Origin: Candidatus Levyibacteriota bacterium
GTDB taxonomy: Bacteria; Patescibacteriota; Microgenomatia; Levybacterales; UBA12049
DNA length: 64,000 nt
Assembly (NCBI GenBank): GCA_027334565.1
Contig: DAHWUP010000003.1
Location: 31,961-95,960 of the forward strand
Reading direction: 5' to 3'
Position numbers and translations under genes: made by a program. The notes below the pieces were generated by a model, which saw only the letters and a program-made list of their open reading frames with translations, was not told where the DNA came from and did not search any database. This document shows positions 1-64,000 of the stretch, piece by piece. Position 1 is the stretch's first letter. Every line of letters begins with the position of its first letter.

Positions 1-810
1 AGAATAGAACAAAAACAGCGAATAAAAGAGTATTAAAGATAATTTTATGTCTGTGGCGGTGATTTTTTTTAGTATCAATTTGAGCGTGTAGATCAACAAC
101 AAATAAACGTTTATCATTAGCGTGTAATAGATGAACATATTTTTAGAAAGTAAAAATTTGATCCAAGCCACCAATTTAATACTTTTTGGAATCTGATTAA
201 AGATATCAGGTAAGTTTTGACCGTTTGGTGTATTGATTCCGGAAAAATCCGTTAAGACCTGTTTGGTAACCGACAGATAACCTGATAACCAGCCTTCTAC
301 CCCGGCCCAGAAAATAAAAACCAATGCGACAAGTACCAAGCCCAAAGACAGTTTTGTTATTTGTAAGATATGAACAGTTTTACTCTTCGAGTAAAAAATT
401 TTTACGATATAATAAAAATAAGTAAGCAATATAGTGAAAATGCCTATTTCGGGACTAACCAGGAAAGCCAGGCCATTAAATATGCCTGTAGCAAAGGCAA
501 TCAGTTTACTATTGCTTCGAATCGATAATATTAAAAAATACAAGATCAAAAATCCCAACGCCTGCCTTAAAATCATTATCGGTAGAAGAATTAGCATTAT
601 GTTCATGAGATATCTTCCTACTCGCTTAAGACCGATCTCAAGCATTAAAATATTTGTCACAATAATCCCGAATATACTTCCTAAGATAATATAAATCCTG
701 ACCAAAAAAACAGAAGGACTGAATAATTTGAATAAAAGATATAAAGGGTAGACAAACAAAGGACCGTAAGTTATATAAATATCTCTAAACATCAATTTGC
801 CATGTAGCAT
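1..810 (-). CDS. Polytopic membrane protein, 5'-partial in window (continues past position 1); possible GT-C-type glycosyltransferase or polymerase of the glycosylation locus
   Basis: I reverse-complemented 1-840 by hand and found a stop-free frame from the ATG at 810-808 to the window edge (more than 270 codons). The product is very hydrophobic with many predicted TM helices. It lies directly downstream of the Dpm1-like GT2. The ORF track omits it, apparently because its stop lies outside the window. Confidence 0.4.
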   Translation of the reverse strand, partial: MLHGKLMFRDIYITYGPLFVYPLYLLFKLFSPSVFLVRIYIILGSIFGIIVTNILMLEIGLKRVGRYLMNIMLILLPIMILRQALGFLILYFLILSIRSNSKLIAFATGIFNGLAFLVSPEIGIFTILLTYFYYIVKIFYSKSKTVHILQITKLSLGLVLVALVFIFWAGVEGWLSGYLSVTKQVLTDFSGINTPNGQNLPDIFNQIPKSIKLVAWIKFLLSKNMFIYYTLMINVYLLLIYTLKLILKKITATDIKLSLILFYSLFLFYS

Positions 811-935
811 CTGATTTGCCCAAGCGGCGAATTGGCCTTCGTCGATCACATTGATATCACCGAAAAAAGGACTTAAGGTCTGGGCCGAACCTACCATGAA
901 AGCCAATATGCAAAATATGACTATCTCGAAAAAAA

Positions 936-1946
936 TTATCTTTTTTTGAGCTTTAATAATGTCCATATGCTCCAAAAAATCAAAGAAACGATGAAATTAA
1001 ACATGAGAAAGGTATACAAGAAATAATAATCCTGCTGTTTCGGATAATTGTATTCCGTAAGCCAGTTTATGGCAGATGTCGCGGGAATTTTAAATTTAAA
1101 GTTAAATATCATTAAGATGAACGAATAAATCAGTGAGGAGGTAATTAATGCAAACGACATGAATATCATATGCTCCGGTATGCTTATATTTTTTGAGGCT
1201 TGAGTTCTCCAATACCCGAACCTTGATAGCGGTAAAACTATTGAATAGGCCTTGAGATATTTTGGAAGCCATCGTAAAAGTTTGAAATTTGACTTTCCGG
1301 CCGGACGATCGTACCAAACCGTAGGGATTTCACCTATTTTATAACCCTTTTTAAACGCCTTCAGTGTTATTTCCAGAGAATATTCAAAACCACCGGTGCT
1401 TTCGATCTGAATTTTTTCAAGAAGAGTTTTGCGGTACATTTTAAAAGCATTAGTGGCGTCATGCGTCGGAAGTTTGAAAAGATAATGCAGGGTAAGACCG
1501 GCAGTTTTTGAAAGAAAAGTTTTAAGCATTGGTCCTCCAATCTTCTTTCCGCCTTTCATGTATCTTGAACCGCAGATAATATCATAGCCCTGGCTAATTT
1601 TTTTATACATTTTGTCGATGTCCGAAAGATCATCCGAAAGATCCGCCATTACCGCAACAACCGCTTTGCCTCTGGCCTTGAAGAATCCGGTTTTAATAGC
1701 ATTGGTTACTCCGCGACCGTTACCGGTAGAATTCTTGGCCAATAAAATGTTTTTGCTTTTTGAAGAAATAAGATATTTTTTGACTACGGAAACTGTAGGA
1801 TCATTTGTTTGGTCATAAATAATAAATACCTCGTAAGAATTTTTCACCTTATCTGTTATTTGTCGCAATAATTCGATAATAGTTTTTTCTTCGTGAAATA
1901 CGGGTATGACTATTGATATGATGGGATTATATCGCGCCATTTTCAA
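936..1946 (-). CDS. GT2 glycosyltransferase, polyprenyl/dolichyl-phosphate sugar synthase (Dpm1/GtrB/ArnC-like) with C-terminal TM segment
   Basis: The N-terminus IISIVIPVFHEEKTI..IIYDQTNDPT plus a DxD-like motif are typical of the GT-A fold of GT2. The C-terminal ~100 aa is hydrophobic. Confidence 0.8.
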   Translation of the reverse strand: MKMARYNPIISIVIPVFHEEKTIIELLRQITDKVKNSYEVFIIYDQTNDPTVSVVKKYLISSKSKNILLAKNSTGNGRGVTNAIKTGFFKARGKAVVAVMADLSDDLSDIDKMYKKISQGYDIICGSRYMKGGKKIGGPMLKTFLSKTAGLTLHYLFKLPTHDATNAFKMYRKTLLEKIQIESTGGFEYSLEITLKAFKKGYKIGEIPTVWYDRPAGKSNFKLLRWLPKYLKAYSIVLPLSRFGYWRTQASKNISIPEHMIFMSFALITSSLIYSFILMIFNFKFKIPATSAINWLTEYNYPKQQDYYFLYTFLMFNFIVSLIFWSIWTLLKLKKR

Positions 1947-2946
1947 TTTGGGTTTTTATCCAGGGTATGACCTCGTCCAGAATCTGCTCCAAGCTTGTTT
2001 TTGCTTCGAATCCAAGAATTCTTTTGGCCTTCGAAGTATCAGGCACTCTTTTTTGCACGTCATACGTATAAGGCTTATCGGAAACGTATTTGAACGGATT
2101 TTTTTGGTCGGTTTTTTCCCAGATAAGTTTAGCCAATTCCAATACGGTTGTGGATTTATTTGTTGAAAGATTGAAATCTTCATTCAATGCTTTTTTGGAA
2201 AATACCGCCAGTTTTATTCCCTCTGCGAGATCTCCGCCGTAGGTATAATGTCTGATCTGGTTGCCATTGCCTAAGATATGAAGAGGGTATTGGCCCTTTA
2301 ATGCCTTTTGAACGAGATCCGGAACGACATGGCTCATGGCTAGGTTGATATTTCCGCTTTTTATTTCTTTTCCGGTGATAGCTCTTGCTTCGCCTATCCC
2401 GACGCAGTTGAACGGCCTAACAACGGTATAAGGCAGCCCGTATTGTTCGTATGCTCCTTTGGCAAAGTATTCGGTTGCAAGTTTTTGGAATCCGTATGTG
2501 GATTTAGGGGGAGGGGAAGTAAGTACGGCGGATTCGGGGGTAGGGAACCGATCGACGGATTCAAATACCATGCTAGAAGAAACCACAGTTATTTTTTTAA
2601 GCCGGTACTTGTCGTGGGCATATATCGCCGCATCGAAGGTGGATGCGGTTATGCGTTCGTTTTCTGCCAGAAGGTCATAAGCGAGCTCGTGAAAATAACT
2701 TATTCCCCCGATTTTTGCCGCCAATGCTATTAAGTGATCGCAGTCCTTTAAAAGTTCTTTTAAAAGCCTGGTATTTTTTACATCTCCTCTTACAAGTTGG
2801 TAATTTTTATGACTATCATAATTTTTATTGACTTTACCGTATTTTGAGAAGTTATCGATCCCGACAACCTTATGGCCGTCACGTAAAAGATTTTCAACCA
2901 AATATCCACCGATGAAACCGGATGAGCCGGTTACCAATATTTTCAT
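1927..2946 (-). CDS. NAD-dependent nucleotide-sugar epimerase/dehydratase (extended SDR)
   Basis: N-terminal Rossmann motif KILVTGSSGFIGGYLVENLL. The 339-aa length is typical of UDP-sugar 4-epimerase/4,6-dehydratase family members. Confidence 0.85.
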   Translation of the reverse strand: MKILVTGSSGFIGGYLVENLLRDGHKVVGIDNFSKYGKVNKNYDSHKNYQLVRGDVKNTRLLKELLKDCDHLIALAAKIGGISYFHELAYDLLAENERITASTFDAAIYAHDKYRLKKITVVSSSMVFESVDRFPTPESAVLTSPPPKSTYGFQKLATEYFAKGAYEQYGLPYTVVRPFNCVGIGEARAITGKEIKSGNINLAMSHVVPDLVQKALKGQYPLHILGNGNQIRHYTYGGDLAEGIKLAVFSKKALNEDFNLSTNKSTTVLELAKLIWEKTDQKNPFKYVSDKPYTYDVQKRVPDTSKAKRILGFEAKTSLEQILDEVIPWIKTQIENGAI

Positions 2947-4211
2947 TTGCTGTTTCGTAAAAGATTTACCTGGTTTACCGTAAATACCAGTTTATTGATG
3001 CCGAATGTATTCCAAACGTCGCAGATATAAACGTTTTTATTAAGCTTTTTAAGGATTTCGCCGGCTTTATCTTCGTATACTTTATGTCTGGTGGCCACAA
3101 ACAGCACATCAATGCCTTTTAAGGCTTCATTTAAATCGTTTAGTACTTCCTGCTGTGAATACTCCTTTACATATGGGTCATGTAAAACGATTTTGGCGTG
3201 TTCACGGATAAGTGCTTTCCTGATCTTAAAGCTTAACGATTCCCTGATATCATCAACTTCTGGTTTAAATGCAAGTCCTAAGATCAGCACTTTCTTGTTT
3301 TTTAAGTTGATCCTTTCCCTGATTTTTCGGACCAAAAAAAGCGGGAGACTTTCGTTAATCTTCCACGAGGCGGTTATTAGGTCCAGGTATGGATTGTCGT
3401 TGATCAAAAAGAAACCGTCCTTAAAAAGACATGGTCCTGCGGTAAGGCCCGGAAGTGCCAGTCCTCCTCTTTTATAGTCGGTGTTGACGAGATTAACGAT
3501 ATCATGAATATTGCGGTTGAAATGTTCCGCCACTACCATGAATTCGTTCGAAATCGCAAAACTGATATATCGGTACATGTTGGTGAATAGTTTGGCGAGT
3601 TCGGCCGAGGTGGAATCTGTCAACAAACATTTTACACCGAAACTCTCAAAAAATTCCTTTGCTTTGCGGTTTGAATCGTCGCCGATCCCGCCGATAATCT
3701 GAGGGATGGTTTTTGTTTCGGTGATCGATTTTCCCTCAGCAACTCTTTCGGGGCAAAACGCCAGAAAAAGGTCTTTGCCTATTTTGAATTTTGTTTGATT
3801 TTCAAGTTTTTCCTTAACATAAATGGTGGTTCTTGGCGAAACGGTGCTTCTTAGAATTATCAACTGATCTTTTTTAAGAAATGGAAGCATACTGTCAAAT
3901 GCAGCCTCGACCTGGTCTAAAACCGGGTTCATGTTCTCGTCGATAGGGGTTCCGAGGGTCAGAATAATCGTTTTACATTCTTTAATGCTCTCGTAGGAGA
4001 TTGTAGGAAGAAATTTTTTTCCGACATGTTTTTTAAGTAGTTCTGCGCCTTCATCCTTGAAAGGCATTTTTCCTTTAAGTAGCTCATTTATTTTTTCGAT
4101 ATTCCTTCCAATGCCGAAAACCTTATACCCGCTATCGGCCAAAACCAGCGCGAGAGGCAAACCGACCCTTCCAATGCCGATAACCGCAACCGCTTTTTTC
4201 TTCATGTGCAT
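2943..4211 (-). CDS. UDP-sugar/nucleotide-sugar 6-dehydrogenase (Ugd/WecC/Udg family)
   Basis: N-terminal AVIGIGRVGLPLALVLADSGYKV Rossmann fold. Central region shows GLAFKPEVDDIRES. Length 422 aa. Overlaps the epimerase gene by 4 nt. Confidence 0.85.
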   Translation of the reverse strand: MHMKKKAVAVIGIGRVGLPLALVLADSGYKVFGIGRNIEKINELLKGKMPFKDEGAELLKKHVGKKFLPTISYESIKECKTIILTLGTPIDENMNPVLDQVEAAFDSMLPFLKKDQLIILRSTVSPRTTIYVKEKLENQTKFKIGKDLFLAFCPERVAEGKSITETKTIPQIIGGIGDDSNRKAKEFFESFGVKCLLTDSTSAELAKLFTNMYRYISFAISNEFMVVAEHFNRNIHDIVNLVNTDYKRGGLALPGLTAGPCLFKDGFFLINDNPYLDLITASWKINESLPLFLVRKIRERINLKNKKVLILGLAFKPEVDDIRESLSFKIRKALIREHAKIVLHDPYVKEYSQQEVLNDLNEALKGIDVLFVATRHKVYEDKAGEILKKLNKNVYICDVWNTFGINKLVFTVNQVNLLRNSK

Positions 4212-4245
4212 TATTCTAGCATGAAAATGGAGTGAATTAAAGCTT

Positions 4246-4276
4246 ATTTATTAGCCATGGCGGATATTGTATAATC
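4246..4276 (+). promoter_or_regulatory. Candidate extended -10 promoter (TGTATAAT at 4269-4276) for the 4290 glycosyltransferase operon
   Basis: TGnTATAAT match 14 nt upstream of the ATG, in a divergent intergenic region. Confidence 0.3.
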
Positions 4277-4289
4277 GCTTTTATTACCG

Positions 4290-6884
4290 ATGAAAGTGTC
4301 GTTAATTACCACAGTATACAACGAGGAAAATACCATCGATAATTTTCTTAAGTCGGTTTTTGCACAGACAAAACCTCCGGACGAAGTCATTATTGTCGAC
4401 GGCGGATCAACCGATGCAACTCGGTCAAAAATCACAGATTTTCTATCGCGCGTAAAAGATAAGGGCGGATTAGACTTCATAATTCTGGCTAAAAAGGGGA
4501 ACAGGTCCGTGGGGAGGAATGAAGCAATAAGCAAAGCCTCAAATGAAATAGTCGCGATATCTGACGCGGGAAATATCTTGGATAAACATTGGTTGGAGAA
4601 CATTACCAAGCCTTTCCAGAATAAAAAAATAGACGTGGTAGCGGGTTATTATAAAGGATTAGCCAAGAACATTTTTCAGAAGTGTCTTATCCCGTATGTT
4701 TTGGTTATGCCGGATAAAGCCAAAGGAGAGTTTTTGCCTGCTACCCGTTCGATGGCTATAAAAAAATCCGTTTGGAAAAAAGCCGGCAGGTTTGATGAAA
4801 GACTATCACACAACGAGGATTATGCTTTCGCAAACAAATTAAAATCAATTGGGGTCAATATGGTATTCGCCAAAGACGCGGTTGTAAATTGGGTACCAAG
4901 AGGGGATTTAAAATCGTCGTTTGTGATGTTTTTCAGGTTTGCGCTTGGTGATATCGAAGCGAAAATTTTTAGACCCAAAGTTATACTGATTTTCGTCAGA
5001 TATTTTTTGTTATTTTACTTATTATGGTTTTCGTTTGTCTATAAATCTCAAATTTTATTTTCGATAATCGTTTTAGGAATGATGTTGTATTTAATTTGGG
5101 CTGTTTATAAAAATTACAGGTATGTAAAGGATTCCAAAGCTTTTGTAATTTTACCGGTTATACAAATAACAACAGATGTTTCTGTTATGCTGGGTTCGGT
5201 TACAGGTTTTCTGAAAATAATTTTACGTATCAATTATTTAAAGGTAATAAGGTCAAATTTGTACTTATCGATCATTTTATTAATTTACTCGATTGTGATT
5301 CTATCGGGTATAACTTGGGGATTACCGAATGTTAATCATCCTTTTACATACTACATGGACGAATGGCATTTTTTAGTGGCTTTAAAATCGTTTATTAAGT
5401 TAGGTACACCTGGGGTTCCGGGAGGCGCGTATTCACCTATATTTTATCATTTATTAAACGCATTGTTTTTAATTCCATTCACCGTTTTTGGGATAATCCA
5501 TCCGTTTTCCGTAAAATCGTCGGTTACCCAGCTAATCGAGCAAAGACATATTTTTGAAGTACTGCGGCTTACCACCTTAATTTATGGAATTTTAAGTATT
5601 ATTTTTATATATAAAATTACAAAGGAATTCTTTAGCAAGAATTGGTTGATTGGTGTACTTATATTTGTTCTAAATCCACTGTTTATTTTATGGAGTGGTT
5701 GGTATAAGTATGATATTCCGGAACTATTTTGGATCACTTTTTCGATTTATTTATTTTTAAAGTTTTCGATGAATCCAAGCTTTAAAAATCTTTTATTTGC
5801 GGTAATAGTAAGTGCGTTGGCAGTTTCGGTTAAGTTTAGCGCATTACCATTGTTTGGAGTATATATAATAGCGTTTCTTTTATTCTACAAAAAACCCTTA
5901 AAAAATTTAAACAAGTTGTTCACAGGCGTCTTAATTTATGTGGCAGTGTTTTTAATATTTGGATTACCGGATTTATTTTTTAATTCCGCAAGCTATATAG
6001 AGTTGCTAAAAGTAAATCTTCTATCGGTGACAAAAGCTGGAGGATTTAATAATTTGAACATAAATATGCCAGGTTGGCAAATTCTCTTTTTTTTGCATTA
6101 CCCTTCGGTATTTGGATATTTTACATTAGGAGTTTTTATTTTATCTATCATATTTTCATTGGCTTTCATATTACGAAATATTCTCCGCGGCAAATTTGTG
6201 CATGTTAAAACTATAGTTTTTATTTTACTTTCCTTGGCGGGATTTTGCGCAAGTTTAGCCACGCTCGGAATTGGGGCGGCAAATGACAGAATATTGGTTT
6301 TACTACCCTTTATGGCAATAACAGTAAGTTTTGCATTAAATTTTGTTTTACAAAAAGAATATCTTAAAAGTTTAATTGTTGTGGTCTTTGTGATAGGGTT
6401 TTTGCTTCAAGCAATCCAAACAGCTTCATGGCTTTATTTCAAATACGAAACCCCGCTTCAGGAATCATCGAGTATTTGGATAATGAGAAATATTCCTAAA
6501 GGTACATTGATTGGAATCGAAAATATTCCCATATACCAAGGACTTCCTGATATAGCGTTAAAAGAATTTTATACACAACAAAAATATCCGTACGGTGATT
6601 ATTCATATCATTATCAGGTTATTGGCCTTGACACTAAACATTTTCCAGATACCGTAATAGTGACAAGTGGTGAATTAAATACCGAATATTTAAAAAACTC
6701 TCCAAAACAGCAACTTGTTGAAAAATTAAACCGGGAAGGGTTTGAGGATATAAGGAATTTCAAACTGGATACGCGATTTTTCGATATCTTTTCGAACAAA
6801 CTAAATCTTCTTGATTGGAATCTAGTTCCGCAGCCCTCAGAAATTACAATATATGTAAGAGAAGGCAATTTTGCGATTAAATGA
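4290..6884 (+). CDS. Fusion protein: N-terminal GT2 glycosyltransferase domain (~230 aa) fused to a ~600-aa polytopic membrane domain (GT-C/PMT/ArnT-like)
   Basis: The N-terminus reads VSLITTVYNEENTI...VIIVDGGSTDAT, a GT2 signature. The remainder has more than 12 predicted TM helices. It contains YYMDEWHF in an early loop, resembling the DE motif of GT-C enzymes. Confidence 0.75.
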   Translation: MKVSLITTVYNEENTIDNFLKSVFAQTKPPDEVIIVDGGSTDATRSKITDFLSRVKDKGGLDFIILAKKGNRSVGRNEAISKASNEIVAISDAGNILDKHWLENITKPFQNKKIDVVAGYYKGLAKNIFQKCLIPYVLVMPDKAKGEFLPATRSMAIKKSVWKKAGRFDERLSHNEDYAFANKLKSIGVNMVFAKDAVVNWVPRGDLKSSFVMFFRFALGDIEAKIFRPKVILIFVRYFLLFYLLWFSFVYKSQILFSIIVLGMMLYLIWAVYKNYRYVKDSKAFVILPVIQITTDVSVMLGSVTGFLKIILRINYLKVIRSNLYLSIILLIYSIVILSGITWGLPNVNHPFTYYMDEWHFLVALKSFIKLGTPGVPGGAYSPIFYHLLNALFLIPFTVFGIIHPFSVKSSVTQLIEQRHIFEVLRLTTLIYGILSIIFIYKITKEFFSKNWLIGVLIFVLNPLFILWSGWYKYDIPELFWITFSIYLFLKFSMNPSFKNLLFAVIVSALAVSVKFSALPLFGVYIIAFLLFYKKPLKNLNKLFTGVLIYVAVFLIFGLPDLFFNSASYIELLKVNLLSVTKAGGFNNLNINMPGWQILFFLHYPSVFGYFTLGVFILSIIFSLAFILRNILRGKFVHVKTIVFILLSLAGFCASLATLGIGAANDRILVLLPFMAITVSFALNFVLQKEYLKSLIVVVFVIGFLLQAIQTASWLYFKYETPLQESSSIWIMRNIPKGTLIGIENIPIYQGLPDIALKEFYTQQKYPYGDYSYHYQVIGLDTKHFPDTVIVTSGELNTEYLKNSPKQQLVEKLNREGFEDIRNFKLDTRFFDIFSNKLNLLDWNLVPQPSEITIYVREGNFAIK

Positions 6885-7732
6885 GCGTTAGCAGCAAGAA
6901 TTTCGATCAAAATTATTATTTCAATACTTGTTTTGGCAGTGATGAATTTATAAGGAGCAAAGGCCGGGAAATTACCAAGAGAGTGCAAAAGCTTATTGAC
7001 AGCCTTAATCTTTCTAATGAAATGGTAGTGTTGGAAGTTGGTTGCGGCAGGGGCGATACCTCTTTATATATAGCAAAAAAGGTTAAAAGGGTTATCGGAA
7101 TAGATTACTCAAAAGATGCTATTAAAATCGCAAATAAAGTCAAATCCCAAGCAGATCGGAAAACCGAACAAAAACTCAAATTTCTTGTTATGCGGGCGGA
7201 TAAAATGAACTTTAAAGATAACATTTTCGATTTTATAATAATGATAGATACGCTTGATCATTTAAATAAATATGAAGTAGAAAATACGTTTAAGTCGCTA
7301 ATGAGAATGCTTAAGCCGGATGGGAAAATTTTTATTAAAACATGCGCAAACAAAATTCTCTTAGATAAAACCTACAGATACTACATTCATCCGATGAATA
7401 AGGTTTTAACTACATTTGATAAATTTATTAAGGGTATTTATTACGAATCACTTCCTGATGATCCCAGAACCAAAGAAGCTAAGATTCAACACATCAACGA
7501 AGCGGATTATTTTTACATTCGTAAATTAATGCGGAAATACAAACTTAAAGCTGATATCAAAGCCGAGACTGGATTTTTAACAAACAACAAAGGAATAAGA
7601 AGCAAAATCTATAATTTTATCGTAACTTTATATCCGGTTTCCCAATATTTTCCACTTAACGTTTTATTTGCACATGCTTTTCTTATATCGGCCAAGAAAA
7701 ATGACCGGTCTGTAAAAATTCAATATTCTTAG
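6881..7732 (+). CDS. Class I SAM-dependent methyltransferase
   Basis: Motif I VLEVGCGRGDTSLYIAKK. ATGA overlap with the upstream gene. Sits within the glycan locus (possible sugar O-methyltransferase). Confidence 0.75.
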   Translation: MSVSSKNFDQNYYFNTCFGSDEFIRSKGREITKRVQKLIDSLNLSNEMVVLEVGCGRGDTSLYIAKKVKRVIGIDYSKDAIKIANKVKSQADRKTEQKLKFLVMRADKMNFKDNIFDFIIMIDTLDHLNKYEVENTFKSLMRMLKPDGKIFIKTCANKILLDKTYRYYIHPMNKVLTTFDKFIKGIYYESLPDDPRTKEAKIQHINEADYFYIRKLMRKYKLKADIKAETGFLTNNKGIRSKIYNFIVTLYPVSQYFPLNVLFAHAFLISAKKNDRSVKIQYS

Positions 7733-7761
7733 TCGACATGTTATACTTATAAGGCCAGTTT

Positions 7762-8982
7762 ATGGGTTATACAAAAAGTGCGATACAAGGTATTTCGTGG
7801 ATGACCGGACTTCAGACAGTAATACGAATATTTACATTCCTAAAAATTGCGGTTTTAGCAAGGGTTCTAACTCCTAATCAATTTGGTGTTTTCGGAATTG
7901 CAGCATTATTGCTTGCATTATTGGAAATTCTTACAGAAACAGGGATTAATATAATTTTAATTCAATCTAAAGAAACTATCGATAAATATTTGGATTCAGC
8001 ATGGGTAGCCTCAATTATACGAGGCATTATTATTTGCTTAGGGATCGTTATTTCAGCGCCTTTCATTGCATCATTTTTTAATACGCCTCAAGCATTAGGA
8101 ATAATTATATTTATTAGCTTAGCACCATTTATTAAAGGTTTTATAAACCCTGCCGAAATAATTTTCCAGAAGGAGCTTAACTTTAGGACTGAATTTTTAT
8201 TCAGGACTTCGTTGTATTTTATGGATGCATTTGCTGCAATAGTTTTCGCATTAATTACGCATTCAGTCTATAGCCTGGCAATGGGATTGATCGCTTCGGG
8301 ATTACTGGAGGTTATTTTATCGTTTTACCTAATAAAATTAAGGCCAAAATTAAGATTTGAGAAAGAATATTTAAGAGAAATTTTTCACAAAGGTAAGTGG
8401 GTAACCGGTTATAGTATCTTAAATTATTTTGGTGAAAACAGCGACAATATTGTAGTCGGAAGACTTTTGGGTGCAACTCCTTTAGGTATTTATCAAATGG
8501 CATATAGGGTGTCGATTACTCCGATAACTGAGATTTCCGATGTCGTTAATAAAGTAATTTTTCCGGTTTATTCAAAAATAGATGAAGACAGGCAGCGTTT
8601 AAAAAACGCTTTTGTAAAAACTTTTTCGATTAATACTATTGGAACATTTATTCTTGGTTTAATTATCTTTTTATTTCCGAAGGAAATAATAAGCATAGTA
8701 TTGGGTCAGCAATGGGTTAGCGCAACAGATGTGCTCCGAGTGCTGGCAATATTCGGAATTATACGAGCTTTCACGTCTCCGGCATCCGTTGTTTTGCTAT
8801 CTACAATAAATCAAAGATATTTGACCTATATCACTTTTGCTCGACTGATCGCCTTACTTATTTTTATAATTCCTCTTGTATTAAAATTCGGGATAATCGG
8901 CGCTGGCTATGCGCAAATAATATCTACTCTTGCCACTATTCCCGTAATTTTGTATTCGCTAAATAAAATTTTTAAGACCTAA
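7762..8982 (+). CDS. Polysaccharide biosynthesis protein / oligosaccharide flippase (Wzx-like, MOP superfamily)
   Basis: 406-aa polytopic membrane protein with the layout typical of Wzx/RfbX flippases. Its position in the glycosyltransferase cluster supports this. Confidence 0.7.
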   Translation: MGYTKSAIQGISWMTGLQTVIRIFTFLKIAVLARVLTPNQFGVFGIAALLLALLEILTETGINIILIQSKETIDKYLDSAWVASIIRGIIICLGIVISAPFIASFFNTPQALGIIIFISLAPFIKGFINPAEIIFQKELNFRTEFLFRTSLYFMDAFAAIVFALITHSVYSLAMGLIASGLLEVILSFYLIKLRPKLRFEKEYLREIFHKGKWVTGYSILNYFGENSDNIVVGRLLGATPLGIYQMAYRVSITPITEISDVVNKVIFPVYSKIDEDRQRLKNAFVKTFSINTIGTFILGLIIFLFPKEIISIVLGQQWVSATDVLRVLAIFGIIRAFTSPASVVLLSTINQRYLTYITFARLIALLIFIIPLVLKFGIIGAGYAQIISTLATIPVILYSLNKIFKT

Positions 8983-10083
8983 ATGAAAATCGCTATTTTC
9001 CATGAACTGCCGGAAGGCGGAGCCAAATATGCAACAAATAAAATCGGCAGCTTGCTCAAGTCGTTTGGCCATACAGTCGATTTGTATTATGTGGCTGATA
9101 AAGAAGATGATTCAGGGAGTTTGGATTTTAATAGCGTATATTTCTATTGTTTTAAGCCAAAGATCTGGAAAGGGTCGAATTCCAGGACCAGAATATATAA
9201 AGATACCCTGGAGTTATATAAAATTTATAAACTGGACCGTGTGATTGCCAGAGACTTGGATTCCAAACACTACGATTTTGTTTTGGTTAACGCTTCACAG
9301 TTTATTGAATCTCCGTTTATTTTAAGATTTTTAAAAACACGTAAATTTTTTTATGCCCATGACCCCAATTATCGGATAATCTACGAAAAGATACTTGATA
9401 TACCGAAATCTTTAAATATTATAAAGTTTCATTATGAAAAGCTTAACAGGCTTTTAAGGAAAAAGCTTGATAGGGATAACCTTAGTAAAGCGGATCTAAT
9501 TCTTACAAATTCGAAATTTGCCAAAGATGTAATTAATAGAACTTATCATTTAAAAAGTGAAGTTGCTTATTTAGGCGTGAATACAAATTTATTTGTCCCC
9601 GGGGAAATAAATAAAGAACTTGATATATTGTTCGTGGGGACATTTGAGCCGGTTGACGGATACGGTATTTTATCAAAAGCTATAGAATTGATACAAAACA
9701 AACCAAGAGTTTTTGCCGTTCCGGGCAAAGACGATAAAACGTATGATATCGAGGAGATGATTGATTTATATCAAAAAAGTAGGATGGTCGTATGTCTTGC
9801 CGTTAACGAGCCGTTTGGGCTGGTGCCGCTTGAAGCAATGGCTTGCGGGATACCGGTGATAGCGGTTAACGAAGGGGGATATAAAGAAACGGTGGTCGAC
9901 GGGAAAACCGGTTTTTTAATAAAACGAGATGCTTCTTCTCTGGCCGAAAAAATACAAAAACTTTTATCGGATACCAAACTATCCGAGCAAATGGGCAAAG
10001 CGGGGAGAGAAGAGGTTTTAAAAAAATGGACTTGGGAAAAACGGGGACGGGAACTTGAGAAAATTTTGCTATCACACTTATGA
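8983..10083 (+). CDS. GT4 (GT-B fold) glycosyltransferase
   Basis: C-terminal EPFGLVPLEAMACGIPVIAVNEGGYKETVVDGKTGFL is the GT4 signature. Confidence 0.85.
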   Translation: MKIAIFHELPEGGAKYATNKIGSLLKSFGHTVDLYYVADKEDDSGSLDFNSVYFYCFKPKIWKGSNSRTRIYKDTLELYKIYKLDRVIARDLDSKHYDFVLVNASQFIESPFILRFLKTRKFFYAHDPNYRIIYEKILDIPKSLNIIKFHYEKLNRLLRKKLDRDNLSKADLILTNSKFAKDVINRTYHLKSEVAYLGVNTNLFVPGEINKELDILFVGTFEPVDGYGILSKAIELIQNKPRVFAVPGKDDKTYDIEEMIDLYQKSRMVVCLAVNEPFGLVPLEAMACGIPVIAVNEGGYKETVVDGKTGFLIKRDASSLAEKIQKLLSDTKLSEQMGKAGREEVLKKWTWEKRGRELEKILLSHL

Positions 10084-12233
10084 ACGTATCGATAATCACC
10101 GTTAATTACAAAGTCGGGGAGAAGGTCTTAAAATGCATCGAAAGCATCGAGGAAACGGTGAGAAATCTGACATACGAAATGATCGTGGTGGACAACGAGG
10201 GCGATACTAACCTTGAGAACCGACTTAATGAACATAAGCACGTTAAATATATAAAAGCCCCAAAAAATATCGGATTCGGTGCGGGAAATAACCTGGGCGT
10301 AAAACACGCTTCGGGTAAATATCTGTTTTTCCTAAATCCAGACACCGTGGTTACTAAGGACGCCATAAAAGTTCTTTACTCATTTCTGGAAAAGGATAAA
10401 ACCGCCGGAATGATTTCCCCACTTATTTTAAAGAATGGCGGACAGCCGCTCGACAAACAGGGATATAAAGAGCTTAATTTAACAAGCGGAGTTTTTACTT
10501 ATTCGTTTTTAAGAAAGTTTTTCCCGAAATATTCCGCCGAAAGTTTCTACTCACTAGCGGACTGGGATAAGACTCCGATAAGACAGGTTGAAACCGTTTA
10601 CGGCGCAGCCATGATGATTTCCAAGGACTTGTTCGATAAGGCCGGCGGATTTGATGAAGATTTCTTTTTATACTTTGAAGAAAACGATCTGTCCAAAAGG
10701 GTAAGGGATTTAGGTTTTAAACTCTATGTCGATGCGAACGCCAGGATAATTCATGAAGTAGGGCAAAGCACAGGGCAATACAGCGACAGAGATGCAATTT
10801 ATGCAAAAAGCAGATACTTATATTTTAAAAAACATTTTGGCAATGTCCGGGCTTTAATGCTTGAGGCGTTATTGAAAGTAAATAAAATCAATCTATTATT
10901 ATTGTTGGCACTTGCCGCGGGGTTAATCCTTAGATTATATAATCTTCAAAACGGCATGCCTTTTATCGGGGACCAGGGCTGGTTCTATCTTTCCGCCAGG
11001 GACATGCTTATTTATGGAAAAATTCCGTTAGTAGGAATTACCTCGAGTCACATCTGGTTGCACCAGGGTCCTTTATGGACATACATGCTGGCTGTAGTTT
11101 TGCCGATTGTTAATTTTGATCCCTTGGCCGGGGCGTACCTGACGATTTTTCTTGGTCTTGCGACGATAATCTTCATGTATAAAATTTGTTCGGAGATGTT
11201 TTCTCAAAATGTAGGTATTTTGGCTTCGTTTTTGTATGCTGTTTCACCCGCGGTCGTTGCTTCGGACAGGATGCCCTTCGATCCCAGCCCGATACCATTA
11301 TTTACACTCCTTTATTTTTATTCGGTATACCGATGGCTAAAAGGTAGTAACAATTTCTTTCCGTTGACATTGTTTTTTGTGGCTATTTTATATAACCTGG
11401 AACTTGCGACCTTTAGTTTGTTCTTCCCGCTTCTGTTGATTTTTTTATACGGTTTAATCAAAAGAAGTGTTTGGATTAAAAGTTTAAAAAACTTGAAAAT
11501 AATTTTTTATTCCATTGCTGCATTTTTAATCCCGATGTTGCCGGTTTTGATTTACGATTTTTATAACGGTTTTAAGCAAACGATAGTTTTTGGCGGTTGG
11601 ATAGTGTATAAATTAGCCGGATTTGTTATCCATCAATCTTCATCGGCTTCAAGCGTTACCGGTGTGATCGATTTTTTAATTAACAGCATTTCGGGACTGA
11701 TTCTGCCAACGTTTACCGTTTTGGCATTTGCTTTATTCTTTTTTGCTTTATTATTTCTACTAATAAAAATTTTAAAACAACGTGTTTTAAGCGATGTTTT
11801 ATTAATGACGTTCGTGATCTTTTCTCTTGGAGGGGTACTTGCTAACCAAGTTCCATCCCAAGCGTATTTGCCGATAATTTTTCCGTTCGTGATTACAATA
11901 ACAGCCATCTTTACAAATTTTTTGGTCTTAAAAAGTAGAATGTTCTACTTACTGTTTTTTATACTTTTAATTACAAATTTTTATTCATCGGCATCATTAG
12001 ATAAAAAGATCGATTTGGGTGATCGAATTAAAGCGGTAAATAAAATAATTGCTTTAACAAGGGGACAAAAATATAATTTAATTGGCAAAGGAAATAACAG
12101 TCAGTTTGAAAGTTTTACCATGAATTACCGGTATTTGTTGTGGTGGAAGGGACATCCCGTCAGCAGCATCTTTGAAAAACTCAAGGTATCGGTCGAGGAG
12201 ACAAACGGTAAAATAATCATTACAAAACTATGA
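10080..12233 (+). CDS. Fusion protein: N-terminal GT2 glycosyltransferase domain fused to a polytopic membrane (GT-C/PMT-like) domain
   Basis: N-terminus VSIITVNYKVGEKVLKCIESI...IVVDNEGD plus FLNPDT. The C-terminal ~450 aa is multi-TM and includes IGDQGWFYLSARDM. Overlaps the upstream gene by 4 nt. Confidence 0.75.
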   Translation: MNVSIITVNYKVGEKVLKCIESIEETVRNLTYEMIVVDNEGDTNLENRLNEHKHVKYIKAPKNIGFGAGNNLGVKHASGKYLFFLNPDTVVTKDAIKVLYSFLEKDKTAGMISPLILKNGGQPLDKQGYKELNLTSGVFTYSFLRKFFPKYSAESFYSLADWDKTPIRQVETVYGAAMMISKDLFDKAGGFDEDFFLYFEENDLSKRVRDLGFKLYVDANARIIHEVGQSTGQYSDRDAIYAKSRYLYFKKHFGNVRALMLEALLKVNKINLLLLLALAAGLILRLYNLQNGMPFIGDQGWFYLSARDMLIYGKIPLVGITSSHIWLHQGPLWTYMLAVVLPIVNFDPLAGAYLTIFLGLATIIFMYKICSEMFSQNVGILASFLYAVSPAVVASDRMPFDPSPIPLFTLLYFYSVYRWLKGSNNFFPLTLFFVAILYNLELATFSLFFPLLLIFLYGLIKRSVWIKSLKNLKIIFYSIAAFLIPMLPVLIYDFYNGFKQTIVFGGWIVYKLAGFVIHQSSSASSVTGVIDFLINSISGLILPTFTVLAFALFFFALLFLLIKILKQRVLSDVLLMTFVIFSLGGVLANQVPSQAYLPIIFPFVITITAIFTNFLVLKSRMFYLLFFILLITNFYSSASLDKKIDLGDRIKAVNKIIALTRGQKYNLIGKGNNSQFESFTMNYRYLLWWKGHPVSSIFEKLKVSVEETNGKIIITKL

Positions 12234-12994
12234 TCTCAGCAGTCATACTTACCAAAAATGAAGAAAAAAACATACTCGATTGCCTTGAAAGCGTTTCCTG
12301 GGTAGACGAGATCATCATTATAGATGATTATTCTACAGACCTAACAGAAAGTGTAGTAAAACAATTTGTAAAAAACAGGAAGATCAGGTTTTTTAAGCGA
12401 AGGCTTGAGAACGATTTTTCGGCACAGCGTAACTTCGGTTTGGAAAAGACAAGATATGATTGGGCGTTGTTCGTTGACGCCGACGAAAGAGTTACAGCAT
12501 CGCTTAGAGAAGAAATAAATTCTATTTTGATCAATGGCACGAATAATTTAAAGACCTCCGGATTTTATGTACCGAGGCTGGATGTTGTTTGGGGAAAAAT
12601 CCTAAAACACGGAGAAACCGGCAATATAAAACTGATTAGATTTGCCAGGAAAAACTCGGGTAAGTGGAAAGGCAAAGTCCACGAGGTGTGGGAGGTAAAA
12701 GGACAAATATCTGAACTTGAAAATCATTTGTTACACTATCCGCATCAGACAGTAAGTGAATTTTTAAGAGAAATCAATTTTTATACCACTATCAGGGCAA
12801 GGGAATTATTCGATAGCGGAATAAAAGTCGGAGCGAAAGAAATTATTTTGTATCCGAAGCTTAAATTTATTGTTAATTATCTATTCAAATTGGGATTTTT
12901 GGACGGTATCGAAGGTCTGGTTTACGCAATCTTGATGAGTTTTCATTCGTTCCTGGTAAGGGCGAAATTATGGATCCTATGGGAAAAAGAGTAG
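12230..12994 (+). CDS. GT2 glycosyltransferase (small soluble WaaE/KdtX-like)
   Basis: N-terminus ISAVILTKNEEKNILDCLESVSWVDEIIIIDDYSTD, with FVDADE as the DxD motif. Confidence 0.8.
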   Translation: MISAVILTKNEEKNILDCLESVSWVDEIIIIDDYSTDLTESVVKQFVKNRKIRFFKRRLENDFSAQRNFGLEKTRYDWALFVDADERVTASLREEINSILINGTNNLKTSGFYVPRLDVVWGKILKHGETGNIKLIRFARKNSGKWKGKVHEVWEVKGQISELENHLLHYPHQTVSEFLREINFYTTIRARELFDSGIKVGAKEIILYPKLKFIVNYLFKLGFLDGIEGLVYAILMSFHSFLVRAKLWILWEKE

Positions 12995-13070
12995 GCGTCT
13001 TTTTGTTTTATACATGGACAATTTTTGTCCTGGCGGTTTACTTTGCTAACCTCTTATGTAGGGTTAACCT

Positions 13071-14651
13071 ATGTTTGAACTGGCATTTTTGATCGGCACA
13101 TTTTCTTATGCGATTTTCTTCTTGGGCGTGCTTGGCTTTTTGTACAAAAGCTATATAATCGTCGTTCTATTGTTATTCTTTTTATCCGGTTTGTATTATT
13201 TTTATTATTATAAACGGATAATGGCACACAATTACACTCTTAAAAAGATATCCCGGGTTTCCAAAATTCTGATTACCATAATTATTCTTCAGGTTTCGGT
13301 TAATCTGGTCGGAGTGCTGGGACCGGAAATATCATTCGACGCGCTTTGGTATCATTTAACCCTGCCAAAAATTTACCTTGAAGCACACCGTATATTTCAT
13401 ATTCCGGGAGGATTATTGTATTATTCCGACATCCCCAAAAATATAGAAATGATATTCTTGGCTTGTCTTTCTTTCGGTAACGAGACATGGGCAAAATTTT
13501 CGCATTTCCTATTCGGTTTATTGACGATTCTTGTAACCTATAAATTTGCCAGAAAGTTCCTTAACGAAAATCTATCACTTTTTGCATCGGCTTTATTTTA
13601 TTCTAACCTTGTCGTCGGATGGGAGTCGATCACGGCTTACGTAGATCTTGGGACAACTTTTTTTACCACGGTTGCATTGTACTGTTTTTGGGAATGGCTG
13701 GAAAAAAAGACCAATAAATTCCTTATATTCACGGCAGTTATCACCGGGTTAACAGTCGCCACCAAAACGGTTTCCTTAAACCTGATCCCTGTCTTTGGTT
13801 TGCTGATACTAGTTAAAGGATTTAGGGACGGATATACCTTTTTAAGAAGCTCTTTTAATCTTGTTCTGTTTACAGCTGTTTCCGTGGTAGTGGGTTCTCC
13901 CTGGTTTATCTTTTCATTCCTAAATACGGGAAATCCTTTCTACCCGCTTTTTGATCCAACACTTAGTATCGTGAATAAATTCTACGCTTTAGGTATCGTA
14001 AACGTTTTTTTGCGGTCACAGGACCCGATAAGCCCCGTATATTTGATCACTCTGCCTTTGATAATTTATTTTTTAAAACGTTTCTCTTTACGGGTTAAAA
14101 TGCTTTTTTTATTCTTTATATCAGCGTTGATATTGTGGTATTTGGATTCCCAGGTGGGCGACAGCAGGTTCCTGTTACCGTATCTTCCGGCTCTTTCGGT
14201 ATTATCCGTTATTTCAATCGACAAATTACATGATAAATTCCTTAAACGATATTTGTTTGCTTTGATTATCATATTGGTGTTTTTTTCAGCTAGTTACCGC
14301 TTTATGGCGAACGCTAAGTATATACCGGTTTTACTGAGAAGCGAGTCGAAATCGGAATTTTTAAGCAAACATCTTAATTTTTCCTTTGGTGATTTCTATG
14401 ACAGCGACGGATATTTCAAAACCCATGTCAAACCTACGGATAAAGTTCTTCTGTATGGATTTCATAATCTCTATTATGTGGATTTTCCCTTTATCGACTC
14501 TTCTTATGTAAAAAAAGGTGACAGGTTTGATTATATTGCGGTCCAGAGCGGAAATATCCCGACAAGGTTTTCAAGTTGGAATAGGATTTACTATAATAGT
14601 TTGACCAAAGTAAGTTTATATTCGCTGGGAGGAAAACAATGGGTTTACTAG
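13071..14651 (+). CDS. Polytopic membrane protein, GT-C-like (ArnT/PMT/dolichyl-phosphate-mannose-dependent transferase-like)
   Basis: 526 aa with more than 10 TM helices. It sits in the glycosylation cluster next to a WaaL-like gene. Confidence 0.5.
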   Translation: MFELAFLIGTFSYAIFFLGVLGFLYKSYIIVVLLLFFLSGLYYFYYYKRIMAHNYTLKKISRVSKILITIIILQVSVNLVGVLGPEISFDALWYHLTLPKIYLEAHRIFHIPGGLLYYSDIPKNIEMIFLACLSFGNETWAKFSHFLFGLLTILVTYKFARKFLNENLSLFASALFYSNLVVGWESITAYVDLGTTFFTTVALYCFWEWLEKKTNKFLIFTAVITGLTVATKTVSLNLIPVFGLLILVKGFRDGYTFLRSSFNLVLFTAVSVVVGSPWFIFSFLNTGNPFYPLFDPTLSIVNKFYALGIVNVFLRSQDPISPVYLITLPLIIYFLKRFSLRVKMLFLFFISALILWYLDSQVGDSRFLLPYLPALSVLSVISIDKLHDKFLKRYLFALIIILVFFSASYRFMANAKYIPVLLRSESKSEFLSKHLNFSFGDFYDSDGYFKTHVKPTDKVLLYGFHNLYYVDFPFIDSSYVKKGDRFDYIAVQSGNIPTRFSSWNRIYYNSLTKVSLYSLGGKQWVY

Positions 14652-15829
14652 AGAAACTTTTCATACTTTTTTTATTTACGTTTCCAACGGGCGTAATTGC
14701 CAGAATTGAACTTTCAAACGGAGTGGCAGTATCGCTTAATGATTTGGTATTATCTGTTTTAATATTGGTTTGGTTTATCTACAAACTAAAAAACAGGAAA
14801 TTTACAAATAATTATCTGTTGAGACCGCTTGCCATATTTGTCGCGATTAGCTTTATAGCACTGCTATTGAACATTTCTGACCTTGGGATTATAAAATTTT
14901 TGATTTCATTTTCATATCTTGCCAGGTATATGGCTTACGCCTTCTTATATTTTATAATCGGGGATTTCTCGTCCAAATTCAGGGAAAAAATCATTAAGTA
15001 TCTTTTTATTTCCGGACTGGTAGTTGTGGTCCTGGGATATTTCCAGTATTTTTTCTACCCGAGTCTTAAGCCGTTATTTAAATTCGGATGGGACGAGCAT
15101 CTTTACCGGATGGTGTCGGTTTTTCTTGATCCTAATTTTGCAGGGGCGTTTTTTAACATATTCTTGTTTTTTACGCTCGATTTTTTAAGGAAAAGCTATA
15201 GAACGTTTTCGAGAACTAAAGTTATTTTTTATTCATTTGTCTCGCTGATCTCACTTTTTGCCGTTTATCTTACCTATTCAAGAAGCGCACTGCTTATGCT
15301 TTTTGTATCGACGGTCGTCTATCTTTGGTTAATAAATAAAAAGAAAATGATCACGGTAGTGCTGGCATTTTTAACTCTTCTAATTTTTGTTTCCCCGCGG
15401 GCATTTCAGACCACGGGAACGGACCTTCTAAGGGTTGTCTCAAGTACCGAGAGGATCAGTTCTTTGCAAATTGCCCTAAAAGTAATTCAGGAGAACCCGC
15501 TTTTGGGTGTAGGTTTTGATGCATACAGATACGCTCAGACCAAGTATGGTCTTGAGGGAGTTTATTGGCAGGTAACCCATTCGGGAGCAGGTACCGACGC
15601 AAGCCTTATTTTTGTTTTAGCGACAACCGGGGTTATCGGTTTTTTTGTTTATCTTTACTTACTGATAAAGGTTTTCAAGCTTGCCAGAAAAAACTTTAAA
15701 AATACCGGTATTGTTCTGTGGGTCATATTAATAGGACTTTTGGTTGATAGTATTTTTATCAATAGTTTGTTTTACGTGTTTATTTTGGAGTGGATATGGA
15801 TTTTGGCCGGGCTTACTGAGAGTAATTGA
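14639..15829 (+). CDS. O-antigen ligase / polymerase family protein (WaaL/Wzy-like)
   Basis: Multi-TM protein carrying the characteristic YSRSALLM motif in a large loop. Overlaps the upstream gene by 13 nt. Confidence 0.7.
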   Translation: MGLLEKLFILFLFTFPTGVIARIELSNGVAVSLNDLVLSVLILVWFIYKLKNRKFTNNYLLRPLAIFVAISFIALLLNISDLGIIKFLISFSYLARYMAYAFLYFIIGDFSSKFREKIIKYLFISGLVVVVLGYFQYFFYPSLKPLFKFGWDEHLYRMVSVFLDPNFAGAFFNIFLFFTLDFLRKSYRTFSRTKVIFYSFVSLISLFAVYLTYSRSALLMLFVSTVVYLWLINKKKMITVVLAFLTLLIFVSPRAFQTTGTDLLRVVSSTERISSLQIALKVIQENPLLGVGFDAYRYAQTKYGLEGVYWQVTHSGAGTDASLIFVLATTGVIGFFVYLYLLIKVFKLARKNFKNTGIVLWVILIGLLVDSIFINSLFYVFILEWIWILAGLTESN

Positions 15830-16520
15830 CCGTTAAATCTTTTTCCGTTCTGTTTCCCGCTTGGTCGGTAGCTACTATTTTTATTTGATTATCACCGTTT
15901 TGAAGAGGTAAGTTATAGGAGAAATTGTTGTTATCGTCAATTACGGCCCAGAAACCGTTGACGGTGACCGAAACTCCAGGATCGGTCGAACCGCTGACCA
16001 AAACGGTATTTTGATCTTTCTGAAATTTTTCTCCATCGGTCGGGTTGGAAACGTCCAGTTTCGGCAGAGAGTTCAAATAAGTGATGCTGATCGGGTTTGA
16101 AAAATTGCTTTCCTTTCCGTTATAAATTTCTTTGGCGGTGATTTGGTTAATGCCTTTGTTCAGTGTTTCGCTAAATTTGAAATTGCCTTTGTCGTCCGCC
16201 GTGGTCTGGTCCGTCTGCAAATTGTTGATATAAAGATAAACATCCCTGCCTTTGTCGGCAATTCCGGTTATAGTCACCTGCGCGCTGTTTGTGGCGGAAA
16301 ACGTAGGATTTAGGGTCGGAGGCGATATAAAGCTGATCGTATTCTGGTCGGATCCGGTCGTTGTGCCCTTTGAGTTGGAGATCAATAAACTAAAATTGAC
16401 CAAAAGTCCCAAACCGAATTTAAAAATCAGAAATAAAATGACAACAATACCCAAAACACTAAAAAAAATGCTTTTCTTAGTGTTTTTTTCCGTTCTTTTG
16501 GTTAACCGCGAAACTCTCAT
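15813..16520 (-). CDS. Membrane-anchored surface protein with bacterial Ig-like domains
   Basis: N-terminal TM segment followed by Thr/Asn-rich beta-rich repeats (VTITGIADKGRD..., VSVTVNGF...). I moved the start to the Met at 16520 because the longer track ORF would overlap tRNA-Thr. Confidence 0.55.
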   Translation of the reverse strand: MRVSRLTKRTEKNTKKSIFFSVLGIVVILFLIFKFGLGLLVNFSLLISNSKGTTTGSDQNTISFISPPTLNPTFSATNSAQVTITGIADKGRDVYLYINNLQTDQTTADDKGNFKFSETLNKGINQITAKEIYNGKESNFSNPISITYLNSLPKLDVSNPTDGEKFQKDQNTVLVSGSTDPGVSVTVNGFWAVIDDNNNFSYNLPLQNGDNQIKIVATDQAGNRTEKDLTVNYSQ

Positions 16521-16522
16521 TT

Positions 16523-16597
16523 TGGAGCCAACGGTGAGAATCGGACTCACGACCTAGTGTTTACGAAACACTTGCTCTACCACTGAGCCACGTTGGC
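16523..16597 (-). tRNA. tRNA-Thr (anticodon CGU), CCA encoded
   Basis: Manual cloverleaf. The acceptor pair GCCAACG/CGTTGGC and the D arm GCTC-AGTGGTA-GAGC both fit. The anticodon arm is AGTGT-TTCGTAA-ACACT and the T arm is GTGAG-TCCGATT-CTCAC. The T-loop has C at position 55 where U is normal. Confidence 0.85.
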
Positions 16598-16614
16598 AAA
16601 AAACCGACAGTTAT

Positions 16615-16643
16615 ATTCTATGAAATTTTCTTTTACAAGGCAA
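16615..16643 (-). promoter_or_regulatory. Sigma70-like promoter for tRNA-Thr: TTGCCT-17-TAGAAT
   Basis: Near-consensus hexamers with a 17-nt spacer. The -10 box ends 17 nt before the tRNA 5' end. Confidence 0.45.
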
Positions 16644-16644
16644 A

Positions 16645-19299
<2,655 letters not shown>

Positions 19300-19302
19300 A
19301 GT

Positions 19303-20823
19303 CTAAATCGTTTTTTTGAATTCTGAAACCGCTTTTTCAATTTTTTTAGTAATTTCTTCCGACGGTTTTGAGCCGGAAGACAGTTCATCAAGTATTTTCG
19401 GATAGTTGCGTTTCATGAAATCATGTAATCTTTCCTCAAGATATGAAACTTTATCCAATTCGATATTATCAAAAAAGCCGTTGGTTAAAGCCCAGATACT
19501 GATAAATTCCAAGGACTCGGGAAGCGGTTGATATTGCGGCTGTTTAAGAATTTCTACCGTTTTTTTCCCTCTTTCGAGTTGTTTGGAGGTGGATTCATCC
19601 AATTCCGATCCGAATTGTGCAAACGCTGCAAGATTATTGTATTGAGCAAGTTCGAGCCTCATTTTTCCGGCGACCGATTTTATGGCCGATGTCTGGGCTG
19701 CGCCTCCGACCCTTGAAACAGAATTGCCCGCGTCTATTGCCGGACGAAAACCGCTATTGAAAAGATCCGATTGAAAAAAGATCTGGCCGTCGGTTATCGA
19801 GATCAGATTTGTCGGGATGTAAGCCGAAAGGTCGTTTGCCTGAGTTTCAATAATGGGGAGGGCGGTGATAGAACCGCCTCCGTTTGCCTTATTCATTTTT
19901 ACTGCACGCTCAAGTAGCCTTGAATGGAGGTAAAAGATATCACCCGGATAGGCTTCACGCCCGGCAGGCCTTCTTAAAACCAACGAGATTTGTCTATACG
20001 CCCATGCATGTTTGGTTAAATCGTCATAAACGATCAAAACATCTTGCCCTTTTTCCATAAAGTACTCGGCAATAGCAACACCTGCGTATGGGGCAAGGTA
20101 CAATAGAGTAGCGGGATCGGACGCCGAGGCCGATACCACTACAGTATAATCCATTGCCTGATACTGTTTAAATTTATCAATCACCTGAGCAATAGTACTT
20201 TGTTTTTGTCCGATGGCAACATATATGCAATACACCGGTTTAAATTTTTTCTGCTTGTTTTCTACCCTTTGGTTGATTATCGTATCCACAGCGATGGCTG
20301 TTTTACCGATACCCCGGTCACCGATGATAAGCTCCCTTTGTCCGCGGCCGATAGGGATCATCGTATCAATGGCTTTGATTCCTGTTTTGACCGGCGTATT
20401 AACGGGTTCTCTTTCAACAACACCCGCGGCTATCCTTTCAAGCGGCATAAGTTTGCCGTTTTTAATCGAATTTCCCTGATCAAGAGGAAAGCCAAGCGGG
20501 TTAATCACTCTTCCCAGTAATTCTTCCGAGGCTTTGATACCGGATAAAAGACCGGTTGTTTTAACAATATGACCTGCTTGAATGTCGTCCGCCTTATCCA
20601 GAAGTATGATCGACACATAGTCTTCATCCAGGTTTAGCACGATGCCTCTGGCTCCATTTTCAAACACAACTTGTTCTCCCATCATAGCTTTGGATAATCC
20701 GTTAGCCACAATGACTCCGTCGGTATTTTTTTCAACCACTCCGATGTTGGCTTGTTCGGGACCGACACTGAATGCGGACAATTTCTTTTCCAGCTTTTTA
20801 ATGATTTCTTCCGAATCCTGCAT
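19303..20823 (-). CDS. atpA: F1 ATP synthase alpha subunit
   Basis: Walker A GDRGIGKTA, 506 aa, alpha-subunit signature. Confidence 0.97.
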   Translation of the reverse strand: MQDSEEIIKKLEKKLSAFSVGPEQANIGVVEKNTDGVIVANGLSKAMMGEQVVFENGARGIVLNLDEDYVSIILLDKADDIQAGHIVKTTGLLSGIKASEELLGRVINPLGFPLDQGNSIKNGKLMPLERIAAGVVEREPVNTPVKTGIKAIDTMIPIGRGQRELIIGDRGIGKTAIAVDTIINQRVENKQKKFKPVYCIYVAIGQKQSTIAQVIDKFKQYQAMDYTVVVSASASDPATLLYLAPYAGVAIAEYFMEKGQDVLIVYDDLTKHAWAYRQISLVLRRPAGREAYPGDIFYLHSRLLERAVKMNKANGGGSITALPIIETQANDLSAYIPTNLISITDGQIFFQSDLFNSGFRPAIDAGNSVSRVGGAAQTSAIKSVAGKMRLELAQYNNLAAFAQFGSELDESTSKQLERGKKTVEILKQPQYQPLPESLEFISIWALTNGFFDNIELDKVSYLEERLHDFMKRNYPKILDELSSGSKPSEEITKKIEKAVSEFKKTI

Positions 20824-20824
20824 A

Positions 20825-21172
20825 TTATTTATTTATGGCATTGACCAAGTTTTTAAGATTGTTTTTAAGATTGTTTTCATAAATCATGTCGTTGTCGATG
20901 ATTCTTATGCCGGCGATAAGCGACCGATCCTTTGTGAAGACCAAGTTTTTGCTGCCATAGAGGCTTTTAATAGATTTCTTTTCTTCCGTTCCCAATTCAT
21001 TTGCCGTCTGGATATAAACGGTCTTAGTGCTTTCCAGGTTTTTTAAAGCCCGAAGATAATATTTAAATTCACTCCTTTTTAAGTATTTGACGATCAGATT
21101 TACTTTACGTTCATCCAATTTTCCGTTGGTATAGCTTGCCAAAGCCAGCTTTTTAAGTAGTTGACGATTCAT
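20825..21172 (-). CDS. atpH: ATP synthase delta (OSCP) subunit, unusually short (115 aa)
   Basis: Occupies the position between atpF and atpA and shows weak OSCP-like features. It is about 60 aa shorter than the canonical delta. Confidence 0.55.
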   Translation of the reverse strand: MNRQLLKKLALASYTNGKLDERKVNLIVKYLKRSEFKYYLRALKNLESTKTVYIQTANELGTEEKKSIKSLYGSKNLVFTKDRSLIAGIRIIDNDMIYENNLKNNLKNLVNAINK

Positions 21173-21175
21173 ATT

Positions 21176-21679
21176 TTAATTAACGTTTTTTAAATTATCC
21201 ATTGTTTTTCTGAGAATCCTTTTCTGTTCGTCTTCGGAAATTAGACCCTCCAGAGATTTTGAGACCAGGTCATGGGCGATAACGGTAATTTTTTGGGTAA
21301 GCCTTTCTTCCGCCTCTTTGGATTCCCGTTGGATCTGCTCTCTGGCAGCCAGAAGCAGCCTTTCTCCTTCGTTTTTCGCGTTTTCGTTGATTTGAAGCGC
21401 AGCATCCTCAGCCTGCTGTCTGGCTTCACCAAGGACCCTCTGAGCTTTTAATTCTGCCTCCCGAAGGATTTCCTTTTCCCGCTCCAGGGACTTTTCAAGT
21501 GTAGCGCGTGATTCTTCCGCCTGTTTTAAACCTTCGGCGATTTTGTCTTCCCTCTGCTTTATCATTTCCAAAACAGGTTTATACAAAAAACGCTTCAACA
21601 AATAAAGTATGATTAAAAAATTCAGGATCTGAGCCCCCAGCAAAACAGGATCAAATCCAAGATTTTTCAGAAAATCCAT
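21176..21679 (-). CDS. atpF: Fo ATP synthase subunit b
   Basis: N-terminal TM helix followed by a long charged coiled coil. Operon position fits. Confidence 0.85.
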   Translation of the reverse strand: MDFLKNLGFDPVLLGAQILNFLIILYLLKRFLYKPVLEMIKQREDKIAEGLKQAEESRATLEKSLEREKEILREAELKAQRVLGEARQQAEDAALQINENAKNEGERLLLAAREQIQRESKEAEERLTQKITVIAHDLVSKSLEGLISEDEQKRILRKTMDNLKNVN

Positions 21680-21680
21680 A

Positions 21681-21887
21681 TTACTTCAAGAAAGCAAAAA
21701 TCAAAGAATAAATTGCGATCGCTTCCGCAAAAGCCATACCTAAAAGCATTGCCGGTAGAATCTTTCCTGTTGCCTCGGGATTTCGTCCAATTGCTTCCAT
21801 AGCTTTTGCGCCAATAAGACCGATGGCCAAAGCTGCCATTTGTCCTCCGATTGCGATAATCAAACCGCCTGAAACGCTAAAATTCAC
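21681..21887 (-). CDS. atpE: Fo ATP synthase subunit c
   Basis: 68-aa two-helix hairpin with conserved GLIGAKAMEAIGRNPE and FAEAIAIYSL. Confidence 0.92.
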   Translation of the reverse strand: MNFSVSGGLIIAIGGQMAALAIGLIGAKAMEAIGRNPEATGKILPAMLLGMAFAEAIAIYSLIFAFLK

Positions 21888-22627
21888 TGGTGACTCACCT
21901 CCTTGCTAATTTCTTCCGCATGTGATGTCATGAGTACCGACATAAATGCCATCGTAAGCATTGAGAATACAAGCGCCTGAACCAGTCCGACTATAACTTC
22001 CAAAAACAAGAAGGGAAGGGGAAGAACGAAGGCGAACAAGGTGGATATTATACCAAGCACGACTTCGCCTGCGAATATATTTCCGAATAAACGGAAAGAC
22101 AGTGAAATTAACTTTGTAAATTCGCCGATCAGTTCCAATAATCCGACATACATATTCAAAGGATTCAGGGAAAAGTATCGGGTTAGGTATGTTTTCGGCC
22201 CGAGTTTTTTGACGCTTAAAAAATGAGTAGCGATTACGGACACAAGGGAAAGGCCCAGGGTAACATTTAAATCGCTGGTAGCGGCGCGTAAAAACGGGAC
22301 AAGTGTCCCGTTTTCTCTTAACCCGACTGCGGATATACCGGGTATCAGTCCGGACCAATTTGCAATCAGTATAAAGATAAAAAATGTCATAAAATACGGA
22401 AATATCTTTGATGCATTACTTCCGGCAACGGAATAAGTAAGGTTATAAAATTCCTGGAGTATTGTTTCAACCACGGTTTGAAATCTTCCGGGGACAAGGC
22501 TCAATCTTTTTCGCATTGCAAAAATGATCCCGATAATAATAATATCTACGAGAATTGCGTCCAATAAAGTATTTGTGACATTAAAAAAGCCCAAACGAAC
22601 AATCGGTTCAGGCGCAAAGGGAACCAT
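21884..22627 (-). CDS. atpB: Fo ATP synthase subunit a
   Basis: 247-aa multi-TM protein with conserved LSFRLFGNIFAGE (the essential Arg helix). Confidence 0.92.
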   Translation of the reverse strand: MVPFAPEPIVRLGFFNVTNTLLDAILVDIIIIGIIFAMRKRLSLVPGRFQTVVETILQEFYNLTYSVAGSNASKIFPYFMTFFIFILIANWSGLIPGISAVGLRENGTLVPFLRAATSDLNVTLGLSLVSVIATHFLSVKKLGPKTYLTRYFSLNPLNMYVGLLELIGEFTKLISLSFRLFGNIFAGEVVLGIISTLFAFVLPLPFLFLEVIVGLVQALVFSMLTMAFMSVLMTSHAEEISKEVSHQ

Positions 22628-22661
22628 GGACTTTTATTTTACCCGTTAAATAGCTTCAAAG

Positions 22662-25600
22662 TCAAGAAGGAGAATGGTCAATTGCCTGAATTCGGTCGGT
22701 GATTATCACCGGTTTATCGTTTTTTGAATCGATTTTTCCGCTAATTAATACAACCGTTTCTTTGGTAAGCAAGTGTTTGAACTGATCAAATATTTTAGGA
22801 AACACGACGCATTCCAAATGTATTCCTCTTTCATTTGCAATAGTGATAAAAGCCATCTCGCTTCCCGTTTTTTTGGTAAATATCCTTCGAATTGTTTCTA
22901 TAATTCCGCCCACAACTACTTGGGTTAAATTTTCTTCTTCTTCCAAGACTTCAAGTTCGTGGGTGATCAGAGTTTTTAACTTAATTAAATTATCCAGCTG
23001 AGGATGCGCAGTAAGGTAAAACCCGAGATATTCTTTTTCGAAGGCAAGTTTTTCTTCCTCACGAAAATCCTCAACGTCATGAGCAGTACTGTTTACGGGA
23101 TCTTCATCGTCGGTAAAAAGACTGGTTTGTCCCAAGCTATTCTGTTTCCTTTTTTTATTGGTATTGTCGACGATATCGGGATATTCCATCAACAATTTCG
23201 CCCTGTTCCCGAAATTATCCATTGCGCCCGATTTGATAAGGCTTTCTACGGTTTTTTTGTTGATTACGGATAAATTTATCCTGGCGCAAAAATCTTCAAA
23301 GTTTTTGAATTGGCCGGATTTTCTCTGTTCGAGAATATTGTTAACCGCCGCATCGCCGACGTTTTTGATCGCGGATAAACCGAACCGTATCTTAAGTTGA
23401 TCTTCAATGGTAAATTCATTTCCTGATTTGTTCACGTCTGGCGGTAAAACCGGGACATTTAGGCGTTTGCATTCGGCCACAGCTTGGGATATTTTTTCAT
23501 TTTTTACCGGCCCGGTTGTTCCCCTGGATTCTGCAGTCAATAATGCGGTCATAAATTCCACCGGATAATTTGCCTTAAGGTACGCGGTCCTAAAGGCAAT
23601 GGTAGCGTAGCAGGCGGCATGCGCTTTCCCAAACCCGTATCCGGCGAAAGGTTCAAACAGAATCCATAGACTTTCCGCTTTGTCTTTTTTCATTCCGTTG
23701 GTAACACAACCTTGAACGAAATGGTCGTGTTCCTTTTTCATTTCGGCGGGAATTTTTTTGCCGACTGCCTTTCTTAATTTGTCAGCCTCAAGCCAAGAAT
23801 AACCGGCGACATTAAGTGCAGTCAGCAAAAGGTCGTCTTGAAAGGTAATTATTCCGTAAGACTGGCTTAAAACCTCTTTAAGCCTTGGGTCGGGATATTT
23901 AATCAGTTTGGGATTGTGTTTTCTTCTGATAAATTCCGGAATGTTTGCCATCGGACCGGGGCGGTATAAAGCTACCATAGCCTGGAGATCGAAAATCGAA
24001 GTAGGTTTCAATTCTTTGATATACCTTCTCATGCCGGCAGACTCAAGCTGGAAGATGCCGGTGGTTTCCCCGGAGGCCAACAGTTTGTAAGTTTTGTCAT
24101 TCTCGAAGGAAATTTTTGAAAAATCTACTTCTTTGTCTTGGTTTTCCTCAATGAATTTAAGAGCTTCCTGGATAATGGTTAAATTTCTAAGTCCTAAGAA
24201 ATCGATTTTTAATAACCCAACTCCGTCTTCGCCGATTGAATACATATCGTATTGGGTAATGACTTTATCACCGTTAGTTTCACGCTGAAGCGGAGTATAT
24301 TCCGTAAGATCCTTATCCGCGATAACCACCCCCGCGGCATGTACGGAAGCGTGCCTGGCAACTCCTTCAACTTTCCTTGCCAAATCAAGGATTCTGCGTG
24401 TATCTTCCTCGGTGGTATAAGCGATTTTAAGTTCCGGACTCTGCTCGAGTGCTTTATCAATGGTCATTGCATGACCCTGCCAGCCGGGAGGGATCATTTT
24501 GGAAATCCTGTCGGGAATTGCATACGGAAATCCTAAAACTCTTCCTATATCCCTGACCGACCCGCGTGCTTCCATAGTACCGAAAGTAATGATTTGTGCA
24601 ACTTTATCATCCCCGTATTTTCGGGTAACATACTCGATAACCTCGTCGCGGCGGTCATCTGCAAAATCCAAATCGATATCGGGTGGGGAAGGGCGCATCG
24701 GATTTAAAAATCTTTCAAATGGAAGTTTAAAATACAAAGGATCGACATCGGATATGTTTAAGGCATAAGAGACAATCGAACCAGCATTTGAACCTCGTCC
24801 GGGGCCGACGGTTATTCCCTGTGATTTTGCCCAGTTCACAAAATCTGAAACAATGAGGATGTATGTTTCATAGCCTTTTTTTAAAATTATAGATAATTCA
24901 TAATCCGCTCTCTCTTTAATTTCGGAAGTTATCGTTTTATATCGTTTCTCAAGACCCTCGTGAACCTTTAGCTGAATATATTCGGAAGGTGATATTCCGC
25001 CCGGTACTTCATAGTCCGGCATTATCCATTTCCCCAAGGTTATTTCTACGTTGCACATGTTTGCAATTTTTACGGTGTTGTCAATCGCTTCAGGGTTTTG
25101 AATAAATAAGCCCGTCATTTCTTCGGCCGATTTGATATAAAAGTCCGGGGAACCGATCATTGATAATTTTCTGTCTTTTGTATCCAAGGTCGTTTGGGTC
25201 TGGATACACAAAAGAGCCTCTTGCGCTTCGGCGTCTTCCTTACGAACATAATGATTGTCGTTGCTGGCAACCACCGGAATCCCCAGCTTTCTGGATAGCT
25301 CAAGTGTTTTTTGATTCAAGGACTCTTGTTCGGGAATGTTAAGATGTTTTTGCAGCTCTAAATAGAAGTTTCCTTGACCAAAAATCTCATTCAGTTCTTT
25401 TGCTCTTTTTTCTGCGGTTTCGTATTGATTTTTAAGAAGCGGTTCTGCAACAAAACCATTGACACACGCCGATAAACAAACCAAACCTTTACCGTACTCA
25501 CGCAGAAGCTGCATGTCGGTACGCGGTTTGTAATAATATCCCTCAAGACCTGCTATCGATATTATTTTCATTAAATTTCGGTACCCCTGGTCGTCTTTGG

Positions 25601-25877
25601 CGAGAAGTACCAAATGATTTGAGTCGGAGTCTATGCCTGCTTCTTTATCGTGTCTTGTTCGTCTTGAAATATAGATCTCGGCTCCGATTATAGGTTTAAT
25701 CCCCTCTTCTTTACAGGCTTTGTAGAATTGAATGGTGCCGTACATGTTACCGTGATCCGTAAGGGCAATAGCACTCATGTTAAGTTCCTTGGCACGTCTT
25801 ACGATATCCCGTATCTTTGACAAGCCGTCTAAGAGAGAAAATTCGCTATGGTTATGTAAATGTATGAAGTCTGCCAT
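22662..25877 (-). CDS. dnaE: DNA polymerase III alpha subunit
   Basis: N-terminal PHP domain FIHLHNHSEFSLLDG. 1071 aa with polymerase core motifs. Confidence 0.95.
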   Translation of the reverse strand: MADFIHLHNHSEFSLLDGLSKIRDIVRRAKELNMSAIALTDHGNMYGTIQFYKACKEEGIKPIIGAEIYISRRTRHDKEAGIDSDSNHLVLLAKDDQGYRNLMKIISIAGLEGYYYKPRTDMQLLREYGKGLVCLSACVNGFVAEPLLKNQYETAEKRAKELNEIFGQGNFYLELQKHLNIPEQESLNQKTLELSRKLGIPVVASNDNHYVRKEDAEAQEALLCIQTQTTLDTKDRKLSMIGSPDFYIKSAEEMTGLFIQNPEAIDNTVKIANMCNVEITLGKWIMPDYEVPGGISPSEYIQLKVHEGLEKRYKTITSEIKERADYELSIILKKGYETYILIVSDFVNWAKSQGITVGPGRGSNAGSIVSYALNISDVDPLYFKLPFERFLNPMRPSPPDIDLDFADDRRDEVIEYVTRKYGDDKVAQIITFGTMEARGSVRDIGRVLGFPYAIPDRISKMIPPGWQGHAMTIDKALEQSPELKIAYTTEEDTRRILDLARKVEGVARHASVHAAGVVIADKDLTEYTPLQRETNGDKVITQYDMYSIGEDGVGLLKIDFLGLRNLTIIQEALKFIEENQDKEVDFSKISFENDKTYKLLASGETTGIFQLESAGMRRYIKELKPTSIFDLQAMVALYRPGPMANIPEFIRRKHNPKLIKYPDPRLKEVLSQSYGIITFQDDLLLTALNVAGYSWLEADKLRKAVGKKIPAEMKKEHDHFVQGCVTNGMKKDKAESLWILFEPFAGYGFGKAHAACYATIAFRTAYLKANYPVEFMTALLTAESRGTTGPVKNEKISQAVAECKRLNVPVLPPDVNKSGNEFTIEDQLKIRFGLSAIKNVGDAAVNNILEQRKSGQFKNFEDFCARINLSVINKKTVESLIKSGAMDNFGNRAKLLMEYPDIVDNTNKKRKQNSLGQTSLFTDDEDPVNSTAHDVEDFREEEKLAFEKEYLGFYLTAHPQLDNLIKLKTLITHELEVLEEEENLTQVVVGGIIETIRRIFTKKTGSEMAFITIANERGIHLECVVFPKIFDQFKHLLTKETVVLISGKIDSKNDKPVIITDRIQAIDHSPS

Positions 25878-25878
25878 A

Positions 25879-26718
25879 TTAAGAAACGATCACCGTCTGA
25901 TTTCTTCCGTTTTTTTTCGCTTGATATAAACCGTCATCAACTTTATCAAAAAAATAGCCGAGGGGATTGTTGGTTTGATTTGATGTATGTTGATATCCGT
26001 CTGGATAAATTTCCATACCGGGTTGAAAAATACCGCCTCCGATGCTTACTGTTAATGAAAGATTAACCGGTTTTCCTTCGTGAATAACAGTATAAGGGGT
26101 TTCGTAAATGTTCATTCTTATTCTTTCCGCTATTTTTTTTAGATCTTCCGCTTCGGATACACCGGAGACAGCGATGACAAATTCTTCGCCCCCATAGCGG
26201 AATATTTTATCCGTTTCTTGCGAATCTCTGGTTTCGCGTAATGCCGAAGTTAAGTTTAAAGCTGTTGTATATAGAACCATATCTCCCGCCGGATGGCCGT
26301 ATCCATCGTTTACGTTTTTGAAGTGATCCAAATCTACTATCAGCAGGCCGAACGGTTCGTTGCCTTTTGCCATCTCAAGGCAATCCTCATTAAAAGCGCC
26401 GCGGTTAAGTAGTCTGGTTAACGGATCTTCTCGTTTGCTTTGGTTTGCCAGGCGAGCGTTTTCATTTGCCTCATTGGCCTTCTTATTCGACTGTTCGGTT
26501 CTTTTGTCCGCTCTTGTCCTTAAAAGGTCGCGTGCAACCATGGATCTTGCTACAATCCGTAAAAATTCTTCATCGGTTCTTCCTGGCTTATCTCTTTGTG
26601 ACGCAAGCCAAAATTTGGTAGCTTCAATCTGTTGTTCGGTGGTCAACGAACGTCTGTCAACACTCCTTCTTTCGGTGATTCGACCGGAGTCGGATAAGTT
26701 TTCATTAAATTCGCTCAT
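25879..26718 (-). CDS. GGDEF-domain diguanylate cyclase with ~100-aa charged N-terminal region of unknown function
   Basis: RYGGEEF active-site motif, with DLDHFKNVNDGYGHPAGD upstream. There is a 1-nt gap to dnaE and a 4-nt overlap with gatB. Confidence 0.85.
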   Translation of the reverse strand: MSEFNENLSDSGRITERRSVDRRSLTTEQQIEATKFWLASQRDKPGRTDEEFLRIVARSMVARDLLRTRADKRTEQSNKKANEANENARLANQSKREDPLTRLLNRGAFNEDCLEMAKGNEPFGLLIVDLDHFKNVNDGYGHPAGDMVLYTTALNLTSALRETRDSQETDKIFRYGGEEFVIAVSGVSEAEDLKKIAERIRMNIYETPYTVIHEGKPVNLSLTVSIGGGIFQPGMEIYPDGYQHTSNQTNNPLGYFFDKVDDGLYQAKKNGRNQTVIVS

Positions 26719-28031
26719 GTTAATTCCTCCATGATTAATTCCCTAACCTTTTCAACATCAATTTTTCTTTTTACTTTATACATCACTTGGCCGATAGCGA
26801 ACTGAATGACATTTTGTTTGCCTTTAGTAAAATCAATCTTAATGTTAGGATTTGCTTTTATAACTGCTTTTACGATCGTTTTAAGTTCTTCCGTGTCGAT
26901 AACGTTCGTTTTGTTCGTATCTAAAATTTTCGCGATCAGTTTGGCCGGTTGAAGGTCATCAATATTAACTTTCCTGTTAATAATAAAGTTAGCTATTTGC
27001 TTAGGTGTTAATTTGTCTTTGGCATTTCGTACAGCCTCTTCGAAATAGTCGGCGTAATTTTTTGTTTCGGTCAAAATTGTAGAATCGTTATAAAGAAGCC
27101 GATATTGTTGCTGAAATCTTTTGGCTTTGGCATCCGGAAGCTCAGGCATCAGCGACTTAAGTTTACCGATTTGAAGCTTGGTCCAACGGATGGGAGGAAT
27201 ATCAGGTTCGGGAAAGTATCGATAATCGGACGCTTCCTCCTTCGTTCTTTGAGAAACTGTCGATGAGTTTTTTTCGACAAATCCTCTGGTTTCCTGTAGT
27301 GGAATCTTACCGGTATCTAAGATTTCAGATTGTCTTTTGATTTCGAAATTTATCGCTTTTTCCACAAAAGCAAAGGAATTGATGTTTTTAACCTCAACTT
27401 TATAAACCGGTAATTTATTGCTATTGGGTTTTTGTAACGATATATTCGGTTCCAGTCTCATGTTGCCCCGTTCCATGTCGGCGTTTGATACGTTAAGATA
27501 CCTGACGAGTTGTTGAAGTTTCTGAAGGTACTCCTTAACCTCCGTACCTGTTTCGAAATCGGGTTCTGTTACTATTTCAACCAACGGTACGCCCGAACGG
27601 TTGAAATCTATTAGGCTTACTTTTTCTCCTTCTAGGGTAGAGTGGATCAATTTTCCGGTATCTTCCTCCATGTGTACACGCCTAATTCTTATCTTTTTTC
27701 CGTTCGAAAGAGTAAGAAAACCGTTTATGCAAAATGGTTTATCGTATTGGGATATCTGGTAACCTTTGACAAGATCGGGATAAAAATAATTTTTCCGGTC
27801 AAATTTACTGAACAAAGGTATTTCACAATTTAACGCTAAACCAATCAATACACACCAGTCGATCGCTCTTTTATTTGGGTAGGGTAGTGCTCCGGGAAGT
27901 CCTAGGCATACAGGGCAGGTATGTGTATTGGGTTCTTGACCGAAATAATCCGCCGAGCAGGCGCAAAACATTTTGCTGTTTGTCTTAAGCTCCACATGAA
28001 CCTCAAGCCCGATTACCGGTTTATATTTCAT
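26715..28031 (-). CDS. gatB: Asp/Glu-tRNA(Asn/Gln) amidotransferase subunit B
   Basis: N-terminus KPVIGLEVHVELKTNSKMFCACS...HTCPVCLGLPGALP is diagnostic for GatB. Confidence 0.95.
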   Translation of the reverse strand: MKYKPVIGLEVHVELKTNSKMFCACSADYFGQEPNTHTCPVCLGLPGALPYPNKRAIDWCVLIGLALNCEIPLFSKFDRKNYFYPDLVKGYQISQYDKPFCINGFLTLSNGKKIRIRRVHMEEDTGKLIHSTLEGEKVSLIDFNRSGVPLVEIVTEPDFETGTEVKEYLQKLQQLVRYLNVSNADMERGNMRLEPNISLQKPNSNKLPVYKVEVKNINSFAFVEKAINFEIKRQSEILDTGKIPLQETRGFVEKNSSTVSQRTKEEASDYRYFPEPDIPPIRWTKLQIGKLKSLMPELPDAKAKRFQQQYRLLYNDSTILTETKNYADYFEEAVRNAKDKLTPKQIANFIINRKVNIDDLQPAKLIAKILDTNKTNVIDTEELKTIVKAVIKANPNIKIDFTKGKQNVIQFAIGQVMYKVKRKIDVEKVRELIMEELT

Positions 28032-29458
28032 ATTTCTGGTTTATTTTTTCTCCAATCTTCATTTTGGGTCAATTTTTCATACTGGTTGGCAACAGATAGG
28101 ACCAGGCTTTCGCTAAATTGAGGACCGATAAGCTGCATTCCGATCGGAAGACCGGACTTGGAAAATCCTACGGGGATGTTGATTCCACATAATCCCGCAA
28201 TTGAAGAAGGTTCGACCAAAACGTCTGCCATTTCTCCGAACATCGACGCGCCTTCGGTCGCTCCTAAAGGCAAAGCCAAAGTCGGACTGGTCGGGGCAAT
28301 GATAATGTCGACCTTATTAAAAGCCTTATTAAAGTCATCTATGATTAAGGTTCTTACTTGTTGCGCTTTATTATAATACTGATCATAATAACCTGAAGAT
28401 AAAGCGTAAGTGCCGAACATGATTCTTCGCTTTGCCTCATCGGCGAAAAAGCCTCTTCCTTTTCCAAACCGGATTCCGTCGTACCGGGCAAGGTTAGAGG
28501 ATACTTCGCAGCGTTGGATAATTGTATAAACATCAATAGCATATTTGGGATCGAATAACTTAATAGTTTCGACTTTAGCTCCTTCCGTTTCCAGTTTTTT
28601 TATGGCATTCTTAATTTTGGCTTCAACTTCCGGGTCAATACCGTCGATAAAATAATCCTCGGAAATTCCAATCCGCAAGGTTTTTAGGTTCTTTTTAGAA
28701 AGTTTCGAGAATTTCTCTATCGGAAGCTGGGAAGTGGTGGCATCAAGCTCGTCTACACCGGCTAATACCTCTAGAAGAATCGCTGCGTCTTCCACGGTTT
28801 TGGTGATCGGTCCCGGAGAATCCAGGGAGGAGCCCATGGCTATCACACCATAGCGGCTGACCCTCCCGTATGTTGGCTTTAACCCGACTACTCCGCACCA
28901 GGACGCGGGTTGTCTGATCGAGCCGGCGGTTTCGGATCCGATGGAAGCAATACAAAAATTAGCCGCTGTTGCAGCAGCCGAACCTCCCGAGGAGCCTCCC
29001 GGTAGGCGTTTAAGGTCCCAGGGGTTTTTGGTCGGACCGTAATCGGATGTTTCGGTTGATGATCCATGCGCCCATGCGTCCATGTTGGTTTTTCCCAAAA
29101 GTACAGCGCCAGCATCTTTAAGTTTTTTGACTACTGTTGCATCAAACGGAGGAATATAGTCGTCTAATACTTTACTTGAAGCTGTAGTTCTAATACCCAA
29201 AGTTGAAAAGTTGTCTTTAATTGCAATTGGTATTCCGAGTAAAGGCATGTCGATACCCTCATCCAGAGCCTTGTCTGCTGCTTCTGCCTGTCTTAAGGCT
29301 GTTTCTTTGGTTACGGTTACAAATGAGTTTAATTTACTGTCCGATCTTTCGATTTGGCTAAGACAGGCTTTTGTAAGTTCGACCGAACTAAAGCTTTTTT
29401 TCTTCAATCCCTCTTTTGCTTGTTTTAGGTTTAATCTATTCATTTTCCAATATCGCAT
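28028..29458 (-). CDS. gatA: Asp/Glu-tRNA(Asn/Gln) amidotransferase subunit A (amidase)
   Basis: Amidase signature GGSSGGSAAATAA plus the GIPIAIKDN motif. 476 aa. Confidence 0.95.
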   Translation of the reverse strand: MRYWKMNRLNLKQAKEGLKKKSFSSVELTKACLSQIERSDSKLNSFVTVTKETALRQAEAADKALDEGIDMPLLGIPIAIKDNFSTLGIRTTASSKVLDDYIPPFDATVVKKLKDAGAVLLGKTNMDAWAHGSSTETSDYGPTKNPWDLKRLPGGSSGGSAAATAANFCIASIGSETAGSIRQPASWCGVVGLKPTYGRVSRYGVIAMGSSLDSPGPITKTVEDAAILLEVLAGVDELDATTSQLPIEKFSKLSKKNLKTLRIGISEDYFIDGIDPEVEAKIKNAIKKLETEGAKVETIKLFDPKYAIDVYTIIQRCEVSSNLARYDGIRFGKGRGFFADEAKRRIMFGTYALSSGYYDQYYNKAQQVRTLIIDDFNKAFNKVDIIIAPTSPTLALPLGATEGASMFGEMADVLVEPSSIAGLCGINIPVGFSKSGLPIGMQLIGPQFSESLVLSVANQYEKLTQNEDWRKNKPEI

Positions 29459-29720
29459 TTACCTTGAAGAAGCCGTTGTGGGTAGAATACGAATTCGATA
29501 AAGCCTGTTTTTGGTTTAGTGATGGTTTCGTAACGTCATCCCTGACGATGTTTTCCAGTCCCGTAACTTGACTGGTCGGTTCGACGTTCTTGGTGTTAAC
29601 CCGATTTAATTCCTCTACGTAATCGACCGTTTCCTGGAGCTGTTTTTGAAAAGTAATTCTTTCTTTGTCGGATATAGGTAAGTTGGCCAATTTCGCCACA
29701 TGCGGAACGTTAATTTTCAT
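29436..29720 (-). CDS. gatC: Asp/Glu-tRNA(Asn/Gln) amidotransferase subunit C
   Basis: 94 aa. The N-terminus ...VAKLANLPISDKE is typical of GatC. Sits directly upstream of gatA. Confidence 0.85.
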   Translation of the reverse strand: MKINVPHVAKLANLPISDKERITFQKQLQETVDYVEELNRVNTKNVEPTSQVTGLENIVRDDVTKPSLNQKQALSNSYSTHNGFFKVNAILENE

Positions 29721-29728
29721 CGAAGTTA

Positions 29729-30481
29729 TTATATGGCAATAGAAAGCCTTTTGGCAACCTGCAGTCTGGCTTTTTGCTCGAGATAGTCGTCCAATTTGGG
29801 AAGTTTTATGAAGGTACGGTATTTTTTGTCCAAGGCTTTTTTTAATAAAGCGTCGGCCAGTAAAGGATTTTTAGGTAAAATCGGTCCGTGGGAGTAGGTT
29901 CCGATACTGTTTTTGAAAACGGCTCCTTCGGTACCGTCTTTGCCGTTGTTTCCAAAACCTTTCATGACAAATCCAAGCGGTTTTAAATTCTTACCAAGAT
30001 ATGTTCTGCCTCCGTGGTTTTCGAAACCTACTATCGTACCAAAATCTTTAGTTCTAAACGCCAAGTTGCCGATTAATCTTCTAGCATTTACTTGAGTATT
30101 TTCGGTGTAGAGGTCGAAGATTTTTAGCCCTTCGATTAAATTTCCGTCGGCTTCTTTGTAATAATTTCCCAGAAATTGGTATGCACCGCAGATATAGATT
30201 CCAGGAATTCCGTTTAAAATCATTTCGTTGAGGATAGAGCTTTTACCGTTTAAATCTTTTGATACAGCCTCTTGTTGTGTATCCTGTGCGCCACCCATCA
30301 TAAGTAGATCGCATTTCTTTAAATCCCTTACGGAAAAATTTGTATTTAATTCGATGACTTTGGCTTTAATATTTCTCCATTCACATCTTTTCTGCAAGGT
30401 AATAACATTACCATGGTCCCCGTAGGTACTCATAAGTTCCGGGTAAAGCCATCCGATTGTCAAGGCAAGGGTATAGTTCAT
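29729..30481 (-). CDS. gatD: Lipid II isoglutaminyl synthase glutaminase subunit GatD (CobQ-type GATase)
   Basis: Close motif-by-motif match to the remembered S. aureus GatD sequence. Matches include GNIIALRQR~GNVITLQKR, ICGGYQFLG~ICGAYQFLG, FGTIVGFENHGGRTY and GTYLHGPILPKN~GTYSHGPILPKN. Confidence 0.85.
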   Translation of the reverse strand: MNYTLALTIGWLYPELMSTYGDHGNVITLQKRCEWRNIKAKVIELNTNFSVRDLKKCDLLMMGGAQDTQQEAVSKDLNGKSSILNEMILNGIPGIYICGAYQFLGNYYKEADGNLIEGLKIFDLYTENTQVNARRLIGNLAFRTKDFGTIVGFENHGGRTYLGKNLKPLGFVMKGFGNNGKDGTEGAVFKNSIGTYSHGPILPKNPLLADALLKKALDKKYRTFIKLPKLDDYLEQKARLQVAKRLSIAI

Positions 30482-31770
30482 GAAATCTTTTTTCCGGTTA
30501 AAATCCCACGCACTTCAAGCATAGCCGAATAGGTCGGTAATATATACAGCTTATGGTTGGGCGCGGTTTGTGAGACAGCAATCTTTACAGCCTCGTTTAG
30601 ATTTTCAAAAACGCTGTAAGCCTTACCGTTTCGTTTCAAGGAATATTTTAATCTTAAAGCTAAATCGTAGACGCGGTCTCCGGCCAGAAACAACTTTATA
30701 TGTTTGTTTGTTAACATTTCAAATTCGACATCCCAGATCCATGATATGTCTGTACCGTCGGGAATCCTGTCATTTAACACAATTAACAGATTTTTCGGAT
30801 TTTGTTCACTAATTGTTTTTAAAGATTCGTTGAAACTGGTCGGGTTTTTGGAAAGAAATAACTGAATTTTTTTCCCGTCAAGCGTTACTTCCTCCTGTCT
30901 TCCGAAAGCAGGTTTAAAATCAGTTAAAGCATGTTCAATCACATTTTCGTTAATACCGATTATTTTTGCTGTTAAAACCGCTGCCAAAGTATCATAAACA
31001 GCATAGGTCCCTTTTAGCGGATAAAATTTCGTTTTTTCAATGTCCAAGGGCGGCCTGGATAAACCACACTTTGGGCATTTCCATATTCCTAGGTGAGAAA
31101 AATAGACACGTTTAAAATCAAGTCTTTGGCCGCAGCTTGGGCAAAGAACCGAATCTGCAGCATGTTGCACTTGGTGTGTTTGGTATTTTTGATCATTCAA
31201 ACCGAAATAGTAGACTTTTGATAAAATTCCCGAGCCCAGGTAGGCGATTTGAGGATCGTCGGCGTTTAAAATATACTTTGTTTTATATAATTTATTATAA
31301 TTTGATTTCCACATTTTGGCGATGGAATTGACTTCTCCGTATCTGTCCAGCTGGTCACGGAAAAGGTTGAGCGCAATAAGATAGTCCGGCTTTAACTGTT
31401 TGATGACCAGAGGTAAGGTGTTTTCATCGATTTCAAAGATTGCATACTCATAATTTAATTTACCTTTCAAATCACTTTTTTGAATAATTGATGATGCTAC
31501 TCCGTTTGTCAAGTTAGCACCCGAAAAGTTTACGAATATTTTTTTTCCAGCTTTCTCGAGAATGGATTGCAATAATTTTACCGTTGTCGTTTTACCGTTG
31601 GTACCCGTTACCAAGATTATTTTTAACCTTGATTTATTTAGAGTGTGTTCGATAAAGTCTGCGTCCAGTTTTAATGCAACATGTCCGGGCCAGGTCGAAC
31701 CGCTTCCTAAATTTAAGATGCGGCTAAATAATAAGATCGTTTTCCCTATCAGGACTATCAAGGAATTCAT
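30478..31770 (-). CDS. murT: Lipid II isoglutaminyl synthase MurT (Mur ligase family with zinc-ribbon)
   Basis: Mur ligase P-loop ILVTGTNGKTTT and a CxxC...CxxC zinc ribbon CPSCGQRLDF..CPKCGL. It overlaps gatD by 4 nt, which is the classic pairing. Confidence 0.85.
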   Translation of the reverse strand: MNSLIVLIGKTILLFSRILNLGSGSTWPGHVALKLDADFIEHTLNKSRLKIILVTGTNGKTTTVKLLQSILEKAGKKIFVNFSGANLTNGVASSIIQKSDLKGKLNYEYAIFEIDENTLPLVIKQLKPDYLIALNLFRDQLDRYGEVNSIAKMWKSNYNKLYKTKYILNADDPQIAYLGSGILSKVYYFGLNDQKYQTHQVQHAADSVLCPSCGQRLDFKRVYFSHLGIWKCPKCGLSRPPLDIEKTKFYPLKGTYAVYDTLAAVLTAKIIGINENVIEHALTDFKPAFGRQEEVTLDGKKIQLFLSKNPTSFNESLKTISEQNPKNLLIVLNDRIPDGTDISWIWDVEFEMLTNKHIKLFLAGDRVYDLALRLKYSLKRNGKAYSVFENLNEAVKIAVSQTAPNHKLYILPTYSAMLEVRGILTGKKIS

Positions 31771-31773
31771 AAA

Positions 31774-32673
31774 TTACATCGAACGTAAGATTTTAATCCG
31801 TTCTTCGATCGGGGGATGGGTATCGAAAAGCGAAGCGAACAATTGTTTTGTATTTTTTCCTTTGAAGGGATTGACGATAAAAAGGTGCGCTGTTGCGTTA
31901 GTAGCAGTTCTGACCGAATATGGATTTTTGGAAAGTTTCTCAAGGGCACTTGCTAAACCTTCGGGATAACGGGTTAAAAGTGCACCTGAAGCGTCGGCCA
32001 AGAATTCTCGTTTTCGGGATACGGCGAGTTGAATCAGAGTAGCAGCAATCGGGGATAGTATTGCCAGTATAATGCCGATTAAAAGAAACACTACCTGAAT
32101 GTTTCCTCTGTCTTCTCTTTCGTTTCGAAATCCGCCGAACCAAAGTTGATTGGTGAACAGGTTTGAGATGATGACGATAAATCCTACCAAAATTGCTACG
32201 ATTCCCATTAATCTTATGTCATAATTTTTAACATGGGACAGCTCATGAGCGATCACCCCTTCCAACTCGGTTTTGTTTAAAACTTGTAGAATACCGCTAG
32301 TAACACATACAACAGCATGATTCGGATCTCGTCCGGTTGCGAAAGCATTAGGTGAAGGATCGTTGATAATGTATATTTTCGGTGTTGGTAGTCCGTCACC
32401 TATACACAAATTTTCAACAATTCTGTAGAGTTCGGGATTATCTTTTTTTTCAATCGGCACTGCATGACTGGTAGCCAATACCAGTTTGTCAGAATAATAA
32501 TAACTCCCAATGCTAGTGATCCCCGCAAGGATTAAAGCGATACCGGCAAATCCCCACCCGTATCCCAAGGCTCTGCTGAAGACAAAAACAATAGTAGTAA
32601 TCACTAATACAAATAAAAGCATGATTGCCCATGTTTTATTTTTATTACCCGATATTGCCGAATATATATTCAT
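31774..32673 (-). CDS. htpX: Zinc metalloprotease HtpX (M48)
   Basis: HELSHV HExxH motif, N-terminal TM helices, 299 aa. Confidence 0.9.
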   Translation of the reverse strand: MNIYSAISGNKNKTWAIMLLFVLVITTIVFVFSRALGYGWGFAGIALILAGITSIGSYYYSDKLVLATSHAVPIEKKDNPELYRIVENLCIGDGLPTPKIYIINDPSPNAFATGRDPNHAVVCVTSGILQVLNKTELEGVIAHELSHVKNYDIRLMGIVAILVGFIVIISNLFTNQLWFGGFRNEREDRGNIQVVFLLIGIILAILSPIAATLIQLAVSRKREFLADASGALLTRYPEGLASALEKLSKNPYSVRTATNATAHLFIVNPFKGKNTKQLFASLFDTHPPIEERIKILRSM

Positions 32674-32678
32674 GGTAA

Positions 32679-33221
32679 TTAGAACTGGACTTTAACTGCC
32701 TGTTTTTCTTCCTCCGTTGCTGCGAAAAATTCCGCACTATTGAAATTAAACAGCTTGGCAAAAATAACGTTGGGGAAAATTTTCAGTTTGGTGTTATAGT
32801 CCATCACCGTACTGTTATAAAATTGCCTTGCGTATGCAATTTTATTTTCCGTATCTGAGATTTCTTCTTGGAGTTCCATGAAGTTTTGACTGGCTTTAAG
32901 ATCAGGATAATTTTCCGCTATCGCAAAGATGGATTTAAGGGTATCGCTTAGTTGGTTATTGGCTTTAGCCTTTTCTTCGACTCCTTTGGCCGAAACCAGA
33001 TTTTGCCTTGCTTCAGAAACTTTCTCGAAAACCTCTTTTTCGTGCTTTTCGTATCCCTTAACGGTTTCAACCAGATTGGGAATCAAATCGGTTCGTCTTT
33101 TCAGCTGTACGTCAATTTGTGAAAAAGCCTCGGATACATGCATTTTTGCCACTACGATGCTGTTATAAAAAAACCAGACGACGACCAGTAAAATTACTGC
33201 AACGATAATTAAAATAATCAA
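32679..33221 (-). CDS. lemA: LemA family membrane protein
   Basis: N-terminal TM helix then SQIDVQLKRRTDLIPNLVETVKGYEKHE, characteristic of LemA. Confidence 0.85.
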   Translation of the reverse strand: MIILIIVAVILLVVVWFFYNSIVVAKMHVSEAFSQIDVQLKRRTDLIPNLVETVKGYEKHEKEVFEKVSEARQNLVSAKGVEEKAKANNQLSDTLKSIFAIAENYPDLKASQNFMELQEEISDTENKIAYARQFYNSTVMDYNTKLKIFPNVIFAKLFNFNSAEFFAATEEEKQAVKVQF

Positions 33222-33241
33222 GTTACTCTACACCTCCTCTC

Positions 33242-35005
33242 TTAACTTTTTAACCATTCCGCAAATTTATTATACCCTAAAGTGTTAAGGATGTCATGCT
33301 TGGTAGCCCAACCGCGACGCGCCATGAATACACCGTACTTTTGGACGTCCATTTGCGCAACGGCATGGCTGTCGGAATCAATAATAAGGGGCACATTACT
33401 TTCTAACGCTAGTTTGATCAAACCATCACCAAGGTCAAGCCTTCCGGGCCAGCTGTTTATTTCCAAAGCTTTACGGTATTTATTACAAAATTCAAAAATT
33501 TGCTCCCAATCCAACTGATAGCCGTTGCGGATATTAAGCATACGACCAGTGGGGTGGGCAAGTATTTTGGCTTTTTGGTGTGATAAACCGGCTATGACTC
33601 GTTTAGTCATATCTGTTTTATTTAAAGAAAAAAGACTATGTATGGATACGATTGTACCGTCTAGGATTTCAAGAGATTTATTTCCAATTGCCAATTCTCC
33701 ATTGGGTAATATATCTGTTTCGAGTAACTTAAATATACGAACATTATAATTACTTGTTTTAATATGTTCAATATTTTCGTTGCGTCTCGCTATCAAATCA
33801 TAAATGGCACCTTCATCATGTTTAGACTGGCTAGGATTATGTTCTGCAAAACCTACATATTCATAATTTAGCTCTTTCGCCTTATTTAACATCGCTTCCA
33901 TGTTGTCGCTGCCAAGGTCATGACTTGGTTCGATTGGAAAATTTGAATGCAAATGCAGATCGCCTTTGATATCTTTCAGCTCAATAAGTTGTGGCAGCTT
34001 GTGTTGTTTAGCCAATTCAATTTCACCCTGATCCTCCCTAAGTTCAGGTGGTATCCAATCCAGATCTAAAGCATGGTAAAAATCATCTTCATTGGAAAAA
34101 ATGCTGATTTTTTTGGTTTTTATGGTTTTAATGCCGTATTCTGATAAGGACAATCCCTTTTTTAATGCATATTCGCGCAAGTGCACATTGTGATTTTTGC
34201 TTCCGGTAAAATGTTGAAGCAGTGAACCGTAGCTATTCTCGGGTTGAATAAGTAAATCAATCTGTCTTCCTCCGGATACCAAGATTGAAGCAGACACATC
34301 TCCTTTTTCAATTATCCTTTCCAGGGACGGATAGTTGACGAAGTGTTCAAGAACAAGCTTTGGTTCATTGGATGCGACAGCGATATCGATATCTCCCACC
34401 GTAGGCGATCTGCGTCTCAGACTACCCAAGGCGTTAACCTGCAAAACAGCGGGATTCTGTTTAAGATAATCAATTATCCTTTCCGAGATTTCAAACGCGT
34501 ATGGCAGCGTCATACGTGTTGTTTTGCCTTTTCCCTGTTTAAATTCCTCGATCGACCGGATAATATCGGCTTGCGACTTTTCTCCAAAACCCTCAAGAGT
34601 AGCGATTTTGCCTTCATGAGCGAGTTTTTCCAAATCCGAAATGGCACTTTCGGGATTCTTAAGATTAAACTCGTGGGCCAAACGGAACGCTGTTTTTGGA
34701 CCGAAACCGGGAATGTCGGTAAGTACGAATACGGATTCCGGGATACCTTTAATTGCCCAGTCAAAATGCGAAACCTTTCCTGTTTTGAATAATTCGGTAA
34801 AATGATCTTTTAGCGTCTTTCCGATGCCGGGTAATTGGCTTAGCTTGTTATCGTAATAATAATCCTGTAATTCGCCCGAAAGGTTTCCGATCGTATCTGC
34901 TGCTCTTAAGTAAGCAATTATCTGAAAACGAAATTTATTTTCATCCTTAATGGTGTATGCGGTGGCTACGTTTTTTAACAATTTGGCGATTTCTTGGTTG
35001 GTCAT
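33242..35005 (-). CDS. polX: DNA polymerase X family protein with C-terminal PHP 3'-5' exonuclease domain
   Basis: N-terminal HhH / Pol-beta-like region followed by a PHP domain (DLHLHSNFP...). 587 aa. Confidence 0.85.
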   Translation of the reverse strand: MTNQEIAKLLKNVATAYTIKDENKFRFQIIAYLRAADTIGNLSGELQDYYYDNKLSQLPGIGKTLKDHFTELFKTGKVSHFDWAIKGIPESVFVLTDIPGFGPKTAFRLAHEFNLKNPESAISDLEKLAHEGKIATLEGFGEKSQADIIRSIEEFKQGKGKTTRMTLPYAFEISERIIDYLKQNPAVLQVNALGSLRRRSPTVGDIDIAVASNEPKLVLEHFVNYPSLERIIEKGDVSASILVSGGRQIDLLIQPENSYGSLLQHFTGSKNHNVHLREYALKKGLSLSEYGIKTIKTKKISIFSNEDDFYHALDLDWIPPELREDQGEIELAKQHKLPQLIELKDIKGDLHLHSNFPIEPSHDLGSDNMEAMLNKAKELNYEYVGFAEHNPSQSKHDEGAIYDLIARRNENIEHIKTSNYNVRIFKLLETDILPNGELAIGNKSLEILDGTIVSIHSLFSLNKTDMTKRVIAGLSHQKAKILAHPTGRMLNIRNGYQLDWEQIFEFCNKYRKALEINSWPGRLDLGDGLIKLALESNVPLIIDSDSHAVAQMDVQKYGVFMARRGWATKHDILNTLGYNKFAEWLKS

Positions 35006-35031
35006 ACCTTCAAAAAAAGCATAGCAAAGGA

Positions 35032-35060
35032 TTGACTCTATTTCAAATATTGTTTAGAAT
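35032..35060 (+). promoter_or_regulatory. Sigma70-like promoter for tRNA-Asp: TTGACT-17-TAGAAT
   Basis: Hexamers at 35032-35037 and 35055-35060 with a 17-nt spacer. The tRNA starts 14 nt after the -10 box. Confidence 0.5.
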
Positions 35061-35073
35061 ACGGACAACACCG

Positions 35074-35148
35074 GGGGTGGTAGCTCAGTTTGGTTAGAGC
35101 GCTTCCCTGTCACGGAAGAGGTCGCGGGTTCGAGTCCCGTTCACCCCG
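35074..35148 (+). tRNA. tRNA-Asp (anticodon GUC)
   Basis: Manual cloverleaf. The acceptor pair GGGGTGG/TCACCCC and the D arm GCTC-AGTTTGGTTA-GAGC both fit. The anticodon arm is CTTCC-CTGTCAC-GGAAG and the T arm is GCGGG-TTCGAGT-CCCGT. CCA is not encoded. Confidence 0.9.
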
Positions 35149-35216
35149 CACGTCGGTTAAGCGTGCAATCAAATGTTAAGACTGCCCCGGAATTTCTGCT
35201 CGGAAAGGAGGAATAA

Positions 35217-35792
35217 ATGCCAAGACAAGCACAAGTTAAAAAATCTGAAAGCTTTTTATCTCAGATAAAATGGGGAGAATCATATACCAGTTTATTTTTG
35301 GGTGCAGTAGTGGTAATTATTGCACTGATACTTTTATTTTCTTTTCTGAAAGCCAAAAACGTTATGAAACAACAAACCGGTTCTACCTCAACCAACGTTG
35401 AACAAAAAATTATGCCAACGACTTATACGGTTAAAGAAGGTGAGAGTCTGTGGAGTATCGCCGAGAAATTATACGGATCCGGATATAATTGGATCGACCT
35501 TGCGAGCGCAAACAAGCTACAGGATCCAGGGTTAATTTTTACGGGTGATAAATTGGTCGTTCCAAACGTAAAACCCAGGATTGTTGAAAATAATATTGTA
35601 ACGACACAGACTGCAGTTTCTACAACACCGATCACGGGTAAAAGTTATACGGTTGTAAAAGGAGATTGTCTTTGGACAATTGCGGTAAGGGCGTATGGCG
35701 ACGGTTATAAATGGACGGAAATTGCAAAAGCAAATAATTTGACAAATCCAGATTTGATTTATCCGGGTAATGTCTTTGTATTACCAAGGTAA
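35217..35792 (+). CDS. Membrane-anchored protein with two LysM peptidoglycan-binding domains
   Basis: Two LysM repeats (YTVKEGESLWSIAEKLYGSGYNW... and YTVVKGDCLWTIAVRAYGDGYKW...). N-terminal TM helix. A perfect SD AAAGGAGG sits 8 nt upstream. Confidence 0.85.
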   Translation: MPRQAQVKKSESFLSQIKWGESYTSLFLGAVVVIIALILLFSFLKAKNVMKQQTGSTSTNVEQKIMPTTYTVKEGESLWSIAEKLYGSGYNWIDLASANKLQDPGLIFTGDKLVVPNVKPRIVENNIVTTQTAVSTTPITGKSYTVVKGDCLWTIAVRAYGDGYKWTEIAKANNLTNPDLIYPGNVFVLPR

Positions 35793-35815
35793 GTAGTACA
35801 TTCTCAATATATTGC

Positions 35816-35823
35816 TGTATAAT
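35816..35823 (+). promoter_or_regulatory. Extended -10 promoter TGTATAAT for tRNA-Gly
   Basis: TGnTATAAT ends 9 nt before the tRNA 5' end. Confidence 0.45.
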
Positions 35824-35832
35824 GTGATTTAT

Positions 35833-35904
35833 GCGGCAGTAGTTCAGTGGTAGAATGTCTCCTTCCCAAGGAGAAGGTCGCCGGTCCGAGTCCGGTCTGC
35901 CGCT
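35833..35904 (+). tRNA. tRNA-Gly (anticodon CCC)
   Basis: Manual cloverleaf. The acceptor GCGGCAG/CTGCCGC is perfect. The anticodon arm is TCTCC-TTCCCAA-GGAGA and the T arm is GCCGG-TCCGAGT-CCGGT. Confidence 0.9.
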
Positions 35905-36007
35905 CAAAAAATCGACTTCAAATTGAATTTAATAAATTTTTGTATTTAAATATTACCCGATTTTATCGAAAACGTTGATAGGTAATGAATTTTTTTATCA
36001 AAAAATA

Positions 36008-36036
36008 TTGACTGAAAATATTGTTTTTGATATAGT
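36008..36036 (+). promoter_or_regulatory. Candidate promoter TTGACT-17-TATAGT upstream of pyrG
   Basis: Near-consensus hexamers with a 17-nt spacer ending 5 nt before the GTG at 36042. This would imply a leaderless or very short-leader mRNA. Confidence 0.35.
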
Positions 36037-36041
36037 TAATT

Positions 36042-37724
36042 GTGCCCGCTATTAAAACGAAAAAAACAGCAACGAAATACATTTTTGTCTCCGGAGGTGT
36101 GATATCGGGTATTGGTAAAGGTACCAGTGCGGCTTCGATCGCTTTTTTGTTGCAATCAGCAGGATTCAATGTAACCCCGATAAAATTTGAAAATTACCTC
36201 AATTTGGATGCGGGTACCATCAACCCTATCGAACATGGAGATCCTTTTCTTTGCGAGGACGGAACCGAAGGTGACATGGATCTTGGTACCTACGAAAAAT
36301 TTTTATCTAAAAATATGGGTAAAGATAATTTTGTAACCATGGGAAGGATATACCAGACTGTGATCGACCGGGAAAGAAGGTTCGAATATAACGGCGAGGA
36401 TGTCGAGGCGATTCCGTATATTACAGATGAAATAATTGCAAGAACCGTTAACGTTGGTAAAAAGGATAACGCTGATATCGTCATTATCGAGTTGGGTGGC
36501 ACGGCGGGTGAATATCAGAACATCTTTTATTACGAGGCTTCAAGGATGATGACATTAAAAAATCCTGGTGATGTTATTCATATACACGTCAGTTATGTTC
36601 CAACACCCGGACACTTGGGTGAGCCGAAAACGAAACCCGCTCAGCTTTCCGTTCATACCCTCAATTCATTGGGAATTCAACCAGATTTTATTATTACCAG
36701 AGGTGAAAAATACCTTGACCAAAGGCGAAAAGACAGATTGGCTTTGTTTTGTAATTTGCATACCGATGATGTAATTTCTAATCCCGATCTTCCATCGGTG
36801 TACGAAGTTCCGATGGTTTTGCATAAGCAAAATTTGGAAACTAAAATAATGAAAAAGCTTGGTCTACCCGTGCGGAAAGCAAAGCTTAACGATTGGCAAA
36901 AATTTATCGACAGTATAAAGCAGGCAAACCAGACAGTTGATATAGCCATTGTTGGTAAATATTTCGGAACCGGAGAATATCAATTGCGCGATTCGTACGC
37001 AGCATTATTTGATGCAATCGACCATGCTGCTTGGAGTGTCGGTGTCAATGTAAGGACCATCTGGATCGATGCGGAAAAGTTGGAACAAGAAGACTCTGAA
37101 AAAACGATCGGTAAACCTTGCGGTATAATCGTTCCCATAGGTTGGGGTGAAAGGGGAGCCGAGGGAATGGTCAAGGCAGCTTCGTATGCCAGACAGAAAA
37201 AAATCCCATATCTAGGTCTTTGCTATGGGATGCAGCTGGCGACAATCGCGTTTGCCAGAGACGTTTTAGGATTTACAGACGCCAACACGGAAGAAAACGA
37301 CAAAAGAACGAAACATCCGGTTATTCATTTTATTCCTTCCCAAAAAAAGTTATTAAAAAGAAGGGCATACGGCGGGACGATGCGCCTTGGAACTTGGGAT
37401 GCGAAAATAAAACCTGGTACAAGAGCTTTTGAGATTTATCGATTACATCATGCCTTTAAAAATGAATCAAAAGGTATCGCCAGCGAAAGACACAGACACA
37501 GGTATGAGTTTAACGATAAATATAGTCGGGAGTTTGAAAATGCGGGAATGATAATCTCGGCCAGATCCGTTGAAGAAGATTTAGCCGAAATCGTAGAATT
37601 GCCCGAAGCGTTGCATCCTTTCTATTTCGGAACGCAAGGCCATCCCGAATATAAAAGCAGACCTTTGTCGCCTCACCCGATATTTTTGGAATTTATTAAA
37701 GCTTGTATGCAAACTCTTGAGTAA
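36042..37724 (+). CDS. pyrG: CTP synthase
   Basis: N-terminus TKYIFVSGGVISGIGKG and the glutaminase domain GLCYGMQLATIAF. 560 aa. The only in-frame start is the GTG at 36042. Confidence 0.95.
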   Translation: MPAIKTKKTATKYIFVSGGVISGIGKGTSAASIAFLLQSAGFNVTPIKFENYLNLDAGTINPIEHGDPFLCEDGTEGDMDLGTYEKFLSKNMGKDNFVTMGRIYQTVIDRERRFEYNGEDVEAIPYITDEIIARTVNVGKKDNADIVIIELGGTAGEYQNIFYYEASRMMTLKNPGDVIHIHVSYVPTPGHLGEPKTKPAQLSVHTLNSLGIQPDFIITRGEKYLDQRRKDRLALFCNLHTDDVISNPDLPSVYEVPMVLHKQNLETKIMKKLGLPVRKAKLNDWQKFIDSIKQANQTVDIAIVGKYFGTGEYQLRDSYAALFDAIDHAAWSVGVNVRTIWIDAEKLEQEDSEKTIGKPCGIIVPIGWGERGAEGMVKAASYARQKKIPYLGLCYGMQLATIAFARDVLGFTDANTEENDKRTKHPVIHFIPSQKKLLKRRAYGGTMRLGTWDAKIKPGTRAFEIYRLHHAFKNESKGIASERHRHRYEFNDKYSREFENAGMIISARSVEEDLAEIVELPEALHPFYFGTQGHPEYKSRPLSPHPIFLEFIKACMQTLE

Positions 37725-37753
37725 ATACCATGTTTACGGTATAATTACTTCTT

Positions 37754-38041
37754 ATGATTGCGAATATAGATTTTACTCCTGGTGATGTATTAAGAGTTTA
37801 TCAAAAAATACAGGAAGGCGATAAAATAAGAACCCAGATATTTGAAGGGGTTGTTCTGGGAATCTCGGGAAGGGGAGAGAATAAAATGTTTACGGTCAGA
37901 AAGTTGGTCGGTGACGTTGCGGTTGAAAAAATATTTCCTGTTAATTCCCCCAGTATCGAAAAAGCCGTGGTTAAAACACATTCAAAGAAAAAAATTAGAA
38001 GAGCAAAATTATTTTATTTGAGAAAAAAAGCCAACAATTAA
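37754..38041 (+). CDS. rplS: 50S ribosomal protein L19
   Basis: 95 aa, with GDVLRVYQKIQEGDKIRTQIFEGVVLGISGRGENKMFTVRKL matching conserved L19. Confidence 0.9.
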   Translation: MIANIDFTPGDVLRVYQKIQEGDKIRTQIFEGVVLGISGRGENKMFTVRKLVGDVAVEKIFPVNSPSIEKAVVKTHSKKKIRRAKLFYLRKKANN

Positions 38042-38397
38042 TGTTTATCCCCGAATCCTACTGCCAGATTTGGTGAAGATACGGCCTGTAATTTCCTCAA
38101 GAAGAAAGGTTATAAAATTATCGACTGAAATTTCCGCAAAGGTTATGGCGAAATTGATATCATAACAATTTACCAAAATATGTTGGTTTTAATAGAGGTT
38201 AAAACCAGAAATACCGGACATTATGGAGGAGCGATTGAGGCGATTTCATGCAATAAACTTAAAAAGCTTATATCTGCCAATATTACAGACTTTTGCACCC
38301 AAAGCTTCCCGAAGCGATGCGAATAGATGCGATATTAATCGATTTGGAAAGAAAAAAAGTTAAAAGCATCAATCACCTCGAAAATATCGGCAATTAA
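38042..38397 (+). pseudogene. yraN: YraN/UPF0102-family endonuclease pseudogene (no start codon, in-frame TGA, C-terminal frameshift)
   Basis: The frame beginning right after the rplS stop reads ...GEDTACNFLKKKGYKIID*NFRKGYGEIDIITIYQNMLVLIEVKTRNTGHYGGAIEAIS.... The TGA at 38126-38128 falls where YraN has a conserved Arg. The conserved C-terminus RIDAILIDLERKK...HLENI continues in a different frame after about 38310. Confidence 0.6.
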
Positions 38398-40382
38398 TTC
38401 TTTAACAACCTGATTTGGTCCCTTAAGATCGTGGCGGTTTCAAAATCAAGTTCTGATGCTGCCGTACGCATTTCTTTACTGAGTTTTTTGATCAATCTTT
38501 CTTTTTCATCCGGTAGTATGACTTCTTTTTTGCTTAACGTCAATAAATAGTTGATCTCCTCGTCTTTTTTTTCTTCTTGTTCGATTAGTTTGGCACGAAT
38601 AGATTTTTCTATCGATCGCGGAGTAATATGATGTTTATGATTATAGGCAAGTTGGACCTTTCTTCGTCTGTCTACCTCATCCATTGCGGCTTTCATTGAA
38701 CCGGTTAATGTGTCGGCGTACATGATCACGTTGGAATCGATGTTCCTGGCCGCCCTTCCCATGGTTTGTATCAAAGAGGTTCTGCTTCTTAAGAAACCTT
38801 CTTTATCGGCGTCCAGTATTGCTACCAGTGATACCTCGGGTAAGTCCAAGCCCTCGCGTAATAGATTTATTCCCACCAATACGTCGTGTTCGCCTGAACG
38901 AAGTCTATCCAAGACATCCTGTCTTTTCAAGGTTTCGATGTCCGAATGAAGATACGTTACTTTGATATTTCTTTCCTCAAGATATGATGAAAGATCTTCG
39001 GCCATTCTTTTAGTTAATGTTGTTACCAAAACTCGTTGTTTTTTTTTGATCCTATTTTCGATTTCACCGATCAAATCCTCTATTTGCCCTTTAGTCGGTC
39101 TTACATCGATTTGCGGGTCTACCAAACCTGTGGGTCTTATAAGCTGTTCGGCAACGGTATCGTTTTGTTTGGCAAGGCTTAATTCGTATTCGTCCGGGGT
39201 GGCGCTGACATAAACAATTTGGTTCGTCCTTGTCATAAATTCTTCAAAACGAAGAGGTCGGTTATCCAAAGCCGAAGGTAGCCTAAAGCCATAATCGATA
39301 AGAGTCTCCTTTCTTGCCCTGTCCCCGTTGTACATCCCTCTTATCTGCGGGACCGTAATATGAGATTCATCGATGATCGTCAAAAAATCTTTGTCGCATT
39401 CTTGAAAATAATTTATCAGGGTATAGGGCGCTTCGCCCGGTTTTCTACCGTCGAAATACCTTGAATAATTTTCAATTCCGTTGACATACCCGATTTGGTT
39501 TATCATGTCCAAATCAAAATTGGTACGTTGGTTTATGCGGTGGGCTTCCATAATTTTGTCTCTTGCTTTCAATTGTTTGACCCGTATGTCTAAATCTTCG
39601 CGTATTTTGGGAAATACATCCTTATAAGTTAAAGGGTTGGTCATGTAATGTTTTGCCGGATAAATTACGGTTGAATCGAGAACACTAAAAGTGTCTCCGG
39701 TCAAAGGATCAAATTCCAAAAGTTTATCGATTTTTCCGTTCGAAACTACTATTCTAAGACCGGAATCAAGATAGGCGGGAAAAAGGTCGATATCTTCACC
39801 CCTGACCCTAAAGCTCCCCCTTTCGAAAGCGTAATCATTGCGTTCATATTGCAAGTCAGCCAATCGTAACAAAATATCTTTTTGTTCGAGTTTTACCCCT
39901 GTTTTTAATTCCATGACGAACTTGCCGTATTCCACCGGTGACCCCAAATTATATATGCAGGATACCGAAGCTACGACTATGACATCCTTGCGCGTAAGTA
40001 AATTCGTGGTAGCAGCCAATCGCAATTTATCGATTTCTTCATTAATTTCAACCTCCTTTTCGATATAGGTGTCGCTTTGAGGGATATAGGCTTCGGGTTG
40101 GTAGTAATCGTAATAAGAGACAAAATAGCTGACTGCATTTTGGGGAAAAAAATCCCTGAATTCTTGATAAAGCTGAGCAGCCAATGTTTTATTGTGGGAG
40201 ATTATCAGCGTAGGTTTTTGAATTTTTTCGATTACGTTTGCCACGGTAAACGTTTTTCCGCTACCGGTAACGCCCAAAAGAACATGGCTGGGGTAGTGAT
40301 TATTTAGCCCATTTACCAATTTTTCGATAGCTTGAGGCTGATCGCCGGTGGGTTTAAAATCCGAAACCAATTTAAATTTCAT
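38394..40382 (-). CDS. uvrB: Excinuclease ABC subunit B
   Basis: Helicase motifs GVTGSGKT. 662 aa, with a C-terminal UVR domain. Confidence 0.97.
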   Translation of the reverse strand: MKFKLVSDFKPTGDQPQAIEKLVNGLNNHYPSHVLLGVTGSGKTFTVANVIEKIQKPTLIISHNKTLAAQLYQEFRDFFPQNAVSYFVSYYDYYQPEAYIPQSDTYIEKEVEINEEIDKLRLAATTNLLTRKDVIVVASVSCIYNLGSPVEYGKFVMELKTGVKLEQKDILLRLADLQYERNDYAFERGSFRVRGEDIDLFPAYLDSGLRIVVSNGKIDKLLEFDPLTGDTFSVLDSTVIYPAKHYMTNPLTYKDVFPKIREDLDIRVKQLKARDKIMEAHRINQRTNFDLDMINQIGYVNGIENYSRYFDGRKPGEAPYTLINYFQECDKDFLTIIDESHITVPQIRGMYNGDRARKETLIDYGFRLPSALDNRPLRFEEFMTRTNQIVYVSATPDEYELSLAKQNDTVAEQLIRPTGLVDPQIDVRPTKGQIEDLIGEIENRIKKKQRVLVTTLTKRMAEDLSSYLEERNIKVTYLHSDIETLKRQDVLDRLRSGEHDVLVGINLLREGLDLPEVSLVAILDADKEGFLRSRTSLIQTMGRAARNIDSNVIMYADTLTGSMKAAMDEVDRRRKVQLAYNHKHHITPRSIEKSIRAKLIEQEEKKDEEINYLLTLSKKEVILPDEKERLIKKLSKEMRTAASELDFETATILRDQIRLLKN

Positions 40383-40412
40383 AACAAGTTATTTTAGCAA
40401 AAAATGACACAG

Positions 40413-40461
40413 TTTGTAACAAATTCGATTATTGACAAAGTTTGTATATTTTTCGTATATT
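40413..40461 (+). promoter_or_regulatory. lexA promoter (TTGACA-18-TATATT) with candidate operator: perfect 11-bp palindrome TTTGTAACAAA (40413-40423) and direct repeat AGTTTGTA (40411-40418, 40439-40446)
   Basis: Read directly from the sequence. The region lies in the divergent uvrB-lexA intergenic spacer. The repeat copies flank and overlap the -35 box. Confidence 0.4.
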
Positions 40462-40479
40462 TTATTAGAAAGGTAAAAT

Positions 40480-41109
40480 ATGTCCGGAGTACTATATAAA
40501 AAAGAACGTGAAGTGTTGGAATTTTTGGCACAGTTTCAGAGACAGTACGGTTATTCTCCTACTCTTTCCGAAATCGCACACGGAACCGGTCACAAGAGCA
40601 ATTCAACCGTTCATACGTTAATTAAGTCGTTGGTTGAAAAAGGTTATGTTCAGAAGGTGGACGGCAATACCCGCGTACTAAAGATCGTCGACGAAAAAGT
40701 TACCTTGTCATTGATGGGGAGCAAACCTTCCGTTGAATTGCCTTTGCTTGGTTTCATCGCCGCAGGAAGCCCCTTGGAGCCCTACAGTGACCCTAACGCG
40801 TCGTTTTACGTCTCTGCCTCCTTGTTATCGGGAAAGAACACGGCCTATGTTTTACGGGTCAAAGGGAACTCGATGATAGAGGAAGGTATCCTGGACGGAG
40901 ATTATGTGGTTATCGAAAAAATCACCCAAGCCGTCAATGGGGATATAGTAGTAGCTATAGTTGATGACAATCTGGCAACGTTAAAGAAGTTTTATAAAGA
41001 AAATAACCGTGTCGTTCTAAGGCCGGCAAATTCGGAAATGTCTCCTATTTATCCCAATTCCCTGACGATTCAGGGTAAGGTGGTCGGGCTGGTCAGAAAA
41101 TTCGACTGA
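40480..41109 (+). CDS. lexA: LexA repressor (S24 peptidase)
   Basis: N-terminal winged HTH (LSEIAHGTGHKSNSTVHTLIKSLVEKGYV). The C-terminal S24 domain carries the VKGNSM serine and the catalytic Lys region. Confidence 0.9.
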   Translation: MSGVLYKKEREVLEFLAQFQRQYGYSPTLSEIAHGTGHKSNSTVHTLIKSLVEKGYVQKVDGNTRVLKIVDEKVTLSLMGSKPSVELPLLGFIAAGSPLEPYSDPNASFYVSASLLSGKNTAYVLRVKGNSMIEEGILDGDYVVIEKITQAVNGDIVVAIVDDNLATLKKFYKENNRVVLRPANSEMSPIYPNSLTIQGKVVGLVRKFD

Positions 41110-41110
41110 T

Positions 41111-41791
41111 TTATCTTTTGAATTTGACGATCTTTAATTTGTAATTTACATAGAACAGTATTGCCAAAATCAGCGCAATAACGATTACAAGTTCAAATTT
41201 TCTAAAATATCCTCCCAAAATATTCCATTTACTGCCCAAGTAAAGTCCGATATAAGATATGAAAGAAAAATAAATAACGGTAGCCAATAAATTGGTGATG
41301 ATAAATTTGATGAATTTGACTTCGGTTATGCCCGCCGCAATAGCAATAAACGACCTAACTCCGGGTAGCATTTTTCCGATAAAAACGAAGGGAATACCAT
41401 ATTGCTTTATTTTTCCGGTTGCCAAATGATACTCGTGGTCGGATATGAGGATGAATTTACCGTATCTTTTTATTAAATTTAACATCAAATTTTCTTCCAG
41501 CAAGTACCCGATCAAATAGCCGATTATCGAACCGGCCAGATCTCCCAAAGCCGAAGAAACAATAACCAAAAGCATAAATAACCGTCCCTGGCTTACCAGA
41601 AATCCGGAAAATGGTAGTGTTACTTCGACCGGTATCGGAATTGCCGTGGCGCTTGAACCGGTCAAAATGAAAATACCGATGTAGCCTGTAGACTGAATTA
41701 TGTGTATAATAATGCCCGATAACTGTTCCAACATACTTATGGGAAGTCTATACATTGTAGCAACACCGATCGGGAATTTACAAGATATCAC
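41111..41791 (-). CDS. DedA/VTT-domain family membrane protein
   Basis: Polytopic protein with a DedA-like G..G.Y.G motif. The real start is probably internal (about 41734), since the N-terminus overlaps rsmI on the other strand. Confidence 0.75.
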   Translation of the reverse strand: MISCKFPIGVATMYRLPISMLEQLSGIIIHIIQSTGYIGIFILTGSSATAIPIPVEVTLPFSGFLVSQGRLFMLLVIVSSALGDLAGSIIGYLIGYLLEENLMLNLIKRYGKFILISDHEYHLATGKIKQYGIPFVFIGKMLPGVRSFIAIAAGITEVKFIKFIITNLLATVIYFSFISYIGLYLGSKWNILGGYFRKFELVIVIALILAILFYVNYKLKIVKFKR

Positions 41792-42440
41792 CTTACGTGC
41801 TTTGGAGACGCTTAAAATTGTTGATTTTATCGCTTGTGAAGATACCAGGAAAGCAGTAATTTTGATTAATCACTATTTTCCCAACGACCAAAAAGAAATG
41901 CAGGGAAAACTATTCTCATATTATGAGCAGGTCGAACTCACGAAGATTCCGCAGATAATGAATTTGCTGGCAAACGGTAAAAGTGTGGCTCTTATTTCGG
42001 ACGCAGGCACTCCTTCAATCTCCGACCCCGGATTTAAATTGATCAGGGAGTGTGTAAGAAGTAATATACCGGTGATTTCAATACCCGGCGCCTCTTCGGT
42101 TGTTTCCGCCTTGGTAGCATCGGGTTTACCGACGGACAAATTTACTTTTCTGGGTTTTCTTCCGCAAAAACCGGGACATAGAATCAAGCTTTTGGAGAAT
42201 GTTAAAACATCTCAACAAAGTCTGTCCTCGACCGTGATATTCTTCGAGTCTCCTTATAAATTAATCAAAACCTTGCAGGATTTGAAAAAAGTATTTGGAA
42301 ATATCGAAATTACGCTTGTAAGAGAACAAACCAAAGTTCATGAGGAAATAATCGCGTCTACGATAGATGAGTTGTCGGAAAGATTTGCTATAGGAATCAA
42401 AGGAGAATTTGTGGTTCTTTTCAGTCTTAAGACGACTTAA
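41739..42440 (+). CDS. rsmI: 16S rRNA (cytidine1402-2'-O)-methyltransferase RsmI
   Basis: N-terminus GSLYIVATPIGNLQDITLRALETLK matches RsmI (TP-methylase fold). I chose the internal Met. The track ORF begins at 41700. Confidence 0.85.
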   Translation: MGSLYIVATPIGNLQDITLRALETLKIVDFIACEDTRKAVILINHYFPNDQKEMQGKLFSYYEQVELTKIPQIMNLLANGKSVALISDAGTPSISDPGFKLIRECVRSNIPVISIPGASSVVSALVASGLPTDKFTFLGFLPQKPGHRIKLLENVKTSQQSLSSTVIFFESPYKLIKTLQDLKKVFGNIEITLVREQTKVHEEIIASTIDELSERFAIGIKGEFVVLFSLKTT

Positions 42441-43689
42441 GTTCCTGTTCGATCTGTAACAGCCGGTTGTATTTGGCAATTCTTTCTCCGCGTTGTGGGG
42501 CCCCGAATTTACAATAATCTGCAGAAACAGCGACAGCAAAGTCGGCGATAAAGTCGTCATTGGTTTCGCCCGACCGGTGCGAAACAATGATTTTCAAACC
42601 GGCTTGTCTCGCCATCTCAACAACAGCCAAAGCTTCGATCACCGTCCCAATCTGATTCGGTTTGATAATAATCCCGCTGATCGCCTTTTTTTCGATTGCG
42701 GTTCCAAGACGCATAGGATTGGTAACGGTTAAATCGTCCCCGACAATTATGGTTTGCCCGGATAACCTTCGGTAAAGTTCTGTCCACCCGTCCCAGTCGT
42801 CTTCGGATAAACCGTCTTCAAGGTAAAGAAAATGATAGTCCTTGTTTAATTGTTCGTAAAAATTGACCATGTCGCCGGAAGACAGGCTGCCTGATTTATC
42901 TTTGATATGATACTTATTTTCCGAATACAAATTATTTGACGCTACGTCCAATCCCATAAAAACGTCAAAACCTAACCTTAAATTCGTAGATTCAACCGCT
43001 TGTTTGACCGCAATAAGCGCGTCTTGGTTTGAGGCCAGTTTGGGTGAAAAACCTCCTTCGTCTGCGATCAGCGTAGAAAGGTTGTTTGAAAGCAATATCC
43101 TTTTTAGCGAAAAATATATTTTCGTACCGGTTTCCAACCCCTGGGAAAAAGTCATCGATGAGGCAGGTATGACCAAAAATTCCTGAAAATCGATAGTGCT
43201 GCTTTCCGAATGTAAGCCACCGTTCAGAATATTAAACATCGGCGTAGGAATCTTAAGAGAAAGGTTATCGGTTCTGATAAATTCCCGTAAATATGTGAAC
43301 AACGGTATTCGGTTGCTGCGCGCGGATGCTTTGGTTACCGCCATCGATACGGAAAGTATGGCATTGGCTCCGAGTTTGGATTTATTCGGCGTCGCGTCAA
43401 GTTCTATCATTTTCTTATCTATATCCTGTTGGCGGGTAGATTCTAAATTTAATAATGCCGGGGCGATAATGTCGATAACGTTTGAGACTGCATGTTCAAC
43501 GCTTAGGCCCTGATATTTATCCGGGATTCCGTCACGCAGTTCAAAAGCCTCATATTTACCCTTAGAGGTGCCGGCCGGACAGGCTGCCGTACCGTAAGCG
43601 CCGTCGGATAAAAGGACCGTAGTTTCTATAGTAGGTTGTCCTTTGGTATTTAAAATCTGTCTGGAAAGTATCTTGGAAATTTTTGCCAT
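42427..43689 (-). CDS. eno: Enolase
   Basis: N-terminus SKILSRQILNTKGQPTIE plus the enolase signature. 420 aa. Confidence 0.97.
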   Translation of the reverse strand: MAKISKILSRQILNTKGQPTIETTVLLSDGAYGTAACPAGTSKGKYEAFELRDGIPDKYQGLSVEHAVSNVIDIIAPALLNLESTRQQDIDKKMIELDATPNKSKLGANAILSVSMAVTKASARSNRIPLFTYLREFIRTDNLSLKIPTPMFNILNGGLHSESSTIDFQEFLVIPASSMTFSQGLETGTKIYFSLKRILLSNNLSTLIADEGGFSPKLASNQDALIAVKQAVESTNLRLGFDVFMGLDVASNNLYSENKYHIKDKSGSLSSGDMVNFYEQLNKDYHFLYLEDGLSEDDWDGWTELYRRLSGQTIIVGDDLTVTNPMRLGTAIEKKAISGIIIKPNQIGTVIEALAVVEMARQAGLKIIVSHRSGETNDDFIADFAVAVSADYCKFGAPQRGERIAKYNRLLQIEQELKSS

Positions 43690-45914
43690 TATATTTTATT
43701 TATAAACTTTTTTTCGGACTGAAACAAGATTTTTTCGGCTTGGGCAAGATAATCGAAGGGAACGGATATCGCAGTTAAACCGATTGGCAATAAAGCATCG
43801 ACAAGCTCACCGAAATTGGATAAATCTTCATTAAGTATGATCGCCGGAAGCGACTTGTCCGATGCAACTTTGAATATTTTTTCAATGTTTGAAAGTAGCG
43901 GAAAAGAATATTTGTTCAATTCGGAGAATATTTCCGGATTATGCCTATCGGTACCAAACAGAAGACTTAAAATCGATTGATAATCGACAAAAATCCCGCT
44001 AATCCCGCAGTCAAGAAATTTTTCTAAGTCGTCTGCGTTTGCGGGAATGTTAGCCGTTATGTATAATTTAAGGCTGTCGGTTTGTGAAAAACCCGCTTCC
44101 TTAATGATCTTCATTATGTGTAGCATTTCTTCCAAAGTTCTAAGATATGGTATCGATACGGATAAATTTTTTGCACCGTGCAGAGTTAAAGCTTTCTTTA
44201 TCGCTTCAAGTTCAAGGTTAAAGATATCCCGATCGTGAGTGTATCGAAAAGCACCGTGAAATCCGAGTAGGGGATTTTCCTCTGTTCCGTCATAATCCGT
44301 ACCGTTTTCCAAACGCCTGTAATCGGCGGTTGTAAGGTTGGTCAACTGGTAAACCACCGTTTTCGGAAAAAAAGTCTCGCATACTAAACTTATATAACCG
44401 GCCAGTTTTTCGATTAAAAGATGCTGTTCGTTTCTTTCGATAAGTTTTTTGGGATGTATTCCGATTTCCTCGATAATTTTATGCGCGTCTCCGATGAATG
44501 CGCCATCGATGTTTTCGTTTTTAAAATCATGGAAGCTATCTTTATAATGTGCGCTTATATAAAGCTTGGTAGCAAAATTAATTTTTTTATTTTTATGCTC
44601 GTTAGTCGTTGGATTAATCGATAAACCTCCTTTATAAATTTCTCCCTTGGTAGCGTTAAGGGTAATAATTTGGTCATTTTTCAAAAGTTTTGAAGCATCG
44701 TTGGTTCCGGCAATGCAAGGCATGCTAAGATTTTTAGACTGAAAAAGTATCTGCATGTTCTTGTCATAGTCATCGATAACCACCGCTGACGCTTTCTTGA
44801 GGGAACTTAAATAAAATGATTTTATCGCTTTAATCACGACTATATCGCCCGGTGAAATGTGGTTGGCGCTTACCTTATCCGTAACAATTCTGGCAGGCCC
44901 CGACGAAATTCCGCGATTGACCGGTATTCCTCTTAAAATTACTTCTTCTGAATCATCAAAATATTTATTTTTTCTAAGAGTCGGAGTATTTTCCAACGGT
45001 AGGGTTTGAATAACAAATAATCTGTCGTTAGCCAGCGCCCATTCTATCTTTTGCGGAAAAAAACTGTATTTTTCAATGACCTTTCCGAGCTCTGCCAATT
45101 CCAAAATTTTTGGATCAGAAATTTTTTGGCTGTTGCGATTAATAAAACCGAGGTTTACTATCTTATTTTCAATGCCGACTTTTTTAAACTGTTTTTTTTG
45201 TTCGGAAATAGTTTTATCGATGATCGTCAAATCGGATTTTCGAATTCTATAGACGTCCGGTTTTTCTTGATTTAGCGAAATCAGTTCACCGAGACCGAAA
45301 ATAGCCTCTATTACAAACTCCTCTTTTGCATAAGTATTGGGGTCGACGGTATAGATTAATCCTGATTTTTCGGACTCGATCATTTGTTGGACAATCAGCG
45401 TGGGTTGTATGCTTGAAATCTCGCTTAACTGCTGATGTCTAAAAAATAAAAGCCTTGGATTAAATTGTTGGGCCCAGGCTGATTTGATTTTTTCGAGCAA
45501 TACGGCTTCACCTTTAACATTTAGAGACGCGCTTGACGAGGTATCCGCAGAGATTTCCGAAAATTTGATGGAAACAAGCGGTTCATTCAGATTCTTGTAT
45601 GCATCGACTATTTCTCTGCAAAGGTCTTCCGGTAAAACTGCGTCTTCGATCATTTTTTGAAGTATCGCCGAGATCTGATGAAGTGATCGAAGATGGTTAA
45701 AGTTAGCGGTCGAGCAAATTTGTCTTATCTTGGTATCAAGTTTGTTTTCATGTAAAAAATGAGTATAGGCTGCAGGTGTAAGTACAAATCCGTTCGGGAC
45801 CGGTAGACCGAAAGCATACATTTCTCCCAAGCTTGCTGCTTTCTCTCCCAACTGCAAGGCATAAGTCTTATCAATGTCTTTAAAGAATTTAAGATAATGT
45901 AAGTTTTTATCCAT
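43689..45914 (-). CDS. PEP synthase / pyruvate-water dikinase-like protein (PpsA family), probably with a non-canonical swivel domain
   Basis: N-terminal PPDK_N ATP-grasp region (ALQLGEKAASLGEMYAFGLPVPNGFVL), a central mobile domain and a C-terminal PEP-binding TIM barrel (NPLLGFHGAFRY). Where the conserved GGRTCHAAI phospho-His motif should be, the sequence reads DDYDKNMQIL. Confidence 0.75.
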   Translation of the reverse strand: MDKNLHYLKFFKDIDKTYALQLGEKAASLGEMYAFGLPVPNGFVLTPAAYTHFLHENKLDTKIRQICSTANFNHLRSLHQISAILQKMIEDAVLPEDLCREIVDAYKNLNEPLVSIKFSEISADTSSSASLNVKGEAVLLEKIKSAWAQQFNPRLLFFRHQQLSEISSIQPTLIVQQMIESEKSGLIYTVDPNTYAKEEFVIEAIFGLGELISLNQEKPDVYRIRKSDLTIIDKTISEQKKQFKKVGIENKIVNLGFINRNSQKISDPKILELAELGKVIEKYSFFPQKIEWALANDRLFVIQTLPLENTPTLRKNKYFDDSEEVILRGIPVNRGISSGPARIVTDKVSANHISPGDIVVIKAIKSFYLSSLKKASAVVIDDYDKNMQILFQSKNLSMPCIAGTNDASKLLKNDQIITLNATKGEIYKGGLSINPTTNEHKNKKINFATKLYISAHYKDSFHDFKNENIDGAFIGDAHKIIEEIGIHPKKLIERNEQHLLIEKLAGYISLVCETFFPKTVVYQLTNLTTADYRRLENGTDYDGTEENPLLGFHGAFRYTHDRDIFNLELEAIKKALTLHGAKNLSVSIPYLRTLEEMLHIMKIIKEAGFSQTDSLKLYITANIPANADDLEKFLDCGISGIFVDYQSILSLLFGTDRHNPEIFSELNKYSFPLLSNIEKIFKVASDKSLPAIILNEDLSNFGELVDALLPIGLTAISVPFDYLAQAEKILFQSEKKFINKI

Positions 45915-45954
45915 AATTTAATTATGTTTGCTTGAAGAACAATTATCAAGAGGA

Positions 45955-46992
45955 TTATTTTTTAAGTTCTTGCTTAAAATAATCAACCCAGGGGATTAAG
46001 CTTGGATTCTCGTCATAAATCAATGCCAAGAATAAAGATAGGTAACCTCCGAAAGATAAAACATTCAATACTTGATCAAGCTTTGTATTTCCCTGCGCAT
46101 CGTATTCGGTAATACCGACGTTATTTTTTGCAATAACTTCTTCGGTAAGCCTTAGGCGCTGTTTAATTTTGGTTTCGTAAAGATCGGATTTTAAAAAAAG
46201 TGCTTCGAGCTTATTGTCTTTCGGATATTTTAATCCTTCCATTAGATGATGGTTAAGCTCCGGAAGTCTGGAAAAATTTGCAAAACTTTTTGCGGTTTCA
46301 TTCATCTGATTCCTTAGAATATGGGCATTGCCTTTGAGAAAATCGGCCGCGATAATAAGAGGAATTTTATTATCAAATTTAAGCGATAACTCTTTTGCAG
46401 TTTTAATAATTCGTTCCTGTTCAGATCGCAGGAGATAGACCGCACGTTCAAATTCATCGTCAGTCATATCGATCAATCCGGTTTGTTTTATAAGCGCGAT
46501 GGTTCCAACAATTATATATCCGGTGCCGAGTCTTGGTTGACCGCACGGATTATGTTTGGGGTCAAATACCAACCCTGGAGACTGTTTTGTATTTACCATG
46601 TTACCGAGTTCTCCTCCCGAAGTCAAAATAAGCGTCTGACAACCTAGTCTTAAAGCTTCGGTTGCACAAGACAAAGTTTCTTCTGTTGTGCCGGAGTAGC
46701 TTGTCAATACGACCAGTGTTTTGGAATCGGCAAATTTTGGCAAGTGGTAATCGTTGATAATCACAAGAGGAATTTTAAGCCTGTCGGCAAACAATGATTC
46801 CAAAACATGGCCTCCGTATGAAGAACCGCCCATGCCGGCGATCACCAGTTTATCAATATCCCGTTTGGGAATTTTGATATTATAAGCATCTTTCCAGATT
46901 TGTTCGCATTGCGCCGGAAGCATTCCGGTAGACTCGTATACTTTTTGCGGGTCCAGTTTTCTGATCTCGTTTATGTCTTCAAAATTTATCAT
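45955..46992 (-). CDS. Bifunctional phosphoglucose/phosphomannose isomerase (SIS domain)
   Basis: SIS-domain motifs VIAGMGGSSYGG and VVLTSYSGTTEETL. 345 aa. Confidence 0.8.
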   Translation of the reverse strand: MINFEDINEIRKLDPQKVYESTGMLPAQCEQIWKDAYNIKIPKRDIDKLVIAGMGGSSYGGHVLESLFADRLKIPLVIINDYHLPKFADSKTLVVLTSYSGTTEETLSCATEALRLGCQTLILTSGGELGNMVNTKQSPGLVFDPKHNPCGQPRLGTGYIIVGTIALIKQTGLIDMTDDEFERAVYLLRSEQERIIKTAKELSLKFDNKIPLIIAADFLKGNAHILRNQMNETAKSFANFSRLPELNHHLMEGLKYPKDNKLEALFLKSDLYETKIKQRLRLTEEVIAKNNVGITEYDAQGNTKLDQVLNVLSFGGYLSLFLALIYDENPSLIPWVDYFKQELKK

Positions 46993-48380
46993 TGTTTTGC
47001 TATAGACAGGATAAAAGTTTTCAACTCGTTGAATTTTGTGTCAGTCAGTTGTTTTTCAAAGGATTCCACATTCAGTCTTAACAAGGGTTCCGTATTGGAT
47101 GACCTAACATTAAACCTCCAGGTCGGATTGGAAAAAGTGATCGCCACACCGTCCAGATCGTTAAGTTGCCCGTCTTTATATTTATCCTTTAGTTTATTTA
47201 GAATTTCATTTGCGTTGGATACCTTAAAATTAAATTCACCGGATTCGTAACTCCTCTGCAACTTTGCCAAAATTTGGGATAAAGATTTTCCCTCTTCGGA
47301 TAAAACCTTTAGTACCGCGATGATGGTAGCAACCTGTGATTCGGCGTTGCCGGTAGCCTTATAATAAAAATGGCCGGAAGATTCGCCGGCAAACACTCCG
47401 CCGGTTTCGGTCAAAGCTTCCGTAATATATGCATGGCCGACTTTTGTGATCACCGATTTGCCTCCGCATTCCTCGACGATTTTTTGACTTCCCAAAATAT
47501 ATCTGATATCAAATAAAATGGTTGATCCCGGGTATTGTTTTAACATTTGTTCGGCTATTAAGGATGTTATTTTGGTGGCCTCAACTACCTGTCCTTTTTC
47601 GTCAATAAAATATAGTCTGTCACCGTCTCCGTCCGGAGCAAGACCCAGATCCGCTTTTTCACTTAAAACTTTATTCTGAAGATCTTTAAGGTTATCGAAA
47701 TTCAACGGGTCGGGCTGATGAGCGGGAAAACTTCCATCGAGTTTAAAGTTCATTCTAATAAGCTCCCCGGGTATCTTTTCAAACAGCGCATCGATATATG
47801 TTCCTCCCATCGCATTGGCCGGGTCCGCAACTATCTTAAATTTTTTGATCATTGGATTTCCGAAAATCTTAAGAGCATTATCCACCTCGTCTTCCAGGAC
47901 GCCGGTTTTTTCTTCGATAGTACCCTTGAATTTTGGGGTATATCCGACACCGGATAGCGCCATTTGTTTGATTTCGTCCATCCCTGTCGGTTTTCCGATC
48001 TTCAATAGGCCTTTCGGTGTATTGATCACGAATTTCAAGCCGTTGTATTCCGGCGGATTATGAGAGGCTGTAACTTGTATTCCACAATCGTAATTATAAT
48101 GATTGACCGCAAAATAAAACGTCGGAGTAGAGGTCATGCCGGCGTCATAAAGATGCGCGCCCATTTCAAGCAAAGTTGTTTTAACCGCAGCATAAAGTTT
48201 GGGTCCCGATAATCTCATATCGTAACTTAACAAAATATTCAGTTGGCGATCGTCCGAAATTTTCTCGGTGAAGAATTTATAAATGGCTTTGGTTATTTGA
48301 GAGATACCTTCTTCGTCAAGTTGGGTAGGGTATATAGCTCTGATATCGTAAGATTTGAAAATTGAAGGATCGATGGTCAT
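46989..48380 (-). CDS. Phosphoglucomutase/phosphomannomutase
   Basis: Active-site TASHNPPEYNGLK, Mg loop DGDGDR, 463 aa. Confidence 0.9.
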   Translation of the reverse strand: MTIDPSIFKSYDIRAIYPTQLDEEGISQITKAIYKFFTEKISDDRQLNILLSYDMRLSGPKLYAAVKTTLLEMGAHLYDAGMTSTPTFYFAVNHYNYDCGIQVTASHNPPEYNGLKFVINTPKGLLKIGKPTGMDEIKQMALSGVGYTPKFKGTIEEKTGVLEDEVDNALKIFGNPMIKKFKIVADPANAMGGTYIDALFEKIPGELIRMNFKLDGSFPAHQPDPLNFDNLKDLQNKVLSEKADLGLAPDGDGDRLYFIDEKGQVVEATKITSLIAEQMLKQYPGSTILFDIRYILGSQKIVEECGGKSVITKVGHAYITEALTETGGVFAGESSGHFYYKATGNAESQVATIIAVLKVLSEEGKSLSQILAKLQRSYESGEFNFKVSNANEILNKLKDKYKDGQLNDLDGVAITFSNPTWRFNVRSSNTEPLLRLNVESFEKQLTDTKFNELKTFILSIAKQ

Positions 48381-48389
48381 TATTACATA

Positions 48390-49082
48390 TTATAAACCGC
48401 TTAAAAAAAAGTCAATGCTTATATGGAGAGGAACCGAGGTCTTACCGGTCTTTGATTTTAATTCGATATCAAATAATTGCCCGTAAAAGTGAATCAGTTG
48501 CTCTTTATTAAAATTTTTTACTTGCGATCTAAGTTTGGATAGTTGCCAGGGAGCCATACGTTTTGTCTCATCAATTTGGTTGTGGTAATCTCCCAGGGAC
48601 TGCAAATAAAGCCTGAACTGTCTGACCAGCATGAAAAAGATCAGCTCATCTTCCTGTTTGGCTCTAAGCTCATGAAATATTCCGATAAGTTGTTTCGAAT
48701 TTCCCGGTCTTAACTGGTCTAAAAACGTAAACAATTTTTGAGGAACATTAAAATTTATCACCTCGAAATTGTTTAACTTTGAAATCGCCGGTTTTGATAA
48801 CTCAGATCCCTCCCACAATACGACATTCAAATCGTTCGTAACGTTGAAAAAGTCGATGATTTGTTTAAATTCCGCAGAAGTTACCTTATTTTTAGTGAAC
48901 AGATTTTCGATAAAAATGACTTTTTCGTCCGAAAAAATAGATTTGTTTTTACTTAGCTGAAATAAAGTGTCATAAATTAACCCTTCGCCGTTTAGAATCA
49001 AATGCTCGGGATATTCGTTCTTTTTGCCAAAGTAATAGTCTCTTGTTTTTTCGATGTCTGAGCCGTGAATGATAAGTTTCAT
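48390..49082 (-). CDS. holA: DNA polymerase III delta subunit-like protein
   Basis: C-terminal LIGIFHELRAKQEDELIFFMLVRQFRLYLQ aligns with the conserved HolA helical domain. The 230-aa length fits a short HolA. Confidence 0.55.
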   Translation of the reverse strand: MKLIIHGSDIEKTRDYYFGKKNEYPEHLILNGEGLIYDTLFQLSKNKSIFSDEKVIFIENLFTKNKVTSAEFKQIIDFFNVTNDLNVVLWEGSELSKPAISKLNNFEVINFNVPQKLFTFLDQLRPGNSKQLIGIFHELRAKQEDELIFFMLVRQFRLYLQSLGDYHNQIDETKRMAPWQLSKLRSQVKNFNKEQLIHFYGQLFDIELKSKTGKTSVPLHISIDFFLSGL

Positions 49083-49501
49083 ATGCCGTTTCTGCGTTTG
49101 TATTCTTTATATAAAGCTTCTGCGGTTTTGCCAAGATGGCGGCTTCTGGTACGATGAGCAAGTAAAGCGCCTGAAAAATTTTGCGGGATATGCAACAACT
49201 CATGTATCAATACCTTTATTTTTTCCTGTTCGCTTAAATTATCATAATATTTGGAAAGGACTTCGATCACATATGCGGGTTCTATGTTAAGCGCCTGTTG
49301 AAAGATCTTCGGGAACGACCAAATCCTTGCGTATGCTCTTGATTTGGATCCGCTCGTACGATAACAGTATATCTGCTTTAAGTTGATATGATCCATGTCC
49401 AGAACCTGCAGAATTTTTTTTAACAATTGTTTGACATCATTCGCTTGTTCCCAATCAAGACCGGAAGCGTGGTTTTTGGAGAATGTCTTTCGTTTCTTCA
49501 T
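49079..49501 (-). CDS. Small HExxH-motif putative zinc metallopeptidase (YgjP/DUF45/SprT-like)
   Basis: IHELLH motif near the C-terminus. 140 aa. Overlaps neighbours on both sides by 4 nt. Confidence 0.45.
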   Translation of the reverse strand: MKKRKTFSKNHASGLDWEQANDVKQLLKKILQVLDMDHINLKQIYCYRTSGSKSRAYARIWSFPKIFQQALNIEPAYVIEVLSKYYDNLSEQEKIKVLIHELLHIPQNFSGALLAHRTRSRHLGKTAEALYKEYKRRNGI

Positions 49502-50025
49502 GTATGCTTATCGGCGACATAAGAAGCTGCATATGCTTCAGGTTTGGTCTTGGCGATATAACCGTTCCCGGTTACCATACCGACGACCTCCTTGATCATC
49601 TCCCTGCTGGCGCCGTGTTCGCCTACATCCACGTGAATTTCCAGATTATAATTTAAGGCCCGTCCGTTTAATTTTTGTTTAAATAATGGAACAAAAACTG
49701 AAGCGAAAGTCAAAGAGGCGATCGTCTCGGCATAGATCTTTTCTCTAAGACTATGTATATTCTTTTTATCCTGTCTTCTCCAGAAGTATTTACCGCCAAA
49801 TCCTCTTCTGTGTATAAGAATCGCGGTCACCAGATTTATTTCTTTTGTGCCGTTTTTACGCCTTACAATATTGTTCTTTTCGTGTGAATCCGTTCCGATC
49901 ACAAGACTATACTCGCTGTCAGGCTCTTCTTCCAAAAATTCCTTGATTTTTGAAATAATTTCTTGTAGTGATAGCTCTCCGTGTGTGATACTGTGAAATG
50001 TTTCGCTTTTATAATCCTTATCCAT
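49498..50025 (-). CDS. YkuK/DUF458 family RNase H-like protein
   Basis: LVIGTDSH and AILIHRRGFGGKYFW match the YkuK family IGTDSQ / VH..GKGG motifs. Confidence 0.7.
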   Translation of the reverse strand: MDKDYKSETFHSITHGELSLQEIISKIKEFLEEEPDSEYSLVIGTDSHEKNNIVRRKNGTKEINLVTAILIHRRGFGGKYFWRRQDKKNIHSLREKIYAETIASLTFASVFVPLFKQKLNGRALNYNLEIHVDVGEHGASREMIKEVVGMVTGNGYIAKTKPEAYAASYVADKHT

Positions 50026-50059
50026 GGGGTTTGTATCCAGTAGATTATAGCATATCGGC

Positions 50060-51199
50060 TCAAATGCCCAATAACCATTTGAAAAATGCCTTCTGCGACC
50101 GGCCGATCATATCGAAAATTGTTTTCTCCGGAGTTGACTTGAATTTTTCGGTTGGCATTATTACGGGCGCAGTAGCACTTTGAGTACTTTGCGGGTTAAT
50201 TTCGGGATCACCTTTATCTTTTTTAAGATTGAACAACGCGTAATATATCTGGTTTTTGTTATCACCGTTTTCGAAGGCGAACTGGGTAAAGGGACCGGAG
50301 GAAGCATTGAAAATAAACGGTGTTACCGCGACAACGCTTTTATCGTCCCAGTAATTCATGAAACTTTGTATATAGTATTGGGATTGCGTACTTTGTGAAA
50401 CAGTATCGGAAGACCATCCGGTTTCGGTGATGAATACGGGTAAAACTTTTTGAGAAAAACTTTCAGCCAGGCTTTGTTGATAATAAAAACTGTATATACC
50501 TTCCCTGAGTTTTGAAGGAGGCATTGAAAATCCCGGATTAGGGTAAGAATGACTTCCTAAGCCGTCTATTTTATTAAAGATGTCCGGTACAGCCTCTTCC
50601 ATTTGATACATATAAGTGAATTCGTCAATCGATTTGCCCGCTACGTTTGTAGCGGCGTTATCAAGTCCTGCGGAAATGATAAAAAAATCCTGACTGCGCT
50701 GTTTAAAAGCGTCAACCGCAAAACTAAGAAGCTGCGCATATTCGGAAGCATCCGGTGTTCCTCCCCATTCGTCTCCGCGGTTCACCTCATTGAAAATTTC
50801 AACGTATCTGTTTTTGGTCGGCCAGTTAAGGTCGTTTAAAAAATTGGCAAAGTCGATAATATCGTAATCGTCGGGCTTGCTCCATGCTCCTTGATCAAAA
50901 TAATCATCGACCGTAGCTATTCTTATGATCGGTATCAAATGGTAACGCGCACAATCATCCATGAACAGTTGCCATTTAACCAAATTGCGATCGTTAGCTT
51001 CAATGGGAATAGTGACATACCCCCAATCGCCTCCGTTTGAATTTACCAAATGGGCCGCTTCACTTACCTCCGAAGGGTAAAGAATGTGAATTCCGACCTT
51101 GTTATTAGGTAGAGTGGTGGGATCATAAATTGCGTAAACATCATTACAGGAAACAAACAGCCATAAGATTAGAATCAGAGGGTAAATCAATTTTTTCAT
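50060..51199 (-). CDS. Secreted/membrane-anchored glycoside hydrolase, clan GH-A (GH5-like) TIM barrel
   Basis: N-terminal signal/TM. The catalytic acid motif is NEVN (NEP-like) and the nucleophile is ITETGW. Confidence 0.6.
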   Translation of the reverse strand: MKKLIYPLILILWLFVSCNDVYAIYDPTTLPNNKVGIHILYPSEVSEAAHLVNSNGGDWGYVTIPIEANDRNLVKWQLFMDDCARYHLIPIIRIATVDDYFDQGAWSKPDDYDIIDFANFLNDLNWPTKNRYVEIFNEVNRGDEWGGTPDASEYAQLLSFAVDAFKQRSQDFFIISAGLDNAATNVAGKSIDEFTYMYQMEEAVPDIFNKIDGLGSHSYPNPGFSMPPSKLREGIYSFYYQQSLAESFSQKVLPVFITETGWSSDTVSQSTQSQYYIQSFMNYWDDKSVVAVTPFIFNASSGPFTQFAFENGDNKNQIYYALFNLKKDKGDPEINPQSTQSATAPVIMPTEKFKSTPEKTIFDMIGRSQKAFFKWLLGI

Positions 51200-51211
51200 T
51201 ACCCGAATATT

Positions 51212-52069
51212 TTACACTAATTCCGCATTCGAGGAAAATCTGGCGAATATGCCAGTTGAAAGTAGTCTACCATTTTTTTGGCTTAAGGCCAGTTCTCCAT
51301 ATTCGATATTCCTAACCTTAAAATAATCCTCCAAAAGGTTTTTAAGCATTATCGCCGAAGCGGTTACGGCATACGAGTTTACAATCACGAAAAGCGGTTT
51401 TGGTGTAAGAATTTTCGTACAATTCTCCAAAAGCGTCGGGAAATTTTTATCAAAATCCCAGATTTGACCCTTGGGTCCGTGTCCGTAAACAGGCGGATCC
51501 ATGATTATCCCGTCATACGTATTTCCTCTACGAATTTCTCTAAACGTAAATTCCAAAGCATCATCTTCTATCCATCTGATAGGCTTATCGGTTAATCCCG
51601 ACAATTTCTGATTTTCCTTTGCCCAAGCTATTGAAGGCTTCGATCCGTCCAGATGAGTTACTTTGGCTCCCTCCTTTGCGGCTACCAAACTGGCGGCGCC
51701 CGTATAGGCAAAAAGGTTCAGGACGTTGGGTTGAGTCTTCGACCCTGATATTTTATCTTCGATATATCGCCAATTGACCGTTTGTTCCGGAAAGATGCCG
51801 GTGTGTTTAAAAGCCGTCAATTTTGCATAAAAACTCAAATTTTTATATCCTATTTTCCACTTTGAAGGAAAGTCGGATGCTTTTTCCCACTGCCCGTTTT
51901 GATAAACGGCATCTGCTTTATGCCAAGCGTCTTTGGGTAAAGACTCGTTCCAGATAGCCTGAGGGTCTGGTTTTGCAATTACATAATTTCCGTAACGCTC
52001 AAGCCGCATGCGATTACCGCTATCGATAAGTTCGTAATCTTTCCATCCTGAGGTTGTAAGCACATCCAT
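51212..52069 (-). CDS. Class I SAM-dependent rRNA methyltransferase (RlmI/RlmK-like, COG1092)
   Basis: LFAYTGAASLVAAKEGA motif I and IIMDPP motif IV. I chose the internal Met start at 52069. The longer track ORF to 52195 overlaps obg and has an implausible N-terminus. Confidence 0.7.
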   Translation of the reverse strand: MDVLTTSGWKDYELIDSGNRMRLERYGNYVIAKPDPQAIWNESLPKDAWHKADAVYQNGQWEKASDFPSKWKIGYKNLSFYAKLTAFKHTGIFPEQTVNWRYIEDKISGSKTQPNVLNLFAYTGAASLVAAKEGAKVTHLDGSKPSIAWAKENQKLSGLTDKPIRWIEDDALEFTFREIRRGNTYDGIIMDPPVYGHGPKGQIWDFDKNFPTLLENCTKILTPKPLFVIVNSYAVTASAIMLKNLLEDYFKVRNIEYGELALSQKNGRLLSTGIFARFSSNAELV

Positions 52070-52106
52070 ATGTGAAATTCTACCATAAAAGAAGTAAAAT
52101 ATTCTC

Positions 52107-53066
52107 ATGTTGGTAGATGAAGTTATTATTACGGTCAAAGGCGGTAGGGGGGGTGACGGAGCGATAAGTTTTAAACGCAACGCCCAAACCGCCAAAGGAG
52201 GACCGGACGGTGGAAACGGCGGGAACGGAGGTAACGTTTATTTTACGGGTATAAACGATATCACCGCTCTTTCGCAATTTGCATACAGCAAGGTTATTTC
52301 GGCCGAGAACGGAGTAAGCGGCGGCAAGCAAAATCTATACGGACGAAACGGCAATGATAAGCTGCTAAAAGTTCCCTTGGGAACCGTAATTACCGATATT
52401 TCCGAAGGGGGCAATTACGAAATTAACAAATTAACCGAGAAATTGTTAATTGCCAAAGGCGGTAAGGGAGGAAGAGGTAATAACGAGTTCAAGTCTTCAA
52501 CCGTTCAGGCTCCAAGATACAGGGAATTGGGTCAGCTGGGGGAAGAAAAAAAAATAAAACTTGAGCTGAAAATGATCGCCGACATCGGACTGATCGGACT
52601 CCCGAACGCAGGTAAAAGTAGCCTTCTGAAAGCTTTGACTAACGCGAATCCCAAAATTGGCGATTATCCATTCACAACTTTGGAGCCAAATTTAGGTGTA
52701 TTAAACGGAAAAGTTATAGCCGATATTCCCGGGGTGATTGAAGGTGCGTCAAACGGTAAAGGCTTGGGAGACAAATTTTTGCGTCATATCGAAAGGACCA
52801 AGCTGCTGGTTCATTGTATCGACTCCGGAACAAACGATGTAATTAAAGATTACCGGACTATAAGGTCGGAACTTAAGAATTTCAATAATAATTTGCTTGA
52901 GAAAGATGAGCTAGTGGTTTTGACTAAAACAGATTTAAGCGTGAACAAAGACCTAGGTGATAAACTTAAAAAAATAAAAAAACTAAATCTGGATTGTATG
53001 CTCGTTTCGATCATAAATGACGAGAGTATCCGTAATTTAGCCTCAAAACTTCTTGAAAAATCATAA
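52107..53066 (+). CDS. obg: GTPase Obg/CgtA (lacks C-terminal TGS-like extension)
   Basis: Gly-rich N-terminal Obg fold (KGGRGGDGAISFKR...GGPDGGNGGNGGNVYF). G domain GLPNAGKSSLL. 319 aa. Confidence 0.95.
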   Translation: MLVDEVIITVKGGRGGDGAISFKRNAQTAKGGPDGGNGGNGGNVYFTGINDITALSQFAYSKVISAENGVSGGKQNLYGRNGNDKLLKVPLGTVITDISEGGNYEINKLTEKLLIAKGGKGGRGNNEFKSSTVQAPRYRELGQLGEEKKIKLELKMIADIGLIGLPNAGKSSLLKALTNANPKIGDYPFTTLEPNLGVLNGKVIADIPGVIEGASNGKGLGDKFLRHIERTKLLVHCIDSGTNDVIKDYRTIRSELKNFNNNLLEKDELVVLTKTDLSVNKDLGDKLKKIKKLNLDCMLVSIINDESIRNLASKLLEKS

Positions 53067-53075
53067 ATAAGCCGC

Positions 53076-53101
53076 AAAAAAACCCCTTGCGGGGTCTTTT
53101 C
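53076..53101 (+). terminator. Rho-independent terminator after obg: CCCC-TTGC-GGGG stem-loop followed by TCTTTT
   Basis: GC stem 53083-53086 / 53091-53094 with a tetraloop and a downstream T-tract. Confidence 0.6.
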
Positions 53102-53254
53102 GGGGTGGTACTCTTGCGAGTATCTCCTGCCTTTTCATACTTTCGTATTCGAAGGTACACAATTTATACAATATTGGATTATCTTTGTCAACTGGAATTA
53201 TAACTATCAAACTATGGCAAACATGAAAGATTTCTGCCGAAATTTTTGCGGTGA

Positions 53255-54433
53255 TTGATATCATTCAATTTTAAGGAAATTTATGAGAAAATGATAGCTT
53301 GTATGAAAAAAACAAAAAAACGCAGCCAAAGCCATAACACATTCTATCCTTTGATTATGGTTCCCGTACTATTTTTTATATTTGTAATAATTCTTGGCAA
53401 TAACGGCTTTTTGGGATTTGTTGCGGACGCAGTAATACACCCCGTACTTGGAGAAAAAAATACGCTTTTTCTGGAATCTGTTTATTTCGGTCTTCAGGAC
53501 AAATGGAACCAGCTACAATATAAGTACCTAAACAAAACAGGACCGTCGTTTGTGCAAACGGTTTCCGAAAAAACCAAACAATTAAGTAATGCCGGTCAAA
53601 TGGATCTAGAACCGATCTCACTGCGATCCGAATTGCCTACGCTTAAAGGGGAAGGAATCTGGTCTCCAATAGCTCAAAATTTGTATCCCGACCAAACAGT
53701 AATTGCCAAAACTTATATCCGTCCGGATCCTTCTCGCCCTTATGCAACCGTATTTTTGGTCAAAATGGATATGAAAAAGTTAGGAATTGGTACCCAGGCA
53801 GGAACTTATTATCCGGGCGGTACTCGCAAGATGTATGGCCCGGGTGTCGTACCTAAATATATTCAACAAAATAATATCCTTCTTGCGGTTTTTAACGGCG
53901 GATTTCAGGAGAAAGACGGTCATTACGGAATGGTCGTTATGGGTAAAACCTACGTTCCGCTTCGGATAAACATGCCTGCCCTGTTTATTTACGCCAATGG
54001 TTCTTTTTCTCTATCCATGTATACGGTGGGAGCGAATACGGCGACCGCATCGGCGGTCCGTCAGAACGGTCCTTACCTTGTACATAACGGCTTGATCACG
54101 CCTTATGTTGAGCAGGGAATTGATACCTGGGGCAGAACGATAACCAACAGCATGTACACGTGGCGGTCGGGCTTGGGGGTCACAAAAAACGGGAACCTCA
54201 TTTACGCGGTCGGGAATTCGCTGGTGCCGCAAACGCTCGCCAAAGCGCTACTTGCGGCCGGTGCGGCAGATGCAATTCAGCTTGACATAAATCCACCGTG
54301 GGTCCGGTTTATCACCTATCAGCCTCTGGGAAACGGACTTTATACCTTTACACCGTTGATCACATCCATGAACGGCGGAAAGCAATTCCTGACGGGATAC
54401 AACAAAGATTTTTTCTACATTTATAAAAAATAA
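53255..54433 (+). CDS. Phosphodiester glycosidase family protein (NAGPA-like, DUF2233), membrane-anchored
   Basis: N-terminal TM helix. Conserved AVFNGGF and GLGVTKNGNLIYAVG...AIQLD blocks are typical of PF09992. Confidence 0.7.
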   Translation: MISFNFKEIYEKMIACMKKTKKRSQSHNTFYPLIMVPVLFFIFVIILGNNGFLGFVADAVIHPVLGEKNTLFLESVYFGLQDKWNQLQYKYLNKTGPSFVQTVSEKTKQLSNAGQMDLEPISLRSELPTLKGEGIWSPIAQNLYPDQTVIAKTYIRPDPSRPYATVFLVKMDMKKLGIGTQAGTYYPGGTRKMYGPGVVPKYIQQNNILLAVFNGGFQEKDGHYGMVVMGKTYVPLRINMPALFIYANGSFSLSMYTVGANTATASAVRQNGPYLVHNGLITPYVEQGIDTWGRTITNSMYTWRSGLGVTKNGNLIYAVGNSLVPQTLAKALLAAGAADAIQLDINPPWVRFITYQPLGNGLYTFTPLITSMNGGKQFLTGYNKDFFYIYKK

Positions 54434-54489
54434 CTTAGCATTTAAGCTCCTTAGCATCATGTTACATTTTAAACTGCTATACTTAGTCG

Positions 54490-54822
54490 GTGATTACATA
54501 TGAAGATTTTGAAAAAATTGACATAAGAGTAGGTAATATCGTCAAGGTCGAGGATTTTCCCAAGGCTCGAAAACCGGCATACAAGTTGACCATTGATTTC
54601 GGACCCAAAATCGGTGTAAAAAAATCTTCGGCCCAAATTGTCAAACGCTATTCAAAGGACGAATTGTTGAATAAGCAGGTTTTGGCAGTAGTTAATTTTC
54701 CTCCTAAACAAATAGGGCCTTTTATGTCCGGTTGTTTAACGTTGGGGCTTTCCGATGAAAACGGCGACGTAATTTTGGTTACACCTACCTCAATCGTCCC
54801 GGTTGGCGGCAAGTTGTTTTGA
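54490..54822 (+). CDS. tRNA-binding protein (CsaA/Trbp111/Myf-domain)
   Basis: EDFEKIDIRVGNIVKVEDFPKARKPAYKLTIDFG matches the OB-fold tRNA-binding domain. 110 aa. Confidence 0.8.
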   Translation: MITYEDFEKIDIRVGNIVKVEDFPKARKPAYKLTIDFGPKIGVKKSSAQIVKRYSKDELLNKQVLAVVNFPPKQIGPFMSGCLTLGLSDENGDVILVTPTSIVPVGGKLF

Positions 54823-54834
54823 TTAGCAATTTTA

Positions 54835-54911
54835 TGGTACCGCGGAGGGGATTCGAACCCCTGGTTCTCTGGCTGAAAACCAGATGTCCTTGGCCACTAG
54901 ACGACCGCGGC
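54835..54911 (-). tRNA. tRNA-Glu (anticodon UUC), CCA encoded
   Basis: Manual cloverleaf. The acceptor GCCGCGG/CCGCGGT has a G1-U72 wobble. The anticodon arm is TCTGG-TTTTCAG-CCAGA and the T arm is AGGGG-TTCGAAT-CCCCT. Confidence 0.85.
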
Positions 54912-54919
54912 TTAAGCCA

Positions 54920-54948
54920 ATTATATCCCATTTGGTGACCTCGGACAA
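54920..54948 (-). promoter_or_regulatory. Sigma70-like promoter for tRNA-Glu: TTGTCC-17-TATAAT
   Basis: Consensus -10 box ending 8 nt before the tRNA 5' end. Confidence 0.5.
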
Positions 54949-54950
54949 CC

Positions 54951-55610
54951 TTATTTAAGTTTTTTCCTTAATCCCTCTACTATATCCTTTGCCGTTCCCT
55001 GGCCACCCAATCCGAATGCTATACCACCGGCTATCGCGAGCATGGCTACCAAACCGGTAAATAATATCCTAATCAGGTCCGATGCCACACCCAGTTGGTT
55101 TAAAACTGCCAGTATTACGAATACGTTAATGGCCCATCTGGATACGGATGCAATTGTCTCGGACGTTCTTAAATCGACTCCACGAAGAGACGCCAACACT
55201 ATATCATGCGCGAGTCTTGCGAAAACAAATCCGACCATGGCAATAACCGCCGCGACAAATACATTAGGCAAATAATTTAAAAATTCATTAAGTACCGAAA
55301 TGATCCTTGGCATTCCCCAGACATCGGCGGTCGGTATCAAAAAAACAACAATAATGAACCACCTTGTGATCTCGGAAAGGATATTAGACCAGGTAAACTC
55401 TTCCTTCATTTCCGGCACTCCGTATTTTTTAAGTAATGCTTCAAGTTTGATCGCTTTGAACAAACTCACAATAATTTGTTTGACGATGGAAGCGATTACG
55501 ATACCGATCAGAAGAATGATTAAACCGGCAAAAAATTTGGGTATAAAGCTCAATACGGCATAAAAGGCGTTATTAAAGGAGGCAGTAAGTATTGATGTAA
55601 CGTTTGGCAT
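54951..55610 (-). CDS. Small polytopic membrane protein with repeated conserved TM-helix modules (MscS N-terminal-like)
   Basis: 219 aa. Internally repeated hydrophobic helix pattern. No catalytic motifs. Confidence 0.45.
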   Translation of the reverse strand: MPNVTSILTASFNNAFYAVLSFIPKFFAGLIILLIGIVIASIVKQIIVSLFKAIKLEALLKKYGVPEMKEEFTWSNILSEITRWFIIVVFLIPTADVWGMPRIISVLNEFLNYLPNVFVAAVIAMVGFVFARLAHDIVLASLRGVDLRTSETIASVSRWAINVFVILAVLNQLGVASDLIRILFTGLVAMLAIAGGIAFGLGGQGTAKDIVEGLRKKLK

Positions 55611-55670
55611 AATGTTTCACCTCCTTTCGCATCATCAAATTTAAGAACAGTCTATAATTAATGGGGTTTC

Positions 55671-55699
55671 TTGTCAATATATATATGGCTTGATATAAT
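55671..55699 (+). promoter_or_regulatory. Sigma70-like promoter for tRNA-Lys: TTGTCA-17-TATAAT
   Basis: Hexamers at 55671-55676 and 55694-55699. The tRNA starts 9 nt downstream. Confidence 0.55.
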
Positions 55700-55707
55700 T
55701 GTGCGAA

Positions 55708-55782
55708 GGGCCGTTAGCTCAGCGGTAGAGCAGGAGCCTTTTAAGCTCTTGGTCGGAGGTCCGAATCCTCCACGGCTCACCA
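55708..55782 (+). tRNA. tRNA-Lys (anticodon UUU), CCA encoded
   Basis: Manual cloverleaf. The acceptor pair GGGCCGT/ACGGCTC and the D arm GCTC-AGCGGTA-GAGC both fit. The anticodon arm is GGAGC-CTTTTAA-GCTCT and the T arm is GGAGG-TCCGAAT-CCTCC. Confidence 0.9.
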
Positions 55783-55783
55783 G

Positions 55784-55818
55784 AAAATCTTCCAACTCAA
55801 TGTTGTGGAGATTTTTTG
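55784..55818 (+). terminator. Candidate rho-independent terminator after tRNA-Lys (imperfect ~10-bp stem + TTTTTT)
   Basis: AATCTTCCAAC...GTTGTGGAGAT stem with one bulge, followed by a T6 tract at 55812-55817. Confidence 0.4.
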
Positions 55819-55934
55819 ATGGCATGTGAAGTTTTTATGAATCTGCCGCTTCGAAGAAGCTAATACCCTTGTGGTACTTTACGGCTCACAATATTTTTTT
55901 CTGAAGCTAAAATTATTAATATTCGCGGGCCAAA

Positions 55935-57005
55935 TTAATATAAAACAACGTCGTGCGGATTACTTTCCATCAGTCCGGCCGAGGTGATTCTGACGAATTT
56001 TGCTTTTTCGTGGAGTTCTTTGATATTCCTCGCACCCGAATAAGTCAGCCCCGATCTAATTCCTGCGCATAAACCGTCGACCACTTTCTTAACCGAGCCT
56101 TTGTACTCGACCATCGCATTAACACCCTCGACATGCAATATATAGGTCTCGCTTTTATTGCTGTTGTCTTTCTGAAGTTGTCGCTGTTTTTCGATAGGCG
56201 AAGTTGACCCGTTGTATTCCTTGTATAGTTTATCGTTGATAGTAATTAATTCTCCCGGCGCTTCATCCGTACCGGCAAAAATAGAACCACCCTGGTATGC
56301 ATCTGCACCGGCTGCCAGCGCTTTAACGATATCGCCCGAGTTTGCCGCGCCCCCGTCTGCCAAAATAAATTTATTTTGAAACTTTTTTCTTGCCCTGTTC
56401 GCCTCCAGTATCGCGGTAATCTGGGGTACGCCCGAACCAGCCATTATCCTTGTTACGCAAATAGACCCTCCGCCGATACCCACTTTAACCGTATCGGCAC
56501 CGGCTGTAAACAGATCATAGGCACCTTCGTAGGTGGCTATCGTACCCGCAATCATCGATATATTGGGAAAACGGTTTTTGCAGTTTTTTATCGCTTCCAA
56601 CGCATGAACGGAATGAGCATGGGCAATGTCAAGATGCAATGCGATCGAACCTGCATTCAACAACTTTTCCGCCCTTTGAATATAATCGCCTTTAACACCG
56701 ATTACCCCGATCGAACGACCGCCCCTTTTTTTAATTTCGGCAATTTTTTCGGCTTGGATTTCTGGAGTATCAAATCTGCCGATATAACCCATACCTCCTA
56801 AATTATCCATCGCAACTGCCATCTCAACACCCGTAACCGTATCCATGTTAACTGAAATTAGCGGAACGGAAAGTTTTATGTCGGGAGAAATATTGGTTGT
56901 TAAGTCCACTTCGGAACGGCTTACTACGTCTGAATATTGTGGGACAAGCAGGACATCGTCAAATGCCAAAGCAAGAGGAAATGTGGGTAACGTTTGGCCC
57001 GCCAT
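55935..57005 (-). CDS. IMP dehydrogenase/GMP reductase family protein lacking the CBS subdomain
   Basis: TIM-barrel IMPDH motifs ([11 protein letters not shown] catalytic Cys loop, GGMGYIG). 356 aa with no CBS pair insertion. Confidence 0.85.
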
Positions 57006-57076
57006 AAATTAGCCCAAAGAAAATAATATAGAACAATCATATTGTTTGTCAATAACCAGAATCACGCTTTAGCTGA

Positions 57077-57105
57077 TTGAATTTTAATATAATCGAGGCT
57101 ATAAT
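57077..57105 (+). promoter_or_regulatory. Candidate uvrA promoter TTGAAT-17-TATAAT
   Basis: Hexamers at 57077-57082 and 57100-57105, 21 nt upstream of the uvrA ATG. Confidence 0.4.
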
Positions 57106-57125
57106 ATAGGTTCGATATTTTAACT

Positions 57126-60026
57126 TTGTCTATGGAAAAAATAATCATAAAGGGAGCCAGAGAAAATAACTTAAAAAATATTGATCTTGAAATACCCAAA
57201 AATAAGTTGGTAGTGTTCACCGGGCTTTCCGGAAGCGGAAAATCTTCACTTGCTTTTGATACCATTTACGCCGAGGGCCAACGCAGGTATGTTGAAAGTT
57301 TGTCATCTTACGCCAGGCAGTTTTTGGGAATTATGAAAAAACCCGATGTAGATCTTATTGAAGGTCTTTCTCCGGCTATTTCCATTGACCAAAAGTCCGC
57401 ATCACATAACCCAAGGTCCACCGTTGGTACCGTTACCGAAATATATGATTATTTAAGACTTTTGTTTGCGCGCATAGGGCACCCTCATTGTCCAAAGTGC
57501 GGCAGGGAAATCACCAAAATGACCAAAGAACAAATCACCAACGCCGTCTTTGAAACATTGGCCATGCAGACCGCAAAAAATTTAAAAATATTAATTCTTG
57601 CACCGATAGTGAAGGACAGAAGAGGAGAATATTCGGAACTTTTCCAGGATCTTAAAAAGCGCGGATATAAGAAAGCAAGGATCGACGCCCAACTCTACTC
57701 GTTTGACGAGGATTTTGTTCTCATAAAAACCAATAAACATACTGTCGAGGCGGTAATCGATCAGGTTGTGCTGACCAAAGACACCGACCGGGGAAGAATC
57801 GCCGCCGACATCGAACAGGCTCTTGCTCTCGGTGACGGAGAGGCTATTGTTTCAATCATCAAAGACACCGGATTTGTAATTCCAGATAAACCGAAAAAAA
57901 TGGAAGATATTCTTTTTTCGGAGAAATTCGCCTGTCCGGTGGATAAGATATTTTTGGCGGAAGTAGAGCCGAGGATATTTTCTTTTAACACCCCGCACGG
58001 AGCCTGTCCCACCTGCGACGGTCTGGGAACCATCTTAACCGTTGATAAAGATCTTGTTTTTAACGGTAACTTGACCATTGGTGAGGGCGGTATCATGCCA
58101 TATTCGAATACCTTTACACACGATACTTGGTTTTCTCGCACACTTCGAACGTTTTGCGAAGAAAACGGAATTCCCCTAAATATTAGGCTTGCCCAGGTTC
58201 CTGAGGTAAAAAAGAATTTGCTTTTAAACGGAACAGGGGACAGGGTGTATTACGTAGAAGGCGAAAACCGCTGGGGAAGGGAAACCGCGATACATGAACC
58301 CTTCAAGGGGATCCTTTCCGATTTAAAACAAAAGTACCAATCGACAGATTCGATGTTTTTGCGCTCACAAATCGAAAAATACATGCGGTATGAGGTATGC
58401 AACGAATGTAACGGCGCAAGATTAAAAAAGGAAGCTTTATCTATTACCATTAATAATCGTTCTATTGTTGATATTTCCAACATGCCTATCTCCGATTCAT
58501 TCCAATTTGTAAATTCTTTGGATTCGAATCTGACCCAGCGGGAAAAAGAAATCGGAAGGATCATATTAAAAGAGATCAAACAACGCTTATCCTTTTTGCT
58601 TGATGTCGGCTTGGATTATCTAACCTTGTCAAGGGGTGCAAATACGCTCGCCGGGGGAGAAGCCCAACGCATAAGACTGGCATCACAAATAGGAAGCGGA
58701 TTGACAGGCGTTTTATATGTCCTTGACGAACCATCCATCGGACTTCATCAGAGAGATAACCAAAAATTAATTGATACTTTAAAAAAATTAAGGGATTTGG
58801 GTAACACGGTATTGGTGGTCGAACATGACGAGGAAACAATGGAACAAGCGGATTATCTGGTCGATTTCGGTCCCGGTGCGGGTGAGCAGGGCGGAAATAT
58901 CGTTTTTAAAGGTTTGGTACCGGAAATAAAAAAAGACTTGAATTCTCTTACCGGACAATACCTATCGGGCAAGAGAAAACTCAAGGTTATAAAACAAACC
59001 TCCGACGTTGCGCTTATAAACAAAACGAATAATAAGCTGATTATTCAAGGAGCAACGGAACATAACTTGAAAAATATCGATGTCGAATTTCCTTTGGGCA
59101 ATTTGATCGTGGTCACAGGCGTCTCAGGAAGCGGTAAATCAACACTTATCAACGATATTCTTTATCATGCACTGATGCAAAAGAATAACCCTTATCACCG
59201 CGAAAAACCCGGGAAATTTAAAAATTTACAAGGTTTTGAAGATATTAAAAATATTTATATGATTGACCAGTCACCTATCGGCAGAACCCCCAGAAGCAAT
59301 CCCGCCACATATATCCAGGCGTTCGGATATATCAGAGATTTGTTTGCCAACACCAAGGACGCGAAAATAAAGGGATACGGACCCGGGCGTTTCTCGTTCA
59401 ACGTTAAAGGGGGTCGTTGCGAGGCCTGCGAAGGCGAAGGAAAAATAAAAATTGAGATGCAGTTTTTACCCGATGTATATGTTACTTGCGAGGTTTGTAA
59501 CGGTCTTCAATACAACAGTCAGGCTTTGGAAGTATTATATAACGGCAAAAATATTGCCGAAGTATTAGCCATGAGTGTCTCACAGGCGCTTGAATTTTTT
59601 AATTACGTACCCGGTTTGAATCATAAACTTCAAACGCTCTATGACGTAGGTCTCTCATATATAAAGCTTGGTCAACCCGCACCTACTTTATCCGGCGGTG
59701 AAGCCCAACGCGTGAAATTAGCCGCGGAATTGTCCAAAAAGAGCTCCAATTCTTTATATCTTTTGGACGAGCCGACGACCGGTCTTCATTTTGCCGATCT
59801 TGAGAAGTTACTTCATGTCCTAAGGCGTTTGGTCGATAAAGGCAATACCGTAATAGTCATAGAACACAATCTGGACGTGATCAAAAACGCGGACCATATC
59901 ATAGACCTTGGTCCCGAAGGTGGAGAAAAGGGCGGAGAGCTGATTGTATCGGGCACCGTCCAAGACGTTATAGGAGAACAAAAATCCTATACGGGTCACT
60001 TTTTAAAGAAAAGAATTAACGGTTAA
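57126..60026 (+). CDS. uvrA: Excinuclease ABC subunit A
   Basis: Two ABC ATPase modules ([14 protein letters not shown] and [13 protein letters not shown]) and zinc fingers. 966 aa. Confidence 0.97.
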
Positions 60027-60045
60027 AATCGGTTATAATTAGTTA

Positions 60046-61878
60046 ATGAAAAAAGCCGTTATAACGATATTTATTTGTCTTATTTTTTTATTTTTTCCTC
60101 GACTTTCTTTCGCAAAATCCAATTTCTCGGAAGATTATAACGTCACCTATACCGTCAATGCGGCAGCAATGACCCATGTTAATTTTAACGTAGAACTTAC
60201 TAATTTAACTCCTAATTTTTACGTCCGCTCATATAATCTTAATCTTGCATTCAAGGACCTGCAAAATGTTAAAGCTGTCGATTCCGGTGGGGATATACCG
60301 GTTACGATCATCACCGATACTAACGGCAGCAGCATCCAGTTTTCGTTTAATAACCGCGTGACCGGTATGAATAAATCGTTGATATTTAATTTGTCCTTTG
60401 ATACCAAAGATATCGCACAGAATTTAAATCATATCTGGGATATAAATATACCCGGGATTGCCGACGCACCGGGATATTCATCATTTAACGTTACCGTAAA
60501 TTACCCGGATTTTTTGGGCAGTCCGCGATACGTAAAGCCAGCAATTTCGGGGACCTCGACCGCATCGGGAACATTAAAATTTACCAAACAGGATCTTGAA
60601 AAATCCGGTATTTCGATTTCTTTCGGAAAATATCAGATTTATAACTTTAATTTGAAATATCATTTACAGAATAATGATCTTTTTCCGGTTGTTACTGAAA
60701 TTGCTTTACCCCCCGATACCGGTTACCAAACCATACAAATCAATAATATTTCTCCAAGACCCGTTAATGTATATAAAGACCCAGACGGCAACTGGATGGC
60801 TCAATTTAAACTATCGGCTTTACAAAAAACCGACATCGACGTTTCGGGCAAGGCAAAAGTTTCGCTGACTCCGACGCCCGAAGGGATCAGCCAAGGTTTA
60901 AAATCGACTTATTTAAGTTCGCAAAAATATTGGGAAGCTGACGATCCAAAGATCTTTCGTTTGGCACAAGAATTAAAGACCGCGCAAAATATCTACCGGT
61001 ATGTAGTTAACCACCTTAATTATGATTATTCCAGGGTAATCAATGACAGTCAAAGGTTAGGAGCCGTCAAAATCCTTAAATCTCCCGATTCGGCTGTTTG
61101 TCTCGAATTTACAGATCTATTCATTGCCATTGCAAGAGCGGCCGGTATCCCGGCAAGGGAAGTCGACGGGTATGCTTATACACAAAACCAAACCCAAAGA
61201 CCGGTGTCCTTGGTCAAGGATGTTCTACATGCCTGGCCCGAATATTATGATTTCAATAAACAGTCATGGATAATGATCGACCCGACATGGGGAAATACCA
61301 CCGGAGGCGTAGACTATTTCAATACTTTAGATTTTGATCATATTGCTTTTGTGATCAGAGGTCAGAACAGCAGTTATCCGATACCGGCTGGCGGTTACAA
61401 ACTGGTCAACGAAAACGATTCCAAAGACGTTAACGTTACGATCGGAAATTCTTTTGTGGAAAATAACCGGTTTGATATATCTCTAAACGTTCCCGATCAG
61501 CTGGTTGCCGGAATTCCGTTGCAATCGCAAATCGTTATCAGAAATCTAGGTAACCAAGCTGTTGACAATGAAAATATCGACGTTTCAACGTCATTGCTTA
61601 CTCCTAAAAGTCAAAGAATAATTTCCGATACGGTTTTGCCCTACGGCACCGGCACTGTAAACGTTTGGTATAATGCACCCAATTTTTTGACAAACACGAC
61701 CGATACAATTAAAATTACCCTTGGAAACGATAATTTTTCCAAAAAAATCGAAATTTTACCGTTTTATAAAGACAAAATAGTTCTTTGGGGAGGATTTGTA
61801 TTTGTTATTTGCGGCATCATCATATCGGTTATTGCCTTCAAATTCGGGCGTTTACCAATTTTTAAACAAAAAGGGTGA
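60046..61878 (+). CDS. Transglutaminase-like domain protein with signal peptide and C-terminal TM anchor
   Basis: Cys-His-Asp core: Cys in AVCLEFTDLF, His in HAWPEYYD, Asp in MIDPTW. N-terminal signal sequence and a C-terminal hydrophobic helix. Confidence 0.8.
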   Translation: MKKAVITIFICLIFLFFPRLSFAKSNFSEDYNVTYTVNAAAMTHVNFNVELTNLTPNFYVRSYNLNLAFKDLQNVKAVDSGGDIPVTIITDTNGSSIQFSFNNRVTGMNKSLIFNLSFDTKDIAQNLNHIWDINIPGIADAPGYSSFNVTVNYPDFLGSPRYVKPAISGTSTASGTLKFTKQDLEKSGISISFGKYQIYNFNLKYHLQNNDLFPVVTEIALPPDTGYQTIQINNISPRPVNVYKDPDGNWMAQFKLSALQKTDIDVSGKAKVSLTPTPEGISQGLKSTYLSSQKYWEADDPKIFRLAQELKTAQNIYRYVVNHLNYDYSRVINDSQRLGAVKILKSPDSAVCLEFTDLFIAIARAAGIPAREVDGYAYTQNQTQRPVSLVKDVLHAWPEYYDFNKQSWIMIDPTWGNTTGGVDYFNTLDFDHIAFVIRGQNSSYPIPAGGYKLVNENDSKDVNVTIGNSFVENNRFDISLNVPDQLVAGIPLQSQIVIRNLGNQAVDNENIDVSTSLLTPKSQRIISDTVLPYGTGTVNVWYNAPNFLTNTTDTIKITLGNDNFSKKIEILPFYKDKIVLWGGFVFVICGIIISVIAFKFGRLPIFKQKG

Positions 61879-63079
61879 AGTAATTTACGTCGGTAAGGCG
61901 GTGGATCTAAAAAAAAGGGTCTCTTCGTACTTTTCTTCGAAGGATGTTGGTGATAAAACAAAACAACTGGTAAAAGAAATCAACAAGATCGACATAATTG
62001 AGGTTACTTCGGAGATCGAAGCATTCTTATTGGAAGAAAGATTAATCAAAAAATACAAACCGAAATACAACATCAGGTTAACCGACGGAAAATCATATTT
62101 AGGGTTAAAAATAACCGTAAAAGACAGATATCCTAAGGTACTTTTTACACGAAGAGTCGATAACGATCGTGCTGTTTACTTCGGACCTTATACGAGCGCT
62201 TCATCCTTAAAGACGGTTTTAAAATTGGTCAGAAAAATTTTTCCGTATCAATCGGTTCTGAACCATCCCGATAAATTGTGTTTATATCATCATCTGGGCC
62301 TTTGTCCTTGTCCCGGCGTAACCCGGGATCCAAATTATCGAAAAGATATCAATAATTTAATTGATTTTTTGAACGGTAAAACTATTAAAGTGATCAGATC
62401 ACTTGAGGAAACCAGAGATAACTACAGTAGAGACGAAAATTTTGAAGCAGCTGGTAAAATCCAATCTAAAATCGAAGCTATTGCATTAATAACCAGTCCT
62501 GTTTACAAACCGTTTGAATATGAAGTTAATCCGAATTTAAGGAGCGATATAATTACATCCCAGCTTGAATCACTAAAAAAAATATTATTTGATAATAATG
62601 TTAAAGTCGGTGATTTAAATAGGGTAGAGTGTTACGATATCTCCAATACTTCCGGTTTAAACGCAACGGGCTCGATGGTAGTTTTTACAAACGGCGAAAA
62701 AGACACCGCATCATACCGCAGATTTAAGATTAAAAATGATTATCATGGCAAACCCAACGACTTTGCCATGATGCAGGAAGTCATGGAACGAAGAATTAAA
62801 AGGACGCAGTGGCCAAAGCCTTCGCTGGTTATAGTTGACGGGGGGAAAGGGCAGGTGTCGAGTGTTAAAAAAATTTTTGATTCCTTGAATTACGAAGTAC
62901 CGCTGATCGGACTGGCAAAAAAGGACGAAATTATTATCACTTCCGAGCTAAAACAAGTAAAATTAAACAAAGATTCCGTGGCTTTACATTTTTTAATGCG
63001 CATCAGGGACGAAGCTCATCGTTTCGCGATCACTTATCATCGTAAATTACGTTCTAAAATATTTTTGTCCGATTGGTGA
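61796..63079 (+). CDS. uvrC: Excinuclease ABC subunit C (lacks C-terminal HhH domain)
   Basis: GIY-YIG domain ([30 protein letters not shown]), a UVR domain and an RNase H-like endonuclease region ([11 protein letters not shown]). 427 aa. Overlaps the upstream gene by 83 nt. Confidence 0.85.
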   Translation: [427 protein letters not shown]

Positions 63080-63973
63080 TCATTTTCGGGTTATATCGTA
63101 TACGTAAGGAAAATACAGAAAAGTTGCGGGCGGATCATCTAATAAATATTTTTGGAAATCTTCGTAAATGCTGATTCTTTGGTTAATGTCTGTGGTTTGT
63201 CTCCCGTCTTCCAATAGCTTATCTATTCTTAGATTTTTATAGTTTGAAATGTTATCCTGCTGGGTCGAATGCCAGAGGACGTATTGGTCGGGATCTTGCG
63301 GAACGTTGAATTCCCCTAAAAATGCCTGGAAATCCGTAGGAAGCCCCTGGACGGGTATTATTTGGACTTTTATGCCCAGCTTTTCCCATTGGGATTTAAG
63401 GATTCCGGCGACACCCATGTATTGCGGCAGGGTCTTAAGCGTAAGGATGAATCTTGCACTCTGGGAAGCGCTTAATGAATCCTGAATCAAAAGCCTTGCG
63501 TGTTCCATGTCATGTGAATAAGTGGATAATCCGTTCTTCGCCACCCATGAATTGGGGTTAAAGGGACCGTAATTGCGTAACCCTTGGGTAAAGCTGTCGG
63601 GGACCGCGTAAGATAGGGCATCCCTCAATCGCTTATCCGACAAATAGCTATCATTAACGTTATAGAATACCGTTACCAATTGGGAATAATCGATGCGTTT
63701 TCTATAGCTCACATTCGGAAATTGCGTCATATCTTTTTTGTTAAAATTCAAATTTTTAAGAGCGTAAACTTGGGAGATTTCACCCAGCATAAAAGCGGTT
63801 TTTAAAGATTCTTCGGTCGGATAAAACTGATAAGTAATTTCTTCTCCGCCGGATTTTACGGAGATCAAGCTGATCGATTCGACAAAATTACCGTTAAGAT
63901 TGATCGACTGCACCTTATATGTACCCGTACCGATAAAACCGTTCTTAAAAACCGGCTCCGAAACGGTAACCAA
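63080..63973 (-). CDS. ABC transporter substrate-binding protein, family 5 (peptide/nickel-type), N-terminally truncated by window edge
   Basis: C-terminal SBP_bac_5-like region. The ORF is open to the window end at 64000. Confidence 0.6.
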   Translation of the reverse strand: MVTVSEPVFKNGFIGTGTYKVQSINLNGNFVESISLISVKSGGEEITYQFYPTEESLKTAFMLGEISQVYALKNLNFNKKDMTQFPNVSYRKRIDYSQLVTVFYNVNDSYLSDKRLRDALSYAVPDSFTQGLRNYGPFNPNSWVAKNGLSTYSHDMEHARLLIQDSLSASQSARFILTLKTLPQYMGVAGILKSQWEKLGIKVQIIPVQGLPTDFQAFLGEFNVPQDPDQYVLWHSTQQDNISNYKNLRIDKLLEDGRQTTDINQRISIYEDFQKYLLDDPPATFLYFPYVYDITRK

Positions 63974-64000
63974 AAATGGTGCATATTTATTTTTTAAATT

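Follow-up and report, generated by a model that had tools for sequence, protein, structure and literature searches.

Two large genes of this stretch, hereafter F1 and F2, each join a GT2 glycosyltransferase domain to a GT-C membrane domain in one uninterrupted frame, and on balance I read both as genuine bifunctional, "two-sided" glycosyltransferases with a cytoplasmic GT-A domain and an extracytoplasmic GT-C domain. In the best explanation, which I hold to be somewhat probable, each would tether cytoplasmic elongation to extracytoplasmic transfer in a Wzx-dependent surface glycan pathway with a donor made by ORF A, and the locus would be a conserved one for building cell-envelope glycans in an uncultured, Levybacteria-like bacterium of the Patescibacteria (CPR). 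The fusion would then not couple the making of a lipid-linked sugar to its transfer, and F1 and F2 would represent a so far uncharacterised variation on cell-surface sugar pathways that are already known, not a new type of machine.

Layout of the locus

The window, i.e. the whole 64,000-nucleotide stretch that was analysed, holds the locus in two divergent parts, a minus-strand precursor operon (ORFs A, B and C) and a plus-strand operon of eight genes between positions 4290 and 15829 (Table 1). Start and stop codons overlap by 4–13 nucleotides at four of the seven plus-strand junctions (the F1 stop and the methyltransferase start share 4 nucleotides) and the genes abut at a fifth, and I therefore consider this part an operon that is translationally coupled. 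The gene order F1-(A)-Wzx-(methyltransferase)-GT4-F2-GT2-GT-C-Wzy_C recurs in dozens of genomes. An earlier note had described a cell-surface glycosylation island, and this is borne out: its gene coordinates and lengths are correct, and Pfam and PDB searches recover every neighbour it listed, namely a Dpm1-like GT2, a GT-C protein, a flippase, a ligase-type protein, a methyltransferase, GT4 and GT2 enzymes and tailoring enzymes.

Table 1. Features of the glycan locus and its flanks, in window coordinates.
Feature	Position	Strand	Details
Polytopic membrane ORF, 5' part	1–933	-	open frame of 311 codons, runs off window start
ORF A, standalone DPMS/ArnC/GtrB-class GT2	936–1946	-	PDB phmmer, NCBIfam, motifs
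ORF B, NAD-dependent sugar-nucleotide epimerase/dehydratase (SDR)	1927–2946	-	Pfam
ORF C, nucleotide-sugar 6-dehydrogenase (UDP-Glc/UDP-ManNAc dehydrogenase family)	2943–4211	-	Pfam, NCBIfam
F1, GT2 + GT-C fusion	4290–6884	+	864 aa; Pfam
F1 GT-A (GT2) catalytic domain	4290–4904	+	residues 1–205; Pfam Glycos_transf_2, Glyco_tranf_2_3, Glyco_transf_21
F1 interface helix + three hydrophobic helices	4905–5234	+	FFRFALGD 214–221; 229–250, 254–279, 284–313
F1 GT-C membrane domain	5235–6494	+	residues ~316–735
F1 C-terminal alpha/beta soluble domain	6495–6884	+	residues ~736–864, then stop codon
SAM-dependent methyltransferase	6881–7732	+	Pfam Methyltransf_25/11/31
MOP-family (Wzx-type) lipid-linked glycan flippase	7762–8982	+	Pfam Polysacc_synt_3 3.8e-73
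GT4 glycosyltransferase (GT-B fold)	8983–10083	+	Glycos_transf_1 2.4e-30, Glyco_transf_4
F2, GT2 + GT-C fusion	10080–12233	+	717 aa; Pfam
F2 GT-A (GT2) domain + basic amphipathic helices	10080–10874	+	residues 1–236; 237–265
F2 GT-C membrane domain + small C-terminal beta domain	10875–12233	+	residues 266–660; 661–717
Short soluble GT2	12230–12994	+	254 aa; Glycos_transf_2 1.7e-19
Standalone GT-C (PMT/PMT_2)	13071–14651	+	PMT_2 32.9 bits, PMT 31.1 bits
Wzy_C-family polytopic protein	14639–15829	+	Wzy_C 4.2e-16, 59.5 bits, cutoff 31.7
TM-anchored surface protein	15813–16550	-	Pfam, S/T profile, synteny

Among the precursor genes, ORF B matches Pfam Epimerase (3.4e-40) and GDP_Man_Dehyd (1.8e-37), with LegB/GalE/RmlB/UXS-like NCBIfam matches that are all under cutoff, and ORF C possesses the N-terminal, central and C-terminal UDPG_MGDP_dh domains in Pfam and reaches 320 bits for NCBIfam TIGR03026 (cutoff 189.8). 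The NCBIfam matches of the flippase are MOP flippase (5.6e-59), TuaB and O-glycosylation flippase. The short GT2 has a weak SunS-like NCBIfam match and no TM helix by helix prediction. The standalone GT-C protein carries an "SFDALWYH" loop (residues 88–95) and aligns to the F2 GT-C domain with a probability of 80% in hhalign, while the Wzy_C protein is likely, from its family, to be of the O-antigen ligase, polymerase or O-oligosaccharyltransferase type.

At the two ends of the locus, the truncated membrane ORF has a "VIDEGQF" loop behind its first hydrophobic helix and could also belong to the island; it shows no Pfam match and no homology to the membrane half of the F3 proteins described below. 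The surface protein has a Ser/Thr-rich linker (residues ~51–90, 37–40% S+T) followed by Ig-like/Glucodextran_B domains, adjoins the Wzy_C gene in five of 80 species-representative loci (L065, L069, L070, L071, L082), and is a speculative candidate for the glycan acceptor. Among the window ORFs scanned (which between 20 and 64 kb cover about two thirds of those of at least 120 aa), no initiating phosphoglycosyltransferase of the Bac_transf or MraY/WecA type was found, so the primer step would fall to ORF A or to the product of a gene outside this set; the scanned ORFs also include no GtrA-family protein.

Architecture and conservation of the fusions

In Pfam, F1 shows an N-terminal Glycos_transf_2 domain (79.4 bits, cutoff 23.3) followed by PMT_2 (37.1 bits, cutoff 26.1), and F2 the same pair at 69.7 and 31.0 bits (same cutoffs). 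This confirms that a GT2 and a membrane half share one polypeptide in both cases and, together with the GT-C fold of the models, that the membrane halves are GT-C/PMT-like. The AlphaFold models are confident and continuous (pLDDT 87; pTM 0.84 for F1 and 0.77 for F2).

Related genomes were surveyed at 81 loci, 80 of them from species-representative genomes and one on a metagenome contig (L002). Of these loci, 58 hold F1 and 31 hold F2 as an unbroken single frame. The modules also occur alone, F1 GT2+TM in 16 loci, F1 GT-C in two, F2 GT-C in six and F2 GT2 in three, and the halves are separate genes in two loci for F1 and three for F2; among more distant relatives, standalone GT2+TM proteins of ~315 aa, equivalent to the F1 module, predominate. 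Such split and single-module versions could be taken to mean that each long frame arose when a sequencing or assembly error ran two genes together, but this is refuted by the conservation of the intact frames across independent assemblies, and I give it almost no weight: there are more than 100 full-length homologues of each protein (95–100% query cover, with the exception of a few shortened entries), the identical F1 protein is recorded on four contigs, and the models are unbroken.

In alignments of 40 sequences, the invariant columns of the F1 GT2 domain are D37, D92 (SDAG) and N175-E176-D177. Together with the interface helix and three hydrophobic helices, this domain is predicted to form a membrane GT2 module like that of PcManGT and the hyaluronan synthases (HAS). 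The first of two membrane-domain motifs reported earlier, YYMDEWHF, is present at residues 354–361 (nt 5349–5372), and its invariant core (M356 D357 E358 W359 H360) lies at the start of the helix behind the first GT-C TM helix. The C-terminal domain, with AF2 strands at residues 740–744, 774–778, 788–792, 818–825 and 851–857, is predicted from topology to be extracytoplasmic. Between the GT-A domain and the DE loop of F1 there are four helices, and a two-sided arrangement needs helix 284–313 to be interfacial or re-entrant, not membrane-spanning; its flanking positive charges and the independent existence of the modules suggest this, and the placement of the loop outside should be taken as provisional.

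In F2, the GT2 invariants are N86-P87-D88 and E200-E201-x-D203 (EENDL). The second reported motif, GDQGWFYLSARDM, is found at residues 297–309 (nt 10968–11006), and begins with the GDQGWFY loop (297–303) that comes after TM1, invariant in the 40-sequence alignment at G297, D298, G300, W301, F302 and Y303. The post-TM1 loop thus carries invariant acidic residues in both proteins, D357-E358 in F1 and D298 in the equivalent loop of F2. Because the motif residues are invariant in the GT2 and the GT-C halves alike, both halves of F1 and F2 look catalytically intact. This bears on the idea that the GT-C halves are inert, serving as membrane anchors or scaffolds that keep the GT2 domains beside the flippase. 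Many soluble or peripheral GT2s do need membrane partners, e.g. WpsA with WpsB and GacI with GacJ (PMC10821137), and the GT-C half profiles of F1 and F2 match no solved GT-C at the sequence level. However, these acidic residues and dozens of other membrane-domain positions are invariant at 41–60% overall identity, and the same modules persist as standalone genes, which makes inert anchors very unlikely.

The description of F1 and F2 as paralogous does not hold in any close sense. BLASTP aligns them only over 146 aa of the GT-C core (33% identity, E 2e-4) and finds nothing significant between the GT2 halves, and in hhalign each half shows 19–20% identity; their likeness is at the superfamily level only.

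Class of the GT2 domains and the candidate donor synthase

The earlier note had called both GT2 domains Dpm1/GtrB-like. With the F1 GT2 profile, however, the PDB entries K4CP (3e-14), TarS and TarP come well ahead of DPMS (6e-6), GtrB (3e-5) and ArnC (3e-4), and F2 has no match to DPMS, GtrB or ArnC at E ≤ 1. The best NCBIfam matches are MftF-like/EpsD/TuaG for F1 and rhamnosyltransferase for F2. DPMS binds the Dol-P phosphate through the arginine of its "SRY" motif (PMC12992685); F1 has "GY-Y" at the aligned position and F2 has "SPL", whereas the arginine is kept in ORF A and F3. Because profiles, NCBIfam, fold ranking and the lost arginine agree, the GT2 halves of F1 and F2 are predicted not to be polyprenyl-phosphate glycosyltransferases, and the label finds no support. 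Sequence and model place the F1 domain as a putative membrane-embedded, PcManGT/hyaluronan-synthase-like GT2, and the F2 domain is GlfT2/chondroitin-synthase/rhamnosyltransferase-like. At the profile level, a relationship of F1 GT2 to the A-like family can still be detected (hhalign E 2e-15), and the domain has weak lipid-GT2 matches to Glyco_transf_21 (25.6 bits, cutoff 21.7) and HpnI (26.6 bits, NCBIfam cutoff 310).

ORF A is the only DPMS/ArnC/GtrB-class enzyme in the window, and is proposed, on its sequence, to make the lipid-phosphate-sugar donor. Its best PDB match by phmmer is DPMS (5mlz, 4.4e-18), followed by ArnC and GtrB, and its best NCBIfam matches are ArnC, PgfS, Dol-P hexose transferase, AglJ and PpgS, none reaching cutoff. 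It retains GSRY (residues 126–129), the D91 equivalent and S135, has K in place of R131, and ends in hydrophobic helices at 260–278 and 309–327. Of the 45 loci with the F1 GT-C half, 30 have an A-like gene no more than 4 kb from F1, against two of the 11 with GT2+TM only (Fisher p 0.006, without phylogenetic correction), and in 16 of the 45 this gene is directly downstream of F1.

A true synthase-GT-C fusion does exist in sister Levybacteria, where F3 proteins (~750 aa), encoded directly 3' of F1 homologues, join a DPMS-like GT2 to a PMT/PMT_2 domain. The F3 GT2 matches DPMS at 2.5e-23 and retains DxD, SRY, R131 and S135; no fusion of this type occurs in the window. In the same lineage, members of a related GT-C family carry a DPMS-like GT2, a GT4 or no fusion partner at all. 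In "minimal" sister loci, an F1-type GT2+TM gene adjoins Wzx with no DPMS-like gene within 10 kb and no phosphoglycosyltransferase gene nearby, so the F1-type module may act on the carrier lipid itself.

These observations bear on the central idea of the earlier note, that the GT2 of F1 and/or F2 makes a polyprenyl-phosphate-sugar that the GT-C domain of the same polypeptide uses outside. The F3 proteins show that the lineage builds such fusions, the F1 GT2 is probably membrane-embedded with weak lipid-directed matches, and the minimal loci fit a module that acts without a nearby synthase. Against this, the F1 and F2 domains fall nearer to glycan-acceptor or CesA-like GT2s, both lack the phosphate-binding arginine, the window has a dedicated synthase candidate in ORF A whose relatives track the F1 GT-C half, and a GT4 partner, as in the related GT-C family, cannot be DPMS-type. 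I consider this idea unlikely.

A second possibility is that F1 primes and extends a glycolipid, its GT2 glycosylating a non-polyprenyl membrane lipid at the inner face and its PMT-like GT-C, once the product is flipped, extending it with the ORF A donor, in the style of mycobacterial PIM/LM/LAM. A parallel is offered by mycobacterial lipomannan assembly, where PimE and other GT-C enzymes lengthen glycolipids with polyprenyl-phosphate-mannose, and the fold nearest PcManGT and the hyaluronan synthases, the Glyco_transf_21 and HpnI matches and the A-like genes adjacent to the F1 GT-C half are all consistent with it. Yet Glyco_transf_21 is barely over and HpnI far under cutoff, and Wzx and Wzy_C suit a repeat-unit polymer better; this too seems improbable.

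A proposed pathway and its nearest parallels

In the favoured two-sided reading, ORFs C and B would tailor nucleotide sugars and ORF A would charge polyprenyl phosphate with a sugar. On the inner face, a lipid-linked glycan or a glycolipid would be extended by the GT4, the short GT2 and the GT2 domains of the two fusions and modified by the methyltransferase, and the Wzx-type flippase would carry the lipid-linked intermediates across the membrane. Outside, the three GT-C modules (F1, F2 and standalone) and the Wzy_C protein would polymerise the glycan or transfer it to an acceptor, for which a wall polymer, a lipid and a Ser/Thr-rich surface protein are candidates. The GT-A domains of F1 and F2 would use nucleotide sugars and the GT-C domains lipid-phosphate-sugars, and the fusion would set a 1:1 pairing, co-localising one inner-face and one outer-face step around the carrier lipid. 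The domain identities and folds, the conserved catalytic motifs, the intact fusions, the modularity and the synteny are shown by the data above; I infer the membrane topology, substrates, step order and acceptor in this scheme, as well as the advantage of fusion.

The closest parallels are the lactococcal pellicle polysaccharide (PSP) pathway, where a GtrB-like enzyme primes C55-P, cytoplasmic glycosyltransferases elongate, a Wzx-type flippase carries out the export and GT-C enzymes polymerise and attach, and the streptococcal four-component system GacI/J/K/L; in both, a GtrB/DPMS-class GT2 loads C55-P and the flippase is Wzx-type, not GtrA-type (PMC10821137). Like PSP (WpsA/B, WpsC-F, WpsG, WpsH/I, WpsJ) and GacI/J/K/L (PMC10821137), the window has ORF A, GT4/GT2 enzymes, Wzx and three GT-C modules. 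In contrast to both, it fuses two cytoplasmic glycosyltransferases covalently to two GT-C enzymes, has a Wzy_C protein, and belongs to a CPR bacterium with no rhamnan-type acceptor polymer found here. The three-component periplasmic glycosylation systems GtrA/GtrB/GtrC, ArnC/ArnE-F/ArnT, CsbB/GtcA/YfhO and Ppm1/Pmt run from polyprenyl-phosphate-sugar synthase to flippase to GT-C transferase, and here ORF A would match the synthase and the GT-C modules the transferase; the fused GT2s of the window, however, are not of the synthase class, and the synthase-GT-C fusion is found in sister genomes only.

At the level of single proteins, F1 resembles PcManGT (PDB 6YV7) and the class I hyaluronan synthases, minimal cellulose-synthase-like membrane GT2s, without the N-terminal TM helix. 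By eye, it appears to have "FFRFALGD" where their QxxRW would sit, and unlike them it runs on into a GT-C domain. F1 and F2 differ from the GT39 PMTs (Pmt1/2/4, actinobacterial Pmt) and ArnT (GT83) in having no sequence-level match to the solved members, no MIR domain and an N-terminal Leloir glycosyltransferase domain. Mycobacterial Ppm1 is a synthase fused to an Lnt-like membrane domain. The type-III DPMS of Pyrococcus furiosus is a synthase fused to a GtrA-like TM domain (PMC12992685). These two set a precedent for joining a GT2 to a polytopic membrane module that acts in the next pathway step, but there the GT2 is the lipid-phosphate-sugar synthase, and the place of the GT-C is taken by a putative flippase or by an acyltransferase.

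Two GT2–GT-C fusion genes in a glycan locus

Both F1 and F2, the two genes that each join a GT2 domain to a GT-C membrane domain, are real and conserved, and they are informative about enzyme partnering. Their positions in the window, and those of the ORFs around them, match exactly those in an earlier note made from the sequence alone, and all of the neighbor genes claimed there were found with Pfam. Every component of the locus comes from a known family. On the plus strand, four of the seven gene junctions are start/stop overlaps of 4–13 nt and a fifth abuts, indicating a tight operon, and the minus-strand genes upstream of F1 (ORFs A, B and C) likewise overlap. The divergent gap between the two gene sets is 78 bp; a promoter and terminator scan of this region returned one site, against 0.9 expected. 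The G+C content of the island (936–15829) is 0.366, with 0.32–0.34 for F1, the methyltransferase and the Wzx gene, against 0.408 for positions 16551–64000. Low G+C is frequent in surface-polysaccharide loci. Outside the island the window holds housekeeping genes (the atp operon, dnaE, gatA/B, murT/gatD, pyrG, uvrB, eno, pgm and others), and the atp operon adjoins the glycan locus in both places checked, namely the window and the related locus L071.

Table. Features of the glycan locus and of the remainder of the window.
Feature	Position	Strand	Remark
Polytopic membrane ORF	1-933	-	Runs off the window start
GT2 (ORF A)	936-1946	-	Profile matches in text
SDR epimerase/dehydratase (ORF B)	1927-2946	-	
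Nucleotide-sugar dehydrogenase (ORF C)	2943-4211	-	
F1, GT2 + GT-C fusion	4290-6884	+	864 aa
Methyltransferase	6881-7732	+	
MOP/Wzx flippase	7762-8982	+	Polysacc_synt_3, 3.8e-73
GT4	8983-10083	+	
F2, GT2 + GT-C fusion	10080-12233	+	717 aa
Short GT2	12230-12994	+	
Standalone PMT/PMT_2 protein	13071-14651	+	
Wzy_C protein	14639-15829	+	Wzy_C, 59.5 bits
Small TM-anchored Ig-domain protein	15813-16550	-	Ig-like/Glucodextran_B domains
GGDEF diguanylate cyclase	25879-26718	-	
MurT/GatD pair	29729-31770	-	Mur ligase with MurT_C; CobB/CobQ-type amidotransferase
NAGPA-like phosphodiester glycosidase	53255-54433	+	
Transglutaminase-like protein	60046-61878	+	

The proposed order of an N-terminal GT2 domain followed by a GT-C-like membrane domain was borne out for both proteins by Pfam and AlphaFold. 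F1 matches Glycos_transf_2 (79.4 bits), Glyco_tranf_2_3 and Glyco_transf_21, then PMT_2 (37.1 bits), and F2 matches Glycos_transf_2 (69.7 bits), then PMT_2 (31.0 bits); the Pfam gathering score of PMT_2 is 26.1 bits. AlphaFold models built from 40-sequence alignments are continuous, and of high confidence, for both F1 (pLDDT 87.1, pTM 0.84) and F2 (pLDDT 87.2, pTM 0.77). Each fusion has more than 100 full-length homologues at 41–60% identity, those with a named source being from Patescibacteria or ‘Candidatus Levybacteria’ almost throughout, and an identical F1 protein is encoded on four contigs. A pattern scan of species-representative genomes identified F1 relatives in 217 genomes, and I checked the reading frames in 81 loci, comprising the best 80 of these 217 and the metagenome contig L002: F1 is an uninterrupted single frame in 58 of the 81, and F2 in 31. 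The possibility raised in the earlier note, that each ORF is two genes joined by a sequencing or assembly error, is therefore rejected, on the basis of these intact frames, the homologues, the four contigs and the continuous models. The description of F1 and F2 as paralogous did not hold in the sense of close paralogues. BLASTP aligns them over the GT-C core only (33% identity over 146 aa) and hhalign gives about 20% identity in each half, which rules out recent paralogues and leaves a superfamily-level resemblance.

Automated pipelines already annotate both domains, as illustrated by a homologue labeled by JGI ‘GT2 family glycosyltransferase/4-amino-4-deoxy-L-arabinose transferase-like glycosyltransferase’. 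A full-text search, incomplete in its coverage, found no description of GT2–GT-C fusions or of Levybacteria glycosylation.

Classification of the GT2 and GT-C halves

The main correction to the earlier note concerns the GT2 halves, described there as Dpm1/GtrB-like; judged by profiles, predicted fold and the ‘SRY’ arginine, neither F1 nor F2 is of the DPMS/GtrB/ArnC class. A profile of 13 F1 GT2 sequences, searched against the PDB, ranked the chondroitin synthase K4CP (3e-14), TarS, TarP, RmlT and PcManGT well above the DPMS class (DPMS 6e-6, GtrB 3e-5, ArnC 3e-4). F2 matches TarP and chondroitin synthase, with DPMS, GtrB and ArnC absent from its PDB matches at E<=1. The positive controls, ORF A and F3 (a ~750-aa fusion of a DPMS-like GT2 to a GT-C domain, found in sister Levybacteria genomes), matched DPMS at 4e-18 and 2.5e-23, respectively. 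The best NCBIfam matches are MftF-like, EpsD and TuaG for F1, and rhamnosyltransferase and MftF for F2, and in neither GT2 half is the fold nearest to DPMS, GtrB or ArnC.

The hallmarks of DPMS are the DADxQHPP motif and the residues holding the Dol-P phosphate, namely Arg117 (‘SRY’ in PfDPMS), Arg131, Ser135 and Lys178 (PMC12992685). Aligned by hhalign to a 48-sequence profile of ORF A homologues (hereafter A-like), the SRY position reads ‘GY-Y’ in F1 and ‘SPL’ in F2, where P114 is invariant; the arginine is lost in both. The F1 GT2 domain has D37, D92 and E176-D177 as invariant residues, and its QxxRW position appears to be ‘FFRFA’, keeping the arginine and an aromatic residue only. The match of F1 residues 1–315 (hereafter the GT2+TM unit) to the PcManGT/HAS fold extends beyond the GT-A core. 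F1 possesses an interface helix and hydrophobic helices, and in F2 nothing but basic amphipathic helices precedes the first TM helix of the GT-C; such an interface/TM helix feature is common to the DPMS class and to CesA-like GT2s, and does not discriminate between them.

ORF A is predicted to behave like a polyprenyl-phosphate glycosyltransferase. Its PDB matches rank DPMS first (4.4e-18), then ArnC, then GtrB, its best NCBIfam matches are ArnC, PgfS, Dol-P hexose transferase, AglJ and PpgS, and it keeps GSRY, the D91 equivalent and S135. In most genomes elsewhere, the A-like gene encodes a ~240-aa protein that lacks TM helices. Of the 45 loci that carry the F1 GT-C half, 16 have it immediately after F1, in some with its start overlapping the F1 stop, and 30 have an A-like gene no further than 4 kb from F1, against 2 of the 11 loci with the GT2+TM unit only (Fisher p 0.006, uncorrected for phylogeny).

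The earlier note further proposed that lipid-linked sugar synthesis is coupled to transfer in one polypeptide, with the GT2 domain of F1 or F2 making a polyprenyl-phosphate-sugar that its own GT-C domain transfers. This is not supported for F1 and F2, their GT2 halves being of other classes, and I consider it unlikely; a variant in which F1 would use a glycolipid primer is doubtful to a similar degree. Both are nevertheless kept under consideration, since the scanned window ORFs include no phosphoglycosyltransferase and the reduced loci described below have no DPMS-like gene within 10 kb.

The membrane halves of F1 and F2 are GT-C by both family profile and fold. In addition to the PMT_2 matches, which exceed the gathering score, many F1 homologues carry a precomputed PF02366 (PMT) match, and both models show the GT-C fold, with an N-terminal TM module and juxtamembrane helices in the first external loop. 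The motifs quoted in the earlier note are present and conserved: YYMDEWHF corresponds to F1 residues 354–361, with M356, D357, E358, W359 and H360 invariant, and GDQGWFYLSARDM to F2 residues 297–309, with G297, D298, G300, W301, F302 and Y303 invariant. In the AlphaFold models each motif opens the helix next after the first GT-C TM helix, and in hhalign the two are offset by no more than one residue, F1 W359 being paired with F2 W301. Acidic residues in the first loop are catalytic in GT-C enzymes such as the PMTs (DE motif), ArnT, PglB and others. Sequence profiles of both GT-C halves gave no match to any PDB sequence, so that GT-C membership rests on Pfam and fold, and I infer the equivalence of F1 D357-E358 and F2 D298 to the catalytic acidic residues of solved GT-C enzymes.

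Topology was considered from hydropathy, charge and secondary structure. That of F2 is straightforward, with the GT2 domain, the basic amphipathic helices, one TM helix and the D298 loop in this order. In F1, four helices separate the GT-A domain from the DE loop (D357-E358). The N-termini of GT-C enzymes are cytoplasmic, and the F1 GT-A domain must face the cytoplasm. Together with the independence of the modules, the positively charged flanks on both sides of helix 284–313 and its invariant Q292 and D296, this suggests that the helix is most likely interfacial or re-entrant.

Modularity of the fusions in related genomes

When the window proteins were searched against the 81 loci with tblastn, a recurrent gene order was found: F1-(A-like)-Wzx-(MT)-GT4-F2-GT2-GT-C-Wzy_C-(Ig protein). 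The modules of the fusions also occur apart. The F1 GT2+TM unit is found alone in 16 loci, as a complete 317–366-aa ORF in most, two loci encode the F1 halves as separate genes, and two carry the F1 GT-C by itself. For F2, the GT-C is alone in six loci, the GT2 is alone in three, and the halves are separate genes in three. An exhaustive search with F1 residues 1–315 identified 547 cluster representatives with E<=1e-30. Of the top 150, about 33 are at least 600 aa long and are mostly the closest relatives; the other 117 or so fall below that length, and most of them are standalone proteins of 290–370 aa covering the whole query. Since standalone forms dominate beyond the closest relatives, the F1 fusion is derived from a membrane GT2 that is autonomous. 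The cluster names of 10 standalone GT2+TM relatives carry hardly any taxonomy, one being labeled ‘Armatimonadota’.

A fusion of a DPMS-like GT2 to a GT-C, the architecture that the earlier note envisaged, does exist in sister loci as F3, and is absent from this window, where no member of the F3-type GT-C family was found. F3 occurs in six loci (L002, at 12621–14885, L003, L004, L052, L053 and L076), in five of which it is just downstream of the F1 homologue; in L052 it lies on the other strand, at a distance of about 6.5 kb. Its GT2 domain is DPMS-like (5mlz, 2.5e-23) and PpgS/AglJ/ArnC-like, and keeps the DxD, SRY (GSRY), R131 and S135; after it come a single TM helix, a loop reading ‘TWDEFQY’ and PMT/PMT_2 matches. 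Besides the fusion with the DPMS-like GT2, the F3 GT-C family has two further forms, a standalone protein of ~512 aa that NCBI calls ‘GT39 family protein’ and a ~885-aa fusion with an N-terminal GT4 of GT-B fold, both found among P0280, P0288, P0298, P0307, P0311, P0314, P0316, P0318 and P0321. GT-C modules of the lineage thus pair with several unrelated cytoplasmic glycosyltransferases, and with F1, F2, F3 and the GT4 form, at least four distinct Leloir enzymes are linked to GT-Cs in Levybacteria. Because the partners are interchangeable and the modules also free-standing, I argue that the halves are independent catalysts rather than parts of an obligate synthase-transferase channel.

GT-A/GT-B and GT-C enzymes are normally separate proteins on opposite faces of the membrane, and the pairing of inner-face with outer-face enzymes is usually worked out by genetics. 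The occurrence of several fused combinations together with split forms in one lineage provides ‘Rosetta-stone’ evidence for enzyme partnerships, and the fusions are compact structural targets for the handover of lipid-linked intermediates across the bilayer.

Reduced versions of the glycan locus are seen in L065, L069 and L071 (e.g. L071:6917-14794). Their genes encode a GT2, two GT4s, a standalone F1-type GT2+TM protein (315 aa) adjoining Wzx, a short GT2, Wzy_C and the Ig protein, and no GT-C, DPMS-like gene or phosphoglycosyltransferase is present within 10 kb. The 250-aa GT2 of L071 was checked and is not DPMS-like. In L002, positions 18005–21661 beside the F1/F3 cluster encode a GHMP kinase, a SIS isomerase, a nucleotidyltransferase and a HAD phosphatase, a set that looks like a nucleotide-activated heptose pathway and gives a hint that the L002 glycan contains heptose. 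Many MAG records with clear Levybacteria-type synteny (L003, L004, L010, L011 and others) are titled ‘uncultured Gammaproteobacteria bacterium’, and single syntenic records are titled Saccharimonadales, Limnocylindrales or Sulfotelmatobacter; such titles are probably mislabeled or misbinned submissions.

A putative Wzx-dependent pathway

By analogy, the best-supported reading of the locus is a surface-glycan pathway that depends on Wzx, like the one for the lactococcal pellicle polysaccharide (PSP). In that system, a GtrB-like enzyme primes C55-P, cytoplasmic glycosyltransferases elongate the chain, a Wzx-type flippase exports it, and GT-C enzymes carry out polymerization and attachment (PMC10821137). 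The domains, folds, conserved motifs, gene order and modularity described above are established by the analysis, and I infer the substrates, order of steps, acceptor and topology of the corresponding pathway here as follows. ORF B and ORF C would tailor nucleotide sugars, and ORF A would synthesize a polyprenyl-phosphate-sugar. Inner-face reactions would fall to the GT4, the short GT2 and both fused GT2 domains; Wzx would flip the lipid-linked intermediates; and the Wzy_C protein would act outside together with the three GT-C modules, each fusion tying one inner-face step to one outer-face step. These enzymatic roles are predicted from sequence and models.

Of the parts of a three-component (GtrABC/Arn-like) glycosylation system, the synthase-like ORF A and three GT-C modules are encoded. 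The only flippase candidate in the locus is of Wzx type, as are the flippases GacK and WpsG, and no match to a GtrA-family protein was found among the window ORFs scanned. No initiating phosphoglycosyltransferase (Bac_transf or Glycos_transf_4, MraY/WecA) was found among the same ORFs, so that the set for a Wzx/Wzy-dependent pathway, of which Wzx and Wzy_C are present, is incomplete among them; this enzyme could be encoded at another site in the genome. The pathway logic resembles that of the known three- and four-component systems and of Wzx-dependent pathways, but the covalent GT-A–GT-C architecture differs, with two forms in the window and two further GT-A/GT-B–GT-C forms, with a DPMS-like GT2 and a GT4, in the Levybacteria lineage.

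It is quite improbable, in my estimate, that the fusions are instead self-contained trans-bilayer machines, in which a sugar is added inside, the carrier is translocated by the polytopic domain, and transfer takes place outside. On this long shot, Levybacteria would repeatedly have fused cytoplasmic Leloir glycosyltransferases, namely a GT4 and three subtypes of GT2, to GT-Cs, and F3 would be the purest case, with F1 and F2 as variants. If true, this would be the first single-protein synthase-flippase-transferase, and would provide a way into the unsolved problem of polyprenyl-phosphate-sugar flipping.

Returning to the Wzx-dependent pathway, a candidate acceptor for O-glycosylation is the small Ig-domain protein, which possesses a Ser/Thr-rich linker (residues ~51–90, up to 40% S+T) and adjoins Wzy_C in five sister loci; the suggestion is made by analogy to the Ser/Thr-rich regions that are glycosylated in streptococci (PMC12041528). 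At the other end of the locus, the polytopic membrane ORF directly downstream of ORF A shows a ‘VIDEGQF’ acidic loop after its first helix and has no Pfam match. It could be a further GT-C-like enzyme. That it forms a split F3 fusion with ORF A was rejected, as it has no homology to the membrane half of F3.

These Patescibacteria are small and probably epibiotic, and the envelopes of these related organisms are essentially uncharacterised; a glycan locus conserved in many of their genomes is a good entry to their surface chemistry. Elsewhere in the window, a GGDEF diguanylate cyclase is encoded, the MurT/GatD pair suggests amidation of lipid II isoglutamine, as in Gram-positive-type walls, and the NAGPA-like glycosidase and the transglutaminase-like protein may act on the envelope.

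Follow-up and report, generated by a model that had tools for sequence, protein, structure and literature searches.

A 2.2 kb gene in a 64,000-nucleotide stretch of DNA (the whole stretch that was analysed, hereafter the window) probably encodes a dead orthologue of the phosphoenolpyruvate (PEP) synthase PpsA of Levybacteria-like Patescibacteria (CPR), kept as a pseudoenzyme for a non-catalytic role. All three stations of the phosphate relay (the ATP-grasp, the phospho-His swivel and the PEP/pyruvate barrel) are stripped of their catalytic residues, so that uptake of phosphate from ATP, its carriage, its delivery to pyruvate and the reverse reaction would all be impossible; to judge by its residues, the protein is very probably inactive as a dikinase. 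After inactivation the intact three-domain protein, which is predicted to fold, would have been kept and, we propose, expressed from a pgm-pgi-ppsA-eno operon. A non-catalytic role, structural or regulatory and possibly seated in the N-terminal and swivel domains, is the most likely reason for its retention, and we rate such a function slightly better than an even chance.

The PpsA-like open reading frame (43689..45914, on the (-) strand like every feature described here) begins with ATG and encodes 741 amino acids plus a stop, with support from Pfam, NCBIfam and phmmer. The architecture is that of the PpsA homologous superfamily, with all three Pfam domains above their gathering scores: PPDK_N at residues 21-318 (183.8 bits, gathering score 27), PEP-utilizers at residues 354-424 (30.6 bits, gathering score 23.1) and PEP-utilizers_C at residues 494-731 (58.5 bits, gathering score 22.8). 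The two NCBIfam equivalog models of PEP synthase score below cutoff, NF005057 with 418.2 bits (cutoff 598) and TIGR01418 with 403.4 bits (cutoff 739.75). Identity to canonical Patescibacteria PpsA is 39-41%, and a search of 5.8 billion proteins returned none between 46% and 100% identical to the protein. The placement among Levybacteria-like Patescibacteria follows from neighbours that bear the names Levybacteria, Levyibacteriota or Patescibacteria; a scan of GTDB genomes yielded, from this clade, a single fragment (L038). For reference we used 114 canonical Patescibacteria PpsAs, from which an HMM was built, and scored 20 catalytic positions, each conserved in at least 113 of the 114. The protein keeps four of them (K25, E291, Q303 and R657): three of seven in the ATP-grasp, none of four in the swivel and one of nine in the PEP barrel. 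Among the canonical PpsAs 258 columns are conserved to 97% or more, and the protein keeps 132 of them; other genes of the same genome keep nearly all of theirs (enolase 64/66, UvrB 314/317, phosphogluco/phosphomannomutase 123/127). The original prediction of a pseudo-dikinase devoid of its phospho-carrier His was thus, if anything, understated; its description of the ATP-grasp and PEP barrel as intact was mistaken, since catalytic residues are gone from both.

The gene lies in a glycolytic cluster next to enolase, as had been recognized, in the order pgm-pgi-ppsA-like-eno. Phosphogluco/phosphomannomutase (46989..48380) opens the sugar-phosphate part of the cluster and is followed by a phosphoglucose isomerase of the bact-PGI_C type (45955..46992), an upstream member of the operon. 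Enolase (42427..43689), which looks functional, is directly downstream and overlaps the PpsA-like frame by one base in the sequence TAATG (43687..43691), formed by the PpsA-like stop and the enolase ATG; this overlap makes translational coupling of the two genes likely. The corresponding stop/start overlap is 8 nt in the related loci L001 and L049. A TTGATA-17-CATAAT sequence stands just upstream of the ATG; such sites are no commoner in the region than expected from shuffled sequence. Decay of the phosphoglucose isomerase was also suspected, from its 25-32% identity to the isomerases of loci L005 and L006, and was rejected because two isomerase types alternate in this slot and six other genomes carry isomerases 50-58% identical to the present one. 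No pyruvate kinase, PPDK or second PpsA is encoded in the part of the genome that was scanned, namely the 64-kb window plus some 20 kb of further source contig; those 20 kb hold only envelope glycosyltransferases.

The slot holA-pgm-pgi-X-eno-rsmI-dedA-lexA-uvrB-rplS-pyrG is occupied by degenerate genes in four loci (L004, which is the locus described here, L001, L008 and L049), and by canonical PpsA in L005 and L006; the canonical P0006 and P0021 likewise fill the slot in its stretch from holA to uvrB. Gene order thus identifies the gene as a PpsA orthologue that was inactivated in place. In an unbootstrapped neighbour-joining tree of three proteins (enolase, UvrB and LexA, the first being the operon partner of the PpsA-like gene), L004, L001 and L049 group together within the canonical-bearing genomes. 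This grouping suggests one ancestral inactivation, which would date back to the common ancestor of a small clade comprising the present gene, P0003/L001, P0002/L008, P0016 and the sister P0121/L049. The derived motifs N[MI]QILF, FPQK[IV]EWA and IKS[FS] are common to P0001, P0002, P0003/P0004 and P0016.

A profile search turned up many further degenerate PpsA-like clusters. Of the 115 full-length representatives nearest to the clade described here, 68 are degenerate in all three domains, and only 12 are canonical in all three. The other degenerate genes (P0121, P0123, P0127, P0129, P0164, L043 and L046-L048) belong to the same family and lack catalytic residues in one, two or all three domains, with His again replaced by Gln in P0123 and P0127. 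In all contexts examined (P0121, P0129, P0164, L043 and L048) they lie directly upstream of enolase, as here. They differ in belonging to other lineages, in the mosaic of losses and, for some, in consisting of ATP-grasp and swivel only; P0121 alone is close to the clade described above. In other Patescibacteria (L046-L048) truncated remnants of 388-424 aa, with two domains left, fill the slot. One member of the P0121 cluster carries the NCBI name ‘phosphoenolpyruvate synthase’ despite its degeneracy. No description of a degenerate PpsA was found in the literature searched on pseudoenzymes, dikinases and CPR glycolysis, where journal coverage was partial.

Judged from its substitutions, the gene is clearly under purifying selection, at a rate of evolution roughly three times that of active PpsA. 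The PpsA-like proteins of sister lineages are 44% identical, against 75% for canonical pairs; dN is 0.51 between L004 and L001, against 0.18 for two canonical genes from genomes whose UvrB proteins are about as far apart. Non-synonymous change thus runs at 2.8 times the canonical rate, yet is far from saturation. Synonymous sites are saturated and a numerical dN/dS is unobtainable, so pN was compared with pS and survival of the open reading frame was simulated. Between L004 and L001 pN is 0.37 and pS about 0.8 (saturated). Both frames are open at 46% nucleotide divergence; under neutral simulation none of 400 frames stayed open even at 10% divergence. Loss of catalytic residues, purifying selection and an intact predicted fold, the combination by which we define a pseudoenzyme, thus occur together in this protein.

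The same data have to be weighed against a functionless relic in slow decay, in which PpsA activity was dispensable and the frame stays open since stops would be polar on the coupled enolase and the protein must fold without toxicity. The elevated rate, the involvement of all three domains, the enolase overlaps throughout the degenerate loci L004, L001 and L049, and the truncated or mosaic versions found in this slot elsewhere all fit such slow decay, and purifying selection might do no more than prevent misfolding of the product of a translated frame coupled to enolase. A fragmented PEPCK adjoins one degenerate PpsA-like gene, and together these observations suggest a general erosion of the PEP-pyruvate node. 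Against this, pN is far below the saturated pS of 0.80, which means that missense changes, and not just nonsense changes, are still purged. In their remodelled form the swivel loops have been conserved in four lineages whose identity is 44-53%, and the 44% identity of the PpsA-like proteins falls little short of the 52% that the housekeeping gene holA shows between the same two genomes. A small CPR genome would be expected to shed useless DNA, and 2.2 kb have survived diversification of the clade. We therefore consider a relic rather unlikely, and retention of the pseudoenzyme for a non-catalytic function the better account.

In the ATP-grasp domain (residues 21-318; 44961..45854) the fold is kept, and K25, E291 and Q303 remain. 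The phosphate-binding loop, VRSSATAEDL..SFAGQQET in canonical PpsA, is reduced to a remnant (residues 117-131; 45522..45566) that reads KFSEISADTSSSAS, with a 7-residue deletion and with R117 replaced by Lys and S118 by Phe. The canonical FPQDIEWA has become FPQKIEWA (residues 286-293; 45036..45059), which puts Lys289 in place of the Mg-binding Asp, and QTR reads QTL (residues 303-305; 45000-45008) through replacement of R305 by Leu. The canonical set (GGK Lys, VRSS Arg with the SFAGQ loop, QDIEW Asp/Glu and QTR Gln/Arg) is accordingly incomplete.

The PEP/pyruvate-binding barrel (PEP-utilizers_C, residues 494-731; 43722..44435) also keeps its fold, and R657 is the one catalytic position left. 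FVDYQSILS (residues 642-650; 43965..43991) stands in place of SIGSNDLTM, so the Mg/PEP-binding Asn-Asp pair is gone, and ILNED (residues 693-697; 43824..43838) in place of (I/M)CGQA, with the catalytic Cys replaced by Leu694. The substitutions are R476 to Asp, E478 to His, R523 to Gln, D526 to Asn, E622 to Asn, N646 to Gln, D647 to Ser and C694 to Leu; the catalytic set of two Arg, Glu, Asn-Asp pair and Cys has been lost. The replacement residues of the C-domain vary even inside the degenerate clade, a pattern that speaks against a new active site having formed in this domain.

The swivel (PEP-utilizers mobile) domain (residues 354-424; 44643..44855) keeps none of its motif positions. YDKNMQ (residues 383-388; 44751..44768) replaces GGRT[SC]H: it lies opposite this motif in phmmer alignments to the solved PEP synthases 8a8e, 9dae and 2ols and in a 120-sequence MAFFT alignment, and the alignment to the HMM of canonical PpsAs (n=114) is ungapped here at maximal posterior probability, with Gln388 in the column of the phospho-carrier His. 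The Thr of GGxT has become Asn, and the change spans the whole 12-residue motif, beyond one residue. The original prediction had correctly set YDKNMQ against GGRTCH and read from this a replacement of His by Met. The codon it had located at 44754-44756 is indeed an ATG, encoding Met387, and sits opposite the Ser/Cys that precedes the His, one residue off; the catalytic position itself is occupied by the CAG of Gln388 (44751..44753), as that prediction's own alignment string implies. Of the checks it had proposed, profile alignment puts Gln and no His at the catalytic position, and inspection of homologues finds Gln within N[MI]QILF in related lineages, in orthologues 44-46% identical to the protein; the codon is CAA in two sister lineages. 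Run as a regular expression on 120 close homologues, the PROSITE pattern PS00370, which we take to be G-[GA]-x-[TN]-x-H, finds a match in 114 and none in the present protein, P0002-P0004, P0016 and P0077.

In the AF2 model (mean pLDDT 83.8) disorder is confined to linkers, and pLDDT falls to 57 over residues 121-130 of the loop remnant. The best fold match is PpsA 2ols (E = 3e-50). The model N-domain superposes on the ATP-binding domain of 5hv6 with a TM score of 0.90 (r.m.s.d. 2.2 Å), and the C-domain on 8a8e (TM 0.90) and 9dae (TM 0.85) with r.m.s.d. of about 2 Å; over all, the model domains superpose at about 2 Å on solved domains of PpsA and rifampin phosphotransferase.

Conservation of this three-domain predicted fold, and survival of K25, E291 and Q303 at the ATP site and of R657, would be expected of a phosphotransferase that still works by another mechanism or through other residues, for example by direct transfer without a phospho-His or with a different carrier, a possibility that the original prediction had raised. 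In some distant truncated relatives a His stands two residues ahead of its usual place. In the present protein no His occurs within 30 residues of position 388; the nearest upstream, H352, was considered as a substitute carrier and rejected, being 36 residues off and not conserved in the clade. The exchange of His for Gln is that of the non-phosphorylatable Enzyme I (H189Q, PDB 2l5h). The donor and acceptor sites are both stripped of essential residues, with the equivalents of PPDK R337 and T453 changed, the Mg-binding Asp turned into Lys, the phosphate-binding loop deleted, the substrate Arg pair, Glu, Asn-Asp pair and Cys of the barrel replaced, and the replacements in the barrel domain not even constant within the clade. 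With the donor site for phosphate and the acceptor site both gone, a different mechanism is very unlikely. That a normal His is masked by an error of base calling or assembly, or by a shifted alignment, is scarcely credible: CAG is one base from the His codons CAT and CAC, but the entire motif is changed in an ungapped, top-probability alignment, an identical protein sequence was read from 4 contigs and occurs in NCBI, ENA and Logan sources, and the orthologues carry the same Gln through a different codon.

The metabolism of CPR/Patescibacteria is inferred almost wholly from gene presence. Just some one-third of CPR genomes were found to carry pyruvate kinase; for the remainder, PEP synthase has been invoked to complete the PEP-pyruvate step (Jaffe et al., 2020; PMC7304191). 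A confident three-domain match to ‘PEP synthase’ may have no active site left, and its annotation would then mislead metabolic reconstruction; the small share of fully canonical representatives in the profile search suggests that the problem is common. A pseudoenzyme kept for a non-catalytic role also raises the puzzle of a very small genome that holds 2.2 kb for a dead enzyme of central metabolism under selection. As a tentative extension, Patescibacteria may have repeatedly turned PEP synthase into an enolase-coupled non-catalytic protein, a new pseudoenzyme family that would act at the end of glycolysis as a scaffold, a regulator or a sensor of metabolites. If so, the N[MI]QILF face of the swivel and the shell of the ATP-grasp would be the acting parts, and many CPR ‘PEP synthase’ calls would be inactive proteins.

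Among known systems the protein is closest to PpsA (EC 2.7.9.2; 2ols, 8a8e, 9dae), with which it shares the three domains, length and genomic slot and, in prediction, domain folds that superpose at about 2 Å. It differs in having Gln for the His and Asn for the Thr of GGxT, with the residues of the ATP and PEP sites gone, and thus looks like a descendant of the family that is no working member. PPDK (1dik, 1kbl, 5jvl) has the same design of ATP-grasp, swivel and barrel and is farther in sequence, at 12-14% identity in fold alignment. The PPDK map that we take to be transferable comprises K22, R92, D321, E323, Q335, R337, T453, H455, R561, R617, E745, N768, D769 and C831, and of these K22, E323 and Q335 alone have a retained equivalent. 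K22, R337 and T453 are catalytic residues of PPDK; the PDB lists mutant structures for each, K22A (1jde), R337A (2dik) and T453A (1ggo). Enzyme I of the PTS, a PEP-utilising enzyme, has the same His-to-Gln change at the homologous position in its H189Q form, which serves in the laboratory as a non-phosphorylatable version. The Patescibacteria protein is a natural counterpart of that mutant: in H189Q one residue was exchanged by design and the enzyme is intact in all else, whereas the change described here is natural and inherited and is accompanied by loss of the two other centres.

The PpsA-like gene (43689–45914, minus strand; 741 codons with an ATG start) lies within a co-oriented cluster, holA-pgm-pgi-ppsA-like-eno, and its TAA stop shares a base with the enolase ATG in a TAATG (43687–43691, minus strand). 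Pfam finds the full PEP-synthase architecture in the protein, with PPDK_N (the N-terminal ATP-grasp domain, residues 21–318, 184 bits), the mobile PEP-utilizers domain (the swivel, residues 354–424, only 30.6 bits) and PEP-utilizers_C (the PEP/pyruvate barrel, residues 494–731, 58.5 bits). The best NCBIfam matches are PEP-synthase equivalogs, whose scores of 418 and 403 bits fall far short of the curated cutoffs (598 and 740 bits, respectively); among solved structures, the PEP synthases 8a8e, 9dae and 2ols are nearest in sequence. A sigma-70-like TTGATA-17-CATAAT (45921–45949, minus strand), located 6 nt 5' of the ATG, would give a transcript with little or no leader; such sites occur in the region at shuffle expectation (17 vs 16.4).

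The gene order obg-methyltransferase-...-holA-pgm-pgi-X-eno-rsmI-dedA-lexA-uvrB-rplS-pyrG is common to the query contig (L004) and to contigs L001, L008, L005 and L006 of its relatives, and slot X is filled by a PpsA or PpsA-like gene in every one of them. The degenerate P0121 (contig L049), whose protein cluster has one member named 'phosphoenolpyruvate synthase' in NCBI, occupies the same slot between pgi and eno; P0003, from L001, is 44% identical to the query, and the relative encoded on L008 is P0002. The query gene is an orthologue, not a paralogue, of canonical PpsA (catalytic residues kept, as in P0006 on L005 and P0021 on L006) and the protein is PpsA by descent.

The swivel motif YDKNMQ (residues 383–388) lies opposite GGRT[SC]H in three independent phmmer alignments to solved enzymes, in a 120-sequence MAFFT alignment and, ungapped with maximal posterior probability, in an HMM built from 114 canonical Patescibacteria PpsAs. 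Since all three approaches agree, the residue in the catalytic His column is Gln388 (CAG, 44751–44753, minus strand), and the profile leaves no room for an alignment shift. The original prediction had matched YDKNMQ to GGRTCH correctly but had the His replaced by Met387 (44754–44756, minus strand), which actually faces the Ser/Cys preceding the His. The Gln is common to orthologues only 44–46% identical to the query, where it is encoded by CAA. A base-call error at this codon is ruled out by these CAA codons, by the difference of the whole motif and by the identical protein, which is called on four contigs and also occurs in entries from NCBI, ENA and Logan sources.

The loss extends to all three domains. 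The query was scored at 20 positions, each conserved in at least 113 of 114 canonical relatives; established knowledge of PPDK, Enzyme I and PpsA equates them with catalytic residues that have been studied in depth. Structures of the PPDK mutants K22A, R337A and T453A are among the fold matches of the query model. The ATP-grasp domain keeps three of seven positions (K25, E291 and Q303): Lys-Phe stands in for the Arg-Ser of VRSS, seven residues are deleted from the SFAGQQET phosphate loop, Lys289 replaces the Mg-binding Asp of QDIEW and Leu305 the Arg of QTR. None of the four positions in the swivel domain is kept and only one of nine in the barrel, which has other residues in place of both substrate Arg, the Glu, the Asn-Asp pair and the catalytic Cys; contrary to the original prediction, the ATP-grasp and barrel domains are thus not intact. 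Overall, canonical PpsAs have 258 columns with a conservation of at least 97%, of which the query retains 132. The degeneration is specific to this gene, because the neighbouring enolase (64/66), UvrB (314/317) and PGM (123/127) keep nearly all conserved columns in the same test.

In an unbootstrapped NJ tree of three concatenated proteins (enolase, itself the operon partner of the PpsA-like gene, UvrB and LexA), the contigs with degenerate genes (L004, L001 and L049) form one clade nested among canonical-bearing genomes. The derived motifs N[MI]QILF, FPQK[IV]EWA and IKS[FS] are common to four lineages (P0001, the query; P0002; P0003/P0004; P0016). The simplest history suggested by these sequences would be a single inactivation in the ancestor of the clade.

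The PpsA-like gene is still under selection. Synonymous sites are saturated between the compared genomes (pS about 0.8 for every gene), but non-synonymous change is far from saturation: pN is 0.37 (dN 0.51) for the degenerate pair L004/L001, against a dN of 0.18 for a canonical pair at comparable UvrB distance, so that the degenerate gene changes at about 2.8 times the rate of active PpsA. Sister degenerate lineages have 44% protein identity and canonical ones 75%, with UvrB at 81–85% throughout. Both degenerate ORFs are open despite a 46% difference at aligned nucleotides; under simulated neutral evolution, none of 400 copies was still open at a divergence of only 10% (mean 11.5 stop codons). 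Within the clade the swivel region is best conserved (48–63% identity) and the C-terminal barrel least (33–49%). From a 40-sequence alignment, AlphaFold2 gives a model with a mean pLDDT of 83.8 in which only the two inter-domain linkers are disordered; the pTM of the model is low (0.45), as expected for a swivelling enzyme. The top Foldseek match is PpsA 2ols (E = 3e-50). The N-domain superimposes on the ATP-binding domain of 5hv6 (TM 0.90, 2.2 Å) and the C-domain on the PEP-binding domains of 8a8e and 9dae (TM 0.85–0.90, about 2 Å).

The query fails every defining catalytic PpsA feature tested. With the donor site, the carrier residue and the acceptor site all lost, the protein very probably cannot act as a dikinase, which would bear out the pseudo-dikinase first proposed. 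On balance we favour retention for a non-catalytic role, because selection still removes missense changes, four lineages conserve the remodelled face of the swivel and a very small genome has kept these 2.2 kb. The main competing reading is a relic without function, in which only tandem translation with enolase keeps the ORF open and foldable. It fits the fast evolution of the gene and the truncated PpsA versions in other genomes; set against the filtering of missense change, we consider it unlikely. A different phosphotransfer mechanism, the other option in the original prediction, is very unlikely because the phosphate relay has lost both its ends and even the clade itself does not conserve the replacements in the C-domain. 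No pyruvate kinase, PPDK or second PpsA is found within the 64-kb window or about 20 kb beyond it.

The enolases of the degenerate clade (42427–43689, minus strand, in the window; L001 and L049) keep 64–66 of 66 conserved columns and are 70% identical to each other, vs 81% for genomes with canonical PpsA whose UvrB distance is similar; the end of glycolysis may be under mildly relaxed constraint in this clade. Upstream of ppsA, close relatives carry one or the other of two distinctly different PGI (bact-PGI_C) types at the same position (window 45955–46992, minus strand, compared with L005, L006, L008–L011, L013, L016, L019, L025 and L026). Against one set the query PGI shows 50–58% identity and against the other about 29%, a pattern that resembles in-place gene displacement. 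An extra 145-aa mannose-6-phosphate-isomerase-like ORF is present at the PGI slot of L001 and L050. Several records (L010, L012, L015, L017, L019, L022, L024 and other loci) are titled 'uncultured Gammaproteobacteria bacterium'; their PpsA resembles that of Patescibacteria/Levybacteria, as do the flanking pgm, pgi, eno and uvrB where checked, and the titles are probably defaults or mislabels.

A degenerate-clade profile was run against 1.84 billion representative proteins and the best 150 matches were examined. Of these, 115 are full-length: only 12 are canonical throughout the three domains, 68 are degenerate in each of them and the others are mosaics. Because the profile is biased towards degenerate sequences, and because very divergent ones may be partly misaligned, 12/115 and 68/115 are not prevalence estimates. 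The His column holds Tyr, Pro, Gln, Asp, Ala and others, and three degenerate genes examined from this search lie directly upstream of enolase. Near one of the three (P0129, His to Tyr), PEPCK_ATP is spread over three consecutive ORFs (92, 274 and 167 aa; L050 10632–12215), either a pseudogene or an assembly error. P0077 (756 aa) has GGRTSH intact, with GTDD at the Asn-Asp pair and Tyr for the catalytic Cys, and may represent the beginning of a similar degeneration. In the otherwise canonical P0262 (1174 aa), the GGxT|SH phosphorylation motif itself is split by an insertion the size of an intein; long representatives including P0192, P0200, P0229 and P0233 (1049–1229 aa) match the profile in two stretches and probably have similar insertions.

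A GTDB scan adds a full-length degenerate gene from the Patescibacteria SAG AM-311-P01 (L043 5986–8175), 27% identical to the query, which degenerated independently of the query clade. It lies upstream of enolase, keeps GVNDLT, has lost GGRTSH and the catalytic Cys, and contains FPQKIEWA. The scan also yields two-domain (ATP-grasp and swivel) remnants of 388–424 aa (L046 62–1333, L047 5902–7176, L048 5971–7137), which adjoin enolase or phosphoglycerate mutase, end exactly at the swivel boundary (KGEIYKGG) and have degenerate motifs. A His is present two residues upstream of the usual position in L046, L047 and the full-length L043.

The CPR literature takes PEP synthase matches as functional and uses the enzyme to close the PEP–pyruvate step where pyruvate kinase is missing (PMC7304191, PMC7143001). 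A literature search found no description of degenerate PEP synthases. Judged by their sequences, the genes appear to form an undescribed pseudoenzyme lineage within the well-known PpsA family, and degenerate PpsA has practical consequences for metabolic inference. In Enzyme I, the H189Q mutation serves to make the protein non-phosphorylatable. The substitution in the query is the same His to Gln exchange as in this mutant (PDB 2l5h).
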